This document shows positions 1 through 64,000 of a stretch of DNA of 64,000 bases, in pieces. Under the pieces are notes generated by a model. It did not search any database and was not told the origin of the DNA. It worked only from the letters and a program-made list of their open reading frames with translations. The stretch covers positions 24,116-88,115 of the forward strand of contig CAZRSF010000017.1 of NCBI GenBank assembly GCA_964602655.1, given 5' to 3'. The stretch is from an uncultured Candidatus Moduliflexus sp. GTDB lineage: Bacteria; Moduliflexota; Moduliflexia; Moduliflexales; Moduliflexaceae. The translations under genes and the position numbers were made by a program. How positions within the stretch are numbered: the stretch's first letter is position 1; each line of letters begins with the position of its first letter.

Positions 1-758
1 AAGGCACGCAAATCGGCGTGTTCGAAGAAACCGAGCAAGACATGATCGAAGGCGTACTCAGTCTGGATGAACGACGCGTCAATATTGTCATGACCCCGCG
101 TTCGCAAATGGTCTGGCTTGATGTTGCCGATTCGCTCACAGATATTCGCACGGCAATTGTGAGAAGCAAACATTCGCATTTTCCTGTCGCAGAAGGCGAA
201 CTCGATAATGTCATCGGCATTTTGGACGCCACCGAACTGCTGGCATTAAACGGGACGGAAACATCATTCGATCTGCGGGCGCACGTCCATCCAGCCTTGT
301 TTATTCCAGAAAATTTTTCCACGCTCAAAACATTGGAGATTTTTAAACGCGAACGCACCCACATGGCGCTTGTGATTGATGAGTATGGCGGCATCGAGGG
401 GTTAGTCTCGTCGAATGATATCCTGGAAACCATTGTCGGCGATATGTTTTTAGATGAATCGCAGACTGAACCTCGCGTGTTTCAGCGCGAAGACGGCTCG
501 TTTCTGTTGGATGGATTGCTGCATATTGACCAGTTGAAGAAGTTTTTCGACATCGAAGAACTGCCGGATGAAGACGAAGCCAATTACCAGACCGTCGGCG
601 GGTTTGTCAGCAGTCATATCGAGCATCTCCCCGCCGAAGGGCAGCATTTCGAATGGAACAACATGCGCTTCGAAATCATGGATATGGACGGTCGGCGCGT
701 GGATAAGGTGCTGGTGGTTTTGCTCAAAAAGGAACAGTCGGTTTCGGAAGAAAAATAA
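1..758 (+). CDS. HlyC/CorC-family transporter-associated protein, C-terminal part (CBS pair + CorC_HlyC domain); 5' end lies before the window
   Basis: The ORF is open from base 3 in frame with the 18..758 ORF. The translation shows tandem CBS-like segments followed by a CorC/HlyC transporter-associated C-terminal domain (…PAEGQHFEWNNMRFEIMDMDGRRVDKVLVV), as in TlyC/CorC proteins. Confidence 0.75.
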   Translation, partial: GTQIGVFEETEQDMIEGVLSLDERRVNIVMTPRSQMVWLDVADSLTDIRTAIVRSKHSHFPVAEGELDNVIGILDATELLALNGTETSFDLRAHVHPALFIPENFSTLKTLEIFKRERTHMALVIDEYGGIEGLVSSNDILETIVGDMFLDESQTEPRVFQREDGSFLLDGLLHIDQLKKFFDIEELPDEDEANYQTVGGFVSSHIEHLPAEGQHFEWNNMRFEIMDMDGRRVDKVLVVLLKKEQSVSEEK

Positions 759-819
759 ACGGATTTTCTGTAAGATTCATTCTCGGCGCGAATCATTCGA
801 TGATTCGCGCCGATGGTGT

Positions 820-3800
820 TTATTGTGCCTGCCCAATGCGAGGATCAGATGCCAGAATATCATCGCAGATTGCACGATCTTCCACGCTGAGGATTGGGGT
901 ATTTTTCAGGTAATTTTTCACAAAACCGCATAATTTTTCGAATTGCGTTTGCCAATCCAAACGAATATCCCAAAACCTGATCGAGCCATCTTTGGCTGAA
1001 GATACCAGCATATTTCCATCTGGAAAGAACGCAAGACCAAAGACTTGCGCCTGATGTTCATCGAATGAGCCGAGCAAATCTCCATCTGAGACATCCCAAA
1101 TCTTGAGAGTTTGATCCATGCTCGCAGACGCCAATAGTGTTCCATCGGGGCTGAAAGCAACATTTGTCACCCCGCTTCTATGCCCGTTCAGCGTTCGGAT
1201 CAGGGCTTTGCTTTCAACATTCCATAGCTTGATTGTCTCATCCCGACTGGCTGACGCCAGTATCTTCCCATCTGGACTGAACGCAAGATTACGGATATTA
1301 TTCGTATGACCGGACAACGTTGTCAGAAGCTGCTGCGTTTTCACATCCCAAAGATGCAATGCGCCTTCGAATCCACCTGATGCAAGAATTTCCCCATCTG
1401 GACTGAACGTGACCGCATTGACTTTTTTCGCTGGAGAGATTTTGAATGTCGTAAGCAATTTCCGTTCGACAATATTCCAAAGCTTGACAGTTGCGTCATG
1501 ACTTCCCGATGCCAACAACTCGCCGTCGGGACTGAATGCGACGGCAGACACAGAATCGTTATGGCCTGCGAACGTGGCAAGTTCCTTTTTTTCCTCAATA
1601 CCCCAAAGCTTGATCTCTTTGTCTTGGCTTGCTGATGCTAATAATTTTCCATCAGGGCTGAATGCGACCGAAAGGACTGGTTTCTTATGATAGCCAGTAA
1701 AGACGGTTGTCCATGCTTTCTCGTCGAGACGTTTTACCATTACAGTATTGTCATTATGCCCACTGGCAAGGAGCGTTCCATTAGGGTTAAGCGCAATTGC
1801 GGGAATCGAACTGTCGCCGCCTTCGAGCAGGTTTTCTGGTCGGGCTTTTTCAATATTCCAGAATGTTAATTCTCCGCTCGAATCTCCAGAGGCTAACGTC
1901 AGCGGCGATTGAGAAAAGCTGAGACTGAATACGCTGTTTCCGTTGCCTTTCAATGTCGCATACGTTTGCCCTGTTGCGACATCCCAGAGCATGATCGTTG
2001 CGTCGTTACTTGCAGAAGCCACAAGCGATCCGTCCGGGCTAAATTTGACACTATTCACATTGTCTGTATGGGCGGTAAAGGTGTTGAGGAGCGTTCGCGT
2101 TCGCACATCCCAGAGCTTGACGCTCTTATCCCAACTGCCAGACACTAATTTTGTCCCGTCAGGACTGAGAGCAATCCGGGTAATGACATTATTGTGCGCT
2201 TGCAGGGACGTGAATCGGACGGGATTGCTATTCTCCCGGAAGAAGAGATGCCCGGAAGAAGTCGCCGCAATAATGGTCGCATTGTCAGGAGAGAACATCA
2301 CGTTGGTTATTGCGCTTGAAAGGCCATCTTTTTTTGTTGAAAACGTCTCTAAAAGTTTCCTTGAAGGAATGTCCCATACGCGTACAGTTCCATCCCATCC
2401 CCCTGAAAGCAAACGTGTTCCGTCAGCATTGAACGCCACGCTTTCGACATGGACTGTTTCGCCATCTAACGTTTGCAGGATTTGCCCGGAAGCAACATCC
2501 CACAGTTTTACCGTTTTATCATAGCTTCCGGATGCCAGCAACTTACTGTCAGGGTTGAATGCCACGCTGAAAACTTCCGCGTCATGTCCTGTCAATCTGG
2601 CATGAAGCGTTCCATCTGCCACGTTCCAGATACCGATGGTGTTATCCATGCTTGCTGAAGCTAAAAATGCCCCATCAGGGCTGTATTGAAGATATTTGAC
2701 GGTTTTCTGATGACCGGCTATTCGATTCTTTTGCCGGATTCCGCCAAGCACATCTTTGAGTTCGAAGAATGCCTGATATTGCAGCTTTTTCGGAATATTC
2801 GGCTGAGACGCTAACTTGCCAATGCGAATCCAGTCCAGCACAGGCTCAAGGTCGTGCTCTCGTTTCGCCGTGATGTCTTTCGTCTTGTAGATCAGCGTTT
2901 CAAGTTCTGAATTCGGCGACGCTGCGGGCGTTGTGGTGACAGGAGCAGTGAGGCGAGGCCATAATTGCCAGCCACCGACAGCGAGGAGCAGCATGACCGC
3001 GGGAGTGAGAAGCACAAGCGGTTTCGGCTGCCGAAAGACGCGCTTCCCTTTCCGCAATCTCTCGAAATCTTTTCGAACCGAATGACTTGATTGATACCGC
3101 TGTTTCCAATCCGACAGTGTCATCCGTTCAAGAACAAGGCGGCAGCTTCGCGAAATATTCGGGCTGAACTGACGCAATAAGGCTGTGTTCGAGTGCTCTG
3201 TTTCTCCCAGAGATGTCCTGGAAAGCAGCGTCGTCAGCGTCATGCCGAGCGAATAAATATCCGAGGCGGGCATGGCGCGGCCTTCGAACTGCTCGAACGG
3301 CATGTAGCCATACGTGCCGACAATCGTCGAGCCGCCGCCGATGGTGGAATAATCCGCGCAAATTTTCTCGCGTACCGCGCCGAAATCAATCAACACGACG
3401 CGGCCTTCCGGCGTGACGATAATATTGCTCGGCTTGATGTCGCGATGAATAATCGGCGGCGTGAAACTGTGCAGGTAATCAAGAATGTTGAGAATTTCCA
3501 GCCCGACGTCTATGACTTCGCGTTCGGTAAAGTGCGTCCCTTCCGCCAACTTCTGCGCTAAACTTTTTCCGTCAATATACTCCTGCACAAGATAGAACTG
3601 CACATCTTCGCCGCTTTCCACGCTGAAAAAATCAAGATGTTTGGGAATCTGCGGATGATCTGACGTTTTGAGGATATTGGCTTCACGTTCGAACAGTTCG
3701 TAGGTTTTCCACTCATCAAGTTTGCGAAATGACAAACATTTAATCGCGCAACATTGATTTGTTTGCGTGTCAAGAGCGCGATACGTCGTCGCAAACCCGC

Positions 3801-3849
3801 CGCGCCCTAAGATGTCTTGAAGCTCGTAGCGATTATTCAACAGCATCAT
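820..3849 (-). CDS. Serine/threonine protein kinase with a central transmembrane segment and C-terminal WD40 repeats
   Basis: The N-terminus has Hanks-type kinase motifs (GRGGFATTY…AIK, HRDIKPSNII, DFG). A hydrophobic segment follows, then more than 12 WD40 units with WD/GH-x-WD spacing (LASAS.D.T..LW). Confidence 0.9.
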   Translation of the reverse strand: MMLLNNRYELQDILGRGGFATTYRALDTQTNQCCAIKCLSFRKLDEWKTYELFEREANILKTSDHPQIPKHLDFFSVESGEDVQFYLVQEYIDGKSLAQKLAEGTHFTEREVIDVGLEILNILDYLHSFTPPIIHRDIKPSNIIVTPEGRVVLIDFGAVREKICADYSTIGGGSTIVGTYGYMPFEQFEGRAMPASDIYSLGMTLTTLLSRTSLGETEHSNTALLRQFSPNISRSCRLVLERMTLSDWKQRYQSSHSVRKDFERLRKGKRVFRQPKPLVLLTPAVMLLLAVGGWQLWPRLTAPVTTTPAASPNSELETLIYKTKDITAKREHDLEPVLDWIRIGKLASQPNIPKKLQYQAFFELKDVLGGIRQKNRIAGHQKTVKYLQYSPDGAFLASASMDNTIGIWNVADGTLHARLTGHDAEVFSVAFNPDSKLLASGSYDKTVKLWDVASGQILQTLDGETVHVESVAFNADGTRLLSGGWDGTVRVWDIPSRKLLETFSTKKDGLSSAITNVMFSPDNATIIAATSSGHLFFRENSNPVRFTSLQAHNNVITRIALSPDGTKLVSGSWDKSVKLWDVRTRTLLNTFTAHTDNVNSVKFSPDGSLVASASNDATIMLWDVATGQTYATLKGNGNSVFSLSFSQSPLTLASGDSSGELTFWNIEKARPENLLEGGDSSIPAIALNPNGTLLASGHNDNTVMVKRLDEKAWTTVFTGYHKKPVLSVAFSPDGKLLASASQDKEIKLWGIEEKKELATFAGHNDSVSAVAFSPDGELLASGSHDATVKLWNIVERKLLTTFKISPAKKVNAVTFSPDGEILASGGFEGALHLWDVKTQQLLTTLSGHTNNIRNLAFSPDGKILASASRDETIKLWNVESKALIRTLNGHRSGVTNVAFSPDGTLLASASMDQTLKIWDVSDGDLLGSFDEHQAQVFGLAFFPDGNMLVSSAKDGSIRFWDIRLDWQTQFEKLCGFVKNYLKNTPILSVEDRAICDDILASDPRIGQAQ

Positions 3850-3891
3850 CCGCCTCCGCTGCCGCTGTGTACTTTTTTACGAAATTATGCG

Positions 3892-5085
3892 TTATTCTTT
3901 TTTCTCTGGGATGGCAGGCGTTTTCAGGCTGACCAATTCTGTCAGAAGTTGATTGAAACCGCTATACACATGCAGCGTTTGAATCTGCTCGGTCAGTTTT
4001 TCCAGCGTTTCCAACTCTTTCAGCCGCATGAGCGTCGGGCTGTCTTCCATCAATTTCGCCGTGTTCAGCAGCGAACGGGTCGCAGCGGTTTCTTCGCGGC
4101 GTTTGATCAAATTCGCCTCCGCCAGCTTTTTCGCTTCGATCACTTTATTGACTAATTCCCGCATATCGCCCGGCAGAATCAAATCTTTGACGCCGAGGCT
4201 GCGCAGGTCAATCCCGATTTCCGCCATTTTCGGACGCGCCGTGTTCAAAATCGCCGGATTGATCGCCTCTTTGTCGTCTAATAATTCATCCAGCGTTTTG
4301 CCGCCTACCGCTTCCCGCAAGCCGAATTGTAACTCTTTGTAGAGATGTTCGGTGTAATTCGACACGCTCGTCCGCGCCTTCACCGGATCGGTCACGACGA
4401 ACCAGCAGGTCAGCGTGATACGCAAGCTGATGCGGTCTTTCGTCAGCAATTCCTGGCCGGAAATATCGGTTTGCTGCAAGCGCGTGTCAATCGTTTCGCA
4501 GCGAATATCGCGCCCGAATTTCCAGAAACCATACACGCCCGGCGGCAGCGTCCGCTCCAATTTCCCATTCACGAACAACAGCCCGACAGACGCTTCAGGA
4601 ACAATCTGGCAAAGAAACGAGGTCGGATTTTTTATGCGCATAAACTGCTGCAATTTTTCCGCTGGAATCTCATACGAATCGGAAATATCCATCAACTCTA
4701 ACGAGAGCGTATGAAACGCCTTCCAGTAGAGCTTGCGCGTTGCAGGCAAAACAATTGTAGAAAAATGGCCGTCTTCGAATAACATCCCGACTTGCTGATC
4801 CAACACGTCTGTCGCGAAAAAATGCTGCGCGACAATTTCGGGATATTCCTTACGCAGCATATCGGCGAGAGGGCTGTTAAATTCCAGCGAGTTCACGTCA
4901 TACACATCATACGTAAGGTCGCCAAGCGGATTCGGAAAATAATAGACGCCAGGCAGCAACACCTGAAGCAGCCGTCCCTGCCGAAAAACTAACGCGCGTT
5001 CATGTGCCGCAACGGTGATCTCTTCCCGCATCAGCAGCTTATTGACAAGCGAATACAATGATTTGATCATAATGTGACCTCTCAA
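3892..5085 (-). CDS. SPFH/Band-7 domain protein (slipin/flotillin-like)
   Basis: The translation contains an SPFH core (…ISGQELLTKDRISLRITLTCWFVVTDPVKA…) followed by a coiled-coil C-terminus. The true start may be the internal Met at 5070. Confidence 0.65.
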   Translation of the reverse strand: MRGHIMIKSLYSLVNKLLMREEITVAAHERALVFRQGRLLQVLLPGVYYFPNPLGDLTYDVYDVNSLEFNSPLADMLRKEYPEIVAQHFFATDVLDQQVGMLFEDGHFSTIVLPATRKLYWKAFHTLSLELMDISDSYEIPAEKLQQFMRIKNPTSFLCQIVPEASVGLLFVNGKLERTLPPGVYGFWKFGRDIRCETIDTRLQQTDISGQELLTKDRISLRITLTCWFVVTDPVKARTSVSNYTEHLYKELQFGLREAVGGKTLDELLDDKEAINPAILNTARPKMAEIGIDLRSLGVKDLILPGDMRELVNKVIEAKKLAEANLIKRREETAATRSLLNTAKLMEDSPTLMRLKELETLEKLTEQIQTLHVYSGFNQLLTELVSLKTPAIPEKKE

Positions 5086-5089
5086 TAAG

Positions 5090-5116
5090 CCTCACAGGTT
5101 TTTAAAACCTGTGAGG
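5090..5116. repeat. REP-like palindrome, family 1 (CCTCACAGGTTTT-TAAA-AACCTGTGAGG); other copies at ~10474-10504 and ~43766-43796
   Basis: A perfect inverted repeat is visible in the sequence. Three near-identical copies occur in the window, all intergenic. Confidence 0.8.
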
Positions 5117-5398
5117 TTTGGAAAAGAAGGGGAAAACTGAACGCCTCACAGCATTAAACGCGGTCTCCGGCTTCAGGATGGCAGATGTGCCTGTATTACG
5201 GTGCGAATCGTTCATGCGTCGCCGCTGCCGAAACAACGGCTCAACATGCGCGACGCCGCGCCGTTCAAGGCCATACCGTCATCCGGTATCCGCCGGAGCG
5301 CAGGGCGTCAATTCTGTCCGGCGCAGCCGGTTGACCGAAACTTGCCCGGCCTTCCAGCCCGCCGCTGAGACGTTCAGCATCCCCTGGTAAAGGAATTT

Positions 5399-5470
5399 GG
5401 GACAGGGCTCGAACCTGTGAACTGAGCGGTATTAGCGCTCTGCTCTAACCAACTGAGCTACCCATGGTGG
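5399..5470 (-). tRNA. tRNA-like gene, probably degenerate (pseudo-tRNA)
   Basis: The reverse complement reads TAGCTCAGTTGGTTAGAGC (D-arm), GAGCG-CTAATAC-CGCTC (anticodon arm), ACAGG-TTCGAGC-CCTGT (T-arm), CCCA. Only 4 bp of acceptor stem can pair, and the anticodon loop gives the non-standard AAT anticodon. This is consistent with a decayed Met/Ile-type tRNA. Coordinates are accurate to about ±3. Confidence 0.4.
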
Positions 5471-5494
5471 CGAGCGTTCTAACCATCTGAACTA

Positions 5495-5532
5495 TCCGGT
5501 TGCCCGGAGCGGGACTCGAACCCGCGACCTCT
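5495..5532 (-). pseudogene. tRNA 3'-half fragment: variable hairpin, T-arm (GCGGGTTCGAGTCCCGC) and acceptor 3' strand TCCGGGC-A, with no matching 5' half
   Basis: The reverse complement reads …CGCGAGAGGTCGCGGGTTCGAGTCCCGCTCCGGGCAACC. It is followed directly by another D-arm-like fragment (GGATAGTTCAGATGGTTAGAAC). I found no complementary 5' acceptor strand within 400 nt. Confidence 0.4.
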
Positions 5533-5810
5533 CGCGTGGCGGAAATGTCCGTTTCGGCATCGGCACGCAAAGACTCAATTCGCAGAATCTCCGCGCCAGC
5601 GAGGCATGTAGAACCCCAACTTTTGACGCCTGAACGTTGGTGTGACACTTCCGATTTAAAGAGATAAAAAAGAATGGAAAATCTGTCAAGCGTTTCTTGA
5701 GAGAAACCACAAACGGTCAGGGCAAACGCATCTCAATAGGTGATTTGAGGGCGTGTTCAGCGCACACCCCGATTCATCGGGGGGTGTTGGAACGACCGGA
5801 CGCCAGCAAG

Positions 5811-5830
5811 CACCGCTTCAGCGGGTTTTT
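5811..5830 (+). terminator. Intrinsic-terminator-like hairpin (CCGCTTCAGCGG + GTTTTT) inside a symmetric hairpin-rich element
   Basis: A GC hairpin followed by a T-tract is visible on the plus strand. The reverse-complement hairpin CCGCTGAAGCGG lies 25 nt downstream. Confidence 0.4.
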
Positions 5831-5980
5831 CGTCGGACGGGACACCGCTGAAGCGGTTCGGGGGGAGACAGGAACGTGTCCCACACCCCGATGAATCGGG
5901 GTGTGGGCTCAACCCATGCCTGTCACGCCTTCACATCAAGCATGTAGATGCGTTTGCCCTGCACAAACGGTCATTATTTA

Positions 5981-6061
5981 CCACGAAACACACGAAAATA
6001 TGGAGAACGTCTTCATCGGATGAATAATTTGATTTTTTCGTGTATTTCGTGTGTTTCGTGG
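5981..6061. repeat. Small element bounded by 17-bp inverted repeats CCACGAAACACACGAAA / TTTCGTGTGTTTCGTGG; a related copy lies at ~8054-8118
   Basis: Perfect terminal inverted repeats flank about 47 bp of AT-rich DNA. A second element with CACGAAAGGCACGAA / TTCGTGCCTTTCGTG arms follows the OsmC gene. Confidence 0.6.
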
Positions 6062-6110
6062 TGTGATAAAAAGCTTGACGGATTCCAGAATGATTTCTAA
6101 ACGATGTTGC

Positions 6111-6974
6111 ATGATGTCGCCGTATCAACCAATTCAGCCAATGCTCAACCTGCGCCAGCAGCCGGGCTTTCGCAAGCAGAATGTCGCGCCGGATAGTCGC
6201 CTGCGCCCGTATATTTTCTGCTACTGGACGATGTATTCGGTCATGCCGCTTCAGATGCCCTGCGAAATACATGGCGTGCCGGACGGTTGCATTGATATTT
6301 TTCTGCATTGCCATCATTTTCGAACGACCTATCTGCTCGGTATTACGGAATCGCCAGTATTCCTGCCGGTTCCTGAACGCATTCAATATTTCGGCATCCG
6401 ATTTCTTCCCGGGAAAATTCATCATTTCTTTTCGCTGCCGCCTGCCGAACTGTATGATCGCCTGATTGCCGCGCATGACATCATCGGTCGAACGTTTCAA
6501 GAGATCGAAGAACAATTGCTGTTCGCGCGGTCGTTTCAAGACCAGATTGCGATTGTCGAGGCGCTGTTATTCAGGCTGCTGGCTCGCCGCACCTATCAGC
6601 CTGACGCGCGGTTCATGCGGATGCTGCGCCAGATTTACGCGCAGCACGGACAGATATCCGTTGAGCAGCTTGCGAAGCAGGAGCAGATCAGTGCCCGCCA
6701 TCTCCATCGCATGTTCGAGGCATTCTTAGGGATCGGCGCGAAAAAATTCTCGCGCATCATCCGCTTTCAGCATATTCTTGGGCAAATGCTCTCCGATAGG
6801 CCAAACCCTTTCATTGATCTGGCGTTAGATCACGGCTATTTCGATCAGGCGCATTTCATTAATGATTTTCGGCAGATGTTCGGAAAAGCGCCGTCGTCAG
6901 CCATCGTATCGCTTCCAGGCACACCATTTCCCGCCAAAATGGGAAACGTAGTTTCTGCAATACCAGAAGTATGA
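6111..6974 (+). CDS. AraC-family transcriptional regulator
   Basis: The C-terminus has an AraC-type double HTH (…LAKQEQISARHLHRMFEAFLGIGAKKFSRIIRFQHILGQML…LALDHGYFDQAHFINDFRQMFGKAPS). The start is uncertain: the ORF opens at a GTG at 6051 inside the repeat, so I chose the ATG at 6111. Confidence 0.8.
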   Translation: MMSPYQPIQPMLNLRQQPGFRKQNVAPDSRLRPYIFCYWTMYSVMPLQMPCEIHGVPDGCIDIFLHCHHFRTTYLLGITESPVFLPVPERIQYFGIRFLPGKIHHFFSLPPAELYDRLIAAHDIIGRTFQEIEEQLLFARSFQDQIAIVEALLFRLLARRTYQPDARFMRMLRQIYAQHGQISVEQLAKQEQISARHLHRMFEAFLGIGAKKFSRIIRFQHILGQMLSDRPNPFIDLALDHGYFDQAHFINDFRQMFGKAPSSAIVSLPGTPFPAKMGNVVSAIPEV

Positions 6975-7114
6975 GATTCAGTTTAAGGGCGTTCCCTGGC
7001 TGATTCCTGTAAAAATCGGTTGTGCAGGCTGATGGCATGGGGTTCGCATAGTAAATGATAGAAATTTATTGTCCATCATGTCATTTCACACATACCAACA
7101 TCAGGAGAATTATT

Positions 7115-7405
7115 ATGAAATTTTTTCAATGGTTATCTCTCTCGACAGTCTTCGGAATGTTTTTTTTCAGCGGTTGCGCGCCGTCAGTTTCTGTCACTCC
7201 CGCCGGACAGGATCGGCAGTATGAAGTCAGCGTATCGTCAAATGAATTCAGCGTCAGCGACACGAACGAATTGATTACGCTCTGGCATGAAAAAGCGCGT
7301 GAGGCGTGTAACGGCGGAAATTATAAGGTTATTACTCGCGATGTCATTCAGAAATCAGAACCGGTAGAGGAAACGTTGATGACAGGAATTATCGAATGTG
7401 AATAA
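7115..7405 (+). CDS. Small lipoprotein, hypothetical
   Basis: The RBS AGGAG lies 8 nt upstream of the ATG at 7115. The protein has a signal peptide with the lipobox FFSGC and is 96 aa long. Confidence 0.55.
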   Translation: MKFFQWLSLSTVFGMFFFSGCAPSVSVTPAGQDRQYEVSVSSNEFSVSDTNELITLWHEKAREACNGGNYKVITRDVIQKSEPVEETLMTGIIECE

Positions 7406-7620
7406 ACGCGGCAATAGATTGAAAAAGCCTGAAAGAAGCTCTTCTTTCAGGCTTTTTGCATTTTCCGTACACATATTTCAGGCATGTCCGATTTTTCCAA
7501 GACAATACAATTTTTTCTCTTATAATTAAAGTATGACAGCTTTTCGCGAGAGAACACATATTCGACGAACAGGTTATTCGCCAACACAGCAAACAATATA
7601 GCAACAGGAGATATTAAATC

Positions 7621-8046
7621 ATGGGCAATCACTTATCAGCCACCGTCACGTTAACCAACGATAAAATGCAATTTGCCGCGTCAACCCGCGCCAACCCGAA
7701 AGTGCAGATGGATTATTTCCCGCCGGTCGGCGACGGTGAGGGCTATACCGGATTGGAAATGCTGCTGATGGCTTTTTGCGGATGCAACGCGTCGTCAATC
7801 GTGTTCCTGCTGCGCCGAATGAATAAGACTGTCGCGGGCTTCACCGTCAATGGCAGCGGAGAGCGCCGCGAACAGCACCCGACCTGCTTTCGGACTATCG
7901 CATTAGAATACATCATCACATCGCCGGATATTGAAGAAAGTGATCTGCAACAAGCGATTCGAATGACAGAAGAAACTTACGGTCCGGTCTGGGCGATGCT
8001 GAAAGGCAATGTCGAAATTACGACGACCTTCCGCGTTCAACGTTAA
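7621..8046 (+). CDS. OsmC/Ohr-family peroxiredoxin-like protein
   Basis: The protein is 141 aa with the OsmC signature region (…GEGYTGLEMLLMAFCGCNASSIV…) and the conserved Cys pair. Confidence 0.8.
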   Translation: MGNHLSATVTLTNDKMQFAASTRANPKVQMDYFPPVGDGEGYTGLEMLLMAFCGCNASSIVFLLRRMNKTVAGFTVNGSGERREQHPTCFRTIALEYIITSPDIEESDLQQAIRMTEETYGPVWAMLKGNVEITTTFRVQR

Positions 8047-8215
8047 TCTTTACGCCACGAAAGGCACGAAAAAGAAACCATAAAAATCTTCGTGCCTTTC
8101 GTGTGTTTTGTGGTTTCGAAAGACGAATTTTGTTGCCTTCCCCTTTGACGCATGTTACGCAATCCGCGTTGTTGTCCGAATTCTGATATATCAAACGAAC
8201 TCAAGGAGCGAATAT

Positions 8216-8776
8216 ATGAGATGGAACAGCCTGTTATGTAGTGTGTTGATGGGGGCGGTTGCGCTGTCCGGGTGCGGCAAAAAAGAGACGCCGCAAGAAC
8301 GCGCGGAGAAAGCGATGGAACAATTGAAGAAAATTTCGGCGTGCGAATTGGTGACGAAAGCCGAGATGGAAGCGATTCTCGGTGTAACGCTCGCCGAGCC
8401 GGACGGCAAGGTTCCCGTGACGAGCGCCCCGCCGATGTGCTCTTATACTGCCGCATCAGAAAACCTGAAAGACTTCCTTTCAGTCACTCTGATGGTATTA
8501 CCTTCATCTGACAGCGACCCGAAAAAAACGTATGACACGTTTCTCAATAGCGAAAACGGACTTCTGAAGCAGATCCCGAACGCGAAGATCGAACCGGTGG
8601 ATGGATTTGGTGGTGCTCCTGCGTTTTGGTATGGAGAAATGCATCAATTGTATGTGTTTACGCCTGACATCGTCCTGAGCGTGACCGGAATGTCGCCCCA
8701 GCAGCCGGAGAAAATAACGCTGGAGACACATAAAAAAATTGCGGAAACCGTCTTGCCGCGCCTGCCGAAAAAATAA
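8216..8776 (+). CDS. Lipoprotein, hypothetical
   Basis: The RBS AAGGAG precedes the ATG at 8216. The protein has a signal peptide with the lipobox LSGC. I recognised no domain. Confidence 0.55.
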   Translation: MRWNSLLCSVLMGAVALSGCGKKETPQERAEKAMEQLKKISACELVTKAEMEAILGVTLAEPDGKVPVTSAPPMCSYTAASENLKDFLSVTLMVLPSSDSDPKKTYDTFLNSENGLLKQIPNAKIEPVDGFGGAPAFWYGEMHQLYVFTPDIVLSVTGMSPQQPEKITLETHKKIAETVLPRLPKK

Positions 8777-8820
8777 ATATTCCAGCCGCGAAATATACGA
8801 AAATATATCGTTATTCAAGC

Positions 8821-8849
8821 CCTGACAGGGTGTAAAACCCTGTCAGGGC
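8821..8849. repeat. REP-like palindrome, family 5 (CCTGACAGGGT-GTAAA-ACCCTGTCAGGG); a variant lies at ~46570-46601
   Basis: A perfect inverted repeat sits between convergent genes. Confidence 0.7.
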
Positions 8850-8856
8850 TTGTGGT

Positions 8857-10320
8857 TCATCTCAGCATTTTTTTGAGTTTGAACGTCAGCATGGCGATAA
8901 ACATGATCGCGTAACGCTGGAAATCGGCGAAGGATTTGATATTCTGCACGACGGTCGGGATTTTGCGCAGCAGCGAAAATTTCTTTTTGGCTCCGGCAAA
9001 ATGGAACATCAATTCGCTGATCTGCCACCAGGTCAATTTGTCCATGTAGAGCGGCACATGCCCTTGCGCGGCAGGCAGCAGCACGACGCGATGATCGTTC
9101 GGATTCGTCCACGAAAAATCTTCCGGGATTTTGCCTTCTTGCCGCGCCCGCTGTTCAAGCTCCGTGCCGGGATAGACATGGGCAATCGCGACGCTGATGT
9201 CGCAGCGGTTTTTCACCTGATCAATAATTGCTATCGTTTCCTGCGCCTCTGCCCACGTTTCGGTGGGATGGCTGAACATGAAAAACGGATTCGGTGTCAC
9301 GCCGTATTCCAGCGCCCAATCAATGAATTGGCGCGCCTGCTCCAATGTCGCCACTTTTTTCACAATTTCCTGCGCCACGCGGTGATTACCGGACTCGATG
9401 CCGAACCCGGCGTAAAACATCCCCGCCTGCGCCATTTTTTCCGTCAATTCCTTTGTCATCAAATCCACGCGGACTTCGCAATACCATTTGATGTCGAGTT
9501 TGCGTTCGATGATCAGGTTGCAGATTTCCGCCGCGCGTTTCGGGTTGTAATTGAAGGTGTCGTCATAAAACCAGATCACTTTTGCGCCGTAGCGATCCAT
9601 GACATGTTCGACTTCTTTCAGCACATTCTCCGGCGTCAGGCCGCGCACGCGCCGCCCCCAGTTGTTCGGCGTGGCGCAGAAGGTGCAGTGAAACGGGCAG
9701 CCCCGGCTCGTCATGATATTCGCCGCCGGTTGCAGCCCTTTGCCCGGCACGTCGAGCTTGAAATTGTATCTGTCGTAGGGAATCAAATGGCGGGCAGGCA
9801 TCGGCAGCGTGTTCAAGTCCGGGATGCGCTGGCGCGGGCTATTTTCGATGATCTGGCCGTTTTCGTAGAATGACAGGCCATCCACTTTGCGTAGCGACTC
9901 CCGCGCTTGCAACGCCTGCGCGAGTTCGACAATCGTGACTTCGCCTTCACCGCTGACGACGCCGTCCACGTAAGGCAAATGGCTCAACGTATCGCGCGCC
10001 GTGCCGGTGAAATGCGGGCCGCCCATCACGACAAACGCTTGCGGGCGGGCGCGTTTGGCGACTTGCGCCAAGCGAAAACTCTGAAACCGATTCTCCGTCG
10101 TCGTGGTAATGCCGATGATGTCGGGTTTGTCGGCCTCGAATTTCTTCGCCAACTCGTCCCACGTCAGGCGCAGCACGTCCGCCGGCACGACTTCCACGTC
10201 AATTTTCTGCTGCTCTAATGCCGCCGCGAGATATAACACGCCTAACGACGGCATGGTCGAGCCATGACTCCAACGCTCGGCGAAATAACCGCCGGGCGGC
10301 AGACATAACATCACTTTCAT
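8857..10320 (-). CDS. B12-binding-domain radical SAM protein (class B radical SAM family)
   Basis: The N-terminus is a cobalamin-binding Rossmann-like domain. The radical-SAM cysteine motif SRGCPFHCTFC is present, and a long C-terminal domain follows. Confidence 0.85.
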   Translation of the reverse strand: MKVMLCLPPGGYFAERWSHGSTMPSLGVLYLAAALEQQKIDVEVVPADVLRLTWDELAKKFEADKPDIIGITTTTENRFQSFRLAQVAKRARPQAFVVMGGPHFTGTARDTLSHLPYVDGVVSGEGEVTIVELAQALQARESLRKVDGLSFYENGQIIENSPRQRIPDLNTLPMPARHLIPYDRYNFKLDVPGKGLQPAANIMTSRGCPFHCTFCATPNNWGRRVRGLTPENVLKEVEHVMDRYGAKVIWFYDDTFNYNPKRAAEICNLIIERKLDIKWYCEVRVDLMTKELTEKMAQAGMFYAGFGIESGNHRVAQEIVKKVATLEQARQFIDWALEYGVTPNPFFMFSHPTETWAEAQETIAIIDQVKNRCDISVAIAHVYPGTELEQRARQEGKIPEDFSWTNPNDHRVVLLPAAQGHVPLYMDKLTWWQISELMFHFAGAKKKFSLLRKIPTVVQNIKSFADFQRYAIMFIAMLTFKLKKMLR

Positions 10321-10684
10321 ACGCTTGCTCCTATTTTTCGAAATATTATGCGCAGGGGCGCGGTCTCCGCGCCCAATAAGACCATCCCAGCCATAAATGG
10401 CCGGTCTGAAAGCTGAAGCAGGCTAAAGCCCGCTGACAGGGCGCTTATGAAGATTAATATCGTGTCGCCCAGAGACCTCACAGGTTTTAAAAACCTGTGA
10501 GGTCTGATTAAAAATCAATGCTCGCATCTATAACAGCCCTGGGCGCGGAGACCGCGCCCCTACGCATTAGGTTCATGTTTTGAATTGTGATACCAGATGA
10601 TGAAAATGATGTCTGCTGTCAAGGTTTTCTCGGAAGGAAAGCGCTGTATTAATTGAAACGACTGTTCTATCAATTGAACCACAG

Positions 10685-10725
10685 CGTAGGGGCGTTCAGT
10701 AGGGGCGTTCAATTGAACGCCCCTA
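10685..10725. repeat. REP-like palindrome, family 4 (GTAGGGGCGTTCA-ATTGAACGCCCCTAC), 1.5 tandem copies; other copies at ~11589-11616, ~31998-32024, ~50058-50083 and ~51291-51338
   Basis: The inverted repeat overlaps the CHAD stop codon. A second copy lies between the CHAD start and the ppk1 stop. The copy at 51291-51338 has 24-bp perfect arms and bridges the mreB and DHH stop codons. Confidence 0.75.
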
Positions 10726-11565
10726 CGCTTGCGACGCCGCCGAAAACTCCGCCCAACACGCCTGAAATTCGCGGAAATAGGTTTCTTTTTCATCGCGGAT
10801 TTTCAGGAACAGCATATCGTAGGCGCGTTCATCCGTCAAGGCGGAAGCGTTGGCGTGAGTCTCATGAAAATCGTTGAGATGTTCTTTCGCCACATCGCCG
10901 TCATGCCAGTGGCCGAGCGCCTGATAAATGCCGCGCAACATGCCGTCTAATTCCGCGCTGTATTCGATTCCGGGAAAACAGCGTGTGGCAATCTCAAGCG
11001 TGTAGCGCGTTTCTTTGGCTAAAATGCGGAGCGGATGCAGAGAACTCTCTTTCAGGTCGCGCTGTTCGTATTCATGCAATTCTTGACGTTGAGCATCGAG
11101 GCGGTCGCGCATGTTTCGAGCGGCGTCCTCTTCTCTCAGCGGCGCAAGCGCTCGAATCAGTCGTTCGCCGTTGCGATGAAGCTCCTCTTCGAGATCGAAA
11201 TGCGCGGCAAACGCGGCAAACGATGCGCCAGCGCGGAGTTCTTTCCGTTTTAGCTCGTTATAATATTCGCTCAGAAAGACGCCCATCTCTTTCGCCCAGG
11301 CGCGGGTGAGTTCCTGCTGCACCTGCGCGTCGCGCAAATCGCCGCTGACTTTGAACAGTTTGCGAATCGGGCGCAGATATTTTTTCGACGGAAACGCCTC
11401 TGGCGCAAGGCTTTCGACTAAACGGAAGCACGCGCGGAGTTGTTTGATGCCGACGCGCATGTCATGCAGCGCATCCGGGTCGCGATAAGCCGCGGCGCGT
11501 TCAAAATTCGCCTGAATGCTTGCGGCGAGCGTCTGATAATATTCGAAAAAACATTGTTGAAACAT
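10723..11565 (-). CDS. CHAD-domain protein (polyphosphate-granule associated)
   Basis: The protein is all-helical with conserved His/Arg-rich CHAD motifs (ALHDMRVGIKQLRACFRL…LRDAQV). It sits next to ppk1. Confidence 0.75.
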   Translation of the reverse strand: MFQQCFFEYYQTLAASIQANFERAAAYRDPDALHDMRVGIKQLRACFRLVESLAPEAFPSKKYLRPIRKLFKVSGDLRDAQVQQELTRAWAKEMGVFLSEYYNELKRKELRAGASFAAFAAHFDLEEELHRNGERLIRALAPLREEDAARNMRDRLDAQRQELHEYEQRDLKESSLHPLRILAKETRYTLEIATRCFPGIEYSAELDGMLRGIYQALGHWHDGDVAKEHLNDFHETHANASALTDERAYDMLFLKIRDEKETYFREFQACWAEFSAASQA

Positions 11566-11637
11566 AGTGGAATTGAGGCATATCCAACGTAGGGGCGTTC
11601 AATTGAACGCCCCTACCGTTTTGTCATGATTATAGTA

Positions 11638-13791
11638 TTATTCAGTCGGCAGTTGCCGTTGCAAATAGGCGTAAATCGCCTCTTGCGAGCGCAACGGCTC
11701 GGCGTCGGGGATGCGGCGGTATTGGTTATCCAGCGCCTCTGTGATCATCCGCGCTTTGACGTTATCCTGCCACTGCAAATCAAAATAGGTGCGCAATTCT
11801 TTTTGCAACGCTTCATCGTAAATCGGACAGGCGACTTCGACGCGCGTATCGAGATTTCGGGTCATCCAATCGGCAGACGCGATATAATATTTTTCCCGTC
11901 CGCCGTGACAGAAAATGAAAATGCGCGAATGCTCCAAAAATTTATCCACAATGCTGATAATTTCGATATTCTCGCTGATTCCCGGCACACCCGGCACAAG
12001 CGAACAAATGCCGCGTACGATCAGGCGGATTTTTACCCCGGCGCGGCTCGCGTCATAGAGCGCCTCAATCATTCCGGGATCGGCGAGGCTGTTGAGTTTG
12101 ACGTAAATATACGCCTTCTTCCCGGCGGCGGCATGACGGATTTCAGACCGGATCAGTTCGTTCCAGCGGTCGCGCATAAAAAACGGAGACACGAGCAGAT
12201 GTTTGTAGGTCGTCAATTTATAATTGGTTTTCAGGAAATCGAATAACGCTTTCACCTCGTTCGTCAGGCGTTTATCGGCGGTCAGCAGCGTATGGTCGCA
12301 ATAGAGGCGGGCGGTGTCTTCGTTGAAATTGCCGGTGCCGATGGCGGCGTACCGTATCCGCTTGCCGCGTTCCAGGCGGGTAATCAGGCAGAGTTTGCAA
12401 TGGACTTTCAACTCCGGGATGCCGTATAAGACCCGCGCTCCTTCCTCGATCAATTGATTCGCCCAGTAAATATTGGCTTCTTCGTCGAACCGCGCCCGGA
12501 ACTCAAATAACACGGTCACCTGTTTGCCGTTGCGCACGGCATGACTCAGCGCGTTGACGATTTTCGAGAGTTCCGCCACCCGGTACAGCGTCATCCGAAT
12601 CGTCGTGACGTTCGGGTCTATCGCCGCTTCCCTGAGCAGATCGACCATGTAATCGAACGATTGATACGGGTAATGCAGCAGAATATCCCGCGCGCGAATC
12701 GTCTCGAACAGGCTTGTTCCCGCCTGAATGTCTTTATGCGGCAGCGGTTTGATCGGCGGGTATTGCAGCGCAGTCGGCGCGAGTTTCGGAAATTTCATAA
12801 AATCTTTGAAATTGAGATGACGCCGTTCCGGCAGCAGCGTGTCATGTCCGCTGAGATTCAAGCGCTTCGCGAGGAATTTTAAGAATTTGTCTGACATCCT
12901 CCAGTCGTATGTCAAACGGACTGGTTTGCCTTTGGGTCGCATTTTGAGACTTTTGGAAATTTTTTCGACAAAGCTCTGGGTCACATCGTCTTCAATATCT
13001 AACTCGGCGTCTTTGGTCACTTTAATCGGGAATGCTTCCACGACATTCCAACCCGAAATCGCGAAGAGTTCCGGCAACCCGAAGTTGACCAATTCTTCCA
13101 GCAGCATCACGGTCGTATCGCCATTATGGACAGGCAGCGTGATAAATCGAGACATCTCGTCGGTAGGAACTTCGACGATTGCATATTCCGACGCCGGCTT
13201 GCGTCTTGAGCCTTTCTGCTTGGCGTGCAAATGGACGGCAAGATAGATCGCCTGTTCTTGCAGCACCGGAAATTTCGGAAGTTGGCTCGCCATCATCGGC
13301 ACAATCGCGGGACGGACTTTTTCGGTGAAATACGACCGGAGAAATGCTTCTTGCTCAGGCGTCAACTCGTCGCGCGTCACGATAGAAATATCCTGGGCGC
13401 GCAGCGCGTCCAAAATGGTCTGATAATACTCTTCGAACTGAGACTGCTGATTTGTCACAATATGCTGAATTTCGTTCAGCGTTTCGTGTGGGTGTTTTTC
13501 TTCAGTTCGAAGTTTTGGATCAAGGCGTAACGACCGTTTCAGCGTCGCAACGCGCACCCGGAAAAATTCATCTAAATTCGATGAAAAAATCGCTAAAAAT
13601 TTGACCCGTTCCATGAGCGGCACGGTCGGATCGTTCGCTTCCTGCAACACTCTGGCGTTAAAACTCAACCAACTGATTTCGCGGTTAATGAGAGGAATTT
13701 CTTGTTTTTGGGCACTCATGATTGTCTTTCGGAAACCTTGAATGAATTCCTGCCGCCCTGCCAGGATTCGAATACCGTAGCAGGGCTGCAA
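11638..13791 (-). CDS. ppk: Polyphosphate kinase 1
   Basis: The protein is 717 aa with PPK1 N-terminal and catalytic motifs (…EISWLSFNARVLQEA…RVKFLAIFSSNLDEFF…) and tandem PLD-like C-terminal domains. Confidence 0.95.
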   Translation of the reverse strand: MQPCYGIRILAGRQEFIQGFRKTIMSAQKQEIPLINREISWLSFNARVLQEANDPTVPLMERVKFLAIFSSNLDEFFRVRVATLKRSLRLDPKLRTEEKHPHETLNEIQHIVTNQQSQFEEYYQTILDALRAQDISIVTRDELTPEQEAFLRSYFTEKVRPAIVPMMASQLPKFPVLQEQAIYLAVHLHAKQKGSRRKPASEYAIVEVPTDEMSRFITLPVHNGDTTVMLLEELVNFGLPELFAISGWNVVEAFPIKVTKDAELDIEDDVTQSFVEKISKSLKMRPKGKPVRLTYDWRMSDKFLKFLAKRLNLSGHDTLLPERRHLNFKDFMKFPKLAPTALQYPPIKPLPHKDIQAGTSLFETIRARDILLHYPYQSFDYMVDLLREAAIDPNVTTIRMTLYRVAELSKIVNALSHAVRNGKQVTVLFEFRARFDEEANIYWANQLIEEGARVLYGIPELKVHCKLCLITRLERGKRIRYAAIGTGNFNEDTARLYCDHTLLTADKRLTNEVKALFDFLKTNYKLTTYKHLLVSPFFMRDRWNELIRSEIRHAAAGKKAYIYVKLNSLADPGMIEALYDASRAGVKIRLIVRGICSLVPGVPGISENIEIISIVDKFLEHSRIFIFCHGGREKYYIASADWMTRNLDTRVEVACPIYDEALQKELRTYFDLQWQDNVKARMITEALDNQYRRIPDAEPLRSQEAIYAYLQRQLPTE

Positions 13792-13800
13792 TCGAATTTT

Positions 13801-14673
13801 TCAGTCTGCGCTCTCCTCCGAATCTGTCGCTGTCTGCTGCGACGGCTTCGCCGCGCACTTCGGCGTTTTGACCTTTGGCGATTTCGCCTTCGGGCGTTCG
13901 ATTTCTCCGGTCACTTGCGACGCGGCAGGCTCGTCATGCTTGATGGCGTCGTCTTGTCGCAGCCTGTCGATCCGTTTCAATTCATTGATTCCGGCCAACG
14001 CCTCGACTTTCGAGGACTGCAAAACACGCGTCAGTTCTTTGGCGAGCTTTTTGCTGGTTTTTTTCAGCACTTTTTGCACATGCTGGGACACGCCGGAGTC
14101 AATTCCTTCCATAATCGAAGCGACCGAGATGGAAATCTCTTCGGAGATCGCCTTTTTTACTTTTTTATAGACTTTGGGCGTGGCGTGTACCGGAAAATCG
14201 AACAGCAGCAGGATGCCGGTCTGTTCGCCGAGCGCTTGCCAACTTGCGGTCTCGAATCCGATCCCGACGACGCCGGTCGTGCGCATCTCAAGCCCTTCCG
14301 TCTCGCTCAGCAGCAAGGCAGCGAGGTTTGACAGCGCGGGTTCATGGCCGAAGAGCATCGCAACGTCATCGCTGTCGTCAAGCTGCGTGAGCAGATGCCG
14401 AATCTCCGCCGCGCCCCCGCCGTAAATTTCTTCTTTCAGCAAAATGTTCCGCACAGGATAGTCGAATTCCGTCGCAAAAATATGCGCGGTTTCAAGGGCG
14501 CGATCCGCGGGACTTGAAATCAAAATATTCGGTGCAATCCTTTTTTTCCCCAGCCGTTTGCTCATGGTTTTCGCGTCGTCAACTCCGCGCTTCGTGAGTG
14601 CGCGTTTGAAATCATTGACGCCGGATTCGCTGGAAATCGCTTTGCTGTGCCTGACAAGATAAAGTGTTTTCAT
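13801..14673 (-). CDS. Histidine-phosphatase-family protein (SixA-like phosphohistidine phosphatase) with an acidic/lysine-rich C-terminal tail
   Basis: The RHG motif is present (LYLVRHSKA). The chosen ATG at 14673 lies 5 nt after the PPK2 stop, which suggests translational coupling. The longer ORF reading up to 14850 would overlap PPK2. Confidence 0.65.
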   Translation of the reverse strand: MKTLYLVRHSKAISSESGVNDFKRALTKRGVDDAKTMSKRLGKKRIAPNILISSPADRALETAHIFATEFDYPVRNILLKEEIYGGGAAEIRHLLTQLDDSDDVAMLFGHEPALSNLAALLLSETEGLEMRTTGVVGIGFETASWQALGEQTGILLLFDFPVHATPKVYKKVKKAISEEISISVASIMEGIDSGVSQHVQKVLKKTSKKLAKELTRVLQSSKVEALAGINELKRIDRLRQDDAIKHDEPAASQVTGEIERPKAKSPKVKTPKCAAKPSQQTATDSEESAD

Positions 14674-14678
14674 AGTTG

Positions 14679-16196
14679 TTACCGTAATTTCCCTTCGATT
14701 GCGTGAATCACTGTTTTTAAGGTTTTGATGCGAGCGTAGTATTTCGAATTCGCTTCCACAATCGTCCAGGGCGCGTACGCCGTGCTGGTGCGGAAGAGCA
14801 TTTCGTCCACCGCCGCCTCGTACACGTCCCATTTCTCGCGATTGCGCCAATCTTCTTCCGTAATTTTCCAGGTTTTATTGTCATCGCGCTGCCGATCTTC
14901 GAAGCGTCGCAACTGTTCTGCCTGGTCTATATGCAGCCAGAATTTCACAATCGCCGCGCCAAAGTTGGCGATATGTTCTTCCATTTCATTGATTTCTTGA
15001 TATGCCCGCCGCCACGCCTCTTCTTTGCAGAAGCCCTCAATGCGTTCGACCAGGACGCGCCCGTACCAGGTGCGGTCGAAAATGGTGAGATGTCCGGCTT
15101 TCGGGAACGCTGTCCAGAAACGCCAGAGGTAATGATGCGCCTTTTCGATGTCATTGGGCGCAGCCACTGGAATCACTTCATAACCGCGCGGATCCATGCT
15201 CTGCGTCAGCCGTCGGATATTGCCCCCTTTGCCTGCCGCGTCCCAGCCTTCATACAAAATAATGACCGGAATGCGCTTGCGATAAATCTCGTGTTCCAAC
15301 TCGAACATTCGTTTCTGACAGGTTTTCAGTTCGTTTTCATATTCTTCCGGCGATAAGGTCGCCGAGAGATCGACTTTTTTCAAGATTGACGCGCCGAGCG
15401 TGCTGAATGCGTCTGGCGCGGGCGGCGTCCCCGCTGGCGCTGCGGCGTCGTTGACGACGACTGTCGCGGCCTGCCGCAGCAAATTGATCTGCCGGATTTT
15501 AGCGTCAATGCTATCAATGGCGGTTTTAAACACCTTCACCGTCGCAAAGTGTTTGTCGTGCGCTTCAATGACCGTCCAGGGCGCGAAGCTGGTGTCCGTT
15601 TTCGCCAGCATCTCCTCGACCGCGTCGAGATAGGCCGCATATTGTTCATGATGCCGCCAGTCTTCTTTCGTGACTTTCCACGACGTTGTCGGTGATTTCT
15701 CAAGCTTTTCGAAGCGTTTGCGCTGCGTCTCCTTGCTGATGTGCAGGAAGAATTTGATGATGAGCGCCCCCTCGTTGGTCAATTGCCGCTCGAACGAGGC
15801 AATTTCCTGATACGAACGCAGCCATTCCGGTTTTTTGACGAGTTTGTCGATCCGTTCCACTAATACGCGCCCGTACCAACTGCGGTCGAACACGGCGATG
15901 CGGCCTTTAGCCGGGGTTTTGATCCAGAAGCGCCAGAGAAATGGGCGTAAGCGTTCTTCTTCGTTCGGCGCGTTAATCGGAAGCACGACAAATCCGCGCG
16001 GATCGAGCGTCTGAATCAGGCGATTGATCATCGTGCCTTTGCCTGCCGCGTCCCAGCCTTCGAAGACGAGAATAATCGGAAGATTCAAGGCGCGAGCTTC
16101 CCGCTGCAACAGACCCAATCGTAGTTCCAAATCCGGCATAATGGTTTTGTATTGGTCTTTCTCAAGCGATTTAGCAAGATCGATCTGATCTAACAT
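14679..16196 (-). CDS. ppk2: Two-domain polyphosphate kinase 2 (PPK2 family, polyP:AMP/ADP phosphotransferase-like)
   Basis: Two tandem PPK2 domains are present. Each has a Walker-A-like EGWDAAGKG motif and a lid region. Confidence 0.9.
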   Translation of the reverse strand: MLDQIDLAKSLEKDQYKTIMPDLELRLGLLQREARALNLPIILVFEGWDAAGKGTMINRLIQTLDPRGFVVLPINAPNEEERLRPFLWRFWIKTPAKGRIAVFDRSWYGRVLVERIDKLVKKPEWLRSYQEIASFERQLTNEGALIIKFFLHISKETQRKRFEKLEKSPTTSWKVTKEDWRHHEQYAAYLDAVEEMLAKTDTSFAPWTVIEAHDKHFATVKVFKTAIDSIDAKIRQINLLRQAATVVVNDAAAPAGTPPAPDAFSTLGASILKKVDLSATLSPEEYENELKTCQKRMFELEHEIYRKRIPVIILYEGWDAAGKGGNIRRLTQSMDPRGYEVIPVAAPNDIEKAHHYLWRFWTAFPKAGHLTIFDRTWYGRVLVERIEGFCKEEAWRRAYQEINEMEEHIANFGAAIVKFWLHIDQAEQLRRFEDRQRDDNKTWKITEEDWRNREKWDVYEAAVDEMLFRTSTAYAPWTIVEANSKYYARIKTLKTVIHAIEGKLR

Positions 16197-16713
16197 AATA
16201 TGTCTCCCTTTTATTTGTTAAGATTGTGTGAGCGCAGCGTTAAATTTCGATAAAGGGCAGGTAGGCGCGATGTCTTCTCGTTCATAGCAACACTCGCAAT
16301 TATTTCCGTATCGCGAACGAGGACGTTCGCAGTACGGAGGGCTGAAGAGTTACCAAAAATCTTAATGGAATCGCCTCATGTTTGTCAAATGAAAAGTAGT
16401 CAAAAATCATCTCCTGATGATTCATCGTACTATTTAATGCAAATCTGTCATAAAGCCAACGAATGAATACGGAAATGTCTAAAAAATACCGATTGCATTT
16501 GAACCCATTATGTATGATTTATATGTCGAAACGCAGTGTTGTTGTACAGCATGACACTAAAAACATGTAAGGAGAAATTGGAGGAGGACACTTGCGTGAG
16601 CGGGACATGAAAGGAGAATGCTGAAAAAGAGGAAACCATACTTCTTGCCGAAGATAGAACGCCCCGGCCTTACGAAAAATTCGTTCAACCGAGGCGTGGG
16701 TGATGCGCTGAAT

Positions 16714-16914
16714 TCATGCGACTCTCAAGCTTTTTACGGCATTCACAAGCGAAATCACGGCGCTTGCAATTCCTAAAAGCGTCATCGTCGAAGTGTCCGG
16801 CACCGGACTGATTTGATGTGGATTGATGATGTATGTGAGCGTCCCGACAATAAAATTTGCCAGGCAGAACAGATACATAAATGAAGCGAATGCATGTTTC
16901 ACCAGGCTTTGCAT
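16714..16914 (-). CDS. Small hydrophobic protein (2 predicted TM helices), hypothetical
   Basis: The RBS AAGGAGAG lies 8 nt upstream of the ATG at 16914. The protein is 66 aa and sits inside an AT-rich gene-poor region. Confidence 0.35.
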   Translation of the reverse strand: MQSLVKHAFASFMYLFCLANFIVGTLTYIINPHQISPVPDTSTMTLLGIASAVISLVNAVKSLRVA

Positions 16915-17496
16915 AGAAACGCTCTCCTTTATTTATCGTATGTGCCGAAAGGCAATTGTTGCTATATTAACGTATTTTTCGTACTCGACACTGTTTGTTA
17001 TAGCACATTTCATGCCAATTATAGCGCTCTTCATAAGTAAGCATTGGGCACTCCTGCGGCGCTGCCGTAAATGTTCGTTCCATGTTGTTGCAGAAGATAC
17101 GAGGCGGGGGAGAGGGCGGTAACCTTCAGGATTCGGTAAAATAAATATGATGATTTCATATAGGTCAGAAAATTTTCATGCGGTTCGTGATTTCTGGTTT
17201 ATTCAGTTTATTTTTTCACAAGCTACGCGATTCAGAGATAATCATGTGAATAATGTTTCGTAATTGGCATGGTGGATAAAATAGACGCCATGTTGTTGAG
17301 TAGATGAGCAAGATGAACATGTATCGAAGTCAACATAACGCAGACGCGTAAAATGCGTGGAGCACGCTTTTGAGAGCATGTGCCGCCAGAATGCCTTATA
17401 GTAGCGAAATAGCGATTTCCCCCTCCCGGCAGATTTCAAGTTCACATAATCCACATTAGCGGACGTTGAGCGATACATAAGAAAGACTTGCCCCTT

Positions 17497-17703
17497 TTAT
17501 ACAGCACTATACGCCTGTTTCAATTTAAAAAAGTTCACCATAATTACGCGCAACAATCGTTTACAACAAATCGCTGTCAAAAAGACTATCAGCGTAGCAA
17601 GCAGATTGCCGCGTTTCGAAAGATTCGTTTCCAGTTTCTCCGTGATGACGGTAATGGCAGAGTCGAACTCGTCGCGTTCAGCCTTGCTTTTCAATGGAGT
17701 CAT
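17497..17703 (-). CDS. Small protein with a C-terminal TM helix, hypothetical
   Basis: The ATG at 17703 lies immediately downstream of a perfect 12-3-12 palindrome. The protein is 68 aa. The RBS is weak, so this call is speculative. Confidence 0.25.
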   Translation of the reverse strand: MTPLKSKAERDEFDSAITVITEKLETNLSKRGNLLATLIVFLTAICCKRLLRVIMVNFFKLKQAYSAV

Positions 17704-17710
17704 TCCGCGT

Positions 17711-17737
17711 GTATCCTGGATAGAGTATCCAGGATAC
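17711..17737. promoter_or_regulatory. Perfect palindrome GTATCCTGGATA-GAG-TATCCAGGATAC, operator-like
   Basis: The palindrome has 12-bp perfect arms, sits in an AT-rich intergenic region and abuts a small ORF start. Confidence 0.4.
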
Positions 17738-18099
17738 ACCCCCGGTGTTGGCCTATTTGTGAAATAATTGCTATGTCGTCATTGTGATTCACGATGTTTC
17801 TCCTTTATTAAAATGAATTAGTTCACATGGTCTCTCTCTCGCTCTGCTCCAAAGATGCCTGGGTCAGACATTCTCGGCGATAATACGGTAAGAATGGGGA
17901 ATGCGCGGCTTCTTGTTCTCCCCATTCTTGCCATTTACGAGATGAATAGCCACCTCTCCCCCGTTTCGTCCATCTTCCGTTTTCTCTTTGTGAAATATTT
18001 TTTATTTTATCATTTCTATTGACACAATCGGCGTGACTTTTGAGATTGATTGCAAAAGCAACCTTCTGCACTCTTCAACACATTTCATCGGAGGCGCGT

Positions 18100-18978
18100 A
18101 TGAAACGCTATGTATTTGTTTCACTGTTCCTGATGTCTGTTTTCGGAAGTTCGACGGCTCTCTCCCATACGATTTACACAAAAGACGGCAGAACCATCTC
18201 TTCGCCGGATGTGTGGGAAGACGTTCAAGGGTATTATATTGATGACGTGTCGTTGTATGCGTATAAAACGGCGGGTATGTCCGATGGGCTTGTGAATAAA
18301 CTAACCGAGCTTCAGTTTCAGATTGCGCGTACCAAAGAGCAGCTTTTACACCGCATCGGTTCTGCCATCGGCGCGGCGAATGTCCGCAAATTCCAGCCGA
18401 CCATCGAAAAATATATCGAAGAAAAAGTCGTGATCTCGTATGAAAAAGGAGGCAATACGCTCAGTCTCGAAAAGGATGAAGTCGAAAAAATCGTGTATGA
18501 AACGCCGCCGCCGCCTTTGAAAATGGATTTGATTGACTCCGATGACGCAGAAACGCGGCAGGCGATTGCCGCCGAGGAAGAACGCCTGTACGAGCAGCTA
18601 CGCGAGGCGCGCGATTCGAAAAATACCCTGCCCGCCGGAGACCCTGGAAAGCGGATGCATGAAGAAACCGCGCAGAAGATTCAATCGAAAATCAATGAAC
18701 TGAAACGAAATCCGATTGGCTATTTTTTGCGCTATCATCCGAAAAGCGTCACGCTCTCCGCGCCGATGACGCCTGACGAATGCGCCAAACTCTGTGGCGG
18801 AGCGCCATCGAAAGTGGATAAACCGACGATTGCGAATACCTCGGAAGAAATGACGATCTACAAACGCTGCGTCGCCCGCTGTACGAATCCGCAGCAAGCG
18901 CTTGACGAAGAGAAGGACTCCTTGAAACGAAAAACAGATGACACTGAAGAAAATAGTGAGGAGGGGCAAGAAGATTAA
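18100..18978 (+). CDS. Secreted coiled-coil protein with a Cys-rich C-terminus, hypothetical
   Basis: The RBS GGAGG precedes the ATG at 18100. The protein has a signal peptide (MKRYVFVSLFLMSVFGSSTA). Confidence 0.55.
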   Translation: MKRYVFVSLFLMSVFGSSTALSHTIYTKDGRTISSPDVWEDVQGYYIDDVSLYAYKTAGMSDGLVNKLTELQFQIARTKEQLLHRIGSAIGAANVRKFQPTIEKYIEEKVVISYEKGGNTLSLEKDEVEKIVYETPPPPLKMDLIDSDDAETRQAIAAEEERLYEQLREARDSKNTLPAGDPGKRMHEETAQKIQSKINELKRNPIGYFLRYHPKSVTLSAPMTPDECAKLCGGAPSKVDKPTIANTSEEMTIYKRCVARCTNPQQALDEEKDSLKRKTDDTEENSEEGQED

Positions 18979-19421
18979 GCGTTCGTCTGACCGATTTTTT
19001 GTTTTCCCGCCTGTTTCAAGAGCAGGTACAACGTATCGAATGAAACGGATGGTAGCCGTTCTTGAATCGTAGCAAGAACCGATTCCCAAAGTTGTTCTTG
19101 ACGGGCGGCATCGAGAAACTCGCACGCCTGCCACGTCTGCCGCAGAATCACGGCATCCAGCGCGGCGTCAATCGCATCGGGAATCAGATGCTCGACTTTC
19201 AGCAGTCCCGCTTCTGCCAGCCATTCGACATGCCGGGCGACCGTCCGCACGTCGGCGAGGTCTTCTAATTGTGACACAGTGATAATGCCTTCCGCAGCTT
19301 CGACGCGCAAAAGAATCTGTCGGATCAGATGGATATTTCGTTTCACAACATCTCCATACGTAACTAATAGACATCTCGCCGATGACCGATTTTTAAAATA
19401 TTGATTTCCTGCTGTTGCCAA
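18975..19421 (-). CDS. DUF2513-like small protein, hypothetical
   Basis: The segment …IHLIRQILLRVEAAEG…VEWLAEAGLL… recalls the DUF2513 family, often phage-associated. This is my recollection of the family, not a search result. The start is uncertain. Confidence 0.4.
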   Translation of the reverse strand: MATAGNQYFKNRSSARCLLVTYGDVVKRNIHLIRQILLRVEAAEGIITVSQLEDLADVRTVARHVEWLAEAGLLKVEHLIPDAIDAALDAVILRQTWQACEFLDAARQEQLWESVLATIQERLPSVSFDTLYLLLKQAGKQKIGQTNA

Positions 19422-19618
19422 TTGACATCAAATAAAACACGATAATTTCCAATACGCAATCGGTATTCCGCGAGAGGATGATTGTTCAGGCGCTTAATCT
19501 GCGAGATACCTGGAAACATGCGCAACTCTTCGATCCCTTCTTTGATTACGGATAATTGATGAGGCGCAATCTTTCGCAAGTCTTTCATCACGCTTTGCGC
19601 ATACACGAGATTAAACAT
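19364..19618 (-). CDS. Type II toxin, RelE/ParE family
   Basis: The C-terminal motif …YRLRIGNYRVLFDVNWQQQEINILKIGHRRDVY is typical of RelE/ParE toxins. The gene overlaps the upstream small gene by 8 nt. Confidence 0.8.
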   Translation of the reverse strand: MFNLVYAQSVMKDLRKIAPHQLSVIKEGIEELRMFPGISQIKRLNNHPLAEYRLRIGNYRVLFDVNWQQQEINILKIGHRRDVY

Positions 19619-19805
19619 GTACACTCTCCCAAATCGCTTCGTGCGTCAACGTGTTGCCCTGACGAATCTCTTCTCGCCTCTGCGCAATCTCTTTTTTTAA
19701 CGCCTGATATTTTGATTGATGAAGCAACAGTCGTATAAAATACGACACCTTCTCCTTGTCTTCTTGATCGAGCTTTTCTATGATGTCCATTTCTAACGGC
19801 GCCAT
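19611..19805 (-). CDS. Antitoxin partner of the RelE/ParE toxin (small addiction-module component)
   Basis: The protein is 64 aa, helical, and sits immediately upstream of the RelE-family gene, overlapping it. Confidence 0.6.
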   Translation of the reverse strand: MAPLEMDIIEKLDQEDKEKVSYFIRLLLHQSKYQALKKEIAQRREEIRQGNTLTHEAIWESVHV

Positions 19806-19844
19806 TTTCAGACCTTTTATGCTATATGTTAACGTATCGTTATA

Positions 19845-22712
19845 TTATCCCTTCTGCCGCCGTTCCGCCATTTCGCGGATTTTGGTTTCGGTTTTGTCAA
19901 TGACTTCGTATTCCAACGTTTCTTCGATTTCCTGAGCGTCAATGTAGCTGTACGGCTCGGCGATGACGGCGTAGCGGCGGCGCAGCGTCGTCAATTCGAC
20001 CGGCTCTTCCGCTCCGGCAAACAGCATCGGCTGAATCGGGATCGGCGTGGTAGTCGCCAATTCGATGACTTCATGCTCGACCTGCGACGGGTCGTTGAAA
20101 TCCACAATCGCAAACCGGGAAATCGAGGACAGGGCGGCGACGGCGGCGAGCGATTCCGCTCCGCCGGGCTGTTTCACGTCCAATTTCAACGGCGCGTACC
20201 GGCGTTTTCGCAGCAGCTTGCGAATCGCCTCAAGCTCCGCGAGCCGCTCCTCTGAAAATCGCCCTAACATCAAGACCACTTTTTTCGCCACGCCATCCGA
20301 AATTTCGCGAACTTCCTGATCCTCAATCAACAGCGAAATCAATTGAATCACGTTGAGATGATCGACGGTAATCACGCATTCATCGTCTTCTTTCAGCACG
20401 AGATTCCATTGCCGCGTCTCGTCGTCCGTGTTGATATTGCAAACCGACAGCCCATACACCTGACAGCCGGACAGGTCGGCGCCGCTGAGGTTGGTTTCCA
20501 TGAATCGCGCATGGCGCAAGTCCGCGTCGCGCAGGTCGGCATGGCTCAAATCCGCTTGCTGAAAATTGACCCAGCGCAGGTCGGTGCCGCTCAAATCGGC
20601 GTGATTGAAATCCGCGCCGGTCAGCGTGGCGGCGCTCAAATCCGCCCAGCGGATCGAGGCGTGGCGCAGATCGGCGTGGCTCAAGTTTGCCCAACGCAAA
20701 TCGGTTTCATTGAGCAGCGTTTTGGCAAGGTTCGCTTCGGTCAAATCGGCTTCCAGCAGGTCAACGCCGTTCAAATCCATGCCGCTCAGATTCGCGCCGC
20801 GCAATTTGACTTTGCTCAGGCAGACCTGCCGCAGATTGACCTGCCGCAGGTCGCTTTCGTTCAGAATCGCGCCAGACAGGTTGGTTTCGTTGAAGTTCGC
20901 GTTTGTGAAATCGGTCTGGCTCAAATCGGCGTCCTGGAGATTCGCGTTATTCAACATCGCGCCGGAAAGATTGGCTTTTTTGAGATTGGCCTTTTTGAGG
21001 TTGGCGCGGCTGAGGAAGGCGTTCGACAACTCTGCGCCACTGAGGTTCGCGCCTTCCAGATTCGATTCGATGAGAAACGCGCCGCGCAACTCGGCTTTGC
21101 TGAGGTCGATATTTTGCAGGGACACCTTGCTGAGATTCACTTTCGCGAGCTTTGCGCGGCTCAAATTCGCGTCGCGGAGCATGACATCGCTCAAATCGGC
21201 TTCCGTCATGTTCGCTTCGCTGAGATTCGTGCCGCTCATCTCGGCGTGTTTCAGATTGGCGCCCGTCAAATCAGCCCAGCGCAGGTCTGATTTTTCCAAT
21301 AAGGTCTCGCTGAGATCGGCCTTGCACAGTTCCGTGCCCCATAAATCCGCGCGGCTCAAATCCGCCCGATGCAATCGCGCTTTTATCAGGTTGCCGCCGC
21401 TGAGATTCGCCCATTTCAGGTCGGCGTTTTCCAGATTGGCCTCCTGCAAACAGGCTTTATTCAGATTGGCGCGGCTGAGATTCGCGCCGGTCAGAATGGC
21501 ATGGCTGAGATTCGCGCCGCTGAGGTTCGCCCAGCGCAAATCAGCTTTGGCGAGGTCAGCGGCGCTCACGTTGGCATCGCTCAGGTTTGCGCCCTGCAAG
21601 ATCGCGCTGCCGAGCTTCGCCTTGCTCACGTCAGCCCCGCTGACATCCGCGCCGCTCAGGTCAGCCCCGCGCAAATCCATCTCGCGCAAGTTCAGCTTTT
21701 GCAAATTGCATCCGCGCAGGCTCACGCGGCATAATGCCACCTCGGCCATATCAATCTGGCGCAAATCCGCGCCGCTGAGATTCGCGCCGTTCAAATCCGC
21801 GCCTTGAATTTGAATGCTGCTGACATCCACTTCGCTCAAATCCACATTGGTAAGGTTCGCATTGTGAAAATCGGTTTCATGCAGATACGCGCCCCAGATG
21901 TCGGCGTTGCTGAGGTCTGCGCCGACGAGAATCGCCTGGTTGAGGTTTGCGCCGCTCAGGTCAGCCCCCCCGAGGTCTGCGCCGGTGGCGTCCGCGCCGG
22001 TCATATCTGCGCCGCAGAGGTTCGCGCCGCGCAGGTTGGCCTCATTCAGGTTTGCGCCGTGCAATAACGCGCCGCGCATATTGGTTTTATTCAAGGAGGC
22101 TTTGCTGAAATTGAGATGCGAGAGAATCGCTTTGCTCAGATTCGCTTCAGTCAGAACGGCTTTGCTGAAATCCACCTCGGTCAGCGTCGTGTTGGCAAGT
22201 GTCGCGCCCGTCAGATCAGCGCTGCTGAGATTGGCGCCGTTCAAGGCGACTTCGCTGAGTGTCACGCCGGAGAGGTTCGCCCGGCTCAGATCAGCGCCTT
22301 CGAGGTCAGTGCCGCGTAATTCGGCGCGTTCCAATTCCGCTTTGCCTAAATCAACCTTTTTGAGCGTGCTTCCGGTTAAGTCCGCGCCGCGCAGATTCGC
22401 GCCATTCAAATTGGCTTCAGTCAGGTCAGCGCCAGACAGCGTCGCCTCGCTCAAGTTTGCGCCGCGCAGATTTGCGCCGCGCAGATTTGCGCCAGAAAGC
22501 GTTGCGCCGCTCAAATTCGCGCCCCAGAGGTTCGCGCCTTCCAAATTGGCGTCGCTCAGGTCAACCTTGTGAAAATTTACCTCTAACAGATGCTCTTTGC
22601 TCAGTTGCGCCTCGCGCAAATCCAGCGCTTCTGTCGAAGGATGCTCCTGCCGCCATTGATTCCATGCTCCCGCGCCTGCCTGTAACCGCTCAAGATCGTG
22701 CTGCTTTGCCAT
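19845..22712 (-). CDS. Giant pentapeptide-repeat protein (~670 aa of A(D/N)LxG-type repeats) with an uncharacterised ~270-aa C-terminal domain
   Basis: The translation is dominated by ANLSGANL/ADLSGADL pentapeptide units. GAGG lies 7 nt before the ATG at 22712. Confidence 0.9.
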   Translation of the reverse strand: MAKQHDLERLQAGAGAWNQWRQEHPSTEALDLREAQLSKEHLLEVNFHKVDLSDANLEGANLWGANLSGATLSGANLRGANLRGANLSEATLSGADLTEANLNGANLRGADLTGSTLKKVDLGKAELERAELRGTDLEGADLSRANLSGVTLSEVALNGANLSSADLTGATLANTTLTEVDFSKAVLTEANLSKAILSHLNFSKASLNKTNMRGALLHGANLNEANLRGANLCGADMTGADATGADLGGADLSGANLNQAILVGADLSNADIWGAYLHETDFHNANLTNVDLSEVDVSSIQIQGADLNGANLSGADLRQIDMAEVALCRVSLRGCNLQKLNLREMDLRGADLSGADVSGADVSKAKLGSAILQGANLSDANVSAADLAKADLRWANLSGANLSHAILTGANLSRANLNKACLQEANLENADLKWANLSGGNLIKARLHRADLSRADLWGTELCKADLSETLLEKSDLRWADLTGANLKHAEMSGTNLSEANMTEADLSDVMLRDANLSRAKLAKVNLSKVSLQNIDLSKAELRGAFLIESNLEGANLSGAELSNAFLSRANLKKANLKKANLSGAMLNNANLQDADLSQTDFTNANFNETNLSGAILNESDLRQVNLRQVCLSKVKLRGANLSGMDLNGVDLLEADLTEANLAKTLLNETDLRWANLSHADLRHASIRWADLSAATLTGADFNHADLSGTDLRWVNFQQADLSHADLRDADLRHARFMETNLSGADLSGCQVYGLSVCNINTDDETRQWNLVLKEDDECVITVDHLNVIQLISLLIEDQEVREISDGVAKKVVLMLGRFSEERLAELEAIRKLLRKRRYAPLKLDVKQPGGAESLAAVAALSSISRFAIVDFNDPSQVEHEVIELATTTPIPIQPMLFAGAEEPVELTTLRRRYAVIAEPYSYIDAQEIEETLEYEVIDKTETKIREMAERRQKG

Positions 22713-22761
22713 ACCGCCTCGTTCTTCGATGTTTCGTAAATAATACACGCCACAGAGGAAA

Positions 22762-22794
22762 GCTGTCAGACACGCTCAGAACGTGTCTGACAGC
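22762..22794. repeat. REP-like palindrome, family 3 (GCTGTCAGACACG…CGTGTCTGACAGC); other copies at ~24265-24297 and ~30889-30921
   Basis: Perfect 13-14-bp arms are visible in the sequence. All copies are intergenic. Confidence 0.75.
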
Positions 22795-22873
22795 TTATGT
22801 CAAGGCGTAACTTTCTGCCCTCATGCGTTGCTGTCAAGAAAAAACTTGCCCGCAACCCATTCGCGGCAACCGC

Positions 22874-24244
22874 TTACATTGGCGGCGTTTCCGTAACAGG
22901 AGCGAAATCCGCCACTCGCTGATGCTGTTCGCGTCCGAAATACCAGCGCAGCCGAAAAAAATTCGCGCCTCCGCGCCAGAGTTCGTCGAAAAAAACGATC
23001 CAGAGCAGGCCGAACAGTCCGGCGTGAAGCGGAAATATCGCCAGATACGCTAACGGAATGATGATCAGTGTGCCGATGATCTGCGTCTTCAACATCCATT
23101 TCGTATCGCCTCTGGCGCGGATGGAGTTCCCACCGATGACATTCATGGCTTGCGGAAAGATTGTCAGCGCGACGACATATATCAGCGGTCGCAACGCGCG
23201 AATCCGCTCCGGATCATTCAGAAAAATGCCTAAAATCATGTCGGGAAACAGGCAGAAAAACACGGAAACAATCAGACAGATTCCGAGCGAGAGCGATAAT
23301 GTCGTCGCGCCGATCCGTTTCGCCAGCAGCAGGTCTTTCGCGCCGACTGCCCTGCCGACCAATGAAATTGTCGCGACCCCAAGTCCGAAATAGATGCTGA
23401 GATTAAAAATTTTGATGGTATGGGTAATGCCGAAAAAACCTGCGGATTCGGGGTCTAACGCATTTAAGAATCCAACCATCACGGTATTGCCCGCCGACCA
23501 AATCATCATTTCCAGACCTGCTGGAACGCCGAGTTTGACCACTTTGCCGTATAATTCCAGCGCTGGGGCGAATATCCCGCGCCACGAGATCGGCACGCTG
23601 GATTTGCGCGCCAACATCCAGAGAATGACGGCGCTGCCCATCGTCCCGCTGATGACGGTTGCCCAGGCCGCGCCAGCCACGCCCATTTCCGGAAAGCCCC
23701 ATTTGCCGAAAATCATGCAGTAATCCAGCGGAATATTCACTCCAGCGCGAATTACCGCGCCAATCGTAATCGGCAGCGTATTCCCCTGCCCTTGAAAAAT
23801 CGCGCCCGCCGTCAAGACCATCCCGTCAAACAGGAATTGCAGCGAGAGGATGCGGATGTAGGTGTCGCTCAATTCAAGAATTTCCCCCTGCGCTCCTAAT
23901 GTCGTCAACACGGTTCGCCCAAATATCTGCCACAACACGAGATAGACCAGGCCGATGATTTGATTGTAACAGAGCGATGTCTCACCGATTCTGCCGGCGC
24001 GTTCGCGCTGTTTTGCGCCGAGTGTCTGAGCGATCAAGATATTCGTGCCAGTGCTGAACGACATAAAAAACGACAGAAAGAAAAAGTAGGAGACGCGGGC
24101 GTTCTGAATCGCCGAGAGTCCCAGAGTGTTATAATGGCCGACAAAGGCCATATCTGTGGACATTTGCAGGTATTGCACCAAAAATTGCGCGCTTGATGGC
24201 AACGCAATCAGCAAAATTCGTTTCAACAGTTCTTTTGTGGTCAT
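22874..24244 (-). CDS. MATE-family efflux transporter
   Basis: The protein has 12 TM helices with MATE N-terminal motifs (…LLIALPSSAQFLVQYLQMSTDMAFVGH…). The start is either the ATG at 24244 or the upstream one at 24295. Confidence 0.85.
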   Translation of the reverse strand: MTTKELLKRILLIALPSSAQFLVQYLQMSTDMAFVGHYNTLGLSAIQNARVSYFFFLSFFMSFSTGTNILIAQTLGAKQRERAGRIGETSLCYNQIIGLVYLVLWQIFGRTVLTTLGAQGEILELSDTYIRILSLQFLFDGMVLTAGAIFQGQGNTLPITIGAVIRAGVNIPLDYCMIFGKWGFPEMGVAGAAWATVISGTMGSAVILWMLARKSSVPISWRGIFAPALELYGKVVKLGVPAGLEMMIWSAGNTVMVGFLNALDPESAGFFGITHTIKIFNLSIYFGLGVATISLVGRAVGAKDLLLAKRIGATTLSLSLGICLIVSVFFCLFPDMILGIFLNDPERIRALRPLIYVVALTIFPQAMNVIGGNSIRARGDTKWMLKTQIIGTLIIIPLAYLAIFPLHAGLFGLLWIVFFDELWRGGANFFRLRWYFGREQHQRVADFAPVTETPPM

Positions 24245-24433
24245 AAAAATATTCGTTTGGTAAAAGTTGTCAGACACCTCGAAGGTGTCTGACAACTTGA
24301 TAGAAATAGAGTGATCATGTTGAGGATTGCATCAAAATCAGGCGGATTGAAGTCAAGGGAAAAAACAGCAGCGAATCATTGCTTGACATTCCCGGCGATT
24401 CTGCCGAACATGTCCCTCAAAGGAGGCGTGGCG

Positions 24434-25438
24434 ATGGCGTCGAATCTCAACATGACGAATTTGCTGAAAATTATCACGGAAATCAAAACCAATCCGCATC
24501 AGACGCCGGAAGAGCTTTATTCGACGTTTGGCATCTCGAAAGCCGGATTTTACAAGTACAAACAGCGATTGGCGCAGGAGATGGACTTCGAATTTCATTA
24601 TGAACGCGGGCAAAAATGTTTCATGATTGATCGCGAGCCGTTTTTACCGACGCTCAATCTGGAACTCGGCGAACTCTCCGCGCTTGTCTTGAGCATGGGA
24701 CAATTTTACGCTTCAGGCGGCGATTCGGTCGTGACCTATCGCGCGTTGAAAGCGGTGCAGAAGCTGGTGGCGACCTGCGCCGATCACTCGGTTCGCCGTC
24801 AATTAGACCTGATGCTGGATGAAGCGATTGCCAATCGCGGGTACGGTTGCAAAGAGCAGATATTGCAGTTGGTGGAGCAGGCAATTCAAACACGCAAGAT
24901 TCTGCGCATTCATTACTTTTCACATTCAGAAGGGATGAAAGAGCTTGTGCATGAGGTCGAGCCGTATCTGATTTTTTTCAAACGCCGCACGTTGTACATG
25001 GATGCGCATTGCCGCGCAAAATGGGGCACGATTCGGATGTATCGCCTGAATCGGATACGCAACGCGGAAATATTGCCGCAGACCTCGTTCGAAGTTCGAG
25101 AAGAATATTCCTTCAAACAGCGCCATCGGCATGCCTTTTCGATTTATACCGACTACGCCGAAGATACGCCGACGCCAGTGCGGATTCGTTTCAACCAGCA
25201 TAAAGCGCCGTATATCGAAGAAGTGCTGTGGCATCCGTCGCAAAAAATCTTGCCAGACCCGGAACGACCAGGCAGTATTCTGTTCGAAGTCACGGTGTCA
25301 TATCCGAAAGAGGTGATCTGGTGGATGCGGCAGTGGGGGAGCGATGCGGAAGTTCTCGATCCCCCCGAAATGCGGCAATATGCGTTAGAATTGGCGCGGC
25401 AGGAAGCGCGGATATATGAGCGGCAGGAGATAAAATGA
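24434..25438 (+). CDS. WYL-domain transcriptional regulator (N-terminal HTH, WYL, C-terminal extension)
   Basis: AGGAGG precedes the ATG at 24434. The WYL core is present (…YLIFFKRRTLYMDAHCRAKWGTIRMYRLNRI…). Confidence 0.75.
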   Translation: MASNLNMTNLLKIITEIKTNPHQTPEELYSTFGISKAGFYKYKQRLAQEMDFEFHYERGQKCFMIDREPFLPTLNLELGELSALVLSMGQFYASGGDSVVTYRALKAVQKLVATCADHSVRRQLDLMLDEAIANRGYGCKEQILQLVEQAIQTRKILRIHYFSHSEGMKELVHEVEPYLIFFKRRTLYMDAHCRAKWGTIRMYRLNRIRNAEILPQTSFEVREEYSFKQRHRHAFSIYTDYAEDTPTPVRIRFNQHKAPYIEEVLWHPSQKILPDPERPGSILFEVTVSYPKEVIWWMRQWGSDAEVLDPPEMRQYALELARQEARIYERQEIK

Positions 25439-25524
25439 GAGAAACCACAGATGACACAGATTTCACAGATAAAGACCGACAAGAAAAAATCTGTGAAATC
25501 TGTGTCATCTGTGGTTAAAAACTT

Positions 25525-26334
25525 ATGAGGACGCATAACATCACCGAAATTCGCAGCGCGCAGAATCCCAAAATCAAATTCCTGATGCAGCTCGATAAAC
25601 CGCGAACGCGGCGAGACGAACATCTTTTTGTCATCGAAGGATTTCGGGAAATTCGGCTGGCGCAAGAGGCCGGATACGACATTCAGCAGGTCTTCTGGTG
25701 CCCGTCAATCGCCAGCCCGCATCCGATAGACGCCTTGATCGCGGCCTTGCCGGACAGCGTTGCGCTCTATGGGGTCAGCGGCGACCTGTTCGCGAAAATC
25801 GCGTATCGGGAAAATGTGGATGGTTTGCTGGTCGTCGCGCGGACGCAGTCATTCGAGTTAGCGCAATTGCGCCTGCCGCCGAACCCGCTGCTTATCGTGC
25901 TGGAATCGGTCGAAAAACCGGGAAATCTTGGGGCGATTCTGCGCACCGCCGACGCCGCCCGCGCGGATGCCGTGCTGATCTGCGATCCTCAGACTGATAT
26001 ATATAGCCCGAATGTCGTGCGGTCGAGCCTCGGCTGTCTCTTTTCGTGTCAGATTGCGGTAGATTCGTCTGCGAATGTTCTTGAATTCTTACGCCAACGC
26101 AACATTCGGACGTACGCGGCGGCGCTGACCGCAGCACAGTGGTATCATCAGACTGATTTTACCTGCCCCAGCGCGATTGTCATGGGTGCGGAAGCATTCG
26201 GATTGAGTGATGTCTGGCTGCGCGGCGCGGATACGCAGATCAAAATTCCGATGCTCGGCAAAGTGGATTCCTTGAATGTCAGCGCATCCACCGCGATTCT
26301 CGTGTATGAAGCCCGACGCCAACGCGGTTTTTGA
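25525..26334 (+). CDS. TrmH/SpoU-family RNA 2'-O-methyltransferase
   Basis: The SpoU methylase motifs are present (…GNLGAILRTADAARADAVLIC…VDSLNVSASTAILVYE). Confidence 0.85.
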   Translation: MRTHNITEIRSAQNPKIKFLMQLDKPRTRRDEHLFVIEGFREIRLAQEAGYDIQQVFWCPSIASPHPIDALIAALPDSVALYGVSGDLFAKIAYRENVDGLLVVARTQSFELAQLRLPPNPLLIVLESVEKPGNLGAILRTADAARADAVLICDPQTDIYSPNVVRSSLGCLFSCQIAVDSSANVLEFLRQRNIRTYAAALTAAQWYHQTDFTCPSAIVMGAEAFGLSDVWLRGADTQIKIPMLGKVDSLNVSASTAILVYEARRQRGF

Positions 26335-26343
26335 GCATCCAAG

Positions 26344-26370
26344 CCTGCCAGGGTTCGGAGCCCTGGCAGG
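26344..26370. repeat. REP-like palindrome, family 2 (CCCTGCCAGGGTT-yyG-AACCCTGGCAGGG); other copies at ~30154-30186, ~33024-33056, ~37532-37564, ~40550-40576 and ~55315-55347
   Basis: Perfect or near-perfect inverted repeats are visible. Six copies occur, including two inside co-directional ABC-transporter operons (tupA|tupB and ATPase|permease). Confidence 0.8.
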
Positions 26371-26384
26371 GGGTTTTCGTGCGG

Positions 26385-26924
26385 TTATTCTGACGAGGCG
26401 ATTGTTTCCTCGGCCTGAAGTCGTTTATACTCGGCGATGACCTGCTTGCCGTAGTACGTACTCCGGTTATAGCCCATGAGCGTCGCTTTCAGGCTGTTGG
26501 TTCGCGCAAATTTCCGCGCGAGGAAATAGGCGGCGGTTGCCAAGCTGTCATGCCGATTCAGCGGGTCTTTGATCTTATCTCCGTCGCCGTCCTGTCCATA
26601 GAGAAAAAACGTGGACGGCAGAATCTGCATGTAGCCCATTGCGCCAGCATACGACCCCTTAAAATCGGAGATCGGGCGCTGCGTGTGGCGAGCGATTTTT
26701 GCGAGGTACTTCAATTGCACAGCGTTTACCACCTCCGAAACTCGATACGTTCCGGTATATTTGCCTTCCCGCGTTTCAACGATGCTTACCGCGCGCAGCA
26801 AATGCGGCGAAATGCCATACTTACTGGCGACGGCATACAACTCAGCGTCTGTTTGCGCAAACGCCTCGACCGAAACAGCGATCAGGCAGAACCCTGTCAT
26901 AAGGCACAGCATACATTTTTTCAT
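26385..26924 (-). CDS. Lytic murein transglycosylase domain protein (SLT/MltB-like), secreted
   Basis: GGAGG precedes the ATG at 26924. The protein has a signal peptide and SLT motifs (…RAVSIVETREGKY…AGAMGYMQILPSTF…). Confidence 0.7.
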   Translation of the reverse strand: MKKCMLCLMTGFCLIAVSVEAFAQTDAELYAVASKYGISPHLLRAVSIVETREGKYTGTYRVSEVVNAVQLKYLAKIARHTQRPISDFKGSYAGAMGYMQILPSTFFLYGQDGDGDKIKDPLNRHDSLATAAYFLARKFARTNSLKATLMGYNRSTYYGKQVIAEYKRLQAEETIASSE

Positions 26925-27343
26925 TTGGCGTCCCTCCATGGCAGCCGCGCGGATGTATTGACCGAACAACTGCCCCCCTCCATGTGATATTATAAGAAGT
27001 GAGTACGGTCGAACTTTTTCGCCATTGTATCCTCCAGTAAAAAGGTGATTGATGCCTGAATATGGACGTGTCAGCCCTTTCCGCAAAAAGGGCTGACATT
27101 ATGACAGAACAAAGAGGATTACGTTAAAAAAATTAGGAAGGATTTCTGAAAACAGAGGAAACAGCCGAACGCCTCTCTGACTGTACTTTTGCCGACGTCT
27201 GACGCGGGGCAGCCTCAGCGTCTCTTGCGCAACATCGAAACGCCACTGAATTTTATTCCGCGCCCTCTGCGAAGTCGTCTGCAAGCGCATCGTTAGGAAT
27301 AGTCTCGCCCCCTGAGACTCCTTTCGTTATCCGAATTGATGTA

Positions 27344-27865
27344 TTAATCTGGTTGAATCACTCCATAGCTACCAAGTTGTTCCAATGGTATTGATGGCCA
27401 TCTTACTGGTAGTTCTAAATTCGTGATGTGATCTGTAATTTCCAATGGCCTTTTCTCAAAAAAGAATTGTTCTGTTTGAGCAAATACGTTATTTGAATTT
27501 TTTCTAAAAAGGATCGCTCGTATTTGTACATAATAGTATCCAGGCTTTTTTGTAAACGTATACGGAATCACGTTTTGATGTTCTGTTCTTTCACGGTCTA
27601 AATTGACAGTATCCATAATTTCATACGTATCTTTGATATATTGTTCCTCTGGATATGTTCCATGCGGAGGAGGATCATCTTTCCTCTTGACCGGAAAGAA
27701 TGCTAAACTGACGATCATTCCATAATTATGTGGAACGTCTTCAATAACAACGTTTCCAGTGATTGTTTTTTCCTGATGAAACCACCCCATAATTTTCTTA
27801 TTCCTCTCCTCACATGCGGTGAATAGCATTACACATGAAATAATAATACATGCTAATTTTCTCAA
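27344..27865 (-). CDS. Lipoprotein, hypothetical (AT-rich gene)
   Basis: The protein has a signal peptide with the lipobox FTAC. Its GC content is low compared with flanking genes. Confidence 0.5.
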   Translation of the reverse strand: MRKLACIIISCVMLFTACEERNKKIMGWFHQEKTITGNVVIEDVPHNYGMIVSLAFFPVKRKDDPPPHGTYPEEQYIKDTYEIMDTVNLDRERTEHQNVIPYTFTKKPGYYYVQIRAILFRKNSNNVFAQTEQFFFEKRPLEITDHITNLELPVRWPSIPLEQLGSYGVIQPD

Positions 27866-27987
27866 AGCACTCCCTTTTTATATGTGCGCTTTCCTAACAA
27901 GAGACGCTACTAACTTTCAATCAAACGTAATGGCGCAATGGAGTCAGCGTATTGTCAGTCATGAGGTTGTTCCTGTCGTTCTTTATT

Positions 27988-28986
27988 TCAAAAACTCACG
28001 CCGACCGTCGCGCCGAAATACATCTGGCGTCCTTCGACGGTCAAATCAATCCCGGTTGCGCCGCGTCCCTCGTCCTCGCCACCGTAAAAGGATTGCGTCT
28101 GATCCCCTTCGAGATCGTAGGCGGCATAATTCGCCAGCACGGAAAGCGACCGGTTCGGCGTGATATGCCAACGAAGATCGCCGCCGATAGCCCAAAACAT
28201 TCCATCGGTCTCCCCTGTGCTTAATTTCTGACGCAGCAGATGATCATCTTCATCTTTGCATGTTGCAATCGGGCTGAAAAGGCCATAGGCATTGACATCA
28301 ACGGCGCTATTCGGCACACTGGAAGAAAAAGCGACTCCGACATACGGCACATCTATTTTTTGCTGATACGTAATGCCGGTTCCCGGCAATTGCCCCTGAT
28401 AAAATTCATCAGGATCAATTGTCCATTGCTCTCCGTTTTTAGCCTCCCAATCCCATTGTGTGTAAGAAAATCCTAACAGAACTCCCAAAGACATTGTTTC
28501 ATTTGAGGGAAGCGCGGAGAGAATATCGTACCGCACATTGATATCAAAATGCTTTCCGTCCACAGACGAATCCGACTCAGAATAGATTGCCTTTTGGCTG
28601 CCGTAATAGCCATACAGCCAATCGCTATCCTTCATCGTACCGGTCTGATCATACACTGAAACCCAGCCTCCAGCGCTGAGCGTAAAACGATTTAATGGGT
28701 GGAACGACCCAACACCACCAATGTAAAGAGTTCCGTCTAACGGCCATTCCAATTCGCTTTTCCATCCCCCATCCTGTTTTCCTTCGATAGTATAGGTCAT
28801 CTGGCCGAATTCGACAAATGAAGAGAGCCCTAAGAAGAATCCTGACGTCGTTCCTTCCTCTTCGAACAAAGATGATGCGCTCACCGGCGGAATGGAGGCG
28901 ATCTGTCCCCAACTTACGGCAGGAAAAAATAAAGAAATGAGCACAAGAATCCCGCCTGCTTGACATTGTCTGAAAATTCGCTGCAT
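27988..28986 (-). CDS. Omptin-family outer-membrane protease (peptidase A26-like beta-barrel)
   Basis: The protein has a signal peptide and segments resembling E. coli OmpT (SELEW~SQLDW, AGGW, MKDSDWL~MVDQDWM, DEDDHLL~DNDEHYD catalytic Asp/His region). It ends in the terminal aromatic …GVSF typical of OM barrels. Confidence 0.6.
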   Translation of the reverse strand: MQRIFRQCQAGGILVLISLFFPAVSWGQIASIPPVSASSLFEEEGTTSGFFLGLSSFVEFGQMTYTIEGKQDGGWKSELEWPLDGTLYIGGVGSFHPLNRFTLSAGGWVSVYDQTGTMKDSDWLYGYYGSQKAIYSESDSSVDGKHFDINVRYDILSALPSNETMSLGVLLGFSYTQWDWEAKNGEQWTIDPDEFYQGQLPGTGITYQQKIDVPYVGVAFSSSVPNSAVDVNAYGLFSPIATCKDEDDHLLRQKLSTGETDGMFWAIGGDLRWHITPNRSLSVLANYAAYDLEGDQTQSFYGGEDEGRGATGIDLTVEGRQMYFGATVGVSF

Positions 28987-29313
28987 AATGATGATACTCC
29001 TTTAAAATAATTGAAATAATGATGACACGATGAGGAAAGGTCGCGTCAAAAAAACGTATGCCTTGCCTATATCCGATCAAAAAAATTGTCAAGAAAAAGC
29101 CTTCTCGTCTTGAATTCCATACGATCTCGAATGGGCAGACGATAAAAAAACATGGAGCACTCAGATTTTTATTGACGTAAAAAGCGTTATCCTTACTTAA
29201 AATAACAGTGTGACATGTCTGTTGCGTTCATGCCGATACGCTCATTTTTTGGATAATAACAATTATAACGGAATGTATCGTTCCGCATTGGTAACAATGG
29301 CGGATGGGTACCA

Positions 29314-30147
29314 TTGCAAATGAAACAACGCTTATTAGGATTATGGTTCTGTTGTCTGCTTCTGTTGTTTTCTGTGTCTTCGGGAATGGCTCAGGAAGCG
29401 CAGGAACGGCTGAAAATGTCCACCACCACCAGCACGGAAAATTCCGGGCTGCTCACCGTCCTGCTCCCGCCGTTCGAACAGGCGTTTAACGTCAAAGTGG
29501 ACGTGGTGTCTGTCGGCACGGGCAAGGCCATCGAACTTGGCGTCAATGGCGATGTGGACGTGGTGTTCGTTCATGCGCGGGAAGCGGAAGACAAATTTGT
29601 CGCCGATGGCGGCGGCGTCAACCGGCGCGACGTGATGTATAATGACTTCGTGATTTTGGGGACGGAGAATGATCCGGCAGGCGTGAAACAGGCGAAAACT
29701 GCGGACGAAGCGTTGAAAAAAATCGCCGATGCGCAGGCCACATTTATTTCACGCGGCGACAAATCCGGCACACACATGAAAGAGTTGGAAGTCTGGCAAA
29801 AAAGCGGCATCACGCCGCAAGGAACGTGGTATATGGAAGCGGGACAGGGCATGGGGGCGGTGCTGACGATGGCGAACGACAAACAAGCCTACACGCTCTC
29901 GGATCGCGGCACATATTTGGCCTTCACGGAGAAAACTTCGCTCAAAGTCGTATCTGAAGGCGATCCGGCGCTCTATAATCCGTATGGGATTATCGCGGTG
30001 AATCCGGCGAAATTCCCGCAAGCCAATTATGTGAAAGCGATGGCGTTGATTGGCTGGGTTACGTCGCCAGAAGGTCAAAAAATTATCCGTGAATTCGGCA
30101 AAGACAAATTTGGCGAGCCGTTGTTTTATCCGTTGGCAATTCAGTAG
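29314..30147 (+). CDS. Tungstate/molybdate-type ABC transporter substrate-binding protein (TupA/WtpA-like)
   Basis: The protein has a signal peptide and the motif …TTTSTENSGLL…VVSVGTGKAIELGVNGDVDVVFVHAREAE…VMYNDFVILG… characteristic of TupA-like binding proteins. Confidence 0.75.
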   Translation: MQMKQRLLGLWFCCLLLLFSVSSGMAQEAQERLKMSTTTSTENSGLLTVLLPPFEQAFNVKVDVVSVGTGKAIELGVNGDVDVVFVHAREAEDKFVADGGGVNRRDVMYNDFVILGTENDPAGVKQAKTADEALKKIADAQATFISRGDKSGTHMKELEVWQKSGITPQGTWYMEAGQGMGAVLTMANDKQAYTLSDRGTYLAFTEKTSLKVVSEGDPALYNPYGIIAVNPAKFPQANYVKAMALIGWVTSPEGQKIIREFGKDKFGEPLFYPLAIQ

Positions 30148-30197
30148 GAACAGAACCCTGCCAGGGTTTCGAACCCTGGCAGGGTTGGGCATCACCG

Positions 30198-30887
30198 ATG
30201 ACATTTCTGCTTGACGCCTTTTACGAAGCGATTCATCTGATTCTCACGTTTGACCCGGAAGTGCTGAACATTGCCGCAACTTCTGTGCGTGTGTCCAGCG
30301 TGGCGATCTTTTTCGCGTCATTAACTGCCGTTCCGCTCGGATTCATCGTGGGAATCACTCAATTTTACGGGCGTGGAGCGCTGCTGACGTTGTTGAATAC
30401 CAGCATGGCCATTCCGACGGTCGTCATCGGTTTGTTAGGGTACGCGCTCATCTCGCGGCAGGGCGTGTTTGGAGAATTCAATCTGCTTTTCACGCCAAGC
30501 GCGATGATCTTCGGGCAATACATTCTGGCCGTGCCGACGATCATGGCGTTGACCATTTCCGCCACTCAAAGCGTTGACCCGCGTATCAGAAAAACAGCGG
30601 TCGTTCTCGGCGCGAATTCATTCCAGGCGGCTATAACGATTTTGCTGGAAGCGCGCTTCGCTGTCATGGCGGCCATTATCACCGGCTTCGGGCGTATCGT
30701 CGGCGAGGTCGGCGCATCCATGATGCTTGGCGGAAATATCAAAGGGTTTACCAGAAATCTTGCGACCGCGATTGCGCTTGAAACCAGCAAAGGCGAATTC
30801 GGGTTCGGATTGGCGCTCGGCATGATTTTGCTGGCGATTGCGCTATTTATCAACATGCTGCTGCGTTTTTTTCAACACAAAGCCTGA
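30198..30887 (+). CDS. ABC transporter permease (TupB-like)
   Basis: The protein is a 229-aa polytopic membrane protein, co-directional with the substrate-binding and ATPase genes. Confidence 0.75.
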   Translation: MTFLLDAFYEAIHLILTFDPEVLNIAATSVRVSSVAIFFASLTAVPLGFIVGITQFYGRGALLTLLNTSMAIPTVVIGLLGYALISRQGVFGEFNLLFTPSAMIFGQYILAVPTIMALTISATQSVDPRIRKTAVVLGANSFQAAITILLEARFAVMAAIITGFGRIVGEVGASMMLGGNIKGFTRNLATAIALETSKGEFGFGLALGMILLAIALFINMLLRFFQHKA

Positions 30888-30930
30888 AAAGCTGTCAGAC
30901 ACGTCTGAAGTGTCTGACAGCTAAGTCGTT

Positions 30931-31959
30931 ATGATGACTTCACAGACGCCTCCAATCTTCGAGATCGAACGCCTCCACCATGCGTATGATGCGCTCGCCG
31001 CTCCGCTGCTCGACATTCCGAATTTGCAAATCTTTCCGGGCAGCATCACCTGTTTTTACGGTCCGAATGGCTCAGGGAAAACCACGTTATTCGAACTGCT
31101 CACCCTGATGCGCCGCCCACAGCAAGGGCGCATTCTGTTTCAGCAGCAAGAAATTTTCCCAAGACGGGACGGCGTGGCTGCCCTTCGCACGAATGCAACC
31201 CTGGTGTATCAAGACCCGCTTTTATTCGATACGACTGTCGAGCGGAACGTGGATTACGGTTTGCGGATGCGGGGTTTGAAACGAAATCTGCGCAAACAGC
31301 GTGTAGAAGAAGCGTTACAACTTGTCGGATTAGAAGGCTTCCAGCCTCGCAAAGCCCGTCAGCTTTCCGGCGGTGAACGCCAGCGCGTGGCATTGGCGAG
31401 AGCGTTAGCCCTGCATCCCTCCGCGCTGCTGTTAGATGAATTTTCCGCGAATGTTGACGAAAAACACCGCGCCCAGCTTGAAACAATTATCCGCCAGATT
31501 CGCGAACGCTTCGGCACGACGATTCTGCTGACCACGCACTACCTGGATCAGGCGTATCGCGTGGCGGATGAGGTACTGCATCTCATGAATGGCCGCCTGA
31601 CTGCGTCCGCGCTGACAAATGTGTTTCGCGGCGTGATTTCGCAAGAACACGGCCACGCGCATTTTTCGAACGGGCGGATTGATTTTGATGTCGTTTCGCC
31701 GCATGACGGCGCGGCGACGGTCGCGATTCCTGCCAACACGATAGTCGTGTCGCCGCATTCATTGGAATCGAGCATGAGGAACGCACTCTGCGGCAAAATT
31801 ACGCATTTGATTGATGGCGGCCATTCCGTGCATTTGAAAGTGGCTGCCGGAGAAACCCTTGATGTGACGCTGACCAAAGAATCCTATCATGACTTGCGCC
31901 TGCATCCCGGCATGGAGGTCTATCTTTATTTCAAAGCGACGGCGGTGGAAGTACTGTAA
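30931..31959 (+). CDS. ABC transporter ATP-binding protein with a C-terminal TOBE (Mop-like) domain
   Basis: Walker A GPNGSGKTT, signature LSGGERQRV and Walker B LLLDEF are present. The C-terminal ~120 aa form a TOBE-like domain. Confidence 0.85.
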   Translation: MMTSQTPPIFEIERLHHAYDALAAPLLDIPNLQIFPGSITCFYGPNGSGKTTLFELLTLMRRPQQGRILFQQQEIFPRRDGVAALRTNATLVYQDPLLFDTTVERNVDYGLRMRGLKRNLRKQRVEEALQLVGLEGFQPRKARQLSGGERQRVALARALALHPSALLLDEFSANVDEKHRAQLETIIRQIRERFGTTILLTTHYLDQAYRVADEVLHLMNGRLTASALTNVFRGVISQEHGHAHFSNGRIDFDVVSPHDGAATVAIPANTIVVSPHSLESSMRNALCGKITHLIDGGHSVHLKVAAGETLDVTLTKESYHDLRLHPGMEVYLYFKATAVEVL

Positions 31960-32058
31960 TGCCAATGATGTTCGAAACGATTATTATGAAGTGATTCGAG
32001 GGTCGTTTAATTGAACGCCCCTACAGGGGCGTCTCTACGGAGAGATAATGGCATTATT

Positions 32059-33012
32059 TTACCGCTCAATGCACTCTTTGACGGCGAGGCGCAGAAACCA
32101 GGTCTGTTTGCCATGCGGCGGGAGCGTGCTGGACATGTTTCGGGCTTTCGACAGATCAGGCTGATCCATCGCGGCGGTGGCCGGTTCGAGAGCGACGTTA
32201 TACTGATGCTCCCACCAGCCTTGATTGAACCAGACGCCGAGATAACGGACAACATCCGGTGGAAAATTGAGATGAAGCGAAAGATTCCTGCCCGGATCGC
32301 TCAATCCGCACCATCCCTCCGACATCGGCGCGGCGAAATAGTATTTCTGGCGTCCCAGGCCATCTGGCGCGGCGAGCGTGGCGAGATCAACGACGCGGCC
32401 ATCTTCAAGCGTCGCGTTAGGAAAATCGTACTCGCGTCCATATTCCCGCAGCGGTTCGCCGGAATAGGCATTCAGAATCTTCGCCATCGCCGGAGGCAGC
32501 AGCAGGCGCGTCCCCGGCGTGAGGTTGAACAACGGGTGCGCTGCCCAGAGGTAATCTAACGGAAAGGGTGAAAGATTGGCTGCGGCATACGCGATTTCCA
32601 GAACGTTGTCGTTCAGGGAGACCGTTTTTTCGAGCAGATACGGCAAGCGGACGCCATTGACCCACAAACGCAAACGTTCTCCAGCGATTTCATAATGCCA
32701 GGGGAGCGACCAGACTTCGCCATGATCCGGCAGCAGCGTACCGTCCCAGACGCCGCCCGCATAACGGCAGGCGTTGATCGTCGGGAACATTTCGTCGAAC
32801 CCGAAAGACTGTGTCCTGCCGAATGGCTGACCGTATTCGGATTTCGGGAATTTCGCGTCCGATTCCTGCCAGAGCAATTCGGCCTCACGCGGCTTATAGA
32901 CGAGCGAAGCGATTTTGGAACCCCATTGCGGCAGAATCGTGGCGCGAAGTTCGGAATTCTCCAGCACGATGCCGTCAACGTCTTTATAGGTTCCGTAGGA
33001 AATTTTGCACAT
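32059..33012 (-). CDS. Aldose-1-epimerase (galactose mutarotase)-like superfamily protein
   Basis: The protein is beta-sandwich-like with a conserved His/Glu pattern. The assignment is tentative. Confidence 0.45.
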   Translation of the reverse strand: MCKISYGTYKDVDGIVLENSELRATILPQWGSKIASLVYKPREAELLWQESDAKFPKSEYGQPFGRTQSFGFDEMFPTINACRYAGGVWDGTLLPDHGEVWSLPWHYEIAGERLRLWVNGVRLPYLLEKTVSLNDNVLEIAYAAANLSPFPLDYLWAAHPLFNLTPGTRLLLPPAMAKILNAYSGEPLREYGREYDFPNATLEDGRVVDLATLAAPDGLGRQKYYFAAPMSEGWCGLSDPGRNLSLHLNFPPDVVRYLGVWFNQGWWEHQYNVALEPATAAMDQPDLSKARNMSSTLPPHGKQTWFLRLAVKECIER

Positions 33013-33062
33013 GAGATAAACTTAACCCTGCCAGGGTTTTGAACCCTGGCAGGGTTGATGAA

Positions 33063-36000
33063 TCAACGCCAGTAGGTCTCGCCGATCATCGCGAGATGCT
33101 GCGCCGCGCCCTGATGATTGACATCTGACTGCGTCACGAACTCCAATTCCCGCCGTGCTTGATCAGGCTTGCCAAGCCCTAAATAGCCTAAACCGAGCAG
33201 ATAATGACAGAGAATCCGATTGCGGTGATTCAGGTCTTCGTCAAAAATCAACAAATCCGGCAGCGACACGGCGAAATAATCAATGCTCGGCTCTGCAAAA
33301 AGCTGCTGTTCCGCGTAATCAATCAGCGCGTGAAACCGGCTGCGAGCGCGATCTTCCTGGCCGAGTTTTTCGAACGCCAATCCTTGATAAAAGATTTGTT
33401 CCGGGGGTTGATCGTTGTAAAACATTGCGGCGGACGGGCGTTCCGCGCCGCGATACGCCTGAGCGAACGAGTTTTCAGCGCGAGCCTGATCCCCTGCTTG
33501 CTGAAATGCGCAGCCTTCCAAATAATAGAGATCATTTTCCGATGCGCCATACAGCTTGCCTTCGCCGAGATTCTGCGGATAGGTTTTGGCGCGGTCGAGC
33601 CAGTCAAGCGCCTGCTCGAATTTGAGGGCTTTCAACGCCTGTTTTGCTAAGCCGAGATGACAGGCGACGTATTGCCCCGACACTTTGCCTTCGCCCCCTT
33701 CCCAGGGGTGAAATTTCCGCGCCGCAATCAGCGTTCTGGCGGTGTCGTATTGTTCAAGCTGATTATACAGCGCGGCGCGTTCCAAATAGAGATCGTCGCG
33801 CAATTCCACTAATGGAAGGTGGCCTTCCAAAAACGCCAAACGCTCTTGCGCCGGGCGATTCAGCTTTTTATAGAGTTGATTCAGTTCCATGAACACCCGC
33901 GCATCCTGCGGATTCAGCGCAAACGCCTTTTCCAGGGCGGCTCGCGCTTCTTCGTGATTCATCCGCTTGTTGTAATACGCCAACGCCAAATTCCGGTGCG
34001 TGGTCGGGAAATGCGGGTCAAGCTCACGCGAGGTTTCCCAGCAGCGGATCGCGTCGTCATACTGCCGCCGGTCATACCAGAAATTGCCGAGATAGTAGAA
34101 CGCTTTCGCGTCCGTCGGATTAAATTCTTTCACCGCTTCCAGCGCCGCGACAGCTTCGAGATGATTCGGAAAGCAATAATCCGGCTTCGCATGCGCCGCT
34201 TTTTGATAGCGCTCCGCAGCGGCGGCATCATGCCCGCGCTGCCACTCGAAATAGCCGAGATAGTAATAGATCATTGGATAGGTCGTGTCGGCGTGTTCGT
34301 CGGCAATGACGCGGGAAAGGAGGTCAATCGCCTCATCAAACAGCCCGGCGGCGGCATAATCGAGCGCATATTCGATATGCGTGTGCGGGTCGTTGCGCAT
34401 GGCGCGTGTCAGCGCTGCGACTTCCTGCGCGGCTTCGGCAGTTTTCCCCTGTTCGCGCAAGAGAAGCGCCCGCTCGTTCCAGACGCCGAAATTGAAATGA
34501 TCAAGCTCAAGTGACGCCTGCGTGAACGCCTCCGCCCGGTCGTATTGCCCCAAATGCCGCAAAATCGCGACGTTCAGATGGCGGCCTTTGTGATTCTGCG
34601 TGTTGCGAGAGAGCGAGCGCTCAATCAATTCCAATGCCAACGCGAATTTTTGCCGGGATGCGGCGATTTGCGCGAGCGCGAAATAGCCGCTGTCCTGCCA
34701 CGCGCCGTTCCAGACGCTTTTGAAAAAGGCGTCGAACGCCTCGTCAAGCTTCCCCTGAATTTTCAGGCTGAGGCCGAGATTGTAATACGGCTCGCCGTCA
34801 TAGGGATTCGGATTGCGCTGCGTCAACGTCTTGATGGCGCGGCGGAAATAGGCTTCGCTGTCCTGAAATTGCCCGTGCCGCAAGAGCCAGAGGCCAAGCG
34901 CGTTGTTATTGCGAATATCCCCCGGATCGCGTTTCAGCGCTTCTTGATAGTACGCCGTCGGATCGTAGGTCGCATGGCGGTATTGTTCCAAATGCAGCCC
35001 GGTCAGATACAATTGCTCCGTCGAAGGGAGTTCCTCCGGCGGCAGCGCCGACTTCGCTGAATCTGGAAGCGGCTTTTTTTCAGGCGTTTCAGGTTGATAA
35101 GAGACTAACAACACGCCCTCTTCGGTTGTCACGGAAACGCGCAAATTTTCAGCGTGTTCGCCTGCCGACAATTCGCAGGAGCGGACAAATATTTGCTCCG
35201 GCGAGACATCAACCGTTTTTTCGAAATAAACCTGAGACGCGCTTTGCAGCGTGATGGTCAGGTTGCGATACGCGGCGGTGACATAGATGCTGACAGTCGC
35301 AGACGCACCAGTGATGTCAAGATTGACGAGCGCGTCGGCAGTCGCGTTTTTCACGACGCCAATCGAATGATATGGCAGAAAATATTGATGGAAAATCTTC
35401 TCTTCACACGGCTGAATCCAGCTAAAATCAGGCTGATTGTCGGTATAAACGCCGGTCATCAATTCGATGTACGGGCCGTCCTCGTCTGTCAAATTCCGAT
35501 CCCACGCCTGCCCGAAATCGCCACAGCCCCAAGTCCACTGCTTTTTGCCAGGGGAAATGTGGTGATCCGCGACATGCAGCACGCCTGCCTGCACGCTGTG
35601 ATCATAGCCGCCGACAAAGTCGTATTTCGACTGAATCGCCATGTAGGAGGTCGGCACGGGGATATTTTTATAGCGGGAAATATCCACGCCAGCGGAGTAA
35701 TCCATTTTGTAATACGTGCCGGTGGCGATGGGGAAGCGGGAGACATCGCGCTTGCCGTGATCAAACACGGCGTGAACGTCGGGCGGAAAGACCGATTGAT
35801 AGTCGTCGTTGACCGACACCGCCGGGTTTGCCCACCAGAGGAAATGCTGCGGCATGGTGGTGCGGTTATACAGTTTGCCGGTGATTTTCAGGTAGGCTTT
35901 GTCGGGAAAGAGCGTGAAGCCCGCCATGCCTTTGGTGCGGAACATCCGCTCCACTTCGCTGACCCAGACGGTCGCGCTGCCGTCGTCATGCGTTTCGAAC

Positions 36001-36419
36001 GCGAAATCTACCGGCTCGAACGTGCTGGGGCGATGATGCTGCGGCCAGTTGAATTCGATGCCGCCGGAAATCCAGGGGCCGGTCAGCCCGACTAACGCCG
36101 GTTTCACGACCTGATTATAGTAGATAAAATGCCGCTTCGCGATTTTATCGTATGCCTCATGCACGCGCCCGCCGAGTTCCGGCAGAATCATGAGTTTGAG
36201 ATAGCGGTTTTCCAAAAACAGGGCATGATACGCTTTTTCGACTTTTTCATCCGAGATGTGTTCGATAATCGGATGCGGATAGACCACGCCGCTGCTTCCC
36301 TGATAGACCCGCTTTTCGAAAAACATCGGGTTTTTATCCGGTTCGCCAATAGGATAGGTCGGCAGCGTAATATCTTCTTCCCAGACGCGCACACACGAAA
36401 AATCTTCCATGATCGTCAA
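33063..36419 (-). CDS. Large (1118 aa) protein: N-terminal DUF5107-like domain plus many TPR repeats
   Basis: The C-terminal ~700 aa are TPR-like helical repeats (A..Y.LG…). The N-terminal ~400 aa resemble proteins annotated DUF5107 (glycoside-hydrolase-like), from my recollection of that family. Confidence 0.6.
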   Translation of the reverse strand: MTIMEDFSCVRVWEEDITLPTYPIGEPDKNPMFFEKRVYQGSSGVVYPHPIIEHISDEKVEKAYHALFLENRYLKLMILPELGGRVHEAYDKIAKRHFIYYNQVVKPALVGLTGPWISGGIEFNWPQHHRPSTFEPVDFAFETHDDGSATVWVSEVERMFRTKGMAGFTLFPDKAYLKITGKLYNRTTMPQHFLWWANPAVSVNDDYQSVFPPDVHAVFDHGKRDVSRFPIATGTYYKMDYSAGVDISRYKNIPVPTSYMAIQSKYDFVGGYDHSVQAGVLHVADHHISPGKKQWTWGCGDFGQAWDRNLTDEDGPYIELMTGVYTDNQPDFSWIQPCEEKIFHQYFLPYHSIGVVKNATADALVNLDITGASATVSIYVTAAYRNLTITLQSASQVYFEKTVDVSPEQIFVRSCELSAGEHAENLRVSVTTEEGVLLVSYQPETPEKKPLPDSAKSALPPEELPSTEQLYLTGLHLEQYRHATYDPTAYYQEALKRDPGDIRNNNALGLWLLRHGQFQDSEAYFRRAIKTLTQRNPNPYDGEPYYNLGLSLKIQGKLDEAFDAFFKSVWNGAWQDSGYFALAQIAASRQKFALALELIERSLSRNTQNHKGRHLNVAILRHLGQYDRAEAFTQASLELDHFNFGVWNERALLLREQGKTAEAAQEVAALTRAMRNDPHTHIEYALDYAAAGLFDEAIDLLSRVIADEHADTTYPMIYYYLGYFEWQRGHDAAAAERYQKAAHAKPDYCFPNHLEAVAALEAVKEFNPTDAKAFYYLGNFWYDRRQYDDAIRCWETSRELDPHFPTTHRNLALAYYNKRMNHEEARAALEKAFALNPQDARVFMELNQLYKKLNRPAQERLAFLEGHLPLVELRDDLYLERAALYNQLEQYDTARTLIAARKFHPWEGGEGKVSGQYVACHLGLAKQALKALKFEQALDWLDRAKTYPQNLGEGKLYGASENDLYYLEGCAFQQAGDQARAENSFAQAYRGAERPSAAMFYNDQPPEQIFYQGLAFEKLGQEDRARSRFHALIDYAEQQLFAEPSIDYFAVSLPDLLIFDEDLNHRNRILCHYLLGLGYLGLGKPDQARRELEFVTQSDVNHQGAAQHLAMIGETYWR

Positions 36420-36531
36420 ACAAACCCCACCCCCGGCCCCGGCCCATCGGGGAGGGGAGAACGTTTCCCCTCTCCTTCGGAGATGGGCAAGGGGTGAGGT
36501 GAAAAGAGAGGTAATGAGGAGTGAATGATGA

Positions 36532-37497
36532 TTACGCTTTTTTGCGTTGTTTCAGTTGGTCTAACAGGATGGCGATTAACAAGATCGTGCCGCGCACAAG
36601 ATACTGATAAAACGTCGGCACATTCCACAAATTCAAGACATCTTGCACCGTTCCCATAATCAGTACGCCAACAATGACGCCGCTCATCGTGCCGACGCCG
36701 CCGGAAAGCGACACGCCGCCCAACACGCAGGCGGAAATGACATCCAACTCGAAGCCGATCGACGAATTGGGCTGACCGCTGGTCATGCGGGACGCGAGTA
36801 TCACGCCGCCGAACCCGGCGACAAAACCTTGCAGGGTGAAAATCACGATTTTGGTCCAATTAACATTCACGCCAGAGAGTCGCGCCGCTTCTTTATTGCC
36901 GCCGATTGCCAGCACGTTCCGACCATACGCGGTGTTGTTGAGAAGGACGCCGAAAATCGCCATAATCACGACGGTCAACAGAATCGGAACCGGAATCCCC
37001 CAAATGACATTATTGCCGATTTTAAAAAACGCCGGAATCGTGATACCGATGGCGACCGCGTTGGAAACGATCAGGCCGAGACCGCGCACGATTTGCAATG
37101 TTGCGAGGGTTGTAATCAAGGGATTCAGACCGAACTTTGCAATAAACACCCCGTTAACCAGACCGACGAGCGCTCCGGCGAGCACGCCTCCAAGCACGGA
37201 AAGAAAGACGTTGCCGGTCACATTCAATAATTTTGCGGTCAACACTCCGGCAAAGGCAACAGTCGAGCCGACGGACAGATCGACATCGCCAGCGCCAAGC
37301 ACAAACAGCATGGTAGCGGCGACCATGCCAATCGTCGTCACCGACAACAACAGGCCGTTCATATTCGTAGTCGTCAGAAAATATGGCACAAACATCGCGC
37401 ACAGCAGAAACATCACGATATATACGACAATCATGCTGGAATTCTGCCAGAGATTTCCAAAAACTTTAATTATTCCTTGTGTCTGGTTGGTTGTCAT
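36532..37497 (-). CDS. Sugar ABC transporter permease (RbsC/AraH family)
   Basis: The protein is a 321-aa polytopic membrane protein with the monosaccharide ABC permease pattern. Confidence 0.85.
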   Translation of the reverse strand: MTTNQTQGIIKVFGNLWQNSSMIVVYIVMFLLCAMFVPYFLTTTNMNGLLLSVTTIGMVAATMLFVLGAGDVDLSVGSTVAFAGVLTAKLLNVTGNVFLSVLGGVLAGALVGLVNGVFIAKFGLNPLITTLATLQIVRGLGLIVSNAVAIGITIPAFFKIGNNVIWGIPVPILLTVVIMAIFGVLLNNTAYGRNVLAIGGNKEAARLSGVNVNWTKIVIFTLQGFVAGFGGVILASRMTSGQPNSSIGFELDVISACVLGGVSLSGGVGTMSGVIVGVLIMGTVQDVLNLWNVPTFYQYLVRGTILLIAILLDQLKQRKKA

Positions 37498-37568
37498 ACC
37501 CTTTGTCTCCTCATTATCTCGTTTTTATCCAAACCCTGCCAGGGTTTCGAACCCTGGCAGGGTTAAAT

Positions 37569-39059
37569 TTACGCTGTCGGCAGCGCCATCGAAAGCAGAC
37601 GTTCTTGATTCACTTCGGCTCGCGGGACTTCACCGGTGATCGCGCCTTCGCGCATGACGATCACCCGGTCTGCAACGCCCATCACTTCGGGCAAATCGCT
37701 TGACACAAACACAACTGCTTTGCCTTCTTCGGCTAATTGATACATCAACTGATAAATTTCATATTTTGCGCCTACGTCAATGCCGCGCGTCGGCTCATCC
37801 AATAAAAACACGTCCATTGTTTCGCTTAACCAGCGCGCTAAAATAACCTTCTGCTGATTTCCGCCGGAAAGATTGCCGAGCAGTTGTTCTCGCGACGGGG
37901 TTTTTATCTGGAGCTTTTTAATGAAATTATCGGTATTTTCGCGTTCCTTCTGTTTATCCAGAAAGAAGCCCGCGCGTAAAAAATGGCGGCGGCAACTGAT
38001 ATTCAGGTTTTCATTGACGGAGCGAATCGGAATAATCCCTTCATACTTTCGATCTTCAGGGCTGAGACAGATACGCTGACGAATCGCTGTAATCGGGTTC
38101 GTAATCGTCGCCAGTTTGCCATGAACGCGTACTTCTCCGGATGTCAAACGTTCTGCGCCGAAGAGCAGTTTCAGCAGTTCGGATCGCCCTGCGCCGACCA
38201 AGCCGAAGAAGCCGACGATTTCACCGCGTGACACGCTGAAGGAGACCTCTTTTTTCAAGCCTTTGCCCCGCAGGTTTTTCACCTCGAACATCGTTTCCCC
38301 GGTTTTGCGCGGGCGATAGCCGTACACATCCTTGATTTCCCGCCCAACCATGCGCTGCACTAACAAATTATGCGTGACGTTCGACATGTCCGTAAAGGTT
38401 TCGATATGCTTCCCGTCGCGAAAGACGGTCACGGTATCGCAAATTTTAAAAATTTCTTCCATGCGATGAGACACGTAAATAATCGCTTTTCCCTGATTTT
38501 TGAGGTTGTCTATAATTTTGAATAATTGCGTCACTTCGCGCGCTGACAGCGAACTGGTCGGTTCGTCGAACGCGATGATTTCTGCGTTATGCAGCAACGC
38601 TTTGCCGATTTCGATCATCTGGCGCTGGCCGATTGACAGGTTTTTCACTTTTGTGGCCGGATCAAAATTTTCCATCAATAATTCGATTTGTTTCTGCGCG
38701 ATCTGGCGCATCTGGCGTTTATCAATAAAGACCGATTTTTTCGGATAGTTCCCGATCATAAAATTTTCAGCGACGGTCATATCGGGAACAAGGTTCAATT
38801 CTTGATAAATGATAGCGATTTTGGCATTCAGCGCGTCGCGGGTAGTCTGAAAAACGTGTTTTTGCCCGCCGATGACAACATCGCCTGACGTTGGAGTATA
38901 CGCCCCGCTGAGAATTTTCAACAGCGTGGATTTGCCCGCGCCATTTTCTCCGACGAGGCCGTGAACGCTGCCTCTGGCAACGCCGAACGACACGTCGTCA
39001 AGCGCCTTGACGCCGGGGAAAATTTTGGAAATATGCTCGAATTCCAGGAAATTTTTCAT
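37569..39059 (-). CDS. Sugar ABC transporter ATP-binding protein with duplicated NBDs (RbsA/XylG type)
   Basis: Two ABC domains each carry a Walker A (GENGAGKST, GLVGAGRSE) and a signature motif. The start was chosen at the ATG at 39059. Confidence 0.9.
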   Translation of the reverse strand: MKNFLEFEHISKIFPGVKALDDVSFGVARGSVHGLVGENGAGKSTLLKILSGAYTPTSGDVVIGGQKHVFQTTRDALNAKIAIIYQELNLVPDMTVAENFMIGNYPKKSVFIDKRQMRQIAQKQIELLMENFDPATKVKNLSIGQRQMIEIGKALLHNAEIIAFDEPTSSLSAREVTQLFKIIDNLKNQGKAIIYVSHRMEEIFKICDTVTVFRDGKHIETFTDMSNVTHNLLVQRMVGREIKDVYGYRPRKTGETMFEVKNLRGKGLKKEVSFSVSRGEIVGFFGLVGAGRSELLKLLFGAERLTSGEVRVHGKLATITNPITAIRQRICLSPEDRKYEGIIPIRSVNENLNISCRRHFLRAGFFLDKQKERENTDNFIKKLQIKTPSREQLLGNLSGGNQQKVILARWLSETMDVFLLDEPTRGIDVGAKYEIYQLMYQLAEEGKAVVFVSSDLPEVMGVADRVIVMREGAITGEVPRAEVNQERLLSMALPTA

Positions 39060-39242
39060 AGAATTGTGATCTCGGAAGAGACGCCCCGACGGGGCGTCTA
39101 TTGTTGAAAAGTTTCCAGCGGTTAACACCGCCGTCTTTATTCCGTAGCCGCTTCGCGGCAGGCCGTTCGCCCTGAAAGGGCGGCGTAATATAGACAGCGG
39201 TTTCAACCGCTGGAAATTTAAGCGGGCTTCACCAGTCGGGTC

Positions 39243-40217
39243 TTACATCGAGCCCATGACTTCTTTGTAGTTGTCGCGGGTGATCAACTGACCGGCAGTC
39301 CAGATGGCTTTTTCCGGTTCTTTGCCATCTTTGATCCAGTTGAACATATTCTCAGCCGTGCCGTAACCATGCTGTTTGGCGGCTAACAGGATTGAACCCA
39401 TCAACGCGGTCGGCTCCGGTTTTTCGAATTCGGCGACCGCTTCCGTGCCATTGATACCAACGGCAATCGCTGAATCTACACTGAATTTCTGGCCTTCCAA
39501 CGCTCTGACAGCACCGATTGCGGAACTATCATTCCCACCGGCAATCACCCACAGTTTGATCTCCGCTTTTTTGGTCAGCGTGATGTTTGCTGCATTGAAA
39601 CTGCCTTCGATATCCAGAGTTTTCATCGGGGAATCGAAAATATTGGCTTCCGGCAGGCCAGCGGCTAACAAGACTTCAGTTGCGCCGTCGGTGCGTTCTT
39701 TAATCGTCGGAAGTTGATCGTAGCTCATGCGCAGGAAACCGACTTGCGTCATATCCCATCCGCGTTTTTTGGCTTCGTCAGCAATCGCCTGTCCGACAGC
39801 TTTGCCGATATTGAAGGCAGAAATGCCCATGTGATGCACATCTTCCATCGGTTTGCCATCGGAGCCGATAAAACGGTCGTCAACGCTCATTACTTTCAGT
39901 TTGGCGGCTTCGGCTTTTGCGACAATGGCCGGTCCAAGTTTCACGTCAGGCGTGCAAATGACAAAACCCTGAGCCTGCTGAGCGGCCAGGTTATCAATTG
40001 CGGCCAACACTTTTTCGCCATCGGTTGCGCCGATTTTGATCAACTCGAATCCTAATGTGTCTGCGGCTTGCTGCGCGTATTTCCATTCATCCTGGAACCA
40101 CGGTTCATCCGGCTGTTTCACTAAAAAGCCGATTTTGATTTTGTCCGCGGCAATCGCGAAACTGCATAATGATAATACCAACAAGCTGACAATTGATAAT
40201 GTGAACAACTTCTTCAT
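39243..40217 (-). CDS. Periplasmic sugar-binding protein (RbsB/AraF-like)
   Basis: AAGGAGAAGAAGACC precedes the ATG at 40217. The protein has a signal peptide followed by a PBP-type I fold. Confidence 0.85.
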   Translation of the reverse strand: MKKLFTLSIVSLLVLSLCSFAIAADKIKIGFLVKQPDEPWFQDEWKYAQQAADTLGFELIKIGATDGEKVLAAIDNLAAQQAQGFVICTPDVKLGPAIVAKAEAAKLKVMSVDDRFIGSDGKPMEDVHHMGISAFNIGKAVGQAIADEAKKRGWDMTQVGFLRMSYDQLPTIKERTDGATEVLLAAGLPEANIFDSPMKTLDIEGSFNAANITLTKKAEIKLWVIAGGNDSSAIGAVRALEGQKFSVDSAIAVGINGTEAVAEFEKPEPTALMGSILLAAKQHGYGTAENMFNWIKDGKEPEKAIWTAGQLITRDNYKEVMGSM

Positions 40218-40360
40218 GGTCTTCTTCTCCTTGAAGTGCGGCTGGTGTTCATGACTTACGGCAGTGCCGTAACGAACCCAGTCCATCATAATGTCCCCCT
40301 CATTCGAAAGGGCGTGAACCTCTGACCAAGATGTGCAACCATACGACAACATTTTTATAA

Positions 40361-40376
40361 GCAAGAGCGATGCCAA
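40361..40376 (-). promoter_or_regulatory. Candidate sigma-54 (-24/-12) promoter TGGCAT-N5-TTGCT driving the sugar ABC operon
   Basis: The minus strand reads TTGGCATCGCTCTTGCT about 140 nt upstream of the binding-protein start. An NtrC-type activator gene lies divergent to it. Confidence 0.5.
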
Positions 40377-40481
40377 CAAGACGACCCACCATATAAAAAT
40401 TTATAACTATCAATTTTATAATATATTACATGATACACACGATTTCTGGCTTGACATTTTTATAGACAAATCGAACAGACT

Positions 40482-40527
40482 ATGTGTCATAGTGACACAT
40501 GCAATAGGGGACATGTGTCACTATGAC
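40482..40527. promoter_or_regulatory. Two TGTGTCA-N3-TGACACA-type palindromes, candidate enhancer (UAS) sites
   Basis: ATGTGTCATAGTGACACAT and ACATGTGTCACTATGAC are spaced about 30 bp apart, between the sigma-54 promoter and the divergent regulator gene. Confidence 0.4.
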
Positions 40528-40590
40528 CCAAACTTATAAGGAACGCAATCCTGCCAGGGGTTCAAACCCTGGCAGGGTTTTTCCAGAAAT

Positions 40591-41931
40591 ATGATCAAAA
40601 CGCTGTTGATTGTTGATGATAAAATCAAATTGTGCGACGCGCTGGCGCAAGCGTTCCAGCAACAGGGCTACCATACGGTGATCGCGACGAATCGGGAAGA
40701 CGCAATTACCGCCTGCGCGTCGCACCCGATTCATGTCGCGCTGTTAGACATCAAGCTTGGCGCGCAGAATGGAGTCGAAGTGTTAGGCGAACTGCTGCAA
40801 CTCCATAAACACCTGCCAGTCATTATGATGACCGGCCATGCGTCGGTGGAAACCGCCGTCCAATCGCTGAAACTCGGCGCATTCGATTATGTTAAAAAGC
40901 CGCTGGATTTTCATCAGCTTGCGAATTTGGTGGAAAACGCGATCCGTCTTTCCGCGCTGAGCGAGGAGAATCAGCAATTGAAAGATCAGTTGATTGACGA
41001 ACTTTCGCCGCGCCTGATTACGCAGACGCCGAAAATGCTGGAAGTCGCGGAAAAGGCCAAAAAACTCGCGGTGACTGATCTGCCAGTGTTGATTTTTGGT
41101 GAGAATGGTACAGGAAAAGAGGTGATTGCTGATTTTCTGCACATCAATTCGCCGCGCAATTCCCGTAAAATGCTGAAAATTAACTGCGCCGCATTCCCTG
41201 AAAGTCTGTTGGATAACGAGCTATTCGGCCATGAAAAAGGGGCGTACACCGGGGCAGATGCGCAGTTCAAAGGCGTGTTCGAGCGGGCGGATCAAAGCTC
41301 GCTCTTTTTGGACGAAATCGGCGACATGCCGCTGACGATTCAGGCAAAAATCCTGCGGGCGCTGCAAAACCGTGAAATCCGGCGACTTGGCGGCAGTCAA
41401 ATGATTCACATTCATGTGCGCTTTATCGCGGCGACGAATAAAGATTTGCAAAAATTGATTGAAAAAGAACGCTTTCGCGAAGATTTGTATTATCGCTTGA
41501 AGGCGGCGGTCATCAAGATTCCGCCGCTGCGCGATCGCAAAGACGATCTTCCGTTGCTGGCGCATCATTTTCTGACCGAATTTGCCCGCGCCACCTCGAC
41601 GCCGGTTAAAACCCTCAGCGACGCAGTCCGCCGGGAATTCTCCCGCTATGATTGGCCGGGAAACGTGCGGGAATTCAAAAATGTCGTGGCGTATGCCGTC
41701 GCGATTGCCTCTGGCGACACGATTCAACTTGACGATCTTCCGCCCGATTTTTTAGAGTTCCCTGAAGAAATTGTGCCGGATAACATGATTGATGAAGTAG
41801 AAAAAAATCTGATTATCAAAATGCTGCAAAAAACCGATTATAACAAAAAACGCACGGCGGAACTGCTGAATATCGGCAGAAAAACCCTCTACCGCAAATT
41901 AGAAAAATATGGCATTACCGTCCCAGAATAA
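40591..41931 (+). CDS. Sigma-54-dependent response regulator (REC, AAA+ sigma-54 activator, Fis-type HTH; NtrC family)
   Basis: The REC domain has the phospho-Asp context (VALLDIKLG). Walker A GENGTGKE, the GAFTGA-like loop and a C-terminal HTH are present. Confidence 0.9.
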   Translation: MIKTLLIVDDKIKLCDALAQAFQQQGYHTVIATNREDAITACASHPIHVALLDIKLGAQNGVEVLGELLQLHKHLPVIMMTGHASVETAVQSLKLGAFDYVKKPLDFHQLANLVENAIRLSALSEENQQLKDQLIDELSPRLITQTPKMLEVAEKAKKLAVTDLPVLIFGENGTGKEVIADFLHINSPRNSRKMLKINCAAFPESLLDNELFGHEKGAYTGADAQFKGVFERADQSSLFLDEIGDMPLTIQAKILRALQNREIRRLGGSQMIHIHVRFIAATNKDLQKLIEKERFREDLYYRLKAAVIKIPPLRDRKDDLPLLAHHFLTEFARATSTPVKTLSDAVRREFSRYDWPGNVREFKNVVAYAVAIASGDTIQLDDLPPDFLEFPEEIVPDNMIDEVEKNLIIKMLQKTDYNKKRTAELLNIGRKTLYRKLEKYGITVPE

Positions 41932-43756
41932 CGCCGATTCGCTGATCGAGTTCGTCAATGTCAGTTTGAACTATGGCGCAACGAAAGCGTTATCGCATCT
42001 CAATCTTGTCATTCGTCGCGCCGAAATTCACGCGATTGTCGGGGAACATGGGGCGGGGAAATCGTCGCTCGGCATGATGTTATGCGGGTTATTGAAACCC
42101 CAGAATGGTCACATCATTATAGAACGGCAACCCTATCGCAGCCTGACGCTCCAATCTGCCCGGAAAATTGGCATTGAAATGGTGCAGCAGCAAACGCTGT
42201 CGCTGAATCCGTATTTTTCGATTGCCGATAATTTCGCGCTCGATAGCCGCCCATTGTATAAACTCTGGCGTAAAAAGCAATCGTTGCAAGCTGCCCGCGA
42301 TTTCCTGGAGCAATGGGGTTTAACGCACATTAACCCCGCTGTTCCGGTCAATACGTTGAACGTGCCGGATCAACTATTTGTTGATATTCTCAAACATCTG
42401 TATCAACGCCCCACCCTGCTGATTCTTGATGAAGCCTTAGAAAAATTGACCACTGCCAATTACAACACCATTGTCGGAATCTTGCAGCGCTTAAAACAGC
42501 AGGGGCGCTCGATCTTGCTGATTACCCACCGCATTGACGATGTGTATCAGTTGGCTGACCGGGTCAGCGTCATCAAACATGGAGAAATTTTGCTCTCCGA
42601 TGAGGTCAAAAACATTGATAAAATCAACCTGATCAAAATGGCCTATACCCAGGTATCAGAGCAACACACGGACAACCTGAATAGGGAATTTTATCAGTTA
42701 TTGAAATACAACGAGGCGATTCTGCGTAACCTGCCGGTAAATTTGATTGTTGCGGATCATGAAAACAATATCAGATTGGTGAATGACTATTGCAAGCAAT
42801 CGTTCGAACTCGATCAGGTTGCTTACATCAACAAACCGCTCGCAGAAGTCGTGACCAGCGCCAATAACGAGGTCGTTGACTTTCTCGATCACGCCCTGTC
42901 CTATCGCGAAGAACACGCCTTTTATCAAGCGCCGATTCGGGTGAATAAGCAAGAAATCATCGGTAATATCAAAACCTTCCCGGTGTATGACGGCAGCCTG
43001 TTCATGGGCACGATGCTGACCATCGAAGATGTGACCGAATACGATCAACTTCAAAAGCAAGTGGTGCTCTCCGAAAAGCTCGCTTCGGTCGGCATGTTAG
43101 CGGCAGGCGTGGCGCATGAAATCAATAATCCGCTGGAAATCATTTACACCTATTTGAGTTTCATGAAATACAAATTTCGCGGGCTGGAACTCCATAAAGC
43201 GCTGAACACGCTGCACGAGCAAATCGCCGATATTTCCAGCATCGTCAGCAATCTTCAGACGTTTTCGGATCGCCATGTCGAGAACGAAGAGGTGGATTTG
43301 AACGATGTGATTCAGAATATGCTGAACCTGTTGAAATACAACGCGAAGTATGAAAATATCGCCATTCATTTCGAACCTGAGAGCGACGACATTCTCATCA
43401 TCACGAACCGCAACGAAATCAAGCAGGTCATTTTGAACTTGCTGAAGAATAGCTTCGAGGTTATGCCATCCGGCGGCGAAATCAGGATTATCACGCGCAT
43501 TTTCGAAGAGAACGGCGGCAAAAACGTGCAGATGACGTTCCAGGATACCGGGCCGGGGATTCATGACAAAAATCCGAACAACGTGTTCTTGCCGTTTTAT
43601 TCGACGAAACACGGCAAAGGGAGCAATAACTTTGGTCTCGGCCTCTCGATCAGTTATAACATCATCAAAAAACACAAAGGGACGATTTCCGTCCAGAATC
43701 TTGAGCAAGCCGGCTGCCAGTTCACCATCACGCTGCCGCAGGCGGCGGCGAATTAG
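41909..43756 (+). CDS. Sensor histidine kinase with an N-terminal degenerate ABC-type ATPase domain, a PAS-like middle and HisKA+HATPase
   Basis: The N-terminal ~230 aa have an ABC Walker A (GEHGAGKSS) and Walker B (LLILDEA) but no LSGGQ signature motif. An H-box (AAGVAHEINNPL) and N/G1/G2 boxes follow. The gene overlaps the regulator gene by 23 nt. Confidence 0.8.
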   Translation: MALPSQNNADSLIEFVNVSLNYGATKALSHLNLVIRRAEIHAIVGEHGAGKSSLGMMLCGLLKPQNGHIIIERQPYRSLTLQSARKIGIEMVQQQTLSLNPYFSIADNFALDSRPLYKLWRKKQSLQAARDFLEQWGLTHINPAVPVNTLNVPDQLFVDILKHLYQRPTLLILDEALEKLTTANYNTIVGILQRLKQQGRSILLITHRIDDVYQLADRVSVIKHGEILLSDEVKNIDKINLIKMAYTQVSEQHTDNLNREFYQLLKYNEAILRNLPVNLIVADHENNIRLVNDYCKQSFELDQVAYINKPLAEVVTSANNEVVDFLDHALSYREEHAFYQAPIRVNKQEIIGNIKTFPVYDGSLFMGTMLTIEDVTEYDQLQKQVVLSEKLASVGMLAAGVAHEINNPLEIIYTYLSFMKYKFRGLELHKALNTLHEQIADISSIVSNLQTFSDRHVENEEVDLNDVIQNMLNLLKYNAKYENIAIHFEPESDDILIITNRNEIKQVILNLLKNSFEVMPSGGEIRIITRIFEENGGKNVQMTFQDTGPGIHDKNPNNVFLPFYSTKHGKGSNNFGLGLSISYNIIKKHKGTISVQNLEQAGCQFTITLPQAAAN

Positions 43757-43808
43757 CGGGATACACACCTCACAGGTTTTAAAAACCTGTGAGGTGTTTT
43801 CGTATTGT

Positions 43809-44558
43809 ATGACATTCATTTCTCACTGGCTTGGGCAGGTCGAATATCAGGCGGCGCTGGCGCAGCAGCACGCGCTGGTTGAGGCACATCGAACGAACGC
43901 TGACATGTCTGACACGCTGCTCCTGTTAGAACATCCGCCGACCTTGACGCTTGGCAGGCGTGCGAACCGTGAGCACTTGCTTGTGGATGAAACGACGTTG
44001 CGGCAGCGTGGATTCGTCGTGTTTGAGGCGGAACGCGGCGGGGACATCACGTATCACGGGCCGGGACAGCTTGTGGGGTATCCGATCCTGAATTTGAAGC
44101 GGCTGTACGGCTCGAACGAGCTTGATCTGCACCGATATGTCAGCGAGATTGAAGAGGTGTTGATATTGGCGTTGGCTGAATTCGGTGTGAAAGGGTGGCG
44201 CTACTCAGGCTATACCGGCGTCTGGGTTGATATTGAAGGTGTTTCGGCGAAAATCGCGGCAATTGGAATCAAGGTCAACAGCAAAGGGATCAGCAGTCAC
44301 GGCTTTGCGCTGAACGTCAATACTGAACTCAGCCATTTTGATCTGATTGTGCCGTGCGGGATTCGTGAACATGGCGTGACCAGCCTGTCGCACTTGCTGC
44401 GACAGCCGGTTACGATTCACGATGTCTTGCCCCATGTACTCTCCGCTTTTCGCCGCGTGCTCGGCTATGAAACCGGGATGTTCTTCCCTTCGACAAGCTC
44501 AGGGAACGATTGCCCAACTTTCCCTGAGCTTGTCGAAGGGAAGAACATCCCCCAGTAA
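43809..44558 (+). CDS. lipB: Lipoyl(octanoyl) transferase
   Basis: LipB motifs are present (…LLLLEHPPTLTLGRRA…ITYHGPGQLVGYPIL…AKIAAIGIKV…). The C-terminal 28 aa are encoded by a 31-bp perfect inverted repeat. Confidence 0.85.
   Translation: MTFISHWLGQVEYQAALAQQHALVEAHRTNADMSDTLLLLEHPPTLTLGRRANREHLLVDETTLRQRGFVVFEAERGGDITYHGPGQLVGYPILNLKRLYGSNELDLHRYVSEIEEVLILALAEFGVKGWRYSGYTGVWVDIEGVSAKIAAIGIKVNSKGISSHGFALNVNTELSHFDLIVPCGIREHGVTSLSHLLRQPVTIHDVLPHVLSAFRRVLGYETGMFFPSTSSGNDCPTFPELVEGKNIPQ
44475..44551. repeat. 31-bp perfect inverted repeat (GGGATGTTCTTCCCTTCGACAAGCTCAGGGA / revcomp) with a 15-nt loop, at the lipB 3' end
   Basis: The repeat is visible in the sequence. Both arms lie inside the annotated lipB C-terminal coding region. 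Confidence 0.7.
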
Positions 44559-44565
44559 TTAGACG

Positions 44566-45960
44566 CTACGACATCCTCAGCGCGTCTTCCCAATGCTCGA
44601 AATACGTCACGTCCAGCGAATCGTCTTCGCCTAAACAGCGCACCGCGCCGCATTCCTGATGATAGACCGAATCATCGAGCAGTGTCTGCAATTTCGGCAG
44701 CGTCCGGGTCGGGATGTCGCAAGCTTTCGTCCATGTTCCTGTATTGATATAGGTAAACGATTCCGCCGACCCATCAATATCGAATGTTTTTGCGGACACT
44801 GGCGTATGCGTATGTCCCATCACCACGTAGCGCGTACCGGGATGATGACGCGCAATCAGCTTTGCGGCCTGCTGGTAATTATCCGTATCGGAAAACAGGC
44901 TGCGGGACTGCGGGCGCGATTCGGTATTCTGCATCATATCGAGCAATTCGTATTCGACGCCGCTGTACCGGGAAAAAATGTGTTCCCATTGCGTTTCGCT
45001 GAACGTTTGCAGCGTCGCGTCGAATTCTCGTTTGAACGAGGGGCTGCTGCGAAGTTCTTGCAGCCGTTCGCGCAGCGCGTTCAGCTTGATGCCGTCCGTA
45101 AAGGCGTCCATATCCATCTGGCGCAGCGTCCGGGTTTTGGGTTTCCATCCGAGCACTGACGATTGCAGGTATTCTTTTAACGGAATACGGAAATTTTTCA
45201 AAAAAATCAGCAATTCTGCGGCGAATTTCGCCGTCACTACCACATCTTCATGCAGCGTGGCCGCTAAGGCGGTTTTCCACATCGGTCGCGCATTATCCAG
45301 CATCGGATAGCGCTCTTCGATGTTGTTGAAAAAATGATCGACAAAGTACGTGCCCCAACAGCTATTCAGGCGGTTGAACGTCACGTTGATCGGCACGTCG
45401 ATCTGGTTGTCGTCGGAATATTGATGCCCATGCGTCACGAACACGCCTTCTTCTTTATACACCATGCCGAATTTGAAATTTTTCGGCGTCGCGCCGATTC
45501 GTTTCATCAGAATGCCTAACACGCGATTCCAGGCCAAATCCACGTCATGGTTGCCGGGAATGATCAGCAATTCATTGCCCGCGATGGCGAGAAATTTCTT
45601 GAGCGCGTCGAATTCGTCCGGATGTCCGGCAATCGCTTTTTGCAGGCGCAGCGCCGATTCCGATTCGGTCGTTCCTAAAAATTTTTGCGGCGGCGCGGAC
45701 ATTGTTCCCAAGATGATTTGCGGAAAATCAATGAAATCGCCATTGATAATCAGGCGGACGCCGCCCAATTTCGACGCCCCGTCCACAAAGGCCACAAAGT
45801 GTTCGGCGGCCTGCTGATCAAAATCTTCTAACCGGTTTTGCTGTCCTTCTCCCAAATGGAGATCGCTGATAATAAATCTCGGTTTTACACTCACGGTCGT
45901 TTCACTCCTTGTGCTCGATGCTGCCGCTCGCCGCCTCAACGGCGGTGCGAGGGGCGGCAT
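44566..45960 (-). CDS. Calcineurin-like metallophosphoesterase
   Basis: Metallophosphoesterase motifs are present (ISDLHLG, GDFID, GNHD). The start may be the GTG at 45894, which has GGAG upstream, rather than the ATG at 45960, which overlaps VanZ. Confidence 0.8.
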   Translation of the reverse strand: MPPLAPPLRRRAAASSTRSETTVSVKPRFIISDLHLGEGQQNRLEDFDQQAAEHFVAFVDGASKLGGVRLIINGDFIDFPQIILGTMSAPPQKFLGTTESESALRLQKAIAGHPDEFDALKKFLAIAGNELLIIPGNHDVDLAWNRVLGILMKRIGATPKNFKFGMVYKEEGVFVTHGHQYSDDNQIDVPINVTFNRLNSCWGTYFVDHFFNNIEERYPMLDNARPMWKTALAATLHEDVVVTAKFAAELLIFLKNFRIPLKEYLQSSVLGWKPKTRTLRQMDMDAFTDGIKLNALRERLQELRSSPSFKREFDATLQTFSETQWEHIFSRYSGVEYELLDMMQNTESRPQSRSLFSDTDNYQQAAKLIARHHPGTRYVVMGHTHTPVSAKTFDIDGSAESFTYINTGTWTKACDIPTRTLPKLQTLLDDSVYHQECGAVRCLGEDDSLDVTYFEHWEDALRMS

Positions 45961-46432
45961 GTTGATTGCTGGAAATCGCCTGCGCCGCGCGTCTCTGCCG
46001 TCGCCAAATCCAGATATGTCCGCCGAGGATTGCTCCGAACGTATTGGCCATCACGTCCGAAACCGATGGAATGCGATGCGGGACGAGACGCTGCTGATAT
46101 TCGATCCATGCGCTGCCGCCAAGCGCGACAAGCAAGGTCAGAATCAAACTGATCGTCATACCATAGCGGAAGATGCGGTGAAAGACAAGAAAAATCATCA
46201 TGCCGATTGGCAGAAAGACAAAAATATTGATCAGCACGTCGCTGATGACGAGTACGCGTTGATACGTCACCGGATGATGATGTTGCAGCGGATACACCAG
46301 CATGTCCTGAATCTTTCCGGGAGGCACGAGAAACATGACCCAGTCGTACAGCGAACGCCCCTGGATCAGCATCAATCCGGCCAATACCGCTCCCATATAC
46401 AGCGCGCCAAGCACCCAATAACGAATTTTCAT
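45902..46432 (-). CDS. VanZ-family membrane protein
   Basis: The protein is a small polytopic membrane protein with VanZ-like topology. The start was chosen at the ATG at 46432. Confidence 0.6.
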   Translation of the reverse strand: MKIRYWVLGALYMGAVLAGLMLIQGRSLYDWVMFLVPPGKIQDMLVYPLQHHHPVTYQRVLVISDVLINIFVFLPIGMMIFLVFHRIFRYGMTISLILTLLVALGGSAWIEYQQRLVPHRIPSVSDVMANTFGAILGGHIWIWRRQRRAAQAISSNQHAAPRTAVEAASGSIEHKE

Positions 46433-46630
46433 AATTAATGATCTCGGAAAAACGTTGCGTACAGCATTATTCACTCATATTGTTCTTCGTATCTCTCGTT
46501 CGTGAAAAGGTCAAGCATTTATTCCAGGAACTTGCGCTGATTATTGATGCGAGCGTTGATTTTTGAGAAGCCCTGTCAGAGTTTAAAACTCTGACAGGGC
46601 TGAAGGCGAGGCGTTGAGGGGAAACGTCAA

Positions 46631-48349
46631 CTATCGTTTACGATGCGTGAGCGCAAATGTCGTTTCCACCGCCATTAAGATCGACAGAATCAGTAGGACG
46701 GTTGACGCCCACGGCACGGCTTCGCTGGTCAGCGCAAACACGCCGCCTTTGAACCAACTGCCGCGAATCATGTTGATGAGCGCCCAGTTACTCATGATAA
46801 ACATCCAGATCGCCGGGATAATTGCCACAATCCAAGCGCCTCGGAATTTAGAGGTCTTATACAACCAGACCGCCACGCCGATCAGCGCTAACCCGGCGAG
46901 CAACTGGTTCGATGCGCCGAACACGTTCCAGAAGACTTTCCACGCCGGAATCGGGTTGCCTTTGGCATCTACGACCGTCCGCATGACGAACAAGAGCGGC
47001 ACGCCTGCGGTCAACGCGGTCGCAAACGATTTGCCCGCCAAATTCTTCCAGCCGGTCAATTCTTCGATAATATAGCGTCCAAGCCGCGTACTCACGTCTA
47101 AGGTGTCATACACGAACGTCGTGAACGCCATCAAGCCGAACGAAATGCCGAAGACGGCGGGGATGCCGAGCAGTTCGAGGAATCGCCCAAGCCCGGAGGC
47201 ATAAATGAAGTTCGGGGATTTGCCGATCAGCGGGCTATCTTTTGCCAGAATCATGACGCACGCCAATGAGATGACCGCGACCAACCCTTCCAGCAGCATC
47301 GCGCCGTAGCCGATAATTTTGGTATCGCCTTCGCGTTTGATCTGCTTGGATGTCGTGCCGGAGCCGACCAACGAATGGAAGCCGGAACACGCGCCGCAGG
47401 CGACCGTGATAAACAGCAGAGGAAACATCGGGAAAAAGAATCCGCCCATTCCCATCTCGCCGCCCAATTTCGTAAACGCCGGATATTCGATCTGGAACCC
47501 GCCGAACAGCACGCCGATTCCAGCGGCTAACAACGACACATAGAGGAAATAGCCGCCGAGATGTCCGCGCGGCTGCAACAGCATCCACATCGGCATAATC
47601 GAGGCGATAAAGCAGTAGAGCAGAATGAACACATCCCACATTTTCTGCGCCGTCATCGGCTCAACGCTCAGCAGCGTGGCCAAATCGAGCGGAATGTATT
47701 TTCCAACCCAGATTGACACGCCGACGAGCGGCAGGAAAATCACGGTGGCCAGCGTCAAATTCATTTTGGTATATTTGAGCACGACGCCCATGATAATCGG
47801 CAGAATCAAATAGAGGAGCGATGACGTGGCAATCGCGCCGCCGCCGACTTTTTCGCCGCTTTCAAGCGTGACCATGCCGACAAACGAACTGGCCGTAATG
47901 TCCGTAAACGCCACGATGATGTACACGAGCGTGATCCAGATGAAAATCATGAACAGGATATAGGCGCGCTGCGACACATTCTCCCGCACAACCTCCGTGA
48001 TCGAACGGGCTTTGTGACGCACGGACGCAATCAGCGACCCCATGTCATGCACGCCGCCGATAAAAATCGAACCGATAATAATCCAGAAGAGCGTCGGCCC
48101 CCAACCGAACATGACGCCCGCTAAAATAGGACCGGTGATCGGCCCTGCCGCAGCGATGGCCGAAAAATGCTGTCCTAATAAAAATTTCGGTTCGACCGGA
48201 ACATAGTCCACTCCATCTTCCATTTCGACCGCAGGCGTTCTTTTGGAGTTATCCAGCTTGAAGACCTTTTTCTCCAAAAATGTGCCATACGTGTAGTAGG
48301 CCAGGAGCAGCAACACTGACGAGACGGCAACGATAAGCAAAATGTTCAT
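46631..48349 (-). CDS. cstA: Carbon starvation protein A family transporter
   Basis: The CstA N-terminal signature is present (…GVDYVPVEPKFLLGQHFSAIAAAGPITGPILAGVMFGWGPTLFWIIIGSIFIGGVHD…). Confidence 0.9.
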   Translation of the reverse strand: MNILLIVAVSSVLLLLAYYTYGTFLEKKVFKLDNSKRTPAVEMEDGVDYVPVEPKFLLGQHFSAIAAAGPITGPILAGVMFGWGPTLFWIIIGSIFIGGVHDMGSLIASVRHKARSITEVVRENVSQRAYILFMIFIWITLVYIIVAFTDITASSFVGMVTLESGEKVGGGAIATSSLLYLILPIIMGVVLKYTKMNLTLATVIFLPLVGVSIWVGKYIPLDLATLLSVEPMTAQKMWDVFILLYCFIASIMPMWMLLQPRGHLGGYFLYVSLLAAGIGVLFGGFQIEYPAFTKLGGEMGMGGFFFPMFPLLFITVACGACSGFHSLVGSGTTSKQIKREGDTKIIGYGAMLLEGLVAVISLACVMILAKDSPLIGKSPNFIYASGLGRFLELLGIPAVFGISFGLMAFTTFVYDTLDVSTRLGRYIIEELTGWKNLAGKSFATALTAGVPLLFVMRTVVDAKGNPIPAWKVFWNVFGASNQLLAGLALIGVAVWLYKTSKFRGAWIVAIIPAIWMFIMSNWALINMIRGSWFKGGVFALTSEAVPWASTVLLILSILMAVETTFALTHRKR

Positions 48350-48721
48350 CTACAACCTCCGCGATGGTCTGAAAAATCGCGATCATCTATCATTTAGATA
48401 GAATGACGTATGCGGTATTTTCCCAGACAGAACATAAATACGATAAACACGTCGAACGCCATTGCGAAATCAACGTGCGTGAATTGGTCAAGAGATTTTT
48501 TAATCACTTATGAAAATGGGGTTCTTGCGCCTCATTCGCAGGCAGAACGCAAAAGTCGTTCATGGTATTTTTACAAGATGGATTGCGAAAATTTTGCGGC
48601 GATTCACGCGGTGTTTATCACGAAACGGAGAAGATTTTATTGACAAGAATCGCACTCCTCTCGTAATGGCCTCAATATAGCGTTCGAGTAAGTGTATTGC
48701 ATCTAAAAAAGGAGCAAACGT

Positions 48722-50032
48722 ATGGCACATCCTGAAATTATGGATAAAGTGGTGTCGTTATGCAAACGGCGCGGATTTATTTTTCAAAGCAGCGAAATTT
48801 ATGGCGGGTTGAATAGTTGTTGGGACTACGGCCCGTTGGGTGTCGAATTAAAGCGCAATGTCAAAGAAGCATGGTGGCGGTCGGTGGTCTATGAACGTGA
48901 TAATGTCTATGGTCAAGATGCCAGCATCCTGATGCACCCGGAAGTCTGGCGGGCATCCGGCCATATCGAAGGCTTTTCGGATCCATTAGTGGATTGCAAA
49001 AAATGCAAGCGGCGTTTCCGTGCAGACCATTTGGAAGACACATCAAAATGCCCGGAATGCGGCGGCGAACTGACCGAATCACGACAATTCAATTTGATGT
49101 TCAAGACATTTATGGGGCCGATTGAAGATACCGCCTCTGTCGTCTATATGCGCCCGGAAACGGCGCAAGGCATTTTCGTCAATTTTCTGAATGTCGTCAA
49201 TACGATGCGGGCGAAGCTGCCGTTCGGCATCGCGCAGATCGGCAAAGCGTTCCGCAACGAAATCACGCCGGGCAATTTTACGTTCCGCACCCGCGAATTC
49301 GAGCAAATGGAAATCGAATTTTTCGTCAAACCGGGCACGGACGACGAATGGCTGGAATTTTGGAAAAATGCGCGTTTCGACTGGTATCTCCGCTACGGCA
49401 TGACGAAAGAACGGCTGCGGCTGCGCCAGCACGACAAAGACGAATTAGCGCATTACGCCAAAGATTGTTACGACGTGGAGTACGAATTCCCCTTCGGTTG
49501 GGCGGAATTGGAAGGCATTGCCAACCGTACCGATTTCGACTTGACGCAGCATCAGACCTTCAGCAAGAAGAATTTGACCTATTTCGAGGAAGAGAGCAAG
49601 TCGCGCTTTATTCCCTATGTCATCGAACCGTCTGCCGGGGCAGACCGCTCGACATTGGCGTTTCTGGTAGATTCGTACCATGAAGAACCGGAGCGTGTCG
49701 TGTTGCGCCTGCATCCGAAACTCGCGCCGGTGAAAGCGGCGATTTTCCCCTTGATGCGCAAAGACGGGCATCCTGAAAAAGCGCAGGAAATCGAACGGAT
49801 GCTGCGCCCGCATTTCAACGTCGAATATGATGAAACCGCCTCCATCGGCAAACGGTATCGCCGACAGGACGAAATCGGCACGCCGTACTGCGTGACGGTG
49901 GATAATGAAACGATGGACAATGCCACTGTGACCGTGCGCGAACGCGATTCGATGGAGCAGGTGCGAATTCCGATTTCCGGCCTCCTGCCGATGCTGTTAG
50001 AACGCCTGAATGCGGAAAAACAGATCGCGTAG
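48722..50032 (+). CDS. glyQS: Glycine--tRNA ligase (dimeric class II type)
   Basis: The GlyRS N-terminus (…RRGFIFQSSEIYGGLNSCWDYGPLG…), class II motifs and anticodon-binding domain are present. Confidence 0.95.
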   Translation: MAHPEIMDKVVSLCKRRGFIFQSSEIYGGLNSCWDYGPLGVELKRNVKEAWWRSVVYERDNVYGQDASILMHPEVWRASGHIEGFSDPLVDCKKCKRRFRADHLEDTSKCPECGGELTESRQFNLMFKTFMGPIEDTASVVYMRPETAQGIFVNFLNVVNTMRAKLPFGIAQIGKAFRNEITPGNFTFRTREFEQMEIEFFVKPGTDDEWLEFWKNARFDWYLRYGMTKERLRLRQHDKDELAHYAKDCYDVEYEFPFGWAELEGIANRTDFDLTQHQTFSKKNLTYFEEESKSRFIPYVIEPSAGADRSTLAFLVDSYHEEPERVVLRLHPKLAPVKAAIFPLMRKDGHPEKAQEIERMLRPHFNVEYDETASIGKRYRRQDEIGTPYCVTVDNETMDNATVTVRERDSMEQVRIPISGLLPMLLERLNAEKQIA

Positions 50033-50275
50033 AATGACAGATCGATATGCCCGATTGCAGGGGCCTTCGATTGAACGCCCCTGCGAAAAATCCTTTTAAA
50101 AAAAATTGACTGGTAACAAGAGAAAAAATGAGCAGATTGCGTATTTCTCATTGACAAAATAAAAAAAATTTTTTACCATTGAATAAACAATATGAAATGA
50201 CAATTGTCCAACTGACAAATTTTTTTACAGATGGGCAATTTTATCTATAGATGTAATATCCTAGAGGCGTAACGT

Positions 50276-51292
50276 ATGTTAAACATGTTCAGATGGTTTT
50301 CGAAAGACCTCGCCATTGATTTAGGGACGGCAAACACACTCGTGTACTTGCGAGGCAAAGGGATTGTGATGAATGAGCCGTCGGTTGTGGCTACTGATAC
50401 CCGTACCGGAAAGATTGTGGCTATCGGACACGAAGCCAAAGCGATGTTAGGGATGACGCCGGATCAGATTATGGCGGTTCGTCCGATGAAAGATGGTGTG
50501 ATTGCCGATTTCAGAATGACAGAAGCGCTCTTGCGCCACTTCATCAAAAAAGTGTGCAGTAACTTTTTGATTCGTCCGCGCGTTGTGGTGGCTGTGCCGT
50601 TCGGGATTACCGAAGTCGAGAAAAAAGCGGTGAAAGATTCGGTCATTCAGGCCGGAGCGAGCGACGTGACCTTGATTTTAGAACCGATGGCCGCCGCATT
50701 GGGCGCTGGGCTGCCGATTCAAGAGCCGTCGGGCAATATGATCGTTGACATCGGCGGCGGCACGACTGAAGTGGCCGTCATTTCACTTTCAGGAATCGTG
50801 TACAGCCGCTCGATTCGGATTGCAGGCGATGAAATGGATGAAGCGATCATTCAGTACATCAAACGGAAGTATAATTTGCTCATTGGCCTCAAGACCGCAG
50901 AAATTATCAAAAAGACGTTAGGATCGGCGTATCCGCTGGATTCTGAAAAAGTGGTCGAGGTGCGCGGACGCGATCTGGCTGGCGGCGTGCCGAATGTGAT
51001 GAAGATTTCCAGTGAAGAAATTCGCGACGCGCTGGCCGAAACGGTGTTTGCGATCATCGAAGCGATTCGCGTGACGTTGGAACGCACGCCGCCGGAATTG
51101 TCCGCTGACATCATTGATCGCGGCATCATTCTAACGGGCGGGAGTTCCTTGCTGAAAAATTTAGATTTTAAGATTAAAGAAGAAACCGGCCTGCCGGTTG
51201 CGCTTGCAGACGATCCACTGACGACAGTTGCCATCGGAACCGGCAAAGCGATGATGGATCCGGAATTGCTGAAAAAACTCGCGATCTCATAA
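50276..51292 (+). CDS. mreB: Rod-shape-determining actin homologue MreB
   Basis: The actin-fold motifs are present ([10 protein letters not shown]…, …[15 protein letters not shown]…). Confidence 0.9.
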
Positions 51293-51336
51293 ACAGAATC
51301 GTCGGGGCGTTCAATTGAACGCCCCGACGATTCTGT

Positions 51337-52488
51337 TTATTCCGACGAAGAATTCGGCGCGGCGACGCCGATTTTATTGAAGATTTTTTGTTTGACTTGC
51401 AAATCGAACATTTTCCATTTTAAATCCTCGTAGTCATTGCCATAAGTTCCGGCCAAAAAACCGACCGGAATGGCAAATCCACCGGCTTCCTGTTTCCCTC
51501 CGCCGAAATATTCGCCATTCTCGCTCTTGCCGAAGGCTTCTTTGATGAACGCATCCGCGTCAATCGTCAGTTTTGACGTGCGGAACGACCCGCTGAGCAG
51601 TTCTTCTTGATTATCGTTGACGACGATGCCATAGACAATGACGGTATGCACATTTTCTTCCGTCAGCAGAAAATCCGCCGCCTGCGCAATCGCGTCGCGC
51701 TCTTCCTGACGAAGATAGCCGATGCCGGAAATACTGTAATTGTCTTTGATCACGCGATTCGCCAAGGCTTTTTCAATGACGTCCATCACTTTTTTCGACC
51801 GCGCCTGCATCACGATTTCGCTCAGCAGATTCGGATTATAGTAATTGCTCAAATAGGCCGCCGCCAGCAGATCGTGCTCGTTCGCCCGGATAAAATCGTT
51901 CGTATCGCTGCGAATGCCATGTATTAAGGCGGTTGCGCATTTGACATGGAACGAGTCGGTCTTATCCAATTCGATCAGTCCTTGCTGCAAGTAGCTGGTG
52001 TAAATCGTCGCCGTCGCGCCGATTTTGCGAATATCATGAAATTCCGGCGACAGGCCGCCAGAACGTTCGTGGTGATCAACAACAATAATCGGCTTGATAT
52101 TGTGCGCTTCAAGTTTTTTGGTCAGCGCGGTGGTTTTCCCCTGGTTATCCACAAACACGCTGCCCTGGTAGCGCGAAAAATCTATGACGTTGTTTTCGGA
52201 ATGACGAATCAACTCGACATTCAATAATTTGACTAACGCAATATTCTGCTGATGGCTGATGCGTCCGGCATAGACGATGTCCACCTCGATGCCGTAATTC
52301 AAACAAATCAGTTTATGCGTCAGCGCGGAGGCAATCGCATCGGGGTCTGGAAAATCCTGAATCGCCACAATATGCGTTTCTCCGCGATGCGCCTCCAAGA
52401 CATCGCGCAGTTTTTCGACTTTCTGGCTGCCGTGAAGCGCCGCAGTCGTCTGTTTGACGTTTTCTTTCACGTCTTCTGTCTCTGACAT
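51337..52488 (-). CDS. DHH/DHHA1-family phosphoesterase (NrnA-like)
   Basis: DHH motifs are present (…VVDHHER…) with a DHHA1 C-terminal domain. The ATG at 52488 is preceded by AGGGG. Confidence 0.75.
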   Translation of the reverse strand: MSETEDVKENVKQTTAALHGSQKVEKLRDVLEAHRGETHIVAIQDFPDPDAIASALTHKLICLNYGIEVDIVYAGRISHQQNIALVKLLNVELIRHSENNVIDFSRYQGSVFVDNQGKTTALTKKLEAHNIKPIIVVDHHERSGGLSPEFHDIRKIGATATIYTSYLQQGLIELDKTDSFHVKCATALIHGIRSDTNDFIRANEHDLLAAAYLSNYYNPNLLSEIVMQARSKKVMDVIEKALANRVIKDNYSISGIGYLRQEERDAIAQAADFLLTEENVHTVIVYGIVVNDNQEELLSGSFRTSKLTIDADAFIKEAFGKSENGEYFGGGKQEAGGFAIPVGFLAGTYGNDYEDLKWKMFDLQVKQKIFNKIGVAAPNSSSE

Positions 52489-52625
52489 ATATTTTCCCCT
52501 GTTTTGACCCGAATACATACATCAAACCGCCTGACATCCGTTCAGAATGCTCTCCGGTTCATGTACAAAAAGCGCCACCCCGATTTCTCAGGGCAGCGCT
52601 CGCGTAATCATTTTCCTCCAAAACG

Positions 52626-55280
52626 TTACGCTGACCAGGACTCCACGACCTGAAACACTTTGTCAAGCGCTTCAGAAAGTTTTTCAGGGGATTTCCCCCC
52701 TGCCTGCGCCATATCCGGGCGTCCTCCTCCGCTGCCTCCGATCAAACCGGCAATCTCTTTGACAATATTGCCTGCATGATATGTCCCGACAAGGTCTTTC
52801 GTGACAACGGAAATCAGCGACACGCGCTCGCCGTCTTCCACTGTCGCCAACACCACGATCCCGGAATGAATCTTGCTTTTCAATACATCCGCGAAATTTC
52901 GCAGCCCTTTCGCGTCAAGATGCTCAACGCGAGCGGCGATGACTTTGATCCCGCGAATCTCTCGCGCCTGTTCGATCAGCGTATCGGTTTGCAGCGTCGC
53001 CAATTTCATTTTCAACCGTTCGACTTCCCGTTCCTGTTCTCTCGATGCGGCCAGCAATTTCTCGATCCGCGCGCTCACTTCTTCCGGCGATGATTTCAGC
53101 AGCGCCGTCGCCCGGCGAAGCTGCTGCTCTTCCTGCTGAATATACGCCAATGCCGTTTCGCCGGTGACGGCTTCGATGCGGCGCACGCCAGCCGCCACGC
53201 TGCTTTCGCCCAGCAGCTTGAACATGCCGATTTCGCCGGTCGCGACCGCATGTGTGCCGCCGCAGAGTTCCATGCTCAAGCCGGGAATCTGCACCACGCG
53301 CACTTTGTCGCCGTATTTATCCTCGAAAAACGCCAACGCGCCCATATCCAACGCTTCATCCAGCCCGACTTCCTTTGTTTCCACCGGTGTATTGGTGCGA
53401 ATACCGTCGTTGACGATGGTTTCGATACGCTGCATCTCGTCCTCGGCAATCGCGGAAAAATGCGCGAAGTCGAAACGGAAACGCTCCGGTGTGACGAATG
53501 AACCGGCCTGTTTTACATGATCGCCTAACACGTCGCGCAGCGCGGCGTGGAGCAAGTGCGTGGTCGTATGATTGCGCCGCGTCCGTTTGCGCCGCGCCTC
53601 ATCTACGCGGATCGTCAGCTTCTGCCCCGCGCGGAGTTCGCCGCGTTCGACGAGCAGATGATGCACGAACAACTGCGGCACGGGTTTCGTCGTATTGGTA
53701 ATCACCGCCGCCGCGCTGCCGTCCGCCGCCGCGATGACGCCCGTATCGCCGATTTGCCCGCCTGATTCGCCGTAGCATGGCGTCGTGTCGAAAATCACTT
53801 CCACGCGATCTCCGGCGACAGCGGAGTTGACAACCTGCTGATCTTTGAGAATGGCGAGAATCGCGGCGTCATGTTCTTCCAAGCGCTGATAACCGGTAAA
53901 ACGAGTGGCAGGAATCGAATTCGAGAGGGTTTTGTAAATTTCGGAGATCGCCACCTCGCCCGAACCTTTCCAGGATTCGCGGGCGCGACTGCGCTGGGCG
54001 TTCATTTCCCGGTCGAACGCCTCCATGTCAATCGTCAAATTGTGGTCTTTGGCGACATCTTGCGCCAAATCGAGCGGAAAACCGAACGTGTCATATAATT
54101 TGAAAATTTCTTTGCCATCCAATGCCGAATTCTGCTGCCGTTCGGTCGCCTCGACCAGCTTGTTCAGCAAATCCAACCCCTGATTCAGCGTATGCCCGAA
54201 GCGGCGCTCTTCGTTCAGCGTCACTTGTACGACATGCTGATAATGGTCGGCGATTTCGCGGTATTCGTCTTTCATGGCGTCAACCACGACCTGAATCCCT
54301 TTATGCAGGAACGGTTCGGTAATGCCGAGCATTTTGCCGTGTCGAGCGGCGCGGCGCATGATGCGGCGCAACACGTAGCCGCGCCCGTCATTGGCGGGCA
54401 GCACGCCGTCGCTGATCAAAAACGTCGTGGAACGCAAATGATCGGCAATGACGCGCATGGACGCGCTATCCTGCGGGTTATCGCCGTATGTCTTGCCAGA
54501 AATTTCTTCCGTGAATCGCAGCATCGGCGCAAACAGGTCGCTTTCGAAATTGCTGTGTTTGCCCTGCATAACGGCAGCCACGCGCTCCAACCCCATGCCG
54601 GTGTCAATGCTCGGTTTCGGCAGCGGCGTCAACGTGCCGGAGGCATCGCGGTCGAATTGCATGAACACGAGGTTCCAAAGTTCGAGATACCGGTCGCAAT
54701 CGCATTTGCCGATGCCGCAATTGTCTCCGCAGCGCATCTCCTCGCCTTGATCGATCAAAATTTCGGAACAGGGGCCGCACGGCCCGGTGTCGCCCATTGA
54801 CCAGAAGTTATCTTTTTTCCCCATGCGAATAATCCGTTCGACTGGTACGCCGATCATGTTTTTCCAGAGGTCGAAGGCTTCGTCGTCGTCCTGATAGACC
54901 GTCGCCCAGAGGCGATCTTTCGGCAGCCCCAGTCTGCCGGTCAGAAATTCCCAGGCGTACTGAATCGCGTCTTTTTTAAAATAATCGCCGAAGGAAAAAT
55001 TGCCCATCATTTCGAAAAACGTATGATGGCGGGCGGTATGCCCGACATTTTCCAGATCGTTATGTTTTCCGCCAGCCCGAACGCAGCGTTGCGCGGTTGT
55101 GGCGCGGGAATAGCCGCGTACATCGTTGCCGAGAAACACATCTTTGAATTGCACCATCCCGGCATTGGTAAATAATAATGTCGGATCATTCTGTGGAACT
55201 AAGGAAGAACTGGGAACGATGGCATGTCCTTTTTCTTCGAAAAACTGTAAAAATTGCTTCCGCAACTCGCGTCCTGTCAT
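52626..55280 (-). CDS. alaS: Alanine--tRNA ligase
   Basis: The protein is 884 aa with the AlaRS catalytic core, the editing-domain HxxxH/CxxxH motifs and a C-terminal DHHA1-like domain. Confidence 0.95.
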   Translation of the reverse strand: MTGRELRKQFLQFFEEKGHAIVPSSSLVPQNDPTLLFTNAGMVQFKDVFLGNDVRGYSRATTAQRCVRAGGKHNDLENVGHTARHHTFFEMMGNFSFGDYFKKDAIQYAWEFLTGRLGLPKDRLWATVYQDDDEAFDLWKNMIGVPVERIIRMGKKDNFWSMGDTGPCGPCSEILIDQGEEMRCGDNCGIGKCDCDRYLELWNLVFMQFDRDASGTLTPLPKPSIDTGMGLERVAAVMQGKHSNFESDLFAPMLRFTEEISGKTYGDNPQDSASMRVIADHLRSTTFLISDGVLPANDGRGYVLRRIMRRAARHGKMLGITEPFLHKGIQVVVDAMKDEYREIADHYQHVVQVTLNEERRFGHTLNQGLDLLNKLVEATERQQNSALDGKEIFKLYDTFGFPLDLAQDVAKDHNLTIDMEAFDREMNAQRSRARESWKGSGEVAISEIYKTLSNSIPATRFTGYQRLEEHDAAILAILKDQQVVNSAVAGDRVEVIFDTTPCYGESGGQIGDTGVIAAADGSAAAVITNTTKPVPQLFVHHLLVERGELRAGQKLTIRVDEARRKRTRRNHTTTHLLHAALRDVLGDHVKQAGSFVTPERFRFDFAHFSAIAEDEMQRIETIVNDGIRTNTPVETKEVGLDEALDMGALAFFEDKYGDKVRVVQIPGLSMELCGGTHAVATGEIGMFKLLGESSVAAGVRRIEAVTGETALAYIQQEEQQLRRATALLKSSPEEVSARIEKLLAASREQEREVERLKMKLATLQTDTLIEQAREIRGIKVIAARVEHLDAKGLRNFADVLKSKIHSGIVVLATVEDGERVSLISVVTKDLVGTYHAGNIVKEIAGLIGGSGGGRPDMAQAGGKSPEKLSEALDKVFQVVESWSA

Positions 55281-55389
55281 AATAATATGACGACGTTATG
55301 CAATAGTATAAACGACCCCTGGCAGGGTGCGAAACCCTGCCAGGGGTGGGGTCTATATTCGTGAATAACGCCGTCGGCATCTCACAAGG

Positions 55390-56604
55390 TTAAAATTTGG
55401 TAAACATGGTACTGTCTGACGATGAATCCGAGGGTTTATTTTCCGACGGAGCTTTGAACACGTTCGCATCCGCCTTTTTATCAGCCGCCATTGACTGTAC
55501 GCTCTCTTCGGTGGACTGAATCCCCTTGACTTTCAACGAGAAATCCGCCGGACGCGTACAATTCAACACCGCTTCGTCGTACGTAATCAAATCTTGCCGG
55601 AACAAATCCAATAACGCCTGATCGAACGATTGCATCCCGTATTGCGACCGCCCCGCTTCGATATATTCCGGGATACGGATGGTTTTTTCCGGTTCGATGA
55701 TGGCCTGCTTGATAATATCGGTCGCGATCATGACTTCGACGGCGGGAACGCGACCCTTGCCGTCTTTTTTCGGGATCAAACGCATAGACAGCGAGGCTTT
55801 TAAGACTTCCGCCAGTTCCAGACGAATCTGGTTTTGCTGATAGGCCGGAAACATGGAAATAATGCGGTTCACTGTCCCCATCGCGTCCGCCGTATGCAGC
55901 GTGCTCATCACGAGATGTCCGGTTTCGGCGGCAGTGATCGCGGTTTCAATCGTCTCGCGGTCACGCATTTCTCCGACAAGGATAACGTCCGGGTCTTGTC
56001 GCAGCGCGCTGCGTAACGCTGTCGCAAACCCTTTGGTATCCGCGCCGACTTCGCGCTGATTGATTAAGGCGCGTTGATCGCGGTGCATATACTCAATCGG
56101 GTCTTCAATCGTGATGACATGCACATCGAGATTCTGATTGATATGTTGAATCATCGCGGCCAACGAGGTTGTTTTACCGCTGCCGGTGATGCCCGTCACC
56201 AGAATCAATCCGCGCGGCTCTAAGGAGAGTTGATTGAGAATCGTGGGCAAACGGAGTTCTTCGACCGTTTTGATCGTGGTCGGAATGGCGCGAAACACGA
56301 TCCCGACGCTGCCGCGCTGCAAGAACGCGTTGCAGCGAAATCGCCCTAAGCCGGGAACGCTGTGCGCAAAATCAATTTCGAAATTATCGTTAAAAATCGT
56401 TTTTTGCTTTTTGTTTAAAATCTGAGACGCAACAGCGACCGTATCCTCGCGTTGAAGCCGAGGCATTTCTTTCAAAATGTGCAAATCGCCATTGATTCGT
56501 AATACCGGAGGATTTCCGACTTTCAGATGCAAGTCCGACGCCCCACGTTCTACCATAACTTTCAAAAGGTCTTGAATATTCATACGCTCACGAGCGAATG
56601 TCAA
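55390..56604 (-). CDS. pilT: Type IV pilus retraction ATPase PilT/PilU family, with a ~45-aa low-complexity C-terminal extension
   Basis: Walker A GITGSGKTT is present with Asp/His boxes typical of PilT. No other pilus genes are adjacent. Confidence 0.85.
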   Translation of the reverse strand: MTFARERMNIQDLLKVMVERGASDLHLKVGNPPVLRINGDLHILKEMPRLQREDTVAVASQILNKKQKTIFNDNFEIDFAHSVPGLGRFRCNAFLQRGSVGIVFRAIPTTIKTVEELRLPTILNQLSLEPRGLILVTGITGSGKTTSLAAMIQHINQNLDVHVITIEDPIEYMHRDQRALINQREVGADTKGFATALRSALRQDPDVILVGEMRDRETIETAITAAETGHLVMSTLHTADAMGTVNRIISMFPAYQQNQIRLELAEVLKASLSMRLIPKKDGKGRVPAVEVMIATDIIKQAIIEPEKTIRIPEYIEAGRSQYGMQSFDQALLDLFRQDLITYDEAVLNCTRPADFSLKVKGIQSTEESVQSMAADKKADANVFKAPSENKPSDSSSDSTMFTKF

Positions 56605-56801
56605 AAGTCATCACGACTTCCATCATCGCCCCTATTCCCTTGCGATATATCTCGACAATGTTGACAGGACGTTATCACCGCCGCCGCCATAACAGATTCG
56701 TTCCTATCATGTCGAAGAATTTCTTTGCTGTCAACTGAAAAGACAGTTTTCTGAAGAAAATCAGATTTTTCTGCCGCTATCGCATTCCTCAATCAGATGT
56801 G

Positions 56802-57515
56802 TCAATGTCGGCTCTCGAAAAATGGAAGAAATAATTGTCGAATGCCCCGCAAAATCGTATCAATCCGATACGGAAAATTCATCGCATATACATCAAGCAA
56901 AATCACGGCATTCGCAGGCAAATCCGAATGGCTGGCAGACCTGAGGCGATCCGATACTGCCCGGTTCACCACATGAATATTCTTATAAATCGCCTCAAGC
57001 CCGCTTAAATCGCACGCAACATTTTTTCCCTCCTTTTTCAAAAAATATTGAGAGAGCAAATACATCGAGGCTGCCCGCCAGATCGTCTCTTCCACGTTCG
57101 CAAGCGGAAGATGGAAACGCGCCATCGGCCTGAAAAAATTGGTATGCGGACATCCGCTGTTGGCGATAATCAATCCTAATAACGAACTCACCCCTTGCTG
57201 CGCGCTGGTGGCCTGGGAAATGACGCGCTCTTTCGTAATAACGTCCATGTAGATGCGCTCATACGACAGGAGTCGGTCGAACCGGTTGACGACATGTGAA
57301 ATTTTCGCCGCATACGGACAATAGGCGTGTTCCGCTTCCGTTAACGGGCAGTTCGGACATTGATAAAACGACAGCCGCGTCCACTCCGGCAACGGCGAGG
57401 GAGACGGCATTTCTACCAGTTCCAGATTCTCGGCGAGTAATTCGAAATGAAAAATTTCCCGCGAACCGTCAGGGAGAGAAAAACGATATTCGATTGATAC
57501 CGTATCCATAGACAA
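56802..57515 (-). CDS. Hypothetical protein with a CxxC…C…C cluster (CPNCPLTEAEHAYCPY)
   Basis: The ORF is 237 aa. Apart from the Cys cluster I recognised no domain. Confidence 0.45.
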   Translation of the reverse strand: MSMDTVSIEYRFSLPDGSREIFHFELLAENLELVEMPSPSPLPEWTRLSFYQCPNCPLTEAEHAYCPYAAKISHVVNRFDRLLSYERIYMDVITKERVISQATSAQQGVSSLLGLIIANSGCPHTNFFRPMARFHLPLANVEETIWRAASMYLLSQYFLKKEGKNVACDLSGLEAIYKNIHVVNRAVSDRLRSASHSDLPANAVILLDVYAMNFPYRIDTILRGIRQLFLPFFESRH

Positions 57516-57520
57516 ACCGC

Positions 57521-58123
57521 TTAATAAGGAGAACGGGCGGAGTCCGGAGGACAGACAGACTCGCGCTGCTTCATGAAAATCGGCGGTGTGGTTGGGTCAA
57601 GGACAAAGACATCCGACCAGAAAATTGTTGGAATACTCGGTGTGGCATAGCGAATCACCGGCCCATCGTCATACAGCCCGACCGCGTCGGCAGCGATTGC
57701 GCCGCGTTGCAGCAAAACGTTCTCAAGACGAGCGTCTGAATCCAGCGTGAGCGTGAGACGTACCGGCGTATCTGCTTGAAACGCGATATGCGACGGCAGC
57801 GACGCGTCTGTTTCGTCCGCGATGCCCGAAAAGAAACCAGTGTCGCTGCTCTGCGTTTCTGTGTAGGTCAACAGATAGTCTCCCGCTTCAGGAATGTTGA
57901 CGCATAATAATTCGGCGCGCGCCTGCCACTCGAATTCCTGAGACGCGGCGTCCCCTGCCGCGAAACCGGACAGCGGATACGCGCCCCCCGATAAGGGCGA
58001 GATCGGCGCTTGTTCGTCATAATCCAGCGTGTTGCATCCCGGATTGACGGCAAGCAGCATCGCAAGCGCGATCCATTGGAATCGTTTTTGCCAAACACAG
58101 GTAGTTCTGTTGATATCGGTCAT
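57521..58123 (-). CDS. Lipoprotein, hypothetical
   Basis: The protein has a signal peptide with the lipobox NPGC. Confidence 0.5.
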   Translation of the reverse strand: MTDINRTTCVWQKRFQWIALAMLLAVNPGCNTLDYDEQAPISPLSGGAYPLSGFAAGDAASQEFEWQARAELLCVNIPEAGDYLLTYTETQSSDTGFFSGIADETDASLPSHIAFQADTPVRLTLTLDSDARLENVLLQRGAIAADAVGLYDDGPVIRYATPSIPTIFWSDVFVLDPTTPPIFMKQRESVCPPDSARSPY

Positions 58124-58200
58124 AAAGAAAGATTCTCCTCACAACAGAGCGTCTTTTGTCAATTGAAAAATGAGGGATTTCTTTCTCATAACCGTGTCAT

Positions 58201-58380
58201 ATAGGAGAAATGATGGAAGAGCGTTTACCGAATATTCATCCTGACGAAGTATTAGAAGAAGAGTTTTTACAACCGTTGCATATGTCAGCGTCGCGGTTAG
58301 CGCAGGCGATCCGGCTGCCGCAACGCCGATTCGAAAAGCAGCTTACGCGAATTGACCATTTTCAGAGGATGCCCGGCTGA
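58201..58380 (+). pseudogene. HigA-like (XRE-HTH) antitoxin gene remnant, truncated or frameshifted after ~50 aa
   Basis: The translation MEERLPNIHPDEVLEEEFLQPLHMSASRLAQAIRLPQRRFEKQL… matches the HigA N-terminal pattern (IHPGEILxEEFLxPLGLS…LA.ALGV) but ends at 59 aa without the C-terminal helices. No toxin gene is adjacent. Confidence 0.5.
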
Positions 58381-58539
58381 TTTATTTCTCCGCGTCAAGT
58401 CCCCACACGCGCCCATTATACGACACGCGGGCGACCGGCCTGCCGTTTTCGGTCAACTCCCCGCCCGACCAATTCCCGCCGCCGAGGTCGTACTGTTCGA
58501 TATAAGCGCGGCAGGCGGCGCTGATTTCTTTGAATTCGA

Positions 58540-59790
58540 TCACAATTTCTTTATATCTGGAATTCCGGCTCTGCTGTTATGGGAATATAATTTTTGCAGA
58601 AAATCGTTTTTGTATGGATCATCAAAACTACAAATAAAACTTAATACAATTTCTTTTCCTTGAAATAAAAATATATCTTTATACTCCATCTGTTTAGGTG
58701 TTTTAGGATATTTTCTCATTTCATTAAATTTATCTAATTTATCTTTGGGAAGAGATTTGGACAATTTATCTATCACCTCTTCAGAAAGATACTGTTGTAT
58801 AATGATTTTGGATTTAAAAATTGCCACAAAATCAATCAGATTATTTTCTATAGATAACGCTGGGAAAAGATGCCAGGAAGGTTCTTTGAATTCTTTAATG
58901 CTTTTCCTCGCTTCTGATTTTAAGGCTAACTCTTGATTATCGAATTGCTGCAATTCAATAAGTTCAAGATATTTCGTGCTGCCTTGTTCAATGTCGCAAG
59001 CGGGGGTGATGACAATCCCATATTTAAGAATCTTTCCAGTATCGAATCTTACAATATCGCCATTACGAATCATTGTTGCATCTGATTCGTAATAAAGCAT
59101 TTTATTCAGGATGTATCTTCGTTTTTCATCTTTCCCAATGCTCTTAGCAAAATCTCGCGCATTTCGTAAAAGTTGCTTCAAATCACCAGTAAATCTGGTA
59201 TTTTTGACCAACTCTCGATGAATAAGATTTAAGATAAAATCATTACTCCAATCTATATTTTCTTCTTCTCCAATAAGAAATTTGAGGAGAGCAGCAATAT
59301 CCTGATTTGGAAGTTGCATTAAATCGAAAAAAACTTTTTCGATTCCGCCTCTGATGACTTGACGATATACATTGCTGATTTGGGCTGTTAGCGATTGTTG
59401 AAACCATTGAGAAATTTTTTGTTCAAGGATAATTGAAGAGACATTTTCTTTAGAAATTGCAGTAATCAATGCTTTCGGGTAAGAAATTTCATCTCTTAAA
59501 ACGCTTTCATCATAATTTGAAATATGATTTGACCAAATAAAGACGGGAATAAAATATCTGTTTTGCAAATGCTTTAAAACTAAGAGACTCAACAAATGGT
59601 TCTGTTCTTCTAAATACCAGTCTAAAATAACCACATCAAAGTTGATGCCAGAATCAAGAATTGTAATCGCGTCATCTTTTGTTCCACAGCAGTGAAGAGT
59701 AATCTGGTTTTGTTGAAAGTCTTCACGTAATGTTTCTTCAAAATCAAGATAGTCATCATCAATAAGTAGCACTCGCTGTACGTTATTCAT
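58540..59790 (-). CDS. Response regulator: N-terminal REC domain fused to an uncharacterised ~300-aa C-terminal output domain
   Basis: REC hallmarks are present (VLLIDDD…, phospho-acceptor context DVVILDWYL, PVFIWS). GGAG lies 9 nt before the ATG at 59790. The start overlaps the upstream kinase stop (ATGAATAA). Confidence 0.7.
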   Translation of the reverse strand: MNNVQRVLLIDDDYLDFEETLREDFQQNQITLHCCGTKDDAITILDSGINFDVVILDWYLEEQNHLLSLLVLKHLQNRYFIPVFIWSNHISNYDESVLRDEISYPKALITAISKENVSSIILEQKISQWFQQSLTAQISNVYRQVIRGGIEKVFFDLMQLPNQDIAALLKFLIGEEENIDWSNDFILNLIHRELVKNTRFTGDLKQLLRNARDFAKSIGKDEKRRYILNKMLYYESDATMIRNGDIVRFDTGKILKYGIVITPACDIEQGSTKYLELIELQQFDNQELALKSEARKSIKEFKEPSWHLFPALSIENNLIDFVAIFKSKIIIQQYLSEEVIDKLSKSLPKDKLDKFNEMRKYPKTPKQMEYKDIFLFQGKEIVLSFICSFDDPYKNDFLQKLYSHNSRAGIPDIKKL

Positions 59791-61921
59791 TATGATTCTC
59801 CGTAAATGTGATTTTGAACGATGCTCCTTGTAATAAACCGATTTCTGGATAATCATCTTTCGATACAAGGGCAATATCCCAATTCTTCTCCTCTAAAATT
59901 TCTTTAACAATATACAAACCAAGCCCCCGTCCATCCTCAATTTTTGTAGTGAAAAACGGTTCGAAAATTTTATCTTTATACCGCGAAATCACTCCAGAAC
60001 CACTATCCGAGACAAACACAGAAGATGTTTTGGCATCAAGAATAATCCGAATACTACGTTTATCCAGTTCGGATTTACGCGACAACCAGAAAATTGCGTT
60101 ATCAATCAGATTGTTAAAAATCTGCATACAAGAGCCTTCTCGCATTTTTACGATAAAACTTTCTCCCTGCATTTCAATCTGAATAGATTCTTTTTCTAAC
60201 CAACGCTCTTGTAAAGCTATCGTATTTTCAATAATCTTCCGGATCTCTAATTCTTTTTCATTTGCAACCTTTTTAACGTAAAACATTGGACCTAAAAGAC
60301 GAATATCATTTCGTAATGCTTCTAAGGAGCTATAGAGCAAATCGAGTTCTTTTTTGATCTTCGGGGATAATGGATCAAGAAATTTTTTGAGTCTTCCTAA
60401 CGCATCAAGAGCGCCACGCACCAGACGAGCAAATTCATGCGTAAATCGTTCAGCGGCTAAACCTGTCCCTGCAAGACTAAACAATGTCTCTTTTTCCTGT
60501 TTCTGTGATTCAAAAGACTCTTTTACTTCTTCCTCAAATGTTGTGATCTCATTCACAGAATTCTCAAGAATCGCGGCAACTTTGACATTATTTTCTTTGT
60601 GACTTTCTGCAAGCTTATCTGCTAAAGTTGAAAGTTTTGTTTTCGCCTGTTGAAGAGGTTCACTATTATAATCCTGTTTTTTTTCTTTTTTCGGCCTATC
60701 TGCTAAACGCTCGTGCTCTAACACTTGTATTGTAGCAAGAACAAGCTCTCGAAATTGATGAAATGCAAGGTTTTCAATTAATCCTTCACGATTGGTCTTA
60801 TCTTTTAAAAGTTGATTTTCGATCTGGTTGACCTCAATCATGCCAATTATTGTTTTATTGTCAATCTTTCCTGTCGGATCTTGCACTCTTCTTTTATCCA
60901 ATTCAAGCCAATCATCACCTCTCTCTCCGTAAGGAAGAATTCGTATTCCATCCCTATAAATACTCACTCCACACAACTCTTCAATATCTTTTTTAATCAC
61001 CCCTGATTTTTGCAACCATTCAGGAGATTTATCATAATTATGCAAATTAACAATAAAGCTACCACAAATAAGTTCTTCTTGTATTTTGAGGGAATATTCT
61101 TTAATTAGATTAATTTGCCCATTTTTTTGAGTTGGTTTATATCCTGGAACAAAAAAATAATATTCAAACTCAAGTACACCTTGAGTATCTACTATGCCCC
61201 AAAATTTATAATGAGCTTTTTCTAAAATGTCAGAGATTTCAAGGTTTCCATATTTCAGAAATTCTTCTGGACAATCTTCAATTTTCAAAGTGACATCAAA
61301 ATCAGTTGCTCCTTTGAATGGACTTTTCATTCTTTTTAAAGTATTAGCAACACGTTTTATATCAGTCTCAGTCCAATTCGATTTCAAATGAGAAATCTCT
61401 AATAATACTCCTGATTCTTCCTGTTGAAATTCTATTAATGATCTTTCTGCATAACCTATTTCAATATCGTTCAGGTCTTTTCCTTCCACATCAAATTCTT
61501 GCCAGTCAATAGAAACTACTAACTCAATATTAGAATCTTTTACTTTAGAAATCAACGTCAGTGTATTTCCGATCTGTTGAGCTGCAAATCTTCCCACTCC
61601 CTTTTCCCCTAATGGAAGCCTACCCAGTAGTGTTCTTTCTTGTTTGGCTTTTTGCTTTTCTTTATGACCTGAGGCAGGATTCATCCACTTCGTAAGAAAA
61701 GTTTCTGTATCCATCCCACAACCATCATCTCTAATAGTGATCTTTGCGCTAGAAGTATTTAACGCAACCATACTCACCTGAACAGAGGTTGCATCAGCAT
61801 CGTAACTATTTTTAACGAGTTCTACAAGCCCAACAGAAGCGTCCTTGATCAGTTGTTCTCCAAGAATCTGGATTAATCTCGCTTTCGGGGTAAAAGCCTG
61901 TTTGCCTGTTTTCATATTCAT
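59783..61921 (-). CDS. Fusion protein: N-terminal MORC/HATPase_c_3-type GHKL ATPase, central linker, C-terminal histidine kinase (DHp-like H-box + HATPase_c)
   Basis: The N-terminus reads …LVELVKNSYDADAT…ITIRDDGCGMD… (GHKL Bergerat fold). The C-terminus has a candidate H-box (ERFTHEFARLV), an N-box (QIFNNLIDNAIFW), G1 (DSGSGV) and G2 (GRGLGLYIVKE). The start codon directly abuts the HerA stop (TAAATG). Confidence 0.8.
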   Translation of the reverse strand: MNMKTGKQAFTPKARLIQILGEQLIKDASVGLVELVKNSYDADATSVQVSMVALNTSSAKITIRDDGCGMDTETFLTKWMNPASGHKEKQKAKQERTLLGRLPLGEKGVGRFAAQQIGNTLTLISKVKDSNIELVVSIDWQEFDVEGKDLNDIEIGYAERSLIEFQQEESGVLLEISHLKSNWTETDIKRVANTLKRMKSPFKGATDFDVTLKIEDCPEEFLKYGNLEISDILEKAHYKFWGIVDTQGVLEFEYYFFVPGYKPTQKNGQINLIKEYSLKIQEELICGSFIVNLHNYDKSPEWLQKSGVIKKDIEELCGVSIYRDGIRILPYGERGDDWLELDKRRVQDPTGKIDNKTIIGMIEVNQIENQLLKDKTNREGLIENLAFHQFRELVLATIQVLEHERLADRPKKEKKQDYNSEPLQQAKTKLSTLADKLAESHKENNVKVAAILENSVNEITTFEEEVKESFESQKQEKETLFSLAGTGLAAERFTHEFARLVRGALDALGRLKKFLDPLSPKIKKELDLLYSSLEALRNDIRLLGPMFYVKKVANEKELEIRKIIENTIALQERWLEKESIQIEMQGESFIVKMREGSCMQIFNNLIDNAIFWLSRKSELDKRSIRIILDAKTSSVFVSDSGSGVISRYKDKIFEPFFTTKIEDGRGLGLYIVKEILEEKNWDIALVSKDDYPEIGLLQGASFKITFTENHNE

Positions 61922-63571
61922 TTACTCCGTATGTTCACGTTTACTTGAGCAAGGCCGCATACTTGTCATAATCGGATGCTGAAATTGAGGCGAAACAATT
62001 ATACAATTTCCTTGTCCTAAAGTAGGGACTTCATCCCAAACAGATTCATTAACGCTACCAGCCGATGTTTTTAATACTTTGAGGTTATGACTGCCGGTTG
62101 TCTGGTGAATAACTTTAGTATTACACAATTCATAAATTTCATCGGGCAGGTGTGATGGCTGTTGAGAGATAAAACAGAGTCCTAACCAACGTTTTCTTCC
62201 CCGTCGAGCGACTTCACGTAAGCGATCCAGCAGAGCTTCCATTTTGCTGGCATTTTCTCTACTGACAAAGGTATGCGCTTCTTCGATGACAATTAAGGTC
62301 GGCGGTAAATTCTCGTCATGGATTTTTTGATCAAACACCTTTCTTAGAAGATAAGCGATTACAATATTATTAACGCGGACATTATAGGAATTACTTAAAT
62401 CAATTACGCTTACTTTTCCTGGTCTGATTAATGCCGTAGGATCAAGATATTCTTCCGCTAAATCAAAGATGCCAAACCTTTTTAGGCGTTCTAATAATCT
62501 TTTAACAACAAACCATGAAGATTTATCTGCCCCATTTGCTGAATTTATATGATCATTTACAGATTTAACTACATCTTTTAACGTAAGATCAGGGTAATCC
62601 TCATCTTCAAGAAATTCATTCTCTTCGAGAGCTTTCCATTGATTAGAAGATGACTTTTTCTTTTGCGCTTTATCTCCATTACAAATCCGATCTCTCACTT
62701 CATTCCATGCACTAATAAATCGGTCTTCCTGATTTTCATTCATCCCCATAATCGCTGATAATTCATAGGGGGAAAGACTTCCAAATGGAATTCCGAATTC
62801 TATAGCATCTTTTCTTTTTGTCTCTGTTGCCAAAGGAAAATATACCTGAAAGTCATTCAACCCTTTGGCAGTAATTTTAAAACGTTCTGCAATTTTTTGA
62901 AATTCTTTGTTTTTAAGAATTTCTTCAGATGGATAATCCATTGAGATATACTCACCTTCTACATCAAGAACAATTACTGCCCAACCTGCTGAACTTGCCT
63001 CTTCAATAAGTACTTGTGAGGAATTTGTTTTTCCAGACCCAACAGTTCCGAATATTCCTGTATTTCTTGGAAGAACTGATTTTTTATTACCATCGAAATG
63101 AACTCGAATATCGCCATACCCACTAAGTTGGCCGAGATACATGTTTCCTTGCAGACGAAGCAAGTCTTCTATTTTTTCAGGCGGTAATGGAAATATAGCA
63201 GACTTTGGGCGTGGTCTCGTTTGAACGCTTGATAAATTCGCAGAAGTAAGGTTAAAAAGGCCGAGCAGTTCTACAAAACAAATACCATGATAATCTGGCA
63301 AAAATCCAATTTTACCAGCCTGAATAATTGCCGTTTTAGCAAACGCAGATTCACGGCTCACAGCATCAGGCGTATAAAAAGGGCCTTTAACAATCCGTGC
63401 CAAATAAAAATGCTCTTCTTTACTGGATTCAACAATGACATATTTCCCTCTGAAGATTTCCTTAATTTTATCAAAAGGAACTCTGATTTCCACTTCGTTA
63501 TTCGACCCGCCAGGCGCTGAATCAAAATTAACAAATCCAATTGCGTGTTCTTTTGCAAAACCTGTTTCCAT
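61922..63571 (-). CDS. herA: HerA-like FtsK/HerA-superfamily ATPase (HAS-barrel N-domain + ATPase core)
   Basis: Walker A GTVGSGKTN, Walker B LIVIEEAHTF and the HerA-type ISQQPSHLPDEIYELCNTKVIHQ motif are present. AAGGAG lies 8 nt before the ATG at 63571. Confidence 0.8.
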   Translation of the reverse strand: METGFAKEHAIGFVNFDSAPGGSNNEVEIRVPFDKIKEIFRGKYVIVESSKEEHFYLARIVKGPFYTPDAVSRESAFAKTAIIQAGKIGFLPDYHGICFVELLGLFNLTSANLSSVQTRPRPKSAIFPLPPEKIEDLLRLQGNMYLGQLSGYGDIRVHFDGNKKSVLPRNTGIFGTVGSGKTNSSQVLIEEASSAGWAVIVLDVEGEYISMDYPSEEILKNKEFQKIAERFKITAKGLNDFQVYFPLATETKRKDAIEFGIPFGSLSPYELSAIMGMNENQEDRFISAWNEVRDRICNGDKAQKKKSSSNQWKALEENEFLEDEDYPDLTLKDVVKSVNDHINSANGADKSSWFVVKRLLERLKRFGIFDLAEEYLDPTALIRPGKVSVIDLSNSYNVRVNNIVIAYLLRKVFDQKIHDENLPPTLIVIEEAHTFVSRENASKMEALLDRLREVARRGRKRWLGLCFISQQPSHLPDEIYELCNTKVIHQTTGSHNLKVLKTSAGSVNESVWDEVPTLGQGNCIIVSPQFQHPIMTSMRPCSSKREHTE

Positions 63572-63584
63572 AGTTCTTCTCCTT

Positions 63585-64000
63585 CTACTTTTGACGTAAG
63601 GAATCTTCTGGCATTTCGGAAAGAAACTCTCCTTCTTGCGCAAGTTTAAACTCAACAATATTATTAAAATCTGTTGCCTTAAACAAAGTTGAACAGAGGT
63701 TATCCGCATAATCAATTAATAACGGAAATCCTTTTTCTCTTTGAAACATTGCATCTCTGGCAATAATTCTTGCGGCCTGTTCGAAATAATCCTGATGTGC
63801 ATGGAAAACATAAGGACGCTGAGAGATTTTAATGATTCCAATAAGAATTTTAGAAGCTTCTTGCTTTAAAAAGTGAGTCATTCTAAGCAATTCTTCTTCT
63901 CGCCATTTGTCTTTTGCCATAAAATCTTCATTTCTCAATAATTCCATTCCAACATTTGTATGCTTTAATAAAAAATATTCTCCTGAATTTAATGCCATAC
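63585..64000 (-). CDS. Partial CDS (C-terminal ≥138 aa) of an unknown protein immediately upstream of the HerA-like gene; the 5' end lies outside the window
   Basis: The ORF is open to the window edge and ends 13 nt before the HerA start. I could assign no domain from the visible part. Confidence 0.5.
   Translation of the reverse strand, partial: MALNSGEYFLLKHTNVGMELLRNEDFMAKDKWREEELLRMTHFLKQEASKILIGIIKISQRPYVFHAHQDYFEQAARIIARDAMFQREKGFPLLIDYADNLCSTLFKATDFNNIVEFKLAQEGEFLSEMPEDSLRQK

Follow-up and report, generated by a model that had tools for sequence, protein, structure and literature searches.

RESULTS

Palindrome families in the intergenic regions

The DNA analyzed here, a 64-kb stretch referred to as the window, comes from a relative of Moduliflexus (phylum KSB3/Moduliflexota). 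An earlier note had placed five palindrome families (F1 to F5) in its intergenic regions and put their number at more than 20 copies. All five families lie where it put them; the copies that it listed total 19, and ∼35 palindromic elements are present once other types are counted. Judged by sequence, F1, F2, F3, and F5 have the core AAGC(C)(C)TG-N-CAG in common and are more aptly grouped in a single superfamily, and the five families as a whole are better described as two superfamilies accompanied by palindromes of other kinds. The first superfamily consists of perfect 13- to 16-bp hairpins with a CCTGNCAGG-type core; this core is common to F1, F2, and F5, and F3 probably belongs here as well. 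The second, of the GTAG...CTAC "double-foot" type, comprises F4 and a further GTAG-headed family, F6 (GTAGAGACGCCCCG).

F1 was found at 5087 to 5119 (AAGCCTCACAGGTTTT t AAAACCTGTGAGGTTT; RNA ΔG, about −21), 276 nt downstream of a tRNA gene (5395 to 5466, minus strand) and 17 nt upstream of the ATG (5070) of a Band7 gene; at 10473 to 10505, as a palindrome (AGACCTCACAGGTTTT a AAAACCTGTGAGGTCT) with identical copies in a Moduliflexus sp. (L016) and in M. flocculans (L037); and at 43763 to 43799, 6 to 8 nt 3′ of a histidine kinase stop codon. Three copies of F2 are mutually identical: one at 30154 to 30186 (AACCCTGCCAGGGTT tcg AACCCTGGCAGGGTT), in the tupA-tupB gap of a tungstate ABC operon, 6 nt from the tupA stop codon and 11 nt from the tupB ATG; one at 33024 to 33056, 6 nt after the stop codon of a DUF5107 gene and 11 nt before an epimerase ATG; and one at 37532 to 37564, between a sugar ABC ATPase gene (stop codon, 4 nt away) and the permease gene (ATG, 34 nt away). 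The other three F2 copies are variants. They lie at 26341 to 26373, between convergent genes for a SpoU methylase and an SLT transglycosylase; at 40547 to 40579, in the divergent region between a sugar-binding protein gene (minus strand) and a sigma-54 response regulator gene (plus strand), ending 11 nt before the ATG of the latter; and, with the arms in reverse order (CCCCTGGCAGGGT gcgaa ACCCTGCCAGGGG), at 55313 to 55349, upstream of alaS and 40 nt past the stop codon of the T2SSE ATPase gene. Each F2 arm (AACCCTG-S-CAGGGTT) is self-complementary and forms a 7-1-7 palindrome. A unique hairpin with a 19-bp stem (40481 to 40532) adjoins the variant at 40547 to 40579.

F3 occupies positions 22760 to 22796 (AAGCTGTCAGACACG ctcagaa CGTGTCTGACAGCTT), 77 nt after a MatE stop codon, and 30890 to 30922, in the tupB-tupC gap (2 nt from the stop codon of the former and 8 nt from the ATG of the latter); an F3-like variant (AAGTTGTCAGACACCT cga AGGTGTCTGACAACTT) at 24264 to 24298 lies in the divergent region between the MatE gene (ATG at 24244, minus strand) and a WYL regulator gene (ATG at ∼24434, plus strand). 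F5 (CAAGCCCTGACAGGGT gtaaa ACCCTGTCAGGGCTTG) is located at 8816 to 8852, where two genes converge, with 39 nt to one stop codon and 4 nt to the other, and an F5 variant (AGCCCTGTCAGAGTTT a AAACTCTGACAGGGCT) is located at 46569 to 46601, 29 nt 3′ of the stop codon of cstA. The motif TTATTGATGCGAGCGTTGATTTTT (46540 to 46568) directly precedes this variant.

Among the double-foot elements, a 1.5-unit F4 copy (GTAGGGGCGTTCA GTAGGGGCGTTCAA TTGAACGCCCCTAC; 10683 to 10729) overlaps the stop codon of a CHAD gene, and a further copy (GTAGGGGCGTTCAA|TTGAACGCCCCTAC; 11586 to 11619) lies upstream of the CHAD gene, ∼20 nt past the stop codon of ppk1. In a GTCG variant (…GTCGGGGCGTTCAA|TTGAACGCCCCGAC…; 51289 to 51340), the perfect stem reaches 26 bp; this variant overlaps the stop codons of mreB and the DHH gene, which are convergent. 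Two copies are decayed: one, joined to an F6 half-copy (…TTGAACGCCCCTAC AGGGGCGTCTCTAC; 31990 to 32040), lies between the convergent tupC and epimerase genes, and the other (GCAGGGGCCTTCGA|TTGAACGCCCCTGC; 50045 to 50086) lies 3′ of a class II aminoacyl-tRNA synthetase gene. The F4 head drifts from GTAG to GTCG and GCAG, with pairing kept by compensating changes. The F6 relative in the window is a palindrome (AGACGCCCCG a CGGGGCGTCT) at 39075 to 39102, between binding-protein and ATPase genes; a 110-nt composite palindrome (39109 to 39219) adjoins it. A REPIN-like composite at 10352 to 10563 forms an inverted pair of head-plus-hairpin REPs, GCAGGGGCGCGGTCTCCGCGCCC at 10352 to 10374 (head GCAG) and GTAGGGGCGCGGTCTCCGCGCCC at 10541 to 10563 on the minus strand, and encloses an F1 copy plus the motif TTATAGATGCGAGCATTGATT. 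Relative to L035, this composite is an insertion in the 5′ untranslated region of a radical-SAM gene.

Several descriptions in the earlier note needed adjustment. Its stems, all said to be perfect, include the two imperfect F4 copies near 31990 to 32024 and 50045 to 50086; its 3- to 7-nt AT loops range in length from 0 to 7 nt, and some are not AT rich (TCG, CGA, and GCGAA); and four copies are followed by 4 or 5 T residues, the remainder lacking a U-tract as it had said. Its placement of copies within operons was borne out at the tupA-tupB, tupB-tupC, sugar ABC ATPase-permease, and binding-protein-ATPase junctions.

Enrichment and placement of the palindromes

The window contains 27 perfect hairpins (stem, ≥9; loop, ≤12), compared with 3 to 10 in each of ten dinucleotide shuffles. 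The CCTGNCAGG core occurs 15 times (0.38 expected) and the F2 arm, with up to two mismatches allowed, 12 times (0.07 expected). At ∼1 family copy per 3 kb in the window, the elements, sited just 3′ of genes, are unusually crowded in this Moduliflexus-like host. The majority of family copies lie 2 to 40 nt 3′ of a stop codon, and the stability of the family hairpins as RNA is −19 to −33 kcal/mol. Over the window and the Moduliflexaceae loci together, 27 elements were in tandem, 17 in convergent, and 6 in divergent contexts; a further 10 lay at the edges of loci, and 8 fell within crude open reading frame (ORF) calls. Arms are almost never single, and none lies within coding sequence: 14 of the 15 CCTGNCAGG sites in the window belong to paired palindromes, and the remaining one is also intergenic. 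Canonical U-tract terminators were not enriched in the first 20 kb of the window (34 versus 27.4 ± 5.5).

Turnover at orthologous junctions

The same families are present in M. flocculans UASB14, a Moduliflexus sp. metagenome-assembled genome, and Vecturithrix, and thus are common to Moduliflexaceae genomes with coding DNA only ∼70 to 90% identical. The occupant of a given junction varies. The tupA-tupB junction holds F2 in the window and in L038, F6 in L035, and another family in L037; the tupB-tupC junction holds F3 in the window, F3 with an unrelated loop in L038, no element in L035, and an F1-like element in L037. The permease-DUF5107 and DUF5107-epimerase junctions differ between the window and its close relative L033 (86 to 94% nucleotide identity over aligned stretches), in which other repeats replace the F2 copy of 33024 to 33056. 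The F4 copy of 11586 to 11619 is absent from the same junction in L035, the F3-like palindrome of 24264 to 24298 is absent from the corresponding region of L038, and L035 has a different, unique hairpin at the junction of 55313 to 55349. Copy number is sharply unequal among close relatives, L035 having, in this sample, F6 only and at one junction. Because close relatives carry different families or none at the same junctions, turnover of the elements is like that of mobile DNA. Some hairpin, often a unique one, is nonetheless found at nearly every orthologous junction in every genome.

Association with RayT genes

RayT-like (REP-associated tyrosine transposase) genes of Bacteroidota are flanked by palindromes that match F2 exactly, F5 over a 12-nt core, and F1 closely, and such palindromes also occur in frame within RayT genes there. 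The L008 ORF matched NCBIfam REP_Tyr_transpos (E value, 7.7e−18), and its family profile matched PDB 4ER8 TnpA_REP; F2 lies in frame within this ORF and also within L043/L044. In L040, F2 is found 90 nt downstream of RayT, and the palindrome internal to RayT is F1-like. The RayT gene of L045/L046 has one F5-type palindrome twice upstream, once inside, and once 13 nt downstream, and this palindrome is identical to the core CCCTGACAGGGT/ACCCTGTCAGGG of the F5 copy at 8816 to 8852. Among 120 homologs, 72 contained a P-x-R…P-x-R peptide, with complementary pairs (A/G or D/V) in 60 of the 72. In other homologs, a palindrome of this kind is translated in a different frame, so that it is the DNA hairpin that is conserved. 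For F3, no RayT partner was demonstrated among the RayT loci compared.

The search for a RAYT gene that the earlier note had proposed gave a link in Bacteroidota loci. Neither the window nor ∼250 kb of Moduliflexaceae DNA (part of at least 332 kb of sequence retrieved) yielded a RayT gene; mobilization in the Moduliflexus lineage is therefore putative.

DISCUSSION

The palindromes are, in our judgment, probably REP elements, that is, nonautonomous elements of the type mobilized in trans by the RayT/TnpA_REP single-stranded DNA (HUH-tyrosine) transposase. The REP-like reading of the earlier note agrees with the RayT-linked matches to F2, F5, and F1, which are the decisive evidence, with the double-foot form of F4 and F6, and with junction turnover among close relatives. 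The GT[AG]G head that defines classical REPs is missing from F1, F2, F3, and F5, which is a counterpoint to this reading, and the drift of the F4 head with compensating changes is more in line with selection or correction for pairing than with strict recognition by a transposase.

Alternatively, the palindromes could be hairpin-only ("I-shaped") intrinsic terminators or mRNA 3′ stabilizers selected at each gene end and shared through recombination or conversion among terminators, not through transposition. Tight siting 3′ of stop codons, very stable stems, the lack of enrichment for U-tract terminators, the hairpins at almost every orthologous junction, and unique nonfamily perfect hairpins at gene ends (783 to 813 and 17707 to 17741) would all agree with this, and hairpin function could be primary and repeat identity secondary. 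However, intraoperon copies stand 8 to 12 nt before the next start codon, and termination would make no sense in the divergent promoter regions that hold the copies at 24264 to 24298 and 40547 to 40579. Neither would terminators be expected to exchange families at one junction between close relatives, to leave a 1.5-unit tandem copy and decayed half-copies, or to appear as an identical 33-mer in other phyla within and beside RayT genes. We therefore regard this explanation as unlikely.

Recognition sites acting at the DNA level, either uptake sequences (compare Neisseria DUS pairs) or sites for a palindrome-binding protein, would account for exactly conserved arms with freely varying loops, for the self-complementary F2 arm, and for the two copies in promoter regions beside regulator genes. 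Such sites are a distinctly improbable explanation, given arms that are essentially never single or in genes, several unrelated families side by side, and the sharply unequal copy number among close relatives. Short-read contigs often end at or in palindromes (L001 and L036; the Logan contig L001 ends near the center of the F4 palindrome at 51289 to 51340), but an assembly or sequencing artifact is scarcely credible when the same elements, sites, and conserved flanks recur in independent NCBI, JGI, ENA, and Logan assemblies and the elements occur in Flavobacterium and Chryseobacterium isolate genomes.

If the palindromes are REP elements, a RayT encoded elsewhere in the genome, or once present, may have dispersed them, cutting and rejoining single-stranded DNA folded into hairpins, and copies would persist mainly in the few nucleotides 3′ of stop codons, where they would do the least harm. 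Their position and stability suggest RNA roles in 3′-end protection, partial termination, and differential expression within operons. Transcribed hairpins could block 3′-to-5′ exonucleases or pause RNA polymerase, thereby acting as hairpin-only 3′-end signals; in operons, they could favor expression of the upstream cistron over that of the cistrons that follow, an effect that REPs have in E. coli malEFG.

Comparison with known systems

Inverted pairs of Neisseria DUS, which are terminators, likewise have exact arms and free loops just 3′ of genes; DUS also occur singly and within genes, as one family per genome tied to competence, none of which was seen here. Pseudomonas fluorescens REPINs and Stenotrophomonas maltophilia SMAG/GTAG elements resemble the present set in having several REP families per genome, inverted REP doublets (here at 5755 to 5913 and 10352 to 10563), and family-specific bursts that are unequal among close relatives. 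REPINs, however, are two REPs ∼70 to 110 nt apart, whereas most elements here are single compact hairpins with arms 1 to 7 nt apart; REPIN-RAYT systems are regarded as vertically inherited, whereas F2 is identical across phyla.

As in the E. coli REP/BIME system with its RayT (YafM; PDB 4ER8), the palindromes are extragenic and 3′ of genes, and, like the malE-malF REPs, some lie between cistrons of ABC transporter operons. E. coli REPs are imperfect, bulged, and usually in BIME clusters, whereas stems here are perfect with 0- to 7-nt loops, copies mostly stand as single hairpins, and several families without mutual relationship occur together. The GTAG head of F4 and F6 is a further likeness to E. 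coli REP. F4 and the E. coli REP consensus appear to have GTAGG…GGCGTTCA in common.

The REPs fit the published TnpA_REP subclass 2.4 type (Quentin et al. 2018, PMC6006769), which equals RAYT group 4 (Bertels et al. 2017, PMC5581495), is scattered across phyla (PMC6006769), and is marked by double-foot REPs and by REPs in frame inside tnpA_REP. We make this assignment because both hallmarks are present, the first in F4 and F6 (5′ GT[AG]G…C[TC]AC 3′) and the second in the RayT-internal palindromes. The pair at 10352 to 10563, a head plus a GGG…CCC hairpin with heads GTAG and GCAG, matches the "canonical long" form of the subclass, and NHFH and YIHNNP, motifs of the RayT found here, agree with NH[IFV]H and YIxNNP as published. 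Differences are the FE of the RayT family found here in place of the published WQ, the F1/F2/F3/F5 type without a GTAG foot, the lack of a RayT in the Moduliflexota DNA examined here, the high density of copies, and a host phylum, Moduliflexota (KSB3), outside the coverage of those surveys. Elements of this kind are already known; what is new is the host, an uncultivated Moduliflexus-like bacterium.

Palindrome families in the window

All five palindrome families reported in the earlier note (F1 to F5) were found where that note had placed them. Perfect hairpins (perfect stem of at least 9 bp, loop of at most 12 nt) numbered 27 in the window versus 3 to 10 in ten dinucleotide-preserving shuffles. 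The CCTGNCAGG 9-mer occurred 15 times (0.38 expected), and the F2 arm, with up to two mismatches allowed, occurred 12 times (0.07 expected), in DNA with a G+C content of 49.9%. Units were 27 to 37 nt long, with perfect stems of 10 to 16 bp (maximum, 26 bp). At least 19 family copies were present in the 64 kb and none was in coding sequence; single arms were almost never seen, and never inside coding sequence. A wider inverted-repeat search added heptamer-repeat hairpins (25443-25516, 5980-6062, and 8056-8103), a hairpin with a 32-bp stem (44475-44551), REPIN-like doublets (5755-5913 and 10352-10563), a 110-nt composite palindrome (39109-39219), and an ordinary A/T-flanked terminator (7422-7457), for a total of ∼35 palindromic elements. 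The earlier note had given more than 20 copies; those it listed add up to 19, and the figure is exceeded when the other types are included. Of the copies that it described as perfect, two F4 copies (near 31990 and 50045) are decayed. The loops, said to be AT loops of 3 to 7 nt, measured 0 to 7 nt and were not constantly AT rich, and 4 or 5 T directly follow four copies, contrary to the claim that none has a U-tract.

F1, F2, F3, and F5 have the core AAGC(C)(C)TG-N-CAG in common, and a single F2 arm (AACCCTG-S-CAGGGTT) is itself near-palindromic. The F4 unit, GTAGGGGCGTTCAATTGAACGCCCCTAC (halves GTAGGGGCGTTCAA and TTGAACGCCCCTAC), shares its GTAG head with a further family, F6 (GTAGAGACGCCCCG g CGGGGCGTCTCTAC, with GTAGAGACGCCCCG and CGGGGCGTCTCTAC as halves), which was found in "Candidatus Moduliflexus flocculans" UASB14 and in a relative (locus L035) and has relatives in the window at 39075-39102 and 32025-32038. 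Judged by the shared core and the shared head, the palindromes appear to be two superfamilies, not five unrelated families. F4, F6, and one of the two arms at 10352-10563 carry a 5′ GT[AG]G foot, which F1, F2, F3, and F5 lack; some F4 copies had a GTCG or GCAG head with a compensating change.

Two further repeat types were observed. A TTATAGATGCGAGCRTTGATT motif directly adjoins F1 or F5 hairpins in the window (10506-10535 and 46540-46568), in M. flocculans (locus L037, 1669 and 4263/4371), and in locus L004 (2441); in M. flocculans, it forms an inverted pair ∼100 nt apart that resembles the ends of a MITE or IS. The heptamer-repeat class comprises long hairpins with arms of repeated CACAGAT or CACGAAA and was also present in the relative L038 (1633-1703) and in M. 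flocculans (L037, 20593-20689). One such hairpin in the window lies 8 nt upstream of the start codon of a SpoU methylase gene, and a related copy in L038 lies ∼12 nt upstream.

Position relative to genes and proposed role at the RNA level

Gene context was counted for 68 perfect hairpins pooled from the window and the Moduliflexaceae loci, using crude ORF calls. Co-directional genes flanked 27, convergent genes 17, and divergent genes 6, with the remainder at locus edges or in over-extended ORF calls. For family members, the nearest stop codon was typically 2 to 16 nt away. The positions inside operons proposed in the earlier note were borne out in the tungstate ABC operon (tupABC), where the palindrome almost fills the spacer: the tupA stop codon is followed by 6 nt, F2, 11 nt, and the tupB ATG, and the tupB stop codon is followed by 2 nt, F3, 8 nt, and the tupC ATG. 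With start codons corrected, divergent promoter regions hold two copies (24264-24298 and 40547-40579).

The predicted RNA folding energy of typical copies was −19 to −33 kcal/mol and that of the copy with the 26-bp stem was about −43 kcal/mol. Canonical Rho-independent termination was rejected as a general reading: one element is a true example, but only 4 of ∼20 family copies are followed by 4 or 5 T, and consensus U-tract terminators were not enriched in the first 20 kb (34 versus 27.4 ± 5.5). A putative terminator or stabilizer function of the hairpin at the RNA level is the most likely mechanism, and the palindromes are natural candidates for the study of hairpin-only 3′-end formation and of differential expression within operons.

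The hairpin at 44475-44551 has a 32-bp perfect stem (33 pairs with one mismatch) and an RNA folding energy of about −63 kcal/mol. It overlaps the last ∼28 codons of an LplA-like ORF, the C terminus of which may have been remodeled by the hairpin; a convergent phosphoesterase gene has its stop codon 14 nt away. The 110-nt element at 39109-39219, an imperfect composite palindrome, is situated between the genes for the sugar-binding protein and the ATPase. On the minus strand (39168-39213), half of the element matches the Rfam model Acido-Lenti-1 at 33.5 bits versus a gathering score of 37; this sub-threshold match hints that the Acido-Lenti-1 "sRNA" motif may itself be a repeat element.

Among readings other than REPs (short extragenic mobile palindromes), that of MITEs, which are 100 to 400 bp long with terminal inverted repeats and target-site duplications, is approached only by the composites at 10352-10563 and L037 4263-4371; the units themselves are 27 to 37 nt long without conserved flanks or duplications. 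DNA uptake sequences would be a single frequent motif that is also present in genes, whereas here the arms are paired, intergenic only, and of several families. A T-arm or tRNA-like reading of GGGTTCGAAACCC was dropped because the loops vary freely between copies, and Rfam searches at gathering and permissive thresholds returned only tRNA, chance miRNA-precursor matches to long hairpins, and the sub-threshold Acido-Lenti-1. Readings as attC/integron sites, CRISPR, or sequencing adaptors were ruled out by sequence form and gene context.

Host and distribution across genomes

The window encodes WD40 and pentapeptide proteins, ppk1/ppk2, the tungstate and sugar ABC operons, a sigma-54 regulator, mreB, and alaS. 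Its TupB shares 84% identity with the M. flocculans protein and 88 to 90% with those of four relatives, which indicates that the window belongs to a Moduliflexus-like member of KSB3/Moduliflexota. Among species-representative genomes, exact F2 copies numbered 6 in UASB14, 17 in one Moduliflexus sp. MAG, and 1 in "Candidatus Vecturithrix." Unexpectedly, exact F2 matches were also found in isolates or MAGs of Chryseobacterium, Flavobacterium, Bacteroidales, Anaerolineales, and Desulfuromonadaceae, so that an identical REP (the 33-nt F2 unit, with the same stems and a variable loop) is present in at least four phyla. The repeats go unmentioned in the publication on the KSB3 genomes, and literature searches with the motif strings and for Moduliflexus palindromes returned nothing relevant.

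Three observations concern the surrounding DNA. If two close relatives are set aside, the best-matching homologs of the DUF5107-TPR protein (33063-36419) are ∼60% identical, and the named ones are nearly all from Bacteroidota; this suggests gene exchange with that phylum, in which the F2 palindrome is also present. At 5395-5466 (minus strand), ARAGORN called a tRNA-Ile with an AAT anticodon, unusual for bacteria, that may be degenerate, given its modest Rfam tRNA score (49 bits) and apparently imperfect acceptor stem. Finally, short-read contigs terminate at or within palindromes (the 3′ end of L001, at about 51318 in the window, and the 5′ end of L036), as do several contigs of 800 to 2,000 nt with tupB homologs. 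The REPs thus appear to fragment assemblies of these organisms at gene boundaries; in practice, they would account for short-read assembly breaks at gene ends and could be used as lineage and strain markers.

Turnover at orthologous junctions

Mobility was examined at the tupABC junctions of four genomes and at approximately ten further junctions compared with L033 and L035. Presence/absence or replacement at orthologous sites was observed. At tupA/tupB, the window and L038 carry F2, L035 carries F6, and M. flocculans carries a CATTGCGAGCG-type element; at tupB/tupC, the window and L038 carry F3, L035 has none, and M. flocculans has an F1-like element. Elements shared by the window and L038 had nearly identical stems (30 of 30 positions for F2 and 25 of 26 for F3) and conserved flanks, while their loops differed at 2 of 3 (F2) and 5 of 7 (F3) positions. 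The close relative L033 is 86 to 94% identical in nucleotide sequence across aligned stretches, yet its intergenic palindromes are not the same: another repeat type occurs where the window carries F2, and at the permease/DUF5107 junction (36430-36520), where the window has an imperfect palindrome of the CCCCTCTCC/GGAGAGGGG…GGGGTGGGG type, L033 has F4 and a hairpin with a 24-bp stem. At almost all of eight more junctions compared with L035, each genome had some hairpin of a different type, and only one junction of L035 carried a family element (20-kb sample). This pattern is the behavior of mobile or frequently replaced elements. The near-constant presence of a hairpin at these junctions in both genomes also suggests that a hairpin downstream of a gene is useful in itself.

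RayT genes carrying the palindromes

A tblastn search with an E. coli RayT (REP-associated tyrosine transposase) sequence, serving purely as a probe, matched one locus, a Bacteroidales MAG (L008), exactly at the F2 position. The 206-amino-acid ORF there matched NCBIfam NF047646 (REP-associated tyrosine transposase; E = 7.7e-18, under the equivalog cutoff), and its family profile matched TnpA_REP (PDB 4ER8); Pfam gave no RayT match. F2 lies in frame within this ORF (AAC CCT GCC AGG GTT gcg AAC CCT GGC AGG GTT, translated as NPARVANPGRV), and its start codon is preceded, at a distance of 58 nt, by a CCTGACAGGTTT-type hairpin. The family has 5,278 database relatives, many labeled RayT; those with a named source belong to Bacteroidota.

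In 72 of the 120 best homologs, P-x-R…P-x-R was present at the palindrome spot (NPARV-x-NPGRV is encoded by F2 in L008 and L043), and 60 of these 72 had D/V or A/G pairs, the translations of the complementary codons GAC/GTC and GCC/GGC. Other homologs had a like palindrome read in another frame (NLTGF…NLSGL), and some had none. These codon pairs and the alternative frame argue that the conserved feature is a DNA or RNA hairpin rather than a peptide, and a check of the DNA confirmed this, with a perfect palindrome of 15-bp stem at coding nucleotides 226 to 261 in L039, L040, L043/44, and L045/46. The internal palindrome is F2 in L008, where it likewise occupies coding nucleotides 226 to 261, and in L043; it is F5-type in L045 and F1-like in L040. 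F2 also lies 90 nt after the RayT stop codon of L040, and in L045/46 the same F5-type palindrome occurs twice upstream, once inside, and once 13 nt downstream of RayT. Thus, non-GTAG perfect hairpins are tied to RayT genes with a hairpin in their own coding sequence.

Cognate RayT genes with matching flanking palindromes were found for F2, F5, and F1-like elements at Bacteroidota loci only (L008, L040, L043/44, and L045/46); no partner was found for F3. The earlier note had proposed looking for a RAYT elsewhere in the genome, and neither the window nor the Moduliflexaceae DNA searched yielded a RayT gene or a convincing remnant of one. Pfam revealed no transposase among ∼50 ORFs of the window, and matches of 121 RayT queries (tblastn) to the Moduliflexaceae loci were translations of the palindrome itself only. 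Scanning of metagenomes for F2 with the RayT motif TTYAAYNNNTAY after it yielded solely L042, an AT-rich RayT fragment; the known JGI positive L043 was missed, so the negative outcome carries little weight.

Three side observations were made on these genes. In L042 (1093-1287), the REP within the gene is expanded to tandemly repeated half-REP units of 30 nt (…ACCAACCCTGCCAGGGTTTCGAACCCGATT…), a structure that may be real or an assembly effect. RayT-like genes of the L008-type clade lie within type I CRISPR-Cas operons, directly beside cas6, at three independent Bacteroidota loci (L008 5013-7345; L039 9190-18009; L043 628-9931 and L044); the order in L043 is cas8b-cas7-cas5-cas3-RayT-cas6b-cas1-cas2-cas4, and its CRISPR repeat is unrelated to the REP palindrome. 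In Flavobacterium microcysteis (L026 1681-1881), a solitary F2 copy lies inside a weak RayT-like reading (41% identity over 77 amino acids; E = 2e-4) that may be a decayed RayT gene.

Comparison with known RayT systems

With extragenic copies, turnover at junctions, and RayT-linked palindromes in Bacteroidota, the REP-like reading of the earlier note was upheld, and the elements stand as REPs of the published RayT-associated type. What is new is the high REP density in a Moduliflexus-like genome and the word-for-word identity of one family in other phyla; REP/RAYT biology is thereby extended to an uncultivated phylum known for wastewater bulking. Mobilization by a RayT in the Moduliflexus lineage is, we infer, the most likely mechanism. 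A wider scheme, which we regard as rather doubtful, would start from the REP that the RayT gene carries in frame, by which gene and substrate could cross phyla as one unit. A Bacteroidota transfer would then have seeded the Moduliflexus REP burst, the hairpins would now be the main 3′-end signal, U-tract terminators being inconspicuous in this lineage, and the family at a junction would be repeatedly replaced. Fast-changing loops beside fixed stems would, in that scheme, be due to recurrent re-insertion or to conversion from the master copy within the gene.

The closest published system is TnpA_REP subclass 2.4 (Quentin et al. 2018, PMC6006769), which equals group 4 of Bertels. Subclass 2.4 has the HuH motif NH[IFV]H, the Y motif YIxNNP, a variable insert between β3 and αC, REPs of the double-foot form 5′ GT[AG]G…C[TC]AC 3′, and REPs in frame within the gene, and is found in Cyanobacteria, Bacteroidetes, and scattered phyla (PMC6006769); group 4 is common in Cyanobacteria, Chlorobia, and Caldilineae (Bertels et al. 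2017, PMC5581495). Of these features, the RayT family described above shows the two motifs (as NHFH and YIHNNP) and the in-frame REP, and F4 and F6 have the double-foot form as defined for the subclass (PMC6006769). The RayT family differs in having FE where WQ is published. From these motifs, the family is provisionally assigned to subclass 2.4.

Follow-up and report, generated by a model that had tools for sequence, protein, structure and literature searches.

In 2016 Burroughs and Aravind reportedly described Rot/TROVE and SPFH/Band-7 modules along with the non-coding RNAs cognate to each (YRNAs and a tRNA-like molecule that was novel), and these modules are said to be potential scaffolding cofactors of RNA-repair systems. 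[quoted passage not shown] The same passages present the b7a-tRNA as lacking experimental validation as of that 2018 preprint. The YrlA RNAs are defined by the order of T arm, acceptor-like stem and D arm, by a 5' GNCGAAN0-1G motif and by the presence of rsr within 4 kb (Chen et al. 2014, PMC4201824).

In this study we analysed a stretch of 64,000 nucleotides from an uncultured Candidatus Moduliflexus sp., the whole of which is referred to below as the window. Positions 5399-5532 of the window had been described preliminarily as a decayed tRNA in tandem with an orphan tRNA 3' half. The evidence presented here gives good support to a different reading, namely that this region consists of two intact tRNA-shaped modules lying within one conserved structured non-coding RNA of about 530 nt. 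The association of this RNA with a Band-7 gene and its relationship to the predicted b7a-tRNA systems are equally well supported. The best explanation of the locus as a whole is that two tRNA mimics have been combined in one RNA that is a predicted cofactor of a Band-7 scaffold, and we consider this explanation, on balance, probable.

Results

An RNA of about 530 nt is conserved upstream of the slipin gene

Homologues of the Band-7 ('slipin') protein encoded in the window were gathered and their contigs were inspected upstream of the gene. Ten further copies of the RNA were recovered, nine of them full-length and one (L035) cut by the contig end, and the slipin orthologues downstream of these copies were 52-92% identical to the protein of the window. 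All contigs that reached far enough upstream carried a YrlA-like module followed by a tRNA-like module about 260-330 nt before the gene, except that the distance in L046 was about 430 nt. With an nhmmer profile the whole intergenic RNA was detected in L032, L033/34, L036/37, L038, L044/45, L046/47 and L048 at E values from 1e-70 to 1e-157. Two loci, L039 and L040, both belonging to Candidatus Moduliflexus (Bacterium UASB14, DF820457, and a MAG), were found by scanning 185,579 species genomes with a DNA pattern, and their RNAs were 85-88% identical to that of the window. Among all copies the identity to the window's RNA dropped to 55% with the fold retained. The RNA co-occurred strictly with one slipin clade (ten other loci), and the genes adjacent to it other than slipin varied from locus to locus, so that the RNA and slipin constitute the conserved unit. 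RtcB and RlaP were absent from the flanks of the ten orthologous loci. The contigs carrying the exact slipin protein and an 87% identical relative begin 38-45 nt upstream of the gene, which is too short to contain the RNA.

The two Moduliflexus loci came from second scans, the pattern of which was anchored on CGGATACCG; the other matches of these scans (L041-L043) were chance or tRNA-array matches and were discarded. The first metagenome scan, with a pattern anchored on CCGATGCC, found nothing. The first genome scan, which used a strict pattern with fixed D-loop lengths on a collection that did not hold the source genome, also gave no match, and since the D loops of the orthologues are shorter, this pattern was too rigid. 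A composite pattern of T loop, D arm and D arm matched once in the window and in 0 of 100 shuffles; in viral contigs it produced 29 matches, all of which were tightly packed phage tRNA arrays and thus false positives.

Table 1. Features of the RNA locus and its neighbouring genes, numbered from the first nucleotide of the window.
Feature	Position	Strand	Evidence
Ser/Thr kinase-WD40 protein gene, downstream of slipin	3849-820	-	
Band-7/SPFH ('slipin') gene, 392 aa	3892..5070	-	Pfam Band_7 6.7e-30
Perfect hairpin CCUCACAGGUUUU/AAAAACCUGUGAGG between RNA and ribosome-binding site	5090..5116	-	read from sequence
Domain IV, long 3' multi-stem domain	5128..5386	-	covariation, motifs from alignment
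Module 2, tRNA-like cloverleaf, candidate 'band-7-associated tRNA'	5398..5464	-	Rfam tRNA, ARAGORN, covariation
Linker CACCA between the two tRNA-like modules, 5 nt	5465..5469	-	read from sequence
Module 1, circularly permuted tRNA-like domain of YrlA type	5470..5535	-	Rfam YrlA match, MFE fold, covariation
Domain I, 5' multi-stem domain	5540..5654	-	covariation, folding, distant homology
Promoter region: AAGAAAC (5698-5692), two bases, -35 box TTGACA (5689-5684)	5684..5698	-	alignment

The RNA spans about 5654-5128 on the minus strand and is composed of domain I, module 1, module 2 and domain IV (Table 1). The consensus structure was derived from an alignment of 11 sequences (A3) and contains 121 pairs in 19 helices; the ribosum scoring of RNAalifold mispaired module 2, and the default scoring was used. 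We observed that 94.3% of the pair cells were paired as compared to 39-44% (about 41%) in slid controls, a contrast inflated by the fact that the structure had been derived from the same alignment. The number of pairs with double-sided changes, which is much less affected by this circularity, was 67 of 121 versus 15-26 for slid partners, and the covariation score was 0.44 versus about 0.09. None of 500 shuffles equalled any of these three values.

Both flanking domains contributed to this signal. The two hairpins of domain I lie within an outer stem (5654-5645 with 5548-5540) and an inner stem, the near-invariant motif GYGURCCG is present (GCGUGCCGAUG at 5568-5558), and helices 1-4 contain 21 pairs with double-sided changes at 89-97% pairing; when isolated, the domain folded at z = -4.3, and 0 of 200 shuffles folded as well. 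Domain IV is closed by an 18-bp helix (5386-5367 with 5147-5128), 11 pairs of which covary, and its helices 13-19 include 28 pairs with double-sided changes. It harbours the invariant CGGAUACCG (5292-5284) and the near-invariant AGACCGC (5166-5160), from which two copies differ by one base each. The RNA has no Rfam family of its own. Its size and its multi-domain, strongly covarying architecture are comparable to those of the large ornate RNAs OLE, GOLLD, ROOL and HEARO, to which no Rfam match was obtained at E values up to 10, and to our knowledge none of these is built around two complete tRNA cores.

The -35 box TTGACA was kept at the aligned position in all ten full-length copies, and AAGAAAC-N-CTTGACAGATT was common to five of them. 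Judging from this conservation, the region probably acts as the promoter of the RNA. The -10 box located 17 nt downstream of TTGACA (TATCTC, 5666-5661) is weak, and for this reason the site was not listed by a simple consensus promoter scan. A divergent gene of the AraC family lies upstream of the RNA. On the other side, 328 nt separate module 2 from the slipin start codon (ATG at 5070) downstream of it on the same strand, and the ribosome-binding site (RBS) of the gene is GAGAGG at 5083-5078. In the window the conserved alignment stops about 60 nt short of the start codon; in six other lineages it stops 10-25 nt short of the RBS. The hairpin that follows it in the window does not resemble an intrinsic terminator, since it lacks a U tract; in L040 and L039 the corresponding position is taken by other, unrelated hairpins, and six other lineages lack a hairpin there. 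The RNA is probably co-transcribed with the slipin gene.

Could the RNA be a leader of slipin?

The main rival to a trans-acting cofactor is a purely cis-acting 5' leader, i.e., a very large regulatory UTR that would control slipin transcription or translation by binding a tRNA-recognising protein or by switching of the closing helix, and that would have no role in trans. In every copy the RNA immediately precedes the gene in the same orientation, a single promoter is conserved and no terminator separates RNA and gene. The end of the RNA at 10-25 nt before the RBS in six lineages fits a purely cis-acting leader equally well. Moreover, the 3' strand of the domain IV closing helix, GAGGYGUUCAG, resembles the true RBS GAGGUGA, and the UUCAG within this strand is complementary to the anticodon loop CUGAA of module 2 in five copies, both sides being changed in L036 (CCGAA with UUCGG). 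However, when a pairing partner of the anticodon loop was sought, this complementarity to the closing helix was only partial and non-universal, missing in 6 of 11 copies. With about 530 nt, 19 helices and two complete tRNA cores, the RNA also goes far beyond the known bacterial cis-regulators, and the distance between the RNA and the RBS has been altered by insertions: hairpins of at least 27 nt in Moduliflexus (about 90 nt in L039) and about 100 nt of extra sequence in L046. The inserted hairpins are unrelated. The exact spacing between the RNA and the RBS is therefore unimportant. An exclusively cis-acting leader is therefore possible but, in our estimation, unlikely. A regulatory role in cis and a cofactor role in trans are mutually compatible.

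Module 1 is a permuted tRNA-like domain related to YrlA

Module 1 begins with a 5-nt stem strand, GCGAG (5535-5531), and a 5-nt variable loop, AGGTC; the variable hairpin reported at this place in the preliminary description does not exist. The T arm GCGGG-TTCGAGT-CCCGC (5525-5509; loop UUCGAGU in the RNA) is followed directly by TCCGGGCA at 5508-5501 (as RNA UCCGGGCA) and by the 5'-acceptor/D-arm-like piece ACCGGATAGTTCAGATGGTTAGAAC at 5500-5476 (as RNA ACCGGAUAGUUCAGAUGGUUAGAAC). This piece had been considered stray, but CTCGC at its end (5474-5470) pairs with GCGAG and thereby closes a complete permuted tRNA-like fold in the order GCGAG, AGGUC, T arm, UCCGG-GCAA-CCGGA hairpin, UA (U8-A9), D arm, G26 and CUCGC. 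Module 1 is a circularly permuted tRNA, the acceptor ends of which are joined by a GCAA (GNRA) loop capping the UCCGG/CCGGA hairpin and the anticodon stem of which is left open. The permuted cloverleaf was the minimum-free-energy (MFE) structure of the isolated 66-mer and made up 46% of its ensemble, and covariation was found in the closing stem, the T stem, the acceptor-like hairpin and the D stem (helices 5-8). The window's module 1 carries UCCGGGC-A, the 3' acceptor strand of tRNA-Phe. A permuted or split tRNA had been offered earlier as an alternative to fragments, and the permuted topology indeed applies; a permuted tRNA gene of the Cyanidioschyzon type, which has the same permuted order, nevertheless differs in being processed into a mature decoding tRNA that possesses an anticodon loop, whereas in module 1 both the sequence and the MFE fold have none and the 'anticodon stem' opens into the remaining RNA. 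The linker to module 2 is conserved in length (4-6 nt) but variable in sequence.

The order of variable region, T arm, acceptor-like hairpin and D arm is the one characteristic of YrlA, and the tRNA core of a YrlA-like domain (U8, A14, G15/C48, G18G19 and the UUCGA T loop) is kept. In an E-value search the Rfam YrlA model (RF02553) matched 5533-5472 with 40.3 bits and E = 3.8e-7 at model positions 23-85, which correspond exactly to the tRNA-like domain of RF02553, and the orthologous copies scored 26-39 bits. The difference from YrlA is that module 1 forms part of a much larger RNA, in which a second tRNA mimic directly follows it. A true YrlA-type Y RNA whose Rsr/Ro60 binding partner is encoded at another place in the genome, and whose adjacency to the Band-7 gene is incidental, would account for the match to the model and for the defining T/acceptor-like/D order (PMC4201824). 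Yet neither the window's module 1 nor its orthologues reached the Rfam gathering threshold of 69 bits, and the Ro-binding stem was unmatched. The GNCGAAN0-1G motif, the likely contact of Ro/Rsr, was found by regular-expression search in the 5' part of none of the ten copies, the nearest conserved motif being the GYGURCCG of domain I. No gene with a TROVE domain was present among the window's non-overlapped ORFs of at least 270 aa, whereas almost every one of the best-matching YrlA candidates has rsr on its own strand at a distance of no more than 4 kb. Finally, the RNA is several times longer than YrlA (114 positions in the Rfam model and about 147 nt in M. smegmatis). Taken together, we find a Y RNA of this kind improbable.

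Module 2 is a cloverleaf but not a decoding tRNA

Module 2 has D, anticodon and T arms, and the near-complete tRNA body with a 4-bp acceptor and the anticodon AAT that had been noted earlier was confirmed (TGGG/CCCA and loop CTAATAC at 5464-5398; UGGG/CCCA, CUAAUAC and AAU in the RNA). The Rfam tRNA model (RF00005) matched it with 49.1 bits against a threshold of 29, covering model positions 4-67 of 71 with the outer acceptor pairs absent. The suggestion that tRNA finders be applied was borne out insofar as ARAGORN called a tRNA-Ile(aat) at 5466-5395, but the short acceptor and the varying anticodon contradict a normal tRNA. The acceptor stem comprises 3-6 bp among the copies, and a conserved discriminator base or CCA was not found at module 2 across the aligned copies. 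The anticodons of the 11 copies were AAU, AAA, CAU (three copies), GAA (five copies) and CGA, while all five pairs of the anticodon stem covary. The CGA copy is without the long variable arm that tRNA-Ser requires, and anticodons with A34 are unusual in bacterial tRNA sets. In the Moduliflexus relatives L039 and L040 ARAGORN found no tRNA. Module 2 is not a decoding tRNA.

In the alignment of 11 sequences the invariant nucleotides cluster in the D arms and T loops of both modules; therefore the tRNA 'elbows', and not the anticodon, are the conserved features. Some resemblance to tRNA-Phe is seen in module 2 as well: five orthologues carry GAA in the loop CUGAAGA or a close variant, and the variable loop GUGUC of most copies we take to be tRNA-Phe-like by comparison with E. 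coli tRNA-Phe. Compared with canonical tRNA (RF00005), tRNA-Phe in particular, module 2 shares the four arms but differs in its truncated acceptor, the absence of a CCA end and the lack of conservation of the anticodon.

The preliminary description explained the region as tRNA gene debris, i.e., a pseudo-tRNA and duplicated halves left by integrase-mediated insertion or excision. All the pieces that it listed (the T arm, the D-arm-like piece and the cloverleaf with anticodon AAT) exist on the minus strand where it had located them, and at first sight they do resemble the 3' half of a tRNA, a 5' piece and a tRNA whose acceptor is damaged. However, the pieces base-pair with each other, and in ten other loci, the neighbouring genes of which are otherwise different, the same arrangement is maintained through compensatory changes. 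A second copy of the 3' half was not found in the 64-kb window with up to 3 mismatches allowed, and no integrase was detected among the neighbouring genes, so that the direct repeat of a tRNA 3' part bounding an integrase island, the hallmark of an att site, was missing here on both counts. The covariation, together with the conserved gene order, refutes the reading as an integration scar, and debris of any such origin is very improbable. The least probable reading of all, to the point of being negligible, is that module 2 is a functional tRNA-Ile(AAU) gene whose acceptor stem is unusual. The ARAGORN call and the Rfam score above threshold would speak for this reading, but it is opposed by the short acceptor without a conserved discriminator base or CCA, by the change of anticodon identity among orthologues (including A34 anticodons and a CGA without the tRNA-Ser arm) and by the lack of a call in the close relatives.

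Leaders of distant slipin genes suggest a connection of the RNA with RNA repair

The slipin of the window was also compared by tblastn with plasmid and chromid records. A slipin of Burkholderia cenocepacia (L053; 42% identity) was found in the order divergent RtcR, sigma-54-like promoter TGGCACGCTCCTCGCT, two tandem degenerate tRNA-like elements, slipin, RtcB and RlaP. In E. coli STEC639 (L052; 39.5% identity) the order was sigma-54-like promoter, leader, slipin and RlaP, inserted between a DUF3811 gene and lysC, and 1629 of 5426 complete E. coli genomes contained at least 80% of the leader and slipin stretch. A slipin from soil metagenomes (L049-51; 47% identity) was preceded by domain I and a tRNA-like module (Rfam tRNA, 60.9 bits), and its leader contained no YrlA-like module. 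By nhmmer the RNA of the window was linked to L049 with E = 1e-10 and to the leader of the Burkholderia RtcB operon with E = 5.6e-4, and stretches homologous to domain I were detected in both leaders; the E. coli leader gave no significant match. Domain I and the cloverleaf look ancestral to the Band-7-associated RNA because they are shared by these distant leaders (L049 and Burkholderia L053). The permuted YrlA-like module is specific to the clade that contains the window.

In the 64-kb window no match to TROVE/Rsr, RtcB, RlaP, RtcR or integrase was found among the non-overlapped ORFs of at least 270 aa. As RtcB, RlaP, RtcR and Rsr are missing from the window, the link to repair is drawn from homologues with just 39-43% protein identity. 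The PADLOC defence-system models gave nothing for slipin. The neighbouring kinase-WD40 protein was considered as the defence protein PD-T4-6 and rejected: the match was produced only by the generic kinase domain, and the gene is not conserved beside the RNA.

The slipin protein

The slipin sequence contained no transmembrane or hydrophobic segment and no unusual charge, and a recognisable RNA-binding domain was not found in it by sequence and structural matches. Its AlphaFold model (mean pLDDT 85) consists of two beta-rich N-terminal units, an SPFH domain and a long helix. The model matched stomatin, HflK/C and prohibitin, the longest alignments being to major vault protein, and the proteins matched all come from deposited ring or cage assemblies, as judged by the entry titles.

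Discussion

The locus agrees with the b7a-tRNA, as presented in the passages of the preprint considered above (10.1101/312249), in having a tRNA-like non-coding RNA on the same strand beside a Band-7/SPFH gene, both in the window and in ten other loci. The same Band-7 family (39-43% identity) also occurs with a tRNA-like leader in the RtcR/RtcB/RlaP operon of Burkholderia and with RlaP in E. coli. It differs from the b7a-tRNA of those passages in that its cloverleaf forms just one part of a transcript-sized unit of about 530 nt, in which it is accompanied by a YrlA-like domain and two covarying flanking domains, and in that the window has no linked RtcB, RlaP or RtcR. In addition, the Burkholderia and E. 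coli loci have a sigma-54-like promoter, whereas the RNA of the window has a -35 box of the sigma-70 type. Compared with the b7a-tRNA as presented in the preprint, a fusion of YrlA and b7a types of about 530 nt with a sigma-70-type box and without a linked ligase appears to be a new form.

By analogy with Ro60 and its Y RNA, and from the operon context of the distant homologues, the RNA most likely acts as a cofactor of the Band-7 scaffold. It would serve the Band-7 protein as its cognate cofactor in the way that Y RNA serves Ro60/Rsr. The two invariant tRNA elbows, each formed by a D loop and a T loop, might be handles that recruit tRNA-recognising enzymes, or alternatively decoys that divert nucleases cutting tRNA, in either case as a part of the response to tRNA or RNA damage. 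In the lineage of the window the RNA and slipin would function as a pair without a linked ligase gene.

A more speculative version of the cofactor reading, which we consider rather unlikely, is that slipin forms a vault-like cage or ring and that the RNA is its dedicated RNA component, the two making up a bacterial 'mini-vault' ribonucleoprotein that would shield or capture tRNAs under RNA-damaging attack. The parts of slipin could then correspond to the beta repeats, the SPFH 'shoulder' and the cap helix of major vault protein. The eukaryotic vault particle is also linked with vault RNA and TEP1/TROVE. On the other hand, slipin has 392 aa as compared to about 780-810 aa for the matched major vault protein chains, the RNA is unrelated to vault RNA, and both cage formation and RNA binding by slipin are hypothetical here. 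If true, the mini-vault might represent a forerunner from which the eukaryotic combination of SPFH-type shell and small RNA evolved.

This kind of system was predicted in 2016, and the locus described here provides strong comparative evidence, in the form of the 67 covarying pairs, that a Band-7 partner RNA is real. In one clade the Band-7 RNA is much larger than a tRNA and joins the two kinds of tRNA mimic known from bacteria in a single molecule, and a Band-7 partner RNA can exist without a linked ligase gene. For annotators this means that calls such as 'tRNA-Ile(AAU)', 'tRNA-Ser(CGA)' and 'tRNA-Phe' do not represent tRNA genes where they lie upstream of slipin genes. The alignment can be used as a covariance-model seed for mapping the RNA family, and the related loci in E. 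coli and Burkholderia make the proposed RNA-protein partnership directly testable.

Elements flanking and within the structured RNA

A perfect hairpin separates the structured RNA from the ribosome-binding site of the slipin gene (see the table below). At the equivalent site, the other two Candidatus Moduliflexus genomes (L039 and L040) also carry strong hairpins, which are unrelated to it and differ in sequence and length, and none of these hairpins, including that of the window, is followed by a U tract. No hairpin was found at the equivalent site in six other lineages. We also observed that the two contigs bearing the closest slipin relatives (L030 and L031, Logan contigs from two independent short-read assemblies) break off upstream of slipin at a distance of 38-45 nt from its start codon, just 3' of the structured RNA and inside or beside the region of the inserted hairpin. 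Some feature of this stretch may be the cause of the assembly breaks.

Within the RNA, the loop of module 2, the tRNA-like cloverleaf, was compared with the 3' strand of the helix closing domain IV, the 3' multi-stem domain. In five orthologues CUGAA in the loop is complementary to UUCAG in the helix, and in one copy, L036, both sides are changed to match (CCGAA with UUCGG). Since the complementarity is absent from the window and from five other copies, it may be due to chance or may represent a lineage-specific switch.

Features of the window and of the RNA alignment (A3, 11 sequences)
Feature	Position in window	Strand	Remarks
Perfect 13-bp hairpin	5090-5116	minus	between the RNA and the slipin ribosome-binding site
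Module-2 loop / closing-helix 3' strand	5435-5429 / 5141-5137		A3 columns 292-298 / 603-607
Ser/Thr kinase-WD40 protein	820-3849	minus	downstream of slipin
Polyphosphate gene cluster	10723-16196		CHAD-domain protein, polyphosphate kinase 1, histidine-phosphatase-family protein, two-domain PPK2
967-aa protein	19845-22748	minus	pentapeptide repeats over almost entire length
WYL-WCX regulator	24311-25438	plus	near the pentapeptide-repeat gene
444-aa protein	58540-59874	minus	low-GC stretch
Protein with HATPase_c_3 and GHKL domains	59783-61921	minus	low-GC stretch
HerA/DUF87-type ATPase	61922-63715	minus	low-GC stretch

Gene neighbourhoods of slipin and of the window

The kinase-WD40 gene adjoins slipin in the closest relatives only (L030 and L031), and its product matches the PADLOC PD-T4-6 models via the kinase domain only. 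In the orthologous loci L033/L034, two tandem metallo-beta-lactamase-fold genes (Lactamase_B / Apyc1-like) adjoin slipin downstream on the opposite strand, an arrangement observed in a single lineage. In the orthologous loci L036 and L038, the RNA is immediately preceded by a gene for a protein with a B3_4 domain (PF03483). This domain is also found in the PheRS beta subunit, and the module-2 loops of both loci carry the anticodon GAA (Phe); the pairing of this neighbour with this anticodon may be a coincidence.

At the distant E. coli locus (L052; CP061233, 608811-615935), a slipin-RlaP pair with the sigma-54-like promoter TGGCACGCTTCTCGCA is inserted between a DUF3811 gene and lysC. At least 80% of the leader and slipin stretch is present in 1629 of the 5426 complete E. 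coli genomes. Immediately downstream, the opposite strand carries an ORF with a zeta-toxin domain.

Across window positions 58000-64000 the GC content falls from about 50% to 34-37%. This stretch, which encodes the two ATPase-domain proteins and the 444-aa protein, appears to be an island gained by horizontal transfer and may be a defence island.

Follow-up and report, generated by a model that had tools for sequence, protein, structure and literature searches.

The window, by which we mean the whole 64,000-nucleotide stretch of DNA analysed, derives from a close relative of Candidatus Moduliflexus flocculans. On its forward strand, positions 40591 to 41931 encode a sigma-54 response regulator of the NtrC/AtoC type, identified through Pfam and NCBIfam by its REC, Sigma54_activat and HTH_8 domains. 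The defining features of the NtrC family (REC, an AAA+ domain with a GAFTGA-type loop, and a Fis-type HTH) are all present in this protein, whose Sigma54_activat domain scores 221.8 bits and contains the sequences GENGTGKE and, at residue 217, GAYTGA. The 3' end of the regulator gene overlaps by 23 nt the start of a second gene (41909 to 43756, forward strand), which the open reading frame list and Pfam define as encoding a soluble sensor histidine kinase of 615 amino acids.

The divergent operon, on the reverse strand, had been proposed to encode the binding protein, duplicated-domain ATPase and permease of a sugar importer, and Pfam and NCBIfam matches bear this out for all three genes. These encode a periplasmic sugar-binding protein with a signal peptide (Peripla_BP_1; 39243 to 40217), an AraG-like CUT2 ATPase with two nucleotide-binding domains (NBDs; 37569 to 39059) and an AraH-like permease (BPD_transp_2; 36532 to 37497). 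The ATPase and the permease pass the cut-offs of the NCBIfam AraG (797 bits versus 689) and AraH (447 versus 378) equivalogs, and the binding protein matches Peripla_BP_1 only generically, with no equivalog. A gene for a protein with DUF5107 and TPR domains (33063 to 36419, reverse strand; Pfam) probably represents the final large gene in the operon, and is kept downstream of the same transporter in loci L002 and L087.

A predicted sigma-54 promoter of the -24/-12 type, TGGCATCGCTCTTGCT, faces the binding-protein gene some 130 nt upstream of its ATG, at 40360 to 40375 on the reverse strand. No other exact match occurs in the 64 kb window, where 0.22 were expected, and at least one match occurred in 19 of 100 shuffles, so that the window-wide match alone is weak evidence. 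The same element nevertheless recurs in related loci: of 48 census loci, 38 have an equivalent -24/-12 element, where chance would give 0.033 per region. The putative promoter combines the GG-N10-GC spacing and the context expected of a sigma-54 element (TGGCAC-N5-TTGCW) with upstream dyads and conservation, and the original prediction stands as to its presence, with its coordinates (40361-40376) displaced by one base. The two palindromes also predicted near the promoter were located at 40483 to 40499 (TGTGTCATAGTGACACA, TGTGTCA-N3-TGACACA) and at 40514 to 40530 (TGTGTCACTATGACCCA, TGTGTCA-N3-TGACCCA). These tandem dyads, which are candidate upstream activating sites, lie 31 bp apart centre to centre, on the upstream side of the -12 element at a distance of approximately 130-160 bp, and related TGTGTAA...TTACACA dyads are present in loci L002, L004 and L006. 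We infer that the regulator binds these dyads, and the regulatory wiring leading from the kinase through the sigma-54 regulator to the transporter operon is well supported.

Domain organisation and origin of the kinase input module

The kinase comprises an NBD1-like ABC domain, a linker, a PAS domain, a DHp domain and a catalytic ATPase domain, in that order. The NBD spans residues ~10-240 (41936 to 42628, forward strand; Pfam ABC_tran and NCBIfam), with the ABC_tran match covering residues 28-177 (E 5.7e-20, 72.7 bits versus a cut-off of 25). In addition, this domain matches 430 ABC chains in the PDB at E up to 1e-5. In the AF2 model (mean pLDDT 75.7, ~90 for the NBD) its predicted fold resembles LptB, MalK and MetN in Foldseek searches, with TM-target values of up to 0.87. 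Together, these matches identify the N-terminus as a true ABC NBD, as had been proposed, and not as an unrelated P-loop domain.

The PAS domain (residues 269-377; 42713 to 43039, forward strand) is matched by both PAS_4 (residues 272-377; 27.3 versus a cut-off of 23.1) and PAS (residues 269-372; 24.2 versus 22.6), and is modelled by AF2 with a PAS-like beta-sheet. It is followed, again above the Pfam cut-offs and as anticipated, by HisKA (residues 396-454) and HATPase_c (residues 501-612) domains (together 43094 to 43744, forward strand). The features of HisKA-class kinases are conserved in this region, with the phospho-acceptor His403 embedded in HEINNPL and the N, G1 and G2 boxes reading LNLLKNS, DTGPG and GLGL. 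The named kinases nearest to this core are AtoS and ZraS (NCBIfam), and the modelled PAS-DHp-CA part resembles YF1 in Foldseek. A search for transmembrane segments in the kinase returned none, the maximum Kyte-Doolittle value for a 19-residue window being 1.28; the kinase is therefore unable to see a periplasmic sugar directly.

Several lines of evidence link the NBD of the kinase to the CUT2 sugar ABC ATPases (AraG, RbsA, XylG, MglA, LsrA and YtfR), with whose N-terminal NBD (NBD1) it is homologous and shares Walker A, Q-loop, Walker B and H-loop. Its top NCBIfam matches are the N-terminal halves of LsrA, YtfR, AraG, GguA and XylG. Aligned with the neighbouring ATPase, it shows 28% identity to NBD1 (E 9e-32) and no significant match to NBD2. 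Among 1.84 billion representatives, the nearest relatives outside the family are two-NBD ATPases of ~500 amino acids, aligned at their residues ~2-250, and the MVGR segment that separates the two NBDs of CUT2 ATPases is aligned with the linker of the kinase (LIKMAYTQ). On sequence evidence, the kinase NBD is hence derived from the N-terminal half of CUT2 ATPases. The kinase differs from these ATPases, in which two NBDs are fused in one ~500-residue chain, by its single NBD fused to signalling domains, and its input module is best described as an NBD1 copy in which NBD2 has been swapped for PAS, DHp and CA domains.

The motifs of the ATP site are retained. Walker A (VGEHGAGKSS, residues 44-53; 42038 to 42067, forward strand) is invariant in a 25-sequence alignment, and its lysine persists in 74 of 75 divergent family representatives. 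The Q-loop reads MVQQQ, with Q94 invariant across the core family, and Walker B with its catalytic glutamate (LLILDE, residues 170-175; 42416 to 42433, forward strand) is invariant at L171, I172, L173, D174 and E175 and nearly so at L170 in alignment A1. The H-loop reads ITHR, with its histidine at H207. The catalytic glutamate is missing in only ~6 of the 75 representatives, and either it or the Q-loop glutamine is gone in some divergent members. The prediction that Walker A (GEHGAGKSS), Q-loop and Walker B (LLILDEA) had been kept thus agrees with the alignments. The domain has retained all the residues required for ATP binding in cis, and probably those for ATP hydrolysis.

By contrast with the motifs it shares with NBD1, the signature of the kinase has decayed further than the LSxGQxQ of that domain, which is itself weak. 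Where LSGGQ would be expected, the kinase presents LNVPDQ (residues 150-155; 42356 to 42373, forward strand), which aligns with LSIGQRQ in NBD1 of the neighbouring AraG-like protein. The position reads LN(L/V)(S/P)(D/E)(R/Q) throughout the family (consensus LNLSDR) and LSGGQ was found at it in none of the 75 representatives, so that the proposed loss of the signature is both real and family-wide. A further loss, at the D-loop, was considered and rejected, given that NBD1 of the cognate ATPase has SSLS at this point and the kinase EKLT. The absence of LSGGQ marks the domain as a homolog of ABC NBDs rather than a canonical transport ATPase, and the lost motif is the one that an NBD would lend to its partner. 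The cognate ATPases offer a counterpart. In the AraG-like ATPase, the Walker motifs of NBD1 are canonical and its signature is weak, and NBD2 combines a canonical LSGGNQQK signature with a GAGRS Walker A and no H-loop histidine. NBD2 of the cognate ATPases in general presents the canonical LSGGNQQK, yet a degenerate Walker A and H-loop, so that an NBD1-like domain is exactly its complementing half.

Walker A, Q94 and LLILDE are invariant in the core family, in which overall identity is 48-65%, and this points to purifying selection on the ATP site. The most variable segment of the family comprises residues ~111-131 of the NBD helical subdomain, the region through which ABC NBDs contact their membrane partners. 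The central part of the PAS domain is likewise variable among paralogs in alignment A1.

Conservation of the kinase-regulator-transporter cassette

The kinase family comprises ~95 clusters at 50% identity, distributed among the Moduliflexota (KSB3), Spirochaetota and Desulfobacterota, and includes a member in the cultured Marispirochaeta aestuarii. To assess its genomic context, 70 loci were collected from metagenomes with an alignment of the NBD, linker and PAS regions and surveyed as a census. An earlier genome scan with a full-length alignment had picked up generic kinase-core peptide patterns, and only 8 of its 80 loci belonged to the true family. Two Acidoferrales loci (L028 and L038) that at first seemed to match over the full length were excluded from the family, since their kinase and ABC ATPase are encoded by separate adjacent genes, with no fusion.

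The co-conservation of kinase, regulator and CUT2 operon was evident across the census. Neither of the two refuting outcomes named beforehand, an unrelated P-loop domain at the N-terminus or a lack of co-conservation, was thus observed. A sigma-54 response regulator lies directly upstream of the kinase in all 55 assessable loci, and a two-NBD CUT2 ATPase lies within 10 kb of it in 36 of 37, the exception falling on a truncated contig; an ATPase or permease is found near the kinase in 37 of 37. The 15 contexts inspected individually all show the kinase together with the sigma-54 regulator and a CUT2 operon, and one 10 Mb genome harbours three paralogous kinase-regulator-transporter cassettes. 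Each cassette has its own complete two-NBD ATPase, and the idea that the kinase NBD supplies an ATPase missing from the transporter was consequently rejected.

Possible modes of transporter sensing

The sensing route that we consider most likely is physical contact of the NBD with the transporter. The full proposal is that of a two-component system wired to the adjacent sugar importer, in which an ATP-loaded NBD reads its cognate transporter by contact; we advance it tentatively, at somewhat less than even confidence. A soluble cytoplasmic kinase would use its NBD1 copy as input module, and the phosphorylated regulator would bind the dyads at 40483-40530 and then activate the sigma-54 promoter at 40360-40375, which would drive the binding-protein, AraG-like, AraH-like and DUF5107 genes. 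Contact could follow two routes. Both NBDs of a kinase dimer might sit on the coupling helices of a permease homodimer, forming a signalling-only complex, or the kinase NBDs might pair with NBD2 of the ATPase, which carries the signature. In either case, substrate-dependent motion of the transporter would be transmitted through the conserved linker and the PAS domain to the kinase core. The more specific version of the first route, in which periplasmic docking of sugar-loaded binding protein on a permease carrying a pair of signature-less NBD1 domains directly elicits autophosphorylation in the cytoplasm, appears to us possible and on balance unlikely. If true, the permease-kinase complex would constitute an ABC 'transceptor', with its motor subunit exchanged for a kinase.

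In favour of this proposal are the architecture and fold of the kinase, the NBD1 origin of the domain, the selection on its ATP site, the consistent replacement of its signature, the complementarity of kinase NBD1 and cognate NBD2, the conservation of the cassette in both inspected contexts and census, the solubility of the kinase and the variability of NBD residues ~111-131. Against it, no NBD position is obviously vacant in cassettes that all encode their own two-NBD ATPase, and tests of divergence lend it little help. In mirror-tree comparisons, the divergence of the kinase NBD follows that of its own kinase core (r 0.84) and that of the regulator (r 0.75). Its correlation is slight with the permease (r 0.17) and weak with the ATPase (r 0.42), so that no specific co-evolved interface is supported between them; this weak signal is compatible with docking on a conserved coupling helix. 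Furthermore, one Ara-type transporter (ATPase 74-76% identical) accompanies two kinase lineages that share only 44-48% identity in their NBDs, and the residues specific to kinases of Ara-type cassettes (7 columns) fall within the range of control groupings (0-12). Lastly, a lysine five residues past the Walker A lysine, present in at least 80% of cognate NBD1s at what we take to be the position of the MalK arginine that forms a salt bridge with the permease EAA loop, is replaced by methionine in the kinase family.

The PAS domain could instead be the real ligand sensor, and the strongest rival explanation builds on it. According to this explanation, which we find unlikely but well short of negligible, sensing is cytoplasmic, the ligand of the PAS domain is the sugar taken up or one of its metabolites, the NBD acts as an ATP/ADP-responsive gate or clamp without contacting the transporter, and gene adjacency reflects the regulon only. 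A bona fide PAS domain, variable at its centre among paralogs, does lie between NBD and DHp, the ATP-site residues are conserved in a soluble kinase, and the failure of NBD divergence to track the transporter fits two-component modules and transporters that have been reassorted. The NBD would in this respect resemble the N-terminal P-loop domain of KdpD, which modulates the activity of that kinase. However, isolated NBDs already bind ATP at levels well under those in the cell, and are for this reason poor energy sensors. The explanation also fails to account for the occurrence of a CUT2-NBD1-derived input only beside CUT2 transporters, and for the conservation of the replacement signature LNLSDR.

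It is considerably less probable that the kinase NBD also regulates transport, competing or pairing with the ATPase (for instance with its NBD2) as a feedback device, and not a passive sensor, that throttles uptake and reports occupancy. The complementary motifs of kinase NBD1 and ATPase NBD2 would suit this role, as would the conserved catalytic glutamate, Q-loop and H-loop, which imply hydrolysis requiring a signature in trans; yet the two NBDs of the ATPase are joined in one chain, so that displacement would be costly, and co-variation with the ATPase does not exceed the r of 0.42. Finally, an inactive relic serving as a folding or dimerisation scaffold, with no nucleotide-dependent role, would agree with the universal loss of the signature and the occasional loss of the Q-loop glutamine or catalytic glutamate, but is highly improbable in view of the near-universal Walker A lysine and the purifying selection evident at Walker A, Q94 and LLILDE.

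Relation to known systems and significance

The present system has a close counterpart in the Bce modules (BceRS-BceAB) of Firmicutes, in which the signal of the kinase depends on an ABC transporter whose expression it controls, activity or flux being sensed (PMC9169098; bioRxiv 10.1101/2020.02.28.969956; PMC3023708). Modules of this type pair an intramembrane-sensing kinase with two TM helices, here BceS, which lacks an NBD, with the permease that it contacts, BceB, whose type is marked by a large extracellular domain. The present kinase is soluble, with no transmembrane segment, and does carry an NBD. BceAB is moreover a peptide-antibiotic resistance transporter with an OmpR-type regulator, in contrast to the binding-protein-dependent sugar importer, with its BPD_transp_2/AraH-like permease, and the sigma-54 regulator described here. 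A second parallel is provided by CbrA/CrbS, composed of an SLC5 symporter domain, STAC, PAS and a histidine kinase (PMC5715377). In these proteins, too, a kinase with a PAS domain is fused at its N-terminus to a domain derived from a transporter, but there this domain is a membrane permease, that of a secondary transporter, and in the present kinase it is the soluble ATPase of an ABC system. The cognate regulator CbrB is an NtrC-type sigma-54 activator.

In the PhoR-PhoU-PstSCAB and MalK-MalT systems, the state of an importer is read at its cytoplasmic NBD (PstB, MalK) and relayed to the regulator of its own regulon. There, an adaptor (PhoU) or a transcription factor (MalT) binds the NBD of the transporter itself, and no NBD is found inside the sensor. 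The N-terminal Walker A/B domain of KdpD modulates signalling in a system that controls a transport ATPase operon, but it is not an ABC-type NBD, and KdpD is membrane-bound and paired with an OmpR-type regulator. The nearest named relatives of the kinase core and regulator, AtoS/AtoC and ZraS/ZraR, share the sigma-54 output; the matches fall far below the NCBIfam equivalog cut-offs for both AtoS (224 bits over residues 215-612, versus 646) and AtoC (445 versus 714), and AtoS and ZraS are embedded in the membrane, sense through periplasmic or other domains and, unlike the present kinase, lack an NBD. No account of an NBD-kinase fusion was found in the papers searched, including the KSB3 genome paper, although this is no proof of absence from the literature at large. 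The architecture had been predicted to be uncommon, which holds for its lack of a description in the literature and less so for the family itself, which is fairly large. The system is a real, conserved and uncharacterised variant of transporter-linked two-component sensing.

To our knowledge, ABC-importer sensing is understood in few systems (Pho, Mal and Bce), none of which has a transporter ATPase domain in the sensor. The family described here hard-wires the link between uptake and gene control, with an NBD1 copy fused to a kinase whose invariable companions are a sigma-54 regulator and a CUT2 transporter. Should the NBD touch the transporter, the family would provide a simple soluble handle on transport-coupled signalling and a natural case in which an ABC NBD has been turned into a signal input, and the presence of the family in the cultured M. 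aestuarii makes experiments feasible. Sugar-fermenting Moduliflexota and spirochaetes have genomes rich in carbohydrate-transport and signalling genes (PMC4312070), and the family helps explain how these bacteria come to have a separate regulator for each sugar transporter.

A nucleotide-binding domain at the N-terminus of a histidine kinase

The ORF spanning 41909-43756 (+) encodes a 615-aa histidine kinase (ORF call and Pfam) with Pfam matches, all over gathering scores, to ABC_tran (residues 28-177, E 5.7e-20), PAS_4 and PAS (269-377), HisKA (396-454) and HATPase_c (501-612). No hydrophobic segment was detected in this kinase, with the top Kyte-Doolittle 19-residue window (1.28) falling in the DHp helix, and the protein bears the H-box His403 together with the N, G1 and G2 boxes, which makes it a soluble histidine kinase that is presumably active. 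In an AlphaFold2 model built from a family alignment of 25 sequences, residues 10-240 reached a pLDDT of ~90, and Foldseek matched the N-terminal part to LptB, MalK, MetN and other ABC nucleotide-binding domains (NBDs), with TM-target values reaching 0.87. The LOV-kinase YF1 was the Foldseek match for the C-terminal two-thirds of the protein. The Pfam and Foldseek matches bear out the domain order of the original prediction, an ABC NBD followed by a PAS-like segment and HisKA/HATPase domains, and rule out an unrelated P-loop domain at the N-terminus. Databases label such kinases only as 'histidine kinase' or 'ATP-binding cassette domain-containing protein'.

CUT2 monosaccharide ATPases (LsrA, YtfR, AraG, GguA, XylG, AlsA, MglA and RbsA) account for all the best NCBIfam matches of the N-terminus, which fall in the first half of each profile, at about positions 3-250 of 500. 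BLASTP aligned the kinase only to the N-terminal NBD (NBD1) of the neighbouring AraG-like ATPase (28% identity, E 9e-32), and the closest matches outside the family, among 1.84 billion representatives, were two-NBD ATPases of ~500 aa, again at their N-terminal NBD. The kinase linker (LIKMAYTQ) aligned with the inter-NBD MVGR segment of the cognate ATPases, which suggests that the family originated with PAS, DHp and CA domains taking the place of the C-terminal NBD (NBD2).

The Walker A (GEHGAGKSS), Q-loop (Gln94) and Walker B with its catalytic Glu (LLILDE) anticipated by the original prediction are all present in the window kinase, as is an H-loop (ITHR), and the signature position reads LNVPDQ, in agreement with the predicted loss of LSGGQ. 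Across 25 family members (48-65% identity), Walker A, Q94 and LLILDE do not vary, and the signature consensus is LNLSDR. LSGGQ is absent from all 75 family representatives, which extend to about 30% identity, and 74 of them retain the Walker A Lys; only the most divergent branches show decay of the Q-loop Gln and catalytic Glu. The ATP-site residues of the NBD are hence under selection, and the signature is replaced across the whole family. With a single NBD and no signature, the kinase is not a canonical ABC ATPase.

The comparison with cognate ATPases (n=11) revealed an NBD1 with canonical Walker and H-loop motifs and a weak signature (LSxGQxQ). In their NBD2 the signature is canonical (LSGGNQQK), Walker A is degenerate (GxGR) and the H-loop His is missing. 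The kinase NBD thus corresponds to the 'Walker half' of the single consensus ATP site in the CUT2 ATPase, and the element that it would lend to the degenerate site is eroded further. The D-loop was rejected as an additional loss, since the cognate NBD1 itself reads SSLS.

The regulator, the Ara-type operon and other features of the window

The kinase start overlaps by 23 nt the gene encoding a response regulator (40591-41931, +) with REC, sigma-54 AAA+ (GAYTGA loop) and HTH_8 domains. The divergent (-) operon conforms to the monosaccharide ABC importer of the original prediction, encoding a Peripla_BP_1 binding protein with a signal peptide (39243-40217), a two-NBD ATPase above the AraG equivalog cut-off (37569-39059) and a permease above the AraH cut-off (36532-37497). 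Downstream of this Ara-type transporter lie genes for a DUF5107-TPR protein of 1118 aa (33063-36419), kept at the same position in the related loci L002 and L087, and for a weak aldose-1-epimerase-like protein (32059-33012).

The 373-bp intergenic region harbors the previously proposed sigma-54 promoter, TGGCATCGCTCTTGCT (40360-40375, -), which presents exact GG-N10-GC geometry and is the sole match of such geometry across the 64-kb window. The two palindromes noted earlier were also located upstream of it, as dyads TGTGTCATAGTGACACA (40483-40499) and TGTGTCACTATGACCCA (40514-40530) that are 31 bp apart, at a distance of 130-160 bp from the -12 element, and are separated from the promoter by an AT-rich tract. 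The spacing of these putative elements is that of a classical NtrC-type enhancer layout. A near-perfect 33-nt palindrome (40547-40579; 16-nt arms, 1 nt between), at which no sigma-70 promoter or terminator was called, ends 12 nt upstream of the regulator start codon and could be an autoregulatory operator or an mRNA hairpin.

Elsewhere in the window, an omptin-family outer-membrane protease gene (27988-28986, -) adjoins a molybdate/sulfate-type ABC importer (29314-31959, +; PBP_like_2, BPD_transp_1 and ABC_tran with a TOBE domain). The region 58001-64000 has a GC content of 0.36-0.38, against about 0.50 elsewhere. Its genes, all in minus orientation, encode a HerA-like ATPase (DUF87/HerA_C; 61922-63715), a protein of 712 aa that contains two GHKL ATPase domains (59783-61921) and one of 444 aa without a Pfam match (58540-59874). 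In appearance, the region resembles an island gained by horizontal transfer, and it may encode a HerA-associated defence system.

Distribution of the family and conservation of the cassette

At 90% identity, the window kinase clusters with GAK52012.1 from Candidatus Moduliflexus flocculans, so the window derives from a close relative of this organism in the Moduliflexota (KSB3). A word-indexed search returned >2,000 relatives, the best 120 of which are all full length and each contain ABC_tran, HisKA and HATPase_c (Pfam). Using the NBD, linker and PAS (residues 1-390) as query, about 95 clusters at 50% identity were matched; their complete members are all 600-646 aa, so the output domain of the family is invariably a kinase. 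Named members belong to KSB3, Spirochaetia, Desulfomarina and the cultured Marispirochaeta aestuarii.

In a census of 70 metagenomic loci with a family kinase, the kinase gene is immediately preceded by a co-oriented sigma-54 regulator gene in all 55 assessable loci. Where the upstream sequence extends to 5 kb or more (37 loci), a two-NBD CUT2 ATPase lies within 10 kb in 36 cases, and either the ATPase or a BPD_transp_2 permease in all 37; at the sole locus lacking the ATPase, the contig is cut 1.2 kb past the kinase, and a sister contig has the ATPase downstream. In 38/48 loci, the opposite strand carries a -24/-12 match in the region upstream of the regulator, versus a background expectation of 0.033 per region. 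The CUT2 operon adjoins the kinase in each of 15 individually inspected contexts, and one 10 Mb genome encodes three paralogs, each after a sigma-54 regulator and each facing a different CUT2 operon. The kinase and transporter are hence co-conserved, as the original prediction demanded, and these data establish a conserved cassette of kinase, sigma-54 regulator and CUT2 operon with a putative sigma-54 promoter. The NBD-kinase observation is real and far beyond chance, and the predicted regulatory role of the cassette is well supported by comparative genomics.

One of the 15 inspected contexts, L086 (JGI Ga0366841_1001195, locus 802-10845), the locus of a 65%-identical relative, is rearranged: sigma-54 regulator and NBD-kinase stand about 7 kb apart, the insertion holding a ROK regulator, a PHP-like protein and a CUT1-type ABC transporter, and a CUT2 operon abuts the 3' end of the kinase, which shows that the cassette can undergo rearrangement. 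At L064, a locus in a Spirochaetota MAG (CAWGAA010000002.1, locus 2189-15937), regulator and NBD-kinase occur as two pairs in divergent, back-to-back orientation, with a separate CUT2 ATPase and permease beside each pair. The NBDs of these distant kinases (about 30% identity) are nearer the transporter ATPase (33-36%) than the window kinase NBD.

Possible coupling of kinase and transporter

In the proposed mechanism, the kinase would phosphorylate the regulator, which would bind the dyads and activate the sigma-54 promoter. Being cytoplasmic, the kinase is blind to periplasmic sugar, and its signal must be transporter-specific or sugar-specific, since each paralog is dedicated to one transporter. 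We tentatively favor a kinase NBD that acts like NBD1, binding ATP and contacting the transporter. This contact could involve the coupling helices of the permease homodimer, the two-fold symmetry of which would fit a kinase dimer, or the signature-bearing NBD2 of the ATPase. The helical subdomain of ABC NBDs is usually turned to the membrane partner, and its counterpart in the kinase NBD, around residues 111-131, is the most variable stretch of the entire family, which lends support to such a contact.

Docking is plausible, but several observations count against it. Every cassette encodes its own complete ATPase, two kinase lineages with NBDs only 44-48% identical are attached to near-identical Ara-type transporters, a search for cassette-specific residues in the kinases yielded none, and a basic residue conserved after Walker A in NBD1 is replaced by Met in the kinases. 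Divergence of the kinase NBD correlates with that of the kinase core (Spearman r 0.84) and of the regulator (r 0.75), but only weakly with that of the ATPase (r 0.42), and does not track that of the permease (r 0.17). There is hence some indirect evidence against a specific, co-evolved kinase-transporter interface. The main alternative, which we consider less likely, is that the ligand of PAS is a sugar or metabolite inside the cell, with the NBD doing no more than gating the kinase through ATP. A feedback role of the kinase NBD on transport is a minor alternative, as is a vestigial scaffold, at odds with the retained ATP-site residues.

The system is functionally akin to Bce modules, PhoR-PhoU-PstB and MalK-MalT, all of which display transporter-coupled sensing, but it departs from the Bce definition in its kinase without TM segments and its lack of a BceB permease. 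In architecture, the window kinase resembles CbrA/CrbS, themselves fusions of a transporter domain with a PAS kinase (PMC5715377). The kinase and regulator score far under the AtoS/AtoC equivalog cut-offs, and no description of an NBD-fused kinase was found in the literature searched, including the KSB3 genome paper. What is new in this family is the input domain, acting within an already known kind of two-component, transporter-linked sensing.

Follow-up and report, generated by a model that had tools for sequence, protein, structure and literature searches.

A REP/REPIN-like palindromic repeat at the 3′ end of lipB in an uncultured Candidatus Moduliflexus

The lipB gene of an uncultured Candidatus Moduliflexus sp. 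runs into a perfect hairpin that is translated as the last residues of the protein. Our analysis of the window (the whole 64-kb stretch of DNA studied here) and of related contigs favors, at a probability of roughly 60%, a reading in which a REP/REPIN-like dimer replaced both the ancestral hairpin and the lipB stop codon at the junction with a convergent gene, whereby the LipB tail would be a by-product and the hairpin, as we infer, a 3′-end structure shared by the two genes. The evidence comes from the anatomy of the hairpin, from the LipB homologs, from the turnover of hairpins at the same junction in relatives and from a family of dispersed repeats to which the hairpin arm belongs.

Results

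A perfect hairpin at the end of lipB

A repeat search of the window identified a perfect inverted repeat with arms at 44475–44506 and 44520–44551, each of 32 nt and 100% complementary. The initial annotation had the position (44475–44551) and the perfection of this repeat right, and erred in its dimensions, given as 31-nt arms and a 15-nt spacer, as one A-T pair had been missed. The hairpin contains the following parts.

44475–44506, + strand: 5′ arm, with an outer, non-module part (44475–44483) followed by a repeat module in the “F” orientation
44485–44508, + strand: repeat module TCCC-TTCGACAAGCTC-AGGGA and, extending into the loop, its conserved 3′ tag A-C-G
44487–44503, + strand: 17-mer core of the 5′ arm module, CCTTCGACAAGCTCAGG
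44507–44519, + strand: hairpin loop of 13 nt, CGATTGCCCAACT
44520–44551, + strand: 3′ arm, the exact reverse complement of the 5′ arm, with the module in the “R” orientation
44523–44539, − strand: 17-mer core of the 3′ arm, in the “R” orientation

The hairpin region has a predicted RNA folding energy of −68.3 kcal/mol on the + strand (z −11.0) and −71.6 kcal/mol on the − strand (z −10.7), and the predicted fold of the hairpin as single-stranded DNA is −39.7 kcal/mol (z −14). The module itself, taken as TTCCC-TTCGACAAGCTC-AGGGAA, is predicted to fold into a 6-bp stem with an 11-nt loop. Further copies of the arm, which the initial annotation had proposed to look for, are absent from the 64-kb window when up to 3 mismatches are allowed; likewise, no sequence set searched contained the full 32-nt arm a second time, and the 32-mer occurred in 0 of 100 dinucleotide-preserving shuffles. 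The mirror-image open reading frame described for the − strand (44465..44653) does encode the same peptide motifs (GMFFPSTSSG...FPELVEGKNIP), a repetition that arises because any translated perfect palindrome must give it.

Arms as perfect as these might also be produced by a fold-back chimera formed during assembly or amplification, which would give a false palindrome. We regard such an artefact as most improbable. The DNA to either side of the hairpin is collinear with seven independent related contigs, and a typical read is longer than the element. Independent genomes, complete isolate genomes included, also contain similar dimers of this module, and equally long perfect hairpins are found at the same junction in three independent assemblies (L001–L003).

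The palindrome encodes a LipB tail that homologs lack

The lipB reading frame continues through both arms of the hairpin and ends just beyond them.

43809–44558, + strand: lipB (octanoyltransferase) open reading frame, 249 aa, TAA stop
44472–44555, + strand: LipB C-terminal tail T222...Q249, TGMFFPSTSSGNDCPTFPELVEGKNIPQ, the translated palindrome
44556–44558, + strand: present lipB stop codon, TAA, 4 nt past the hairpin; the ancestral stop of the relatives is missing

Codon 223 of lipB starts at 44475, and the palindrome encodes residues 223–248. The enzyme fold ends before this point. Pfam family PF21948 (LplA-B_cat) matches residues 13–214 of the window LipB, while the Thermus LipB structure 2qht aligns to residues 1–220 and ends 3 residues later; the conserved LipB domain, and with it the homology to solved structures, ends near residue 220 (nt ~44468). 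Thus, the hairpin, which had been described as lying inside a conserved enzyme gene, starts two codons past the end of the conserved domain.

The closest LipB homologs, at 81–85% identity and from the Ca. Moduliflexus/KSB3 lineage (Candidatus Moduliflexus flocculans (KSB3) among them), cover only 89% of the query. The nearest of these proteins stop with ...GYD* or ...GYENNNE*, or carry short unrelated tails, at residue ~221–228. Residues 222–249 of the window protein have a counterpart in 0 of 11 aligned LipB homologs, and the one tail-bearing protein among those returned by the homolog search, P0001, is identical to the window LipB. Because the closest homologs stop before them, residues 222–249 are unique to this genome. 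The proposal that the ~28 last residues of LipB derive from the palindrome and are lineage-specific is therefore upheld, as these residues lie outside the LipB fold and no homolog has them.

The tail is best read as a tolerated by-product, a translated repeat and not a conserved part of the enzyme. That the palindrome instead encodes a functional LipB extension, or attenuates lipB expression in a translation-coupled manner, is very improbable. The frame is indeed open through all 77 bp, with the stop 4 nt later, but chance alone would leave a frame open across 27 codons in about one case in four, (61/64)^27, and the tail is missing from every homolog, those at 85% identity included. Moreover, LipB tails or stops of relatives (L005, L250) also fall inside the local hairpin, which points to an accident of position. 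The attenuator suggested in the initial annotation found no support. Repeat-derived tails and extensions also appear in the annotations of relatives, in the tail of P0009 and the N-terminal extension of P0002. The annotated LipB C-terminus of this genome hence calls for caution, as it would represent a translated repeat rather than enzyme sequence.

Hairpins at the lipB junction are replaced among relatives

Downstream of the hairpin lies a gene on the opposite strand.

44566–45960, − strand: open reading frame of a calcineurin-like metallophosphoesterase, convergent with lipB; 442 aa in relatives
44566–44568, − strand: metallophosphoesterase stop codon, 14 nt from the hairpin; C-terminus as in relatives

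Seven related contigs have the same gene order, in which an ABC/histidine-kinase protein is followed by lipB, the converging metallophosphoesterase (442 aa) and VanZ, and the placement of the hairpin at a junction common to lipB and the convergent gene is borne out. DNA homology between the window and its relatives ends at TATGA(A/G)A(A/C)C, the end of conserved lipB, and resumes at the phosphoesterase stop. The DNA between these two points differs, in the DNA alignment, from that of all relatives. Each of the eight relatives’ contigs examined nevertheless has a hairpin directly 3′ of lipB, with at least five unrelated sequences among them. The junction hairpins are as follows.

L001–L003: 31-nt perfect arms, 5-nt loop
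L004 (M. flocculans): degenerate homolog of the L001-type hairpin
L005/L006: 29-nt arms, 97% complementary, with the lipB TAG stop within the 5′ arm
L007: 46-nt arms, 80% complementary, split by a 134-nt insert with a hairpin of its own
L250: CACGGAGAC-type hairpin, overlapping the lipB end
L251: 15-nt arms
L252: 16-nt arms, of the CTGTCAGACAC family, a type that occurs three or more times in the window

As every relative examined has a hairpin and the sequences differ, the junction hairpin has been kept while its sequence was repeatedly replaced. Within the L001–L006 group, 98.4% of stem cells are paired and both sides have changed in 4 of 7 variable pairs; one A-U to C-G switch distinguishes two contigs that encode identical LipB. 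These changes, drawn from only 4 distinct sequences, are suggestive of pairing that is kept by compensatory substitution.

Set against the relatives, the window palindrome is one more replacement of the junction hairpin, and one that happened to remove the lipB stop codon. After the stop was lost, lipB would have been translated through the palindrome and would have gained its 28-residue tail. The initial annotation had considered that the native C-terminus was extended or replaced when a repeat or a terminator inserted. This was largely right in that the DNA is replaced and the arm is a dispersed repeat (see below), while the terminator role is one that we only infer. Two short matches link the window hairpin to those of relatives: GGGAACGA is common to it and the L004 junction hairpin, and its outermost GGGATG/CATCCC is also present in the L007 junction hairpin. 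Both may be remnants of an ancestral stem or chance matches, being too short to decide.

Other perfect hairpins in the window also occupy short intergenic spacers. The hairpin at 51289–51340 overlaps both stops of another convergent pair (mreB and a DHH-family gene), and a separate hairpin precedes lipB.

43765–43797, + strand: perfect 16-bp hairpin followed by a T-run, terminator-like, of the upstream histidine-kinase gene

The latter is one of three window copies of a CCTCACAGGTTTT/AAAACCTGTGAGG hairpin. An Rfam scan of the whole window at gathering thresholds returned one tRNA only.

The hairpin arm belongs to a dispersed repeat family

Matches to the core of the arm, counted against control sequences, show that the window hairpin arm belongs to a repeat family dispersed in many phyla and in viral contigs. 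The 17-mer CCTTCGACAAGCTCAGG occurs in at least 120 viral contigs (IMG/VR), compared with 3 for the reversed and 0 for the shuffled control 17-mer. The 21-mer TCCCTTCGACAAGCTCAGGGA is present in at least 119 stretches of species-representative genomes, the hosts of which belong to the Actinomycetota, Bacteroidota, Chloroflexota, Spirochaetota, Planctomycetota, CPR, Desulfobacterota, Pseudomonadota, Campylobacterota and others. These include isolates (Microbacteriaceae, Chryseobacterium, Uliginosibacterium), complete genomes (Pelolinea submarina, Desulfonema magnum) and metagenome-assembled genomes of Saprospiraceae, Treponema, Fibrobacter, Uhrbacteria, Planctomycetota, Thiomargarita, Methylotenera, Sulfurovum and Calditrichota. 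Genomes with one copy contain further independent copies at about 1 per 33–50 kb, compared with 1 per 870 kb in shuffled sequence; the 64-kb window has one family locus.

The module, CTTCGACNNGCTCAG in degenerate form, has the consensus R-Y-CCT-TCGACAAGCTC-AGG-R-Y with a tail, for example GAACGG, after it, and the tails of viral-contig copies are GCGAACGG or ATGAGCGG. The first pair flanking the core is Watson-Crick (C-G or T-A) in 78% of copies, compared with 43% expected. Among 158 copies the 3′ flank is conserved, with C at +4 in 146 and G at +5 in 104, and the 5′ flank is not. This covarying flank pair and the one-sided conservation indicate that the unit is a small hairpin with an 11-nt loop and a one-sided tag. 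The module is a 4–6-bp stem enclosing the conserved 11-nt loop TCGACAAGCTC, with a 3′ tag x-C-G. It is found singly (often capping a longer, variable stem), as an inverted pair or in tandem arrays. Dimers other than that of the window were identified at L137, L142, L152, L235, L248, L249 and L007; of these, L137, which lies in “Bacterium UASB14” (taken as M. flocculans and among the hosts of the 21-mer), has two module copies arranged as in the window. The copies are mostly intergenic and, when placed on a crude ORF map, show only a weak orientation bias relative to the upstream gene (61 to 35), a bias that leaves an RNA-level versus a DNA-level role undecided.

Searches for a described counterpart of the family returned little. 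An Rfam scan at gathering thresholds of 16 family loci gave nothing, BLAST of the hairpin against plasmids gave 6 weak partial matches, 0 of which fell on an annotated repeat feature, and BLAST against phage genomes gave no match. Nothing relevant to the core sequence or its peptide translations appeared in the searched literature, and neither the REP surveys nor the HUH survey consulted contain the module motif. Judged by their consensus features, attC sites, CRISPR repeats, DNA uptake sequences, tRNA-like structures and ribozymes do not fit the module. Generic microRNA-precursor models of Rfam, which came up in a permissive hairpin scan, match any long hairpin.

The MITE label offered in the initial annotation, by which the element would be a non-autonomous transposon bearing terminal inverted repeats and inserted with duplication of its target site, would accord with a short, palindromic element at a variable site and with a multi-copy repeat family. 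It did not survive comparison, and we consider it improbable. The element is flanked by no direct repeat beyond a trivial CC (...GAAACC / element / CCAGTA...; flanks TATGAAACC and CCAGTAATT), and no second full-length copy was found in the window. In metagenomes, a scan for dimers of this type gave only 2 matches, neither of them perfect outside the core. What is repeated is a module of ~21–25 nt, which also occurs alone or in tandem, and no 77-bp unit is defined. Finally, clustering of the ORFs within ±4 kb of 119 family loci identified only generic families, no recurrent neighbor and no transposase.

A possible fold-back origin of the window copy

In L007, a canonical family dimer with its tags facing outward lies in the spacer between the kinase gene and lipB, inside a nested palindrome of ~190 nt. 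Members of the family thus occur at variable sites in the Moduliflexus lineage. The window dimer departs from this arrangement. Its tags face inward and its perfect arms reach 9–10 nt past the module, in contrast to the arms of other dimers, which pair only over the module. The two window copies also differ from one another in their tags: that on the + strand has the canonical A-C-G, and that of the 3′ arm, read on the − strand, has A at position +4, where the family has a nearly invariant C. The module tail is GAACGATTG in L007 and AACGATTG after the + strand copy in the window, where it forms the start of the loop; ACGATT is found in the tail of only 1 of 427 other family copies.

The shared tail, the tag asymmetry and the extension of the arms suggest a fold-back origin for the perfect 32-bp arms. 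A single + strand module would first have lain after lipB, having arrived by non-homologous insertion that a putative trans-acting enzyme may have catalyzed, and its 3′ partner would then have been made by fold-back (template-switch) copying of this module together with its upstream flank. Alternatively, the hairpin may descend from a dimer whose second tag mutated.

A probable 3′-end role for both transcripts

We propose that the hairpin is probably a 3′-end structure shared by both transcripts, a role that follows from the junction hairpins of the relatives, the compensatory changes in their stems, the spacer hairpins of the window and the roles proposed for REPs. Formed in RNA, the hairpin would stand at the end of both convergent transcripts, where it could terminate or pause transcription of the phosphoesterase gene, limit read-through and antisense transcription and block 3′ exonucleases for both transcripts.

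The hairpin is not a textbook intrinsic terminator. The + strand has no U-tract after it (CCAGUAAUU; tail CCAGUAAUUAG), the − strand has three U only (GGUUUCAU; tail GGUUUCAUAG), and a consensus terminator scan did not call it. In addition, on the lipB strand it lies within the translated ORF, so that ribosomes must melt it. Its position is that of a terminator for the phosphoesterase gene, the stop of which is 14 nt away, and not for lipB. For the terminator or stabilizer role put forward in the initial annotation, the junction position and the hairpin turnover in relatives would speak in favor, and the missing U-tract on the lipB strand speaks against.

These features also bear on whether the hairpin could have evolved in place as an ordinary bidirectional intrinsic terminator, in which case its likeness to the repeat would be incidental and it would have no mobile ancestry. 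Its location between convergent genes, 14 nt past the phosphoesterase stop, agrees with such an origin, as do the hairpin found there in each relative examined and the compensatory changes that maintain one of the relative hairpins. However, the 17–21-nt core is identical to that of a family found in no fewer than 120 viral contigs and no fewer than 119 genome stretches (control 17-mers, 0–3), and the hairpin carries the asymmetric tag of the family as well as a lineage-specific tail common to L007. The absence of a U-tract on the + strand and a stem and loop larger than the usual terminator dimensions also argue against it. Module copies at non-orthologous sites that are empty in sister genomes would do so as well, a pattern already seen in part for L007 and L137. 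We therefore view evolution in place as unlikely and favor replacement by a REP/REPIN-like dimer.

Discussion

The junction of lipB and the metallophosphoesterase gene provides a tractable example of the turnover of terminator-like structures, which here appears to draw on dispersed families of palindromes.

REP, BIME and REPIN elements are described as extragenic palindromes that are mobilized by RAYT transposases, with examples in E. coli, Pseudomonas and Stenotrophomonas (PMC3116915, PMC2817692, PMC3733652), and roles in termination and mRNA stabilization have been proposed for REPs (PMC3733652). Like these elements, the module family consists of imperfect palindromes, short (20–40 nt for REPs) and dispersed, with most copies between genes; it occurs as singles, as inverted dimers that form long hairpins and as clusters, and it has a conserved unpaired tag at one end and a location at gene 3′ ends. 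As in a REPIN, the window hairpin is composed of two inverted copies, with 32-nt arms and a 13-nt spacer.

The REP superfamilies described carry a GTAG or CGTC tag at one end (PMC3733652). By contrast, the tag of the module is x-C-G(G) on the 3′ side, with no 5′ GTAG or CGTC, and its conserved part is the 11-nt loop and not the stem. REP-RAYT systems are described as mostly vertically inherited (10.1101/2022.05.22.493013), unlike the module, whose 17–21-mer is identical across many phyla and viral contigs and whose 119 family loci have no RAYT-like gene nearby (±4 kb). The window copy further differs from REP and REPIN elements in that its tags point inward and its arms are perfect beyond the module.

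One Rfam model, RF02901 (AaHKsRNA41), was the sole model to match both the window and the L007 copies, and did so weakly, scoring 18.2 bits with the window and 16.6 bits with L007 where the gathering score is 97. The match is confined to the hairpin segment of this 187-nt model. Its consensus has an inverted pair, CUGAgCUUGcCGAAG ... UUCGgCAAGcUCAg, which is the same module with one base changed. This resemblance suggests that one family member is transcribed in Aggregatibacter actinomycetemcomitans, as sRNA 41. The main text of the RNA-seq catalog for AaHKsRNA41 (PMC5909427) does not mention sRNA 41 or its function.

In common with bidirectional terminators, the window hairpin is a strong stem-loop just past the phosphoesterase stop, between converging genes, and a hairpin is retained there in relatives. 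It differs from rho-independent terminators in its 32-bp stem and 13-nt loop, in its location inside the lipB ORF and in having no U-tract on the lipB strand and three U on the opposite strand.

The DNA uptake sequences, dRS3 repeats and Correia elements of Neisseria offer another parallel, as they are short repeats, often in inverted pairs, that form terminator-like hairpins at gene ends, and they can alter the ends of genes as the window hairpin does. The Neisseria repeats are confined to one genus, have known roles or partners (uptake, phage integration) and are unrelated in sequence to the module, for which we know of no partner of this kind.

What sets the family apart is the combination of a near-invariant 17–21-mer and a REP-like organization in the absence of REP hallmarks or a known mobilizing enzyme. 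If the family is truly undescribed, this raises the question of the factor that recognizes it and of its mode of spread. We tentatively suggest, as a possibility clearly less probable than the replacement itself, that the module is an undescribed element common to bacterial phyla and phage contigs. Its 11-nt loop and one-sided tag are nearly identical from Actinomycetota to CPR bacteria, Campylobacterota and viral contigs, a degree of conservation that would indicate recognition by a widespread trans-acting factor. Candidates for such a factor would be an HUH/Y1-type single-strand DNA enzyme that copies the module between genomes, or an RNA-binding or RNA-processing factor. Were this so, the lipB hairpin would be one footprint of that system, and the rapid exchange of hairpins at the junction would stem from a pool of mobile cassettes that can stand in for one another. 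Set beside the systems above, and judged by its organization, the window hairpin, which has neither the GTAG nor the CGTC tag, is a REP/REPIN-like palindromic repeat at a gene end and, as such, an element of a known kind.

Hairpins at and around lipB

The interval between lipB and the convergent metallophosphoesterase gene carries different hairpins in different relatives. In the related contig L252 it is occupied (1886-1918) by a member of a family of perfect hairpins, approximately 16 bp long, that have CTGTCAGAC(A/G) as their basis and are located at gene ends. The window has members at the following positions:

8816-8852, CTGTCAGAC(A/G) hairpin
22760-22796, CTGTCAGAC(A/G) hairpin
24264-24298, CTGTCAGAC(A/G) hairpin
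30890-30922, CTGTCAGAC(A/G) hairpin
46569-46601, CTGTCAGAC(A/G) hairpin

The window hairpin at the lipB 3' end has two short matches to those of other relatives. Its outermost stem, GGGATG/CATCCC (44475-44480/44546-44551), also forms the outer part of the junction hairpin in the related contig L007 (3170-3175/3378-3383), a hairpin that is otherwise unrelated, and the junction hairpin of M. flocculans (L004) contains GGGAACGA, which the window hairpin has where its 5' arm meets the loop (44501-44508). An ancestral stem may have left these matches, or they may be coincidental.

A further 16-bp hairpin, CCTCACAGGTTTT/AAAACCTGTGAGG, is present in three copies, one of which lies immediately 5' of lipB:

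5087-5119, CCTCACAGGTTTT/AAAACCTGTGAGG hairpin
10473-10505, CCTCACAGGTTTT/AAAACCTGTGAGG hairpin
43765-43797, CCTCACAGGTTTT/AAAACCTGTGAGG hairpin

In the relative L005, the called LipB protein (P0002, 256 aa) is extended at its N-terminus by ...NTSQVFKTCEVY (locus 2413-2500). With one residue differing, this is the peptide that the CCTCACAGGTTTT/AAAACCTGTGAGG hairpin encodes within the window ORF 43563..44558 (SQVLKTCEV), so that the extra residues are probably an artefact of annotation.

Nested and tandem arrangements of the repeat family

The repeat family of the window hairpin is also found in nested and tandem arrangements:

L007 2300-2495, nested palindrome of ~190 nt in the kinase-lipB spacer
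L140 100-220, tandem array of the module
L163 1575-1650, tandem array
L238 3468-3750, tandem array
L243 14-150, tandem array
L074 4019-4081, tandem array

The L007 palindrome is layered, with outer 22-nt arms GGGATCGCCGGCATCCTGCCGG enclosing AAGTTAAGAA arms, which in turn enclose a dimer, and this central dimer is the canonical tags-outward form of the same family. The tandem arrays, which are carried by Microbacteriaceae genomes, a further genome locus (L243) and one viral contig, have periods of about 23, 37, 46-57 and 104 nt, and in some of them AAG and AGG loop variants alternate.

Other regions of the window

At 58000-64000 the G + C content falls to 36-38% from about 50%, and the products of its two large minus-strand ORFs are a HerA-like helicase (DUF87, HerA_C) and a protein in which the GHKL/HATPase domain occurs twice. 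The island may have been acquired horizontally, or it may serve in defence. A tRNA gene and the composite inverted repeats that follow it form a possible hot spot for integration or repeats:

5398-5464, minus strand, tRNA gene
5755-6062, clustered inverted repeats of composite structure (arms of 32 nt with 95 nt between them; ACCACGAAACACACGAAA-type arms)

Other long hairpins and palindromes

The window has three further structures of this kind:

25443-25516, perfect hairpin (28-nt arms AACCACAGATGACACAGATTTCACAGAT, 18-nt loop)
51289-51340, perfect loop-less 52-bp palindrome (ATAAACAGAATCGTCGGGGCGTTCAA / TTGAACGCCCCGACGATTCTGTTTAT)
10683-10729, hairpin AGCGTAGGGGCGTTCA ... TGAACGCCCCTACGCT with GTAG adjoining the stem

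The first takes up nearly the whole of an 86-nt spacer, the flanking genes of which are both on the same strand. As its arm 17-mer ATCTGTGTCATCTGTGG occurs in 17 viral contigs versus 0-3 for control 17-mers, this hairpin seems to belong to another widely dispersed family.

The 52-bp palindrome, located between mreB and a converging DHH/DHHA1 phosphoesterase gene, overlaps both ORF ends by ~3 nt and is the lipB situation again, without the long tail. It shares GGGGCGTTCA/TGAACGCCCC with the 10683-10729 hairpin, in which GTAG lies beside the stem as it does in the classical GTAG-tagged REPs.
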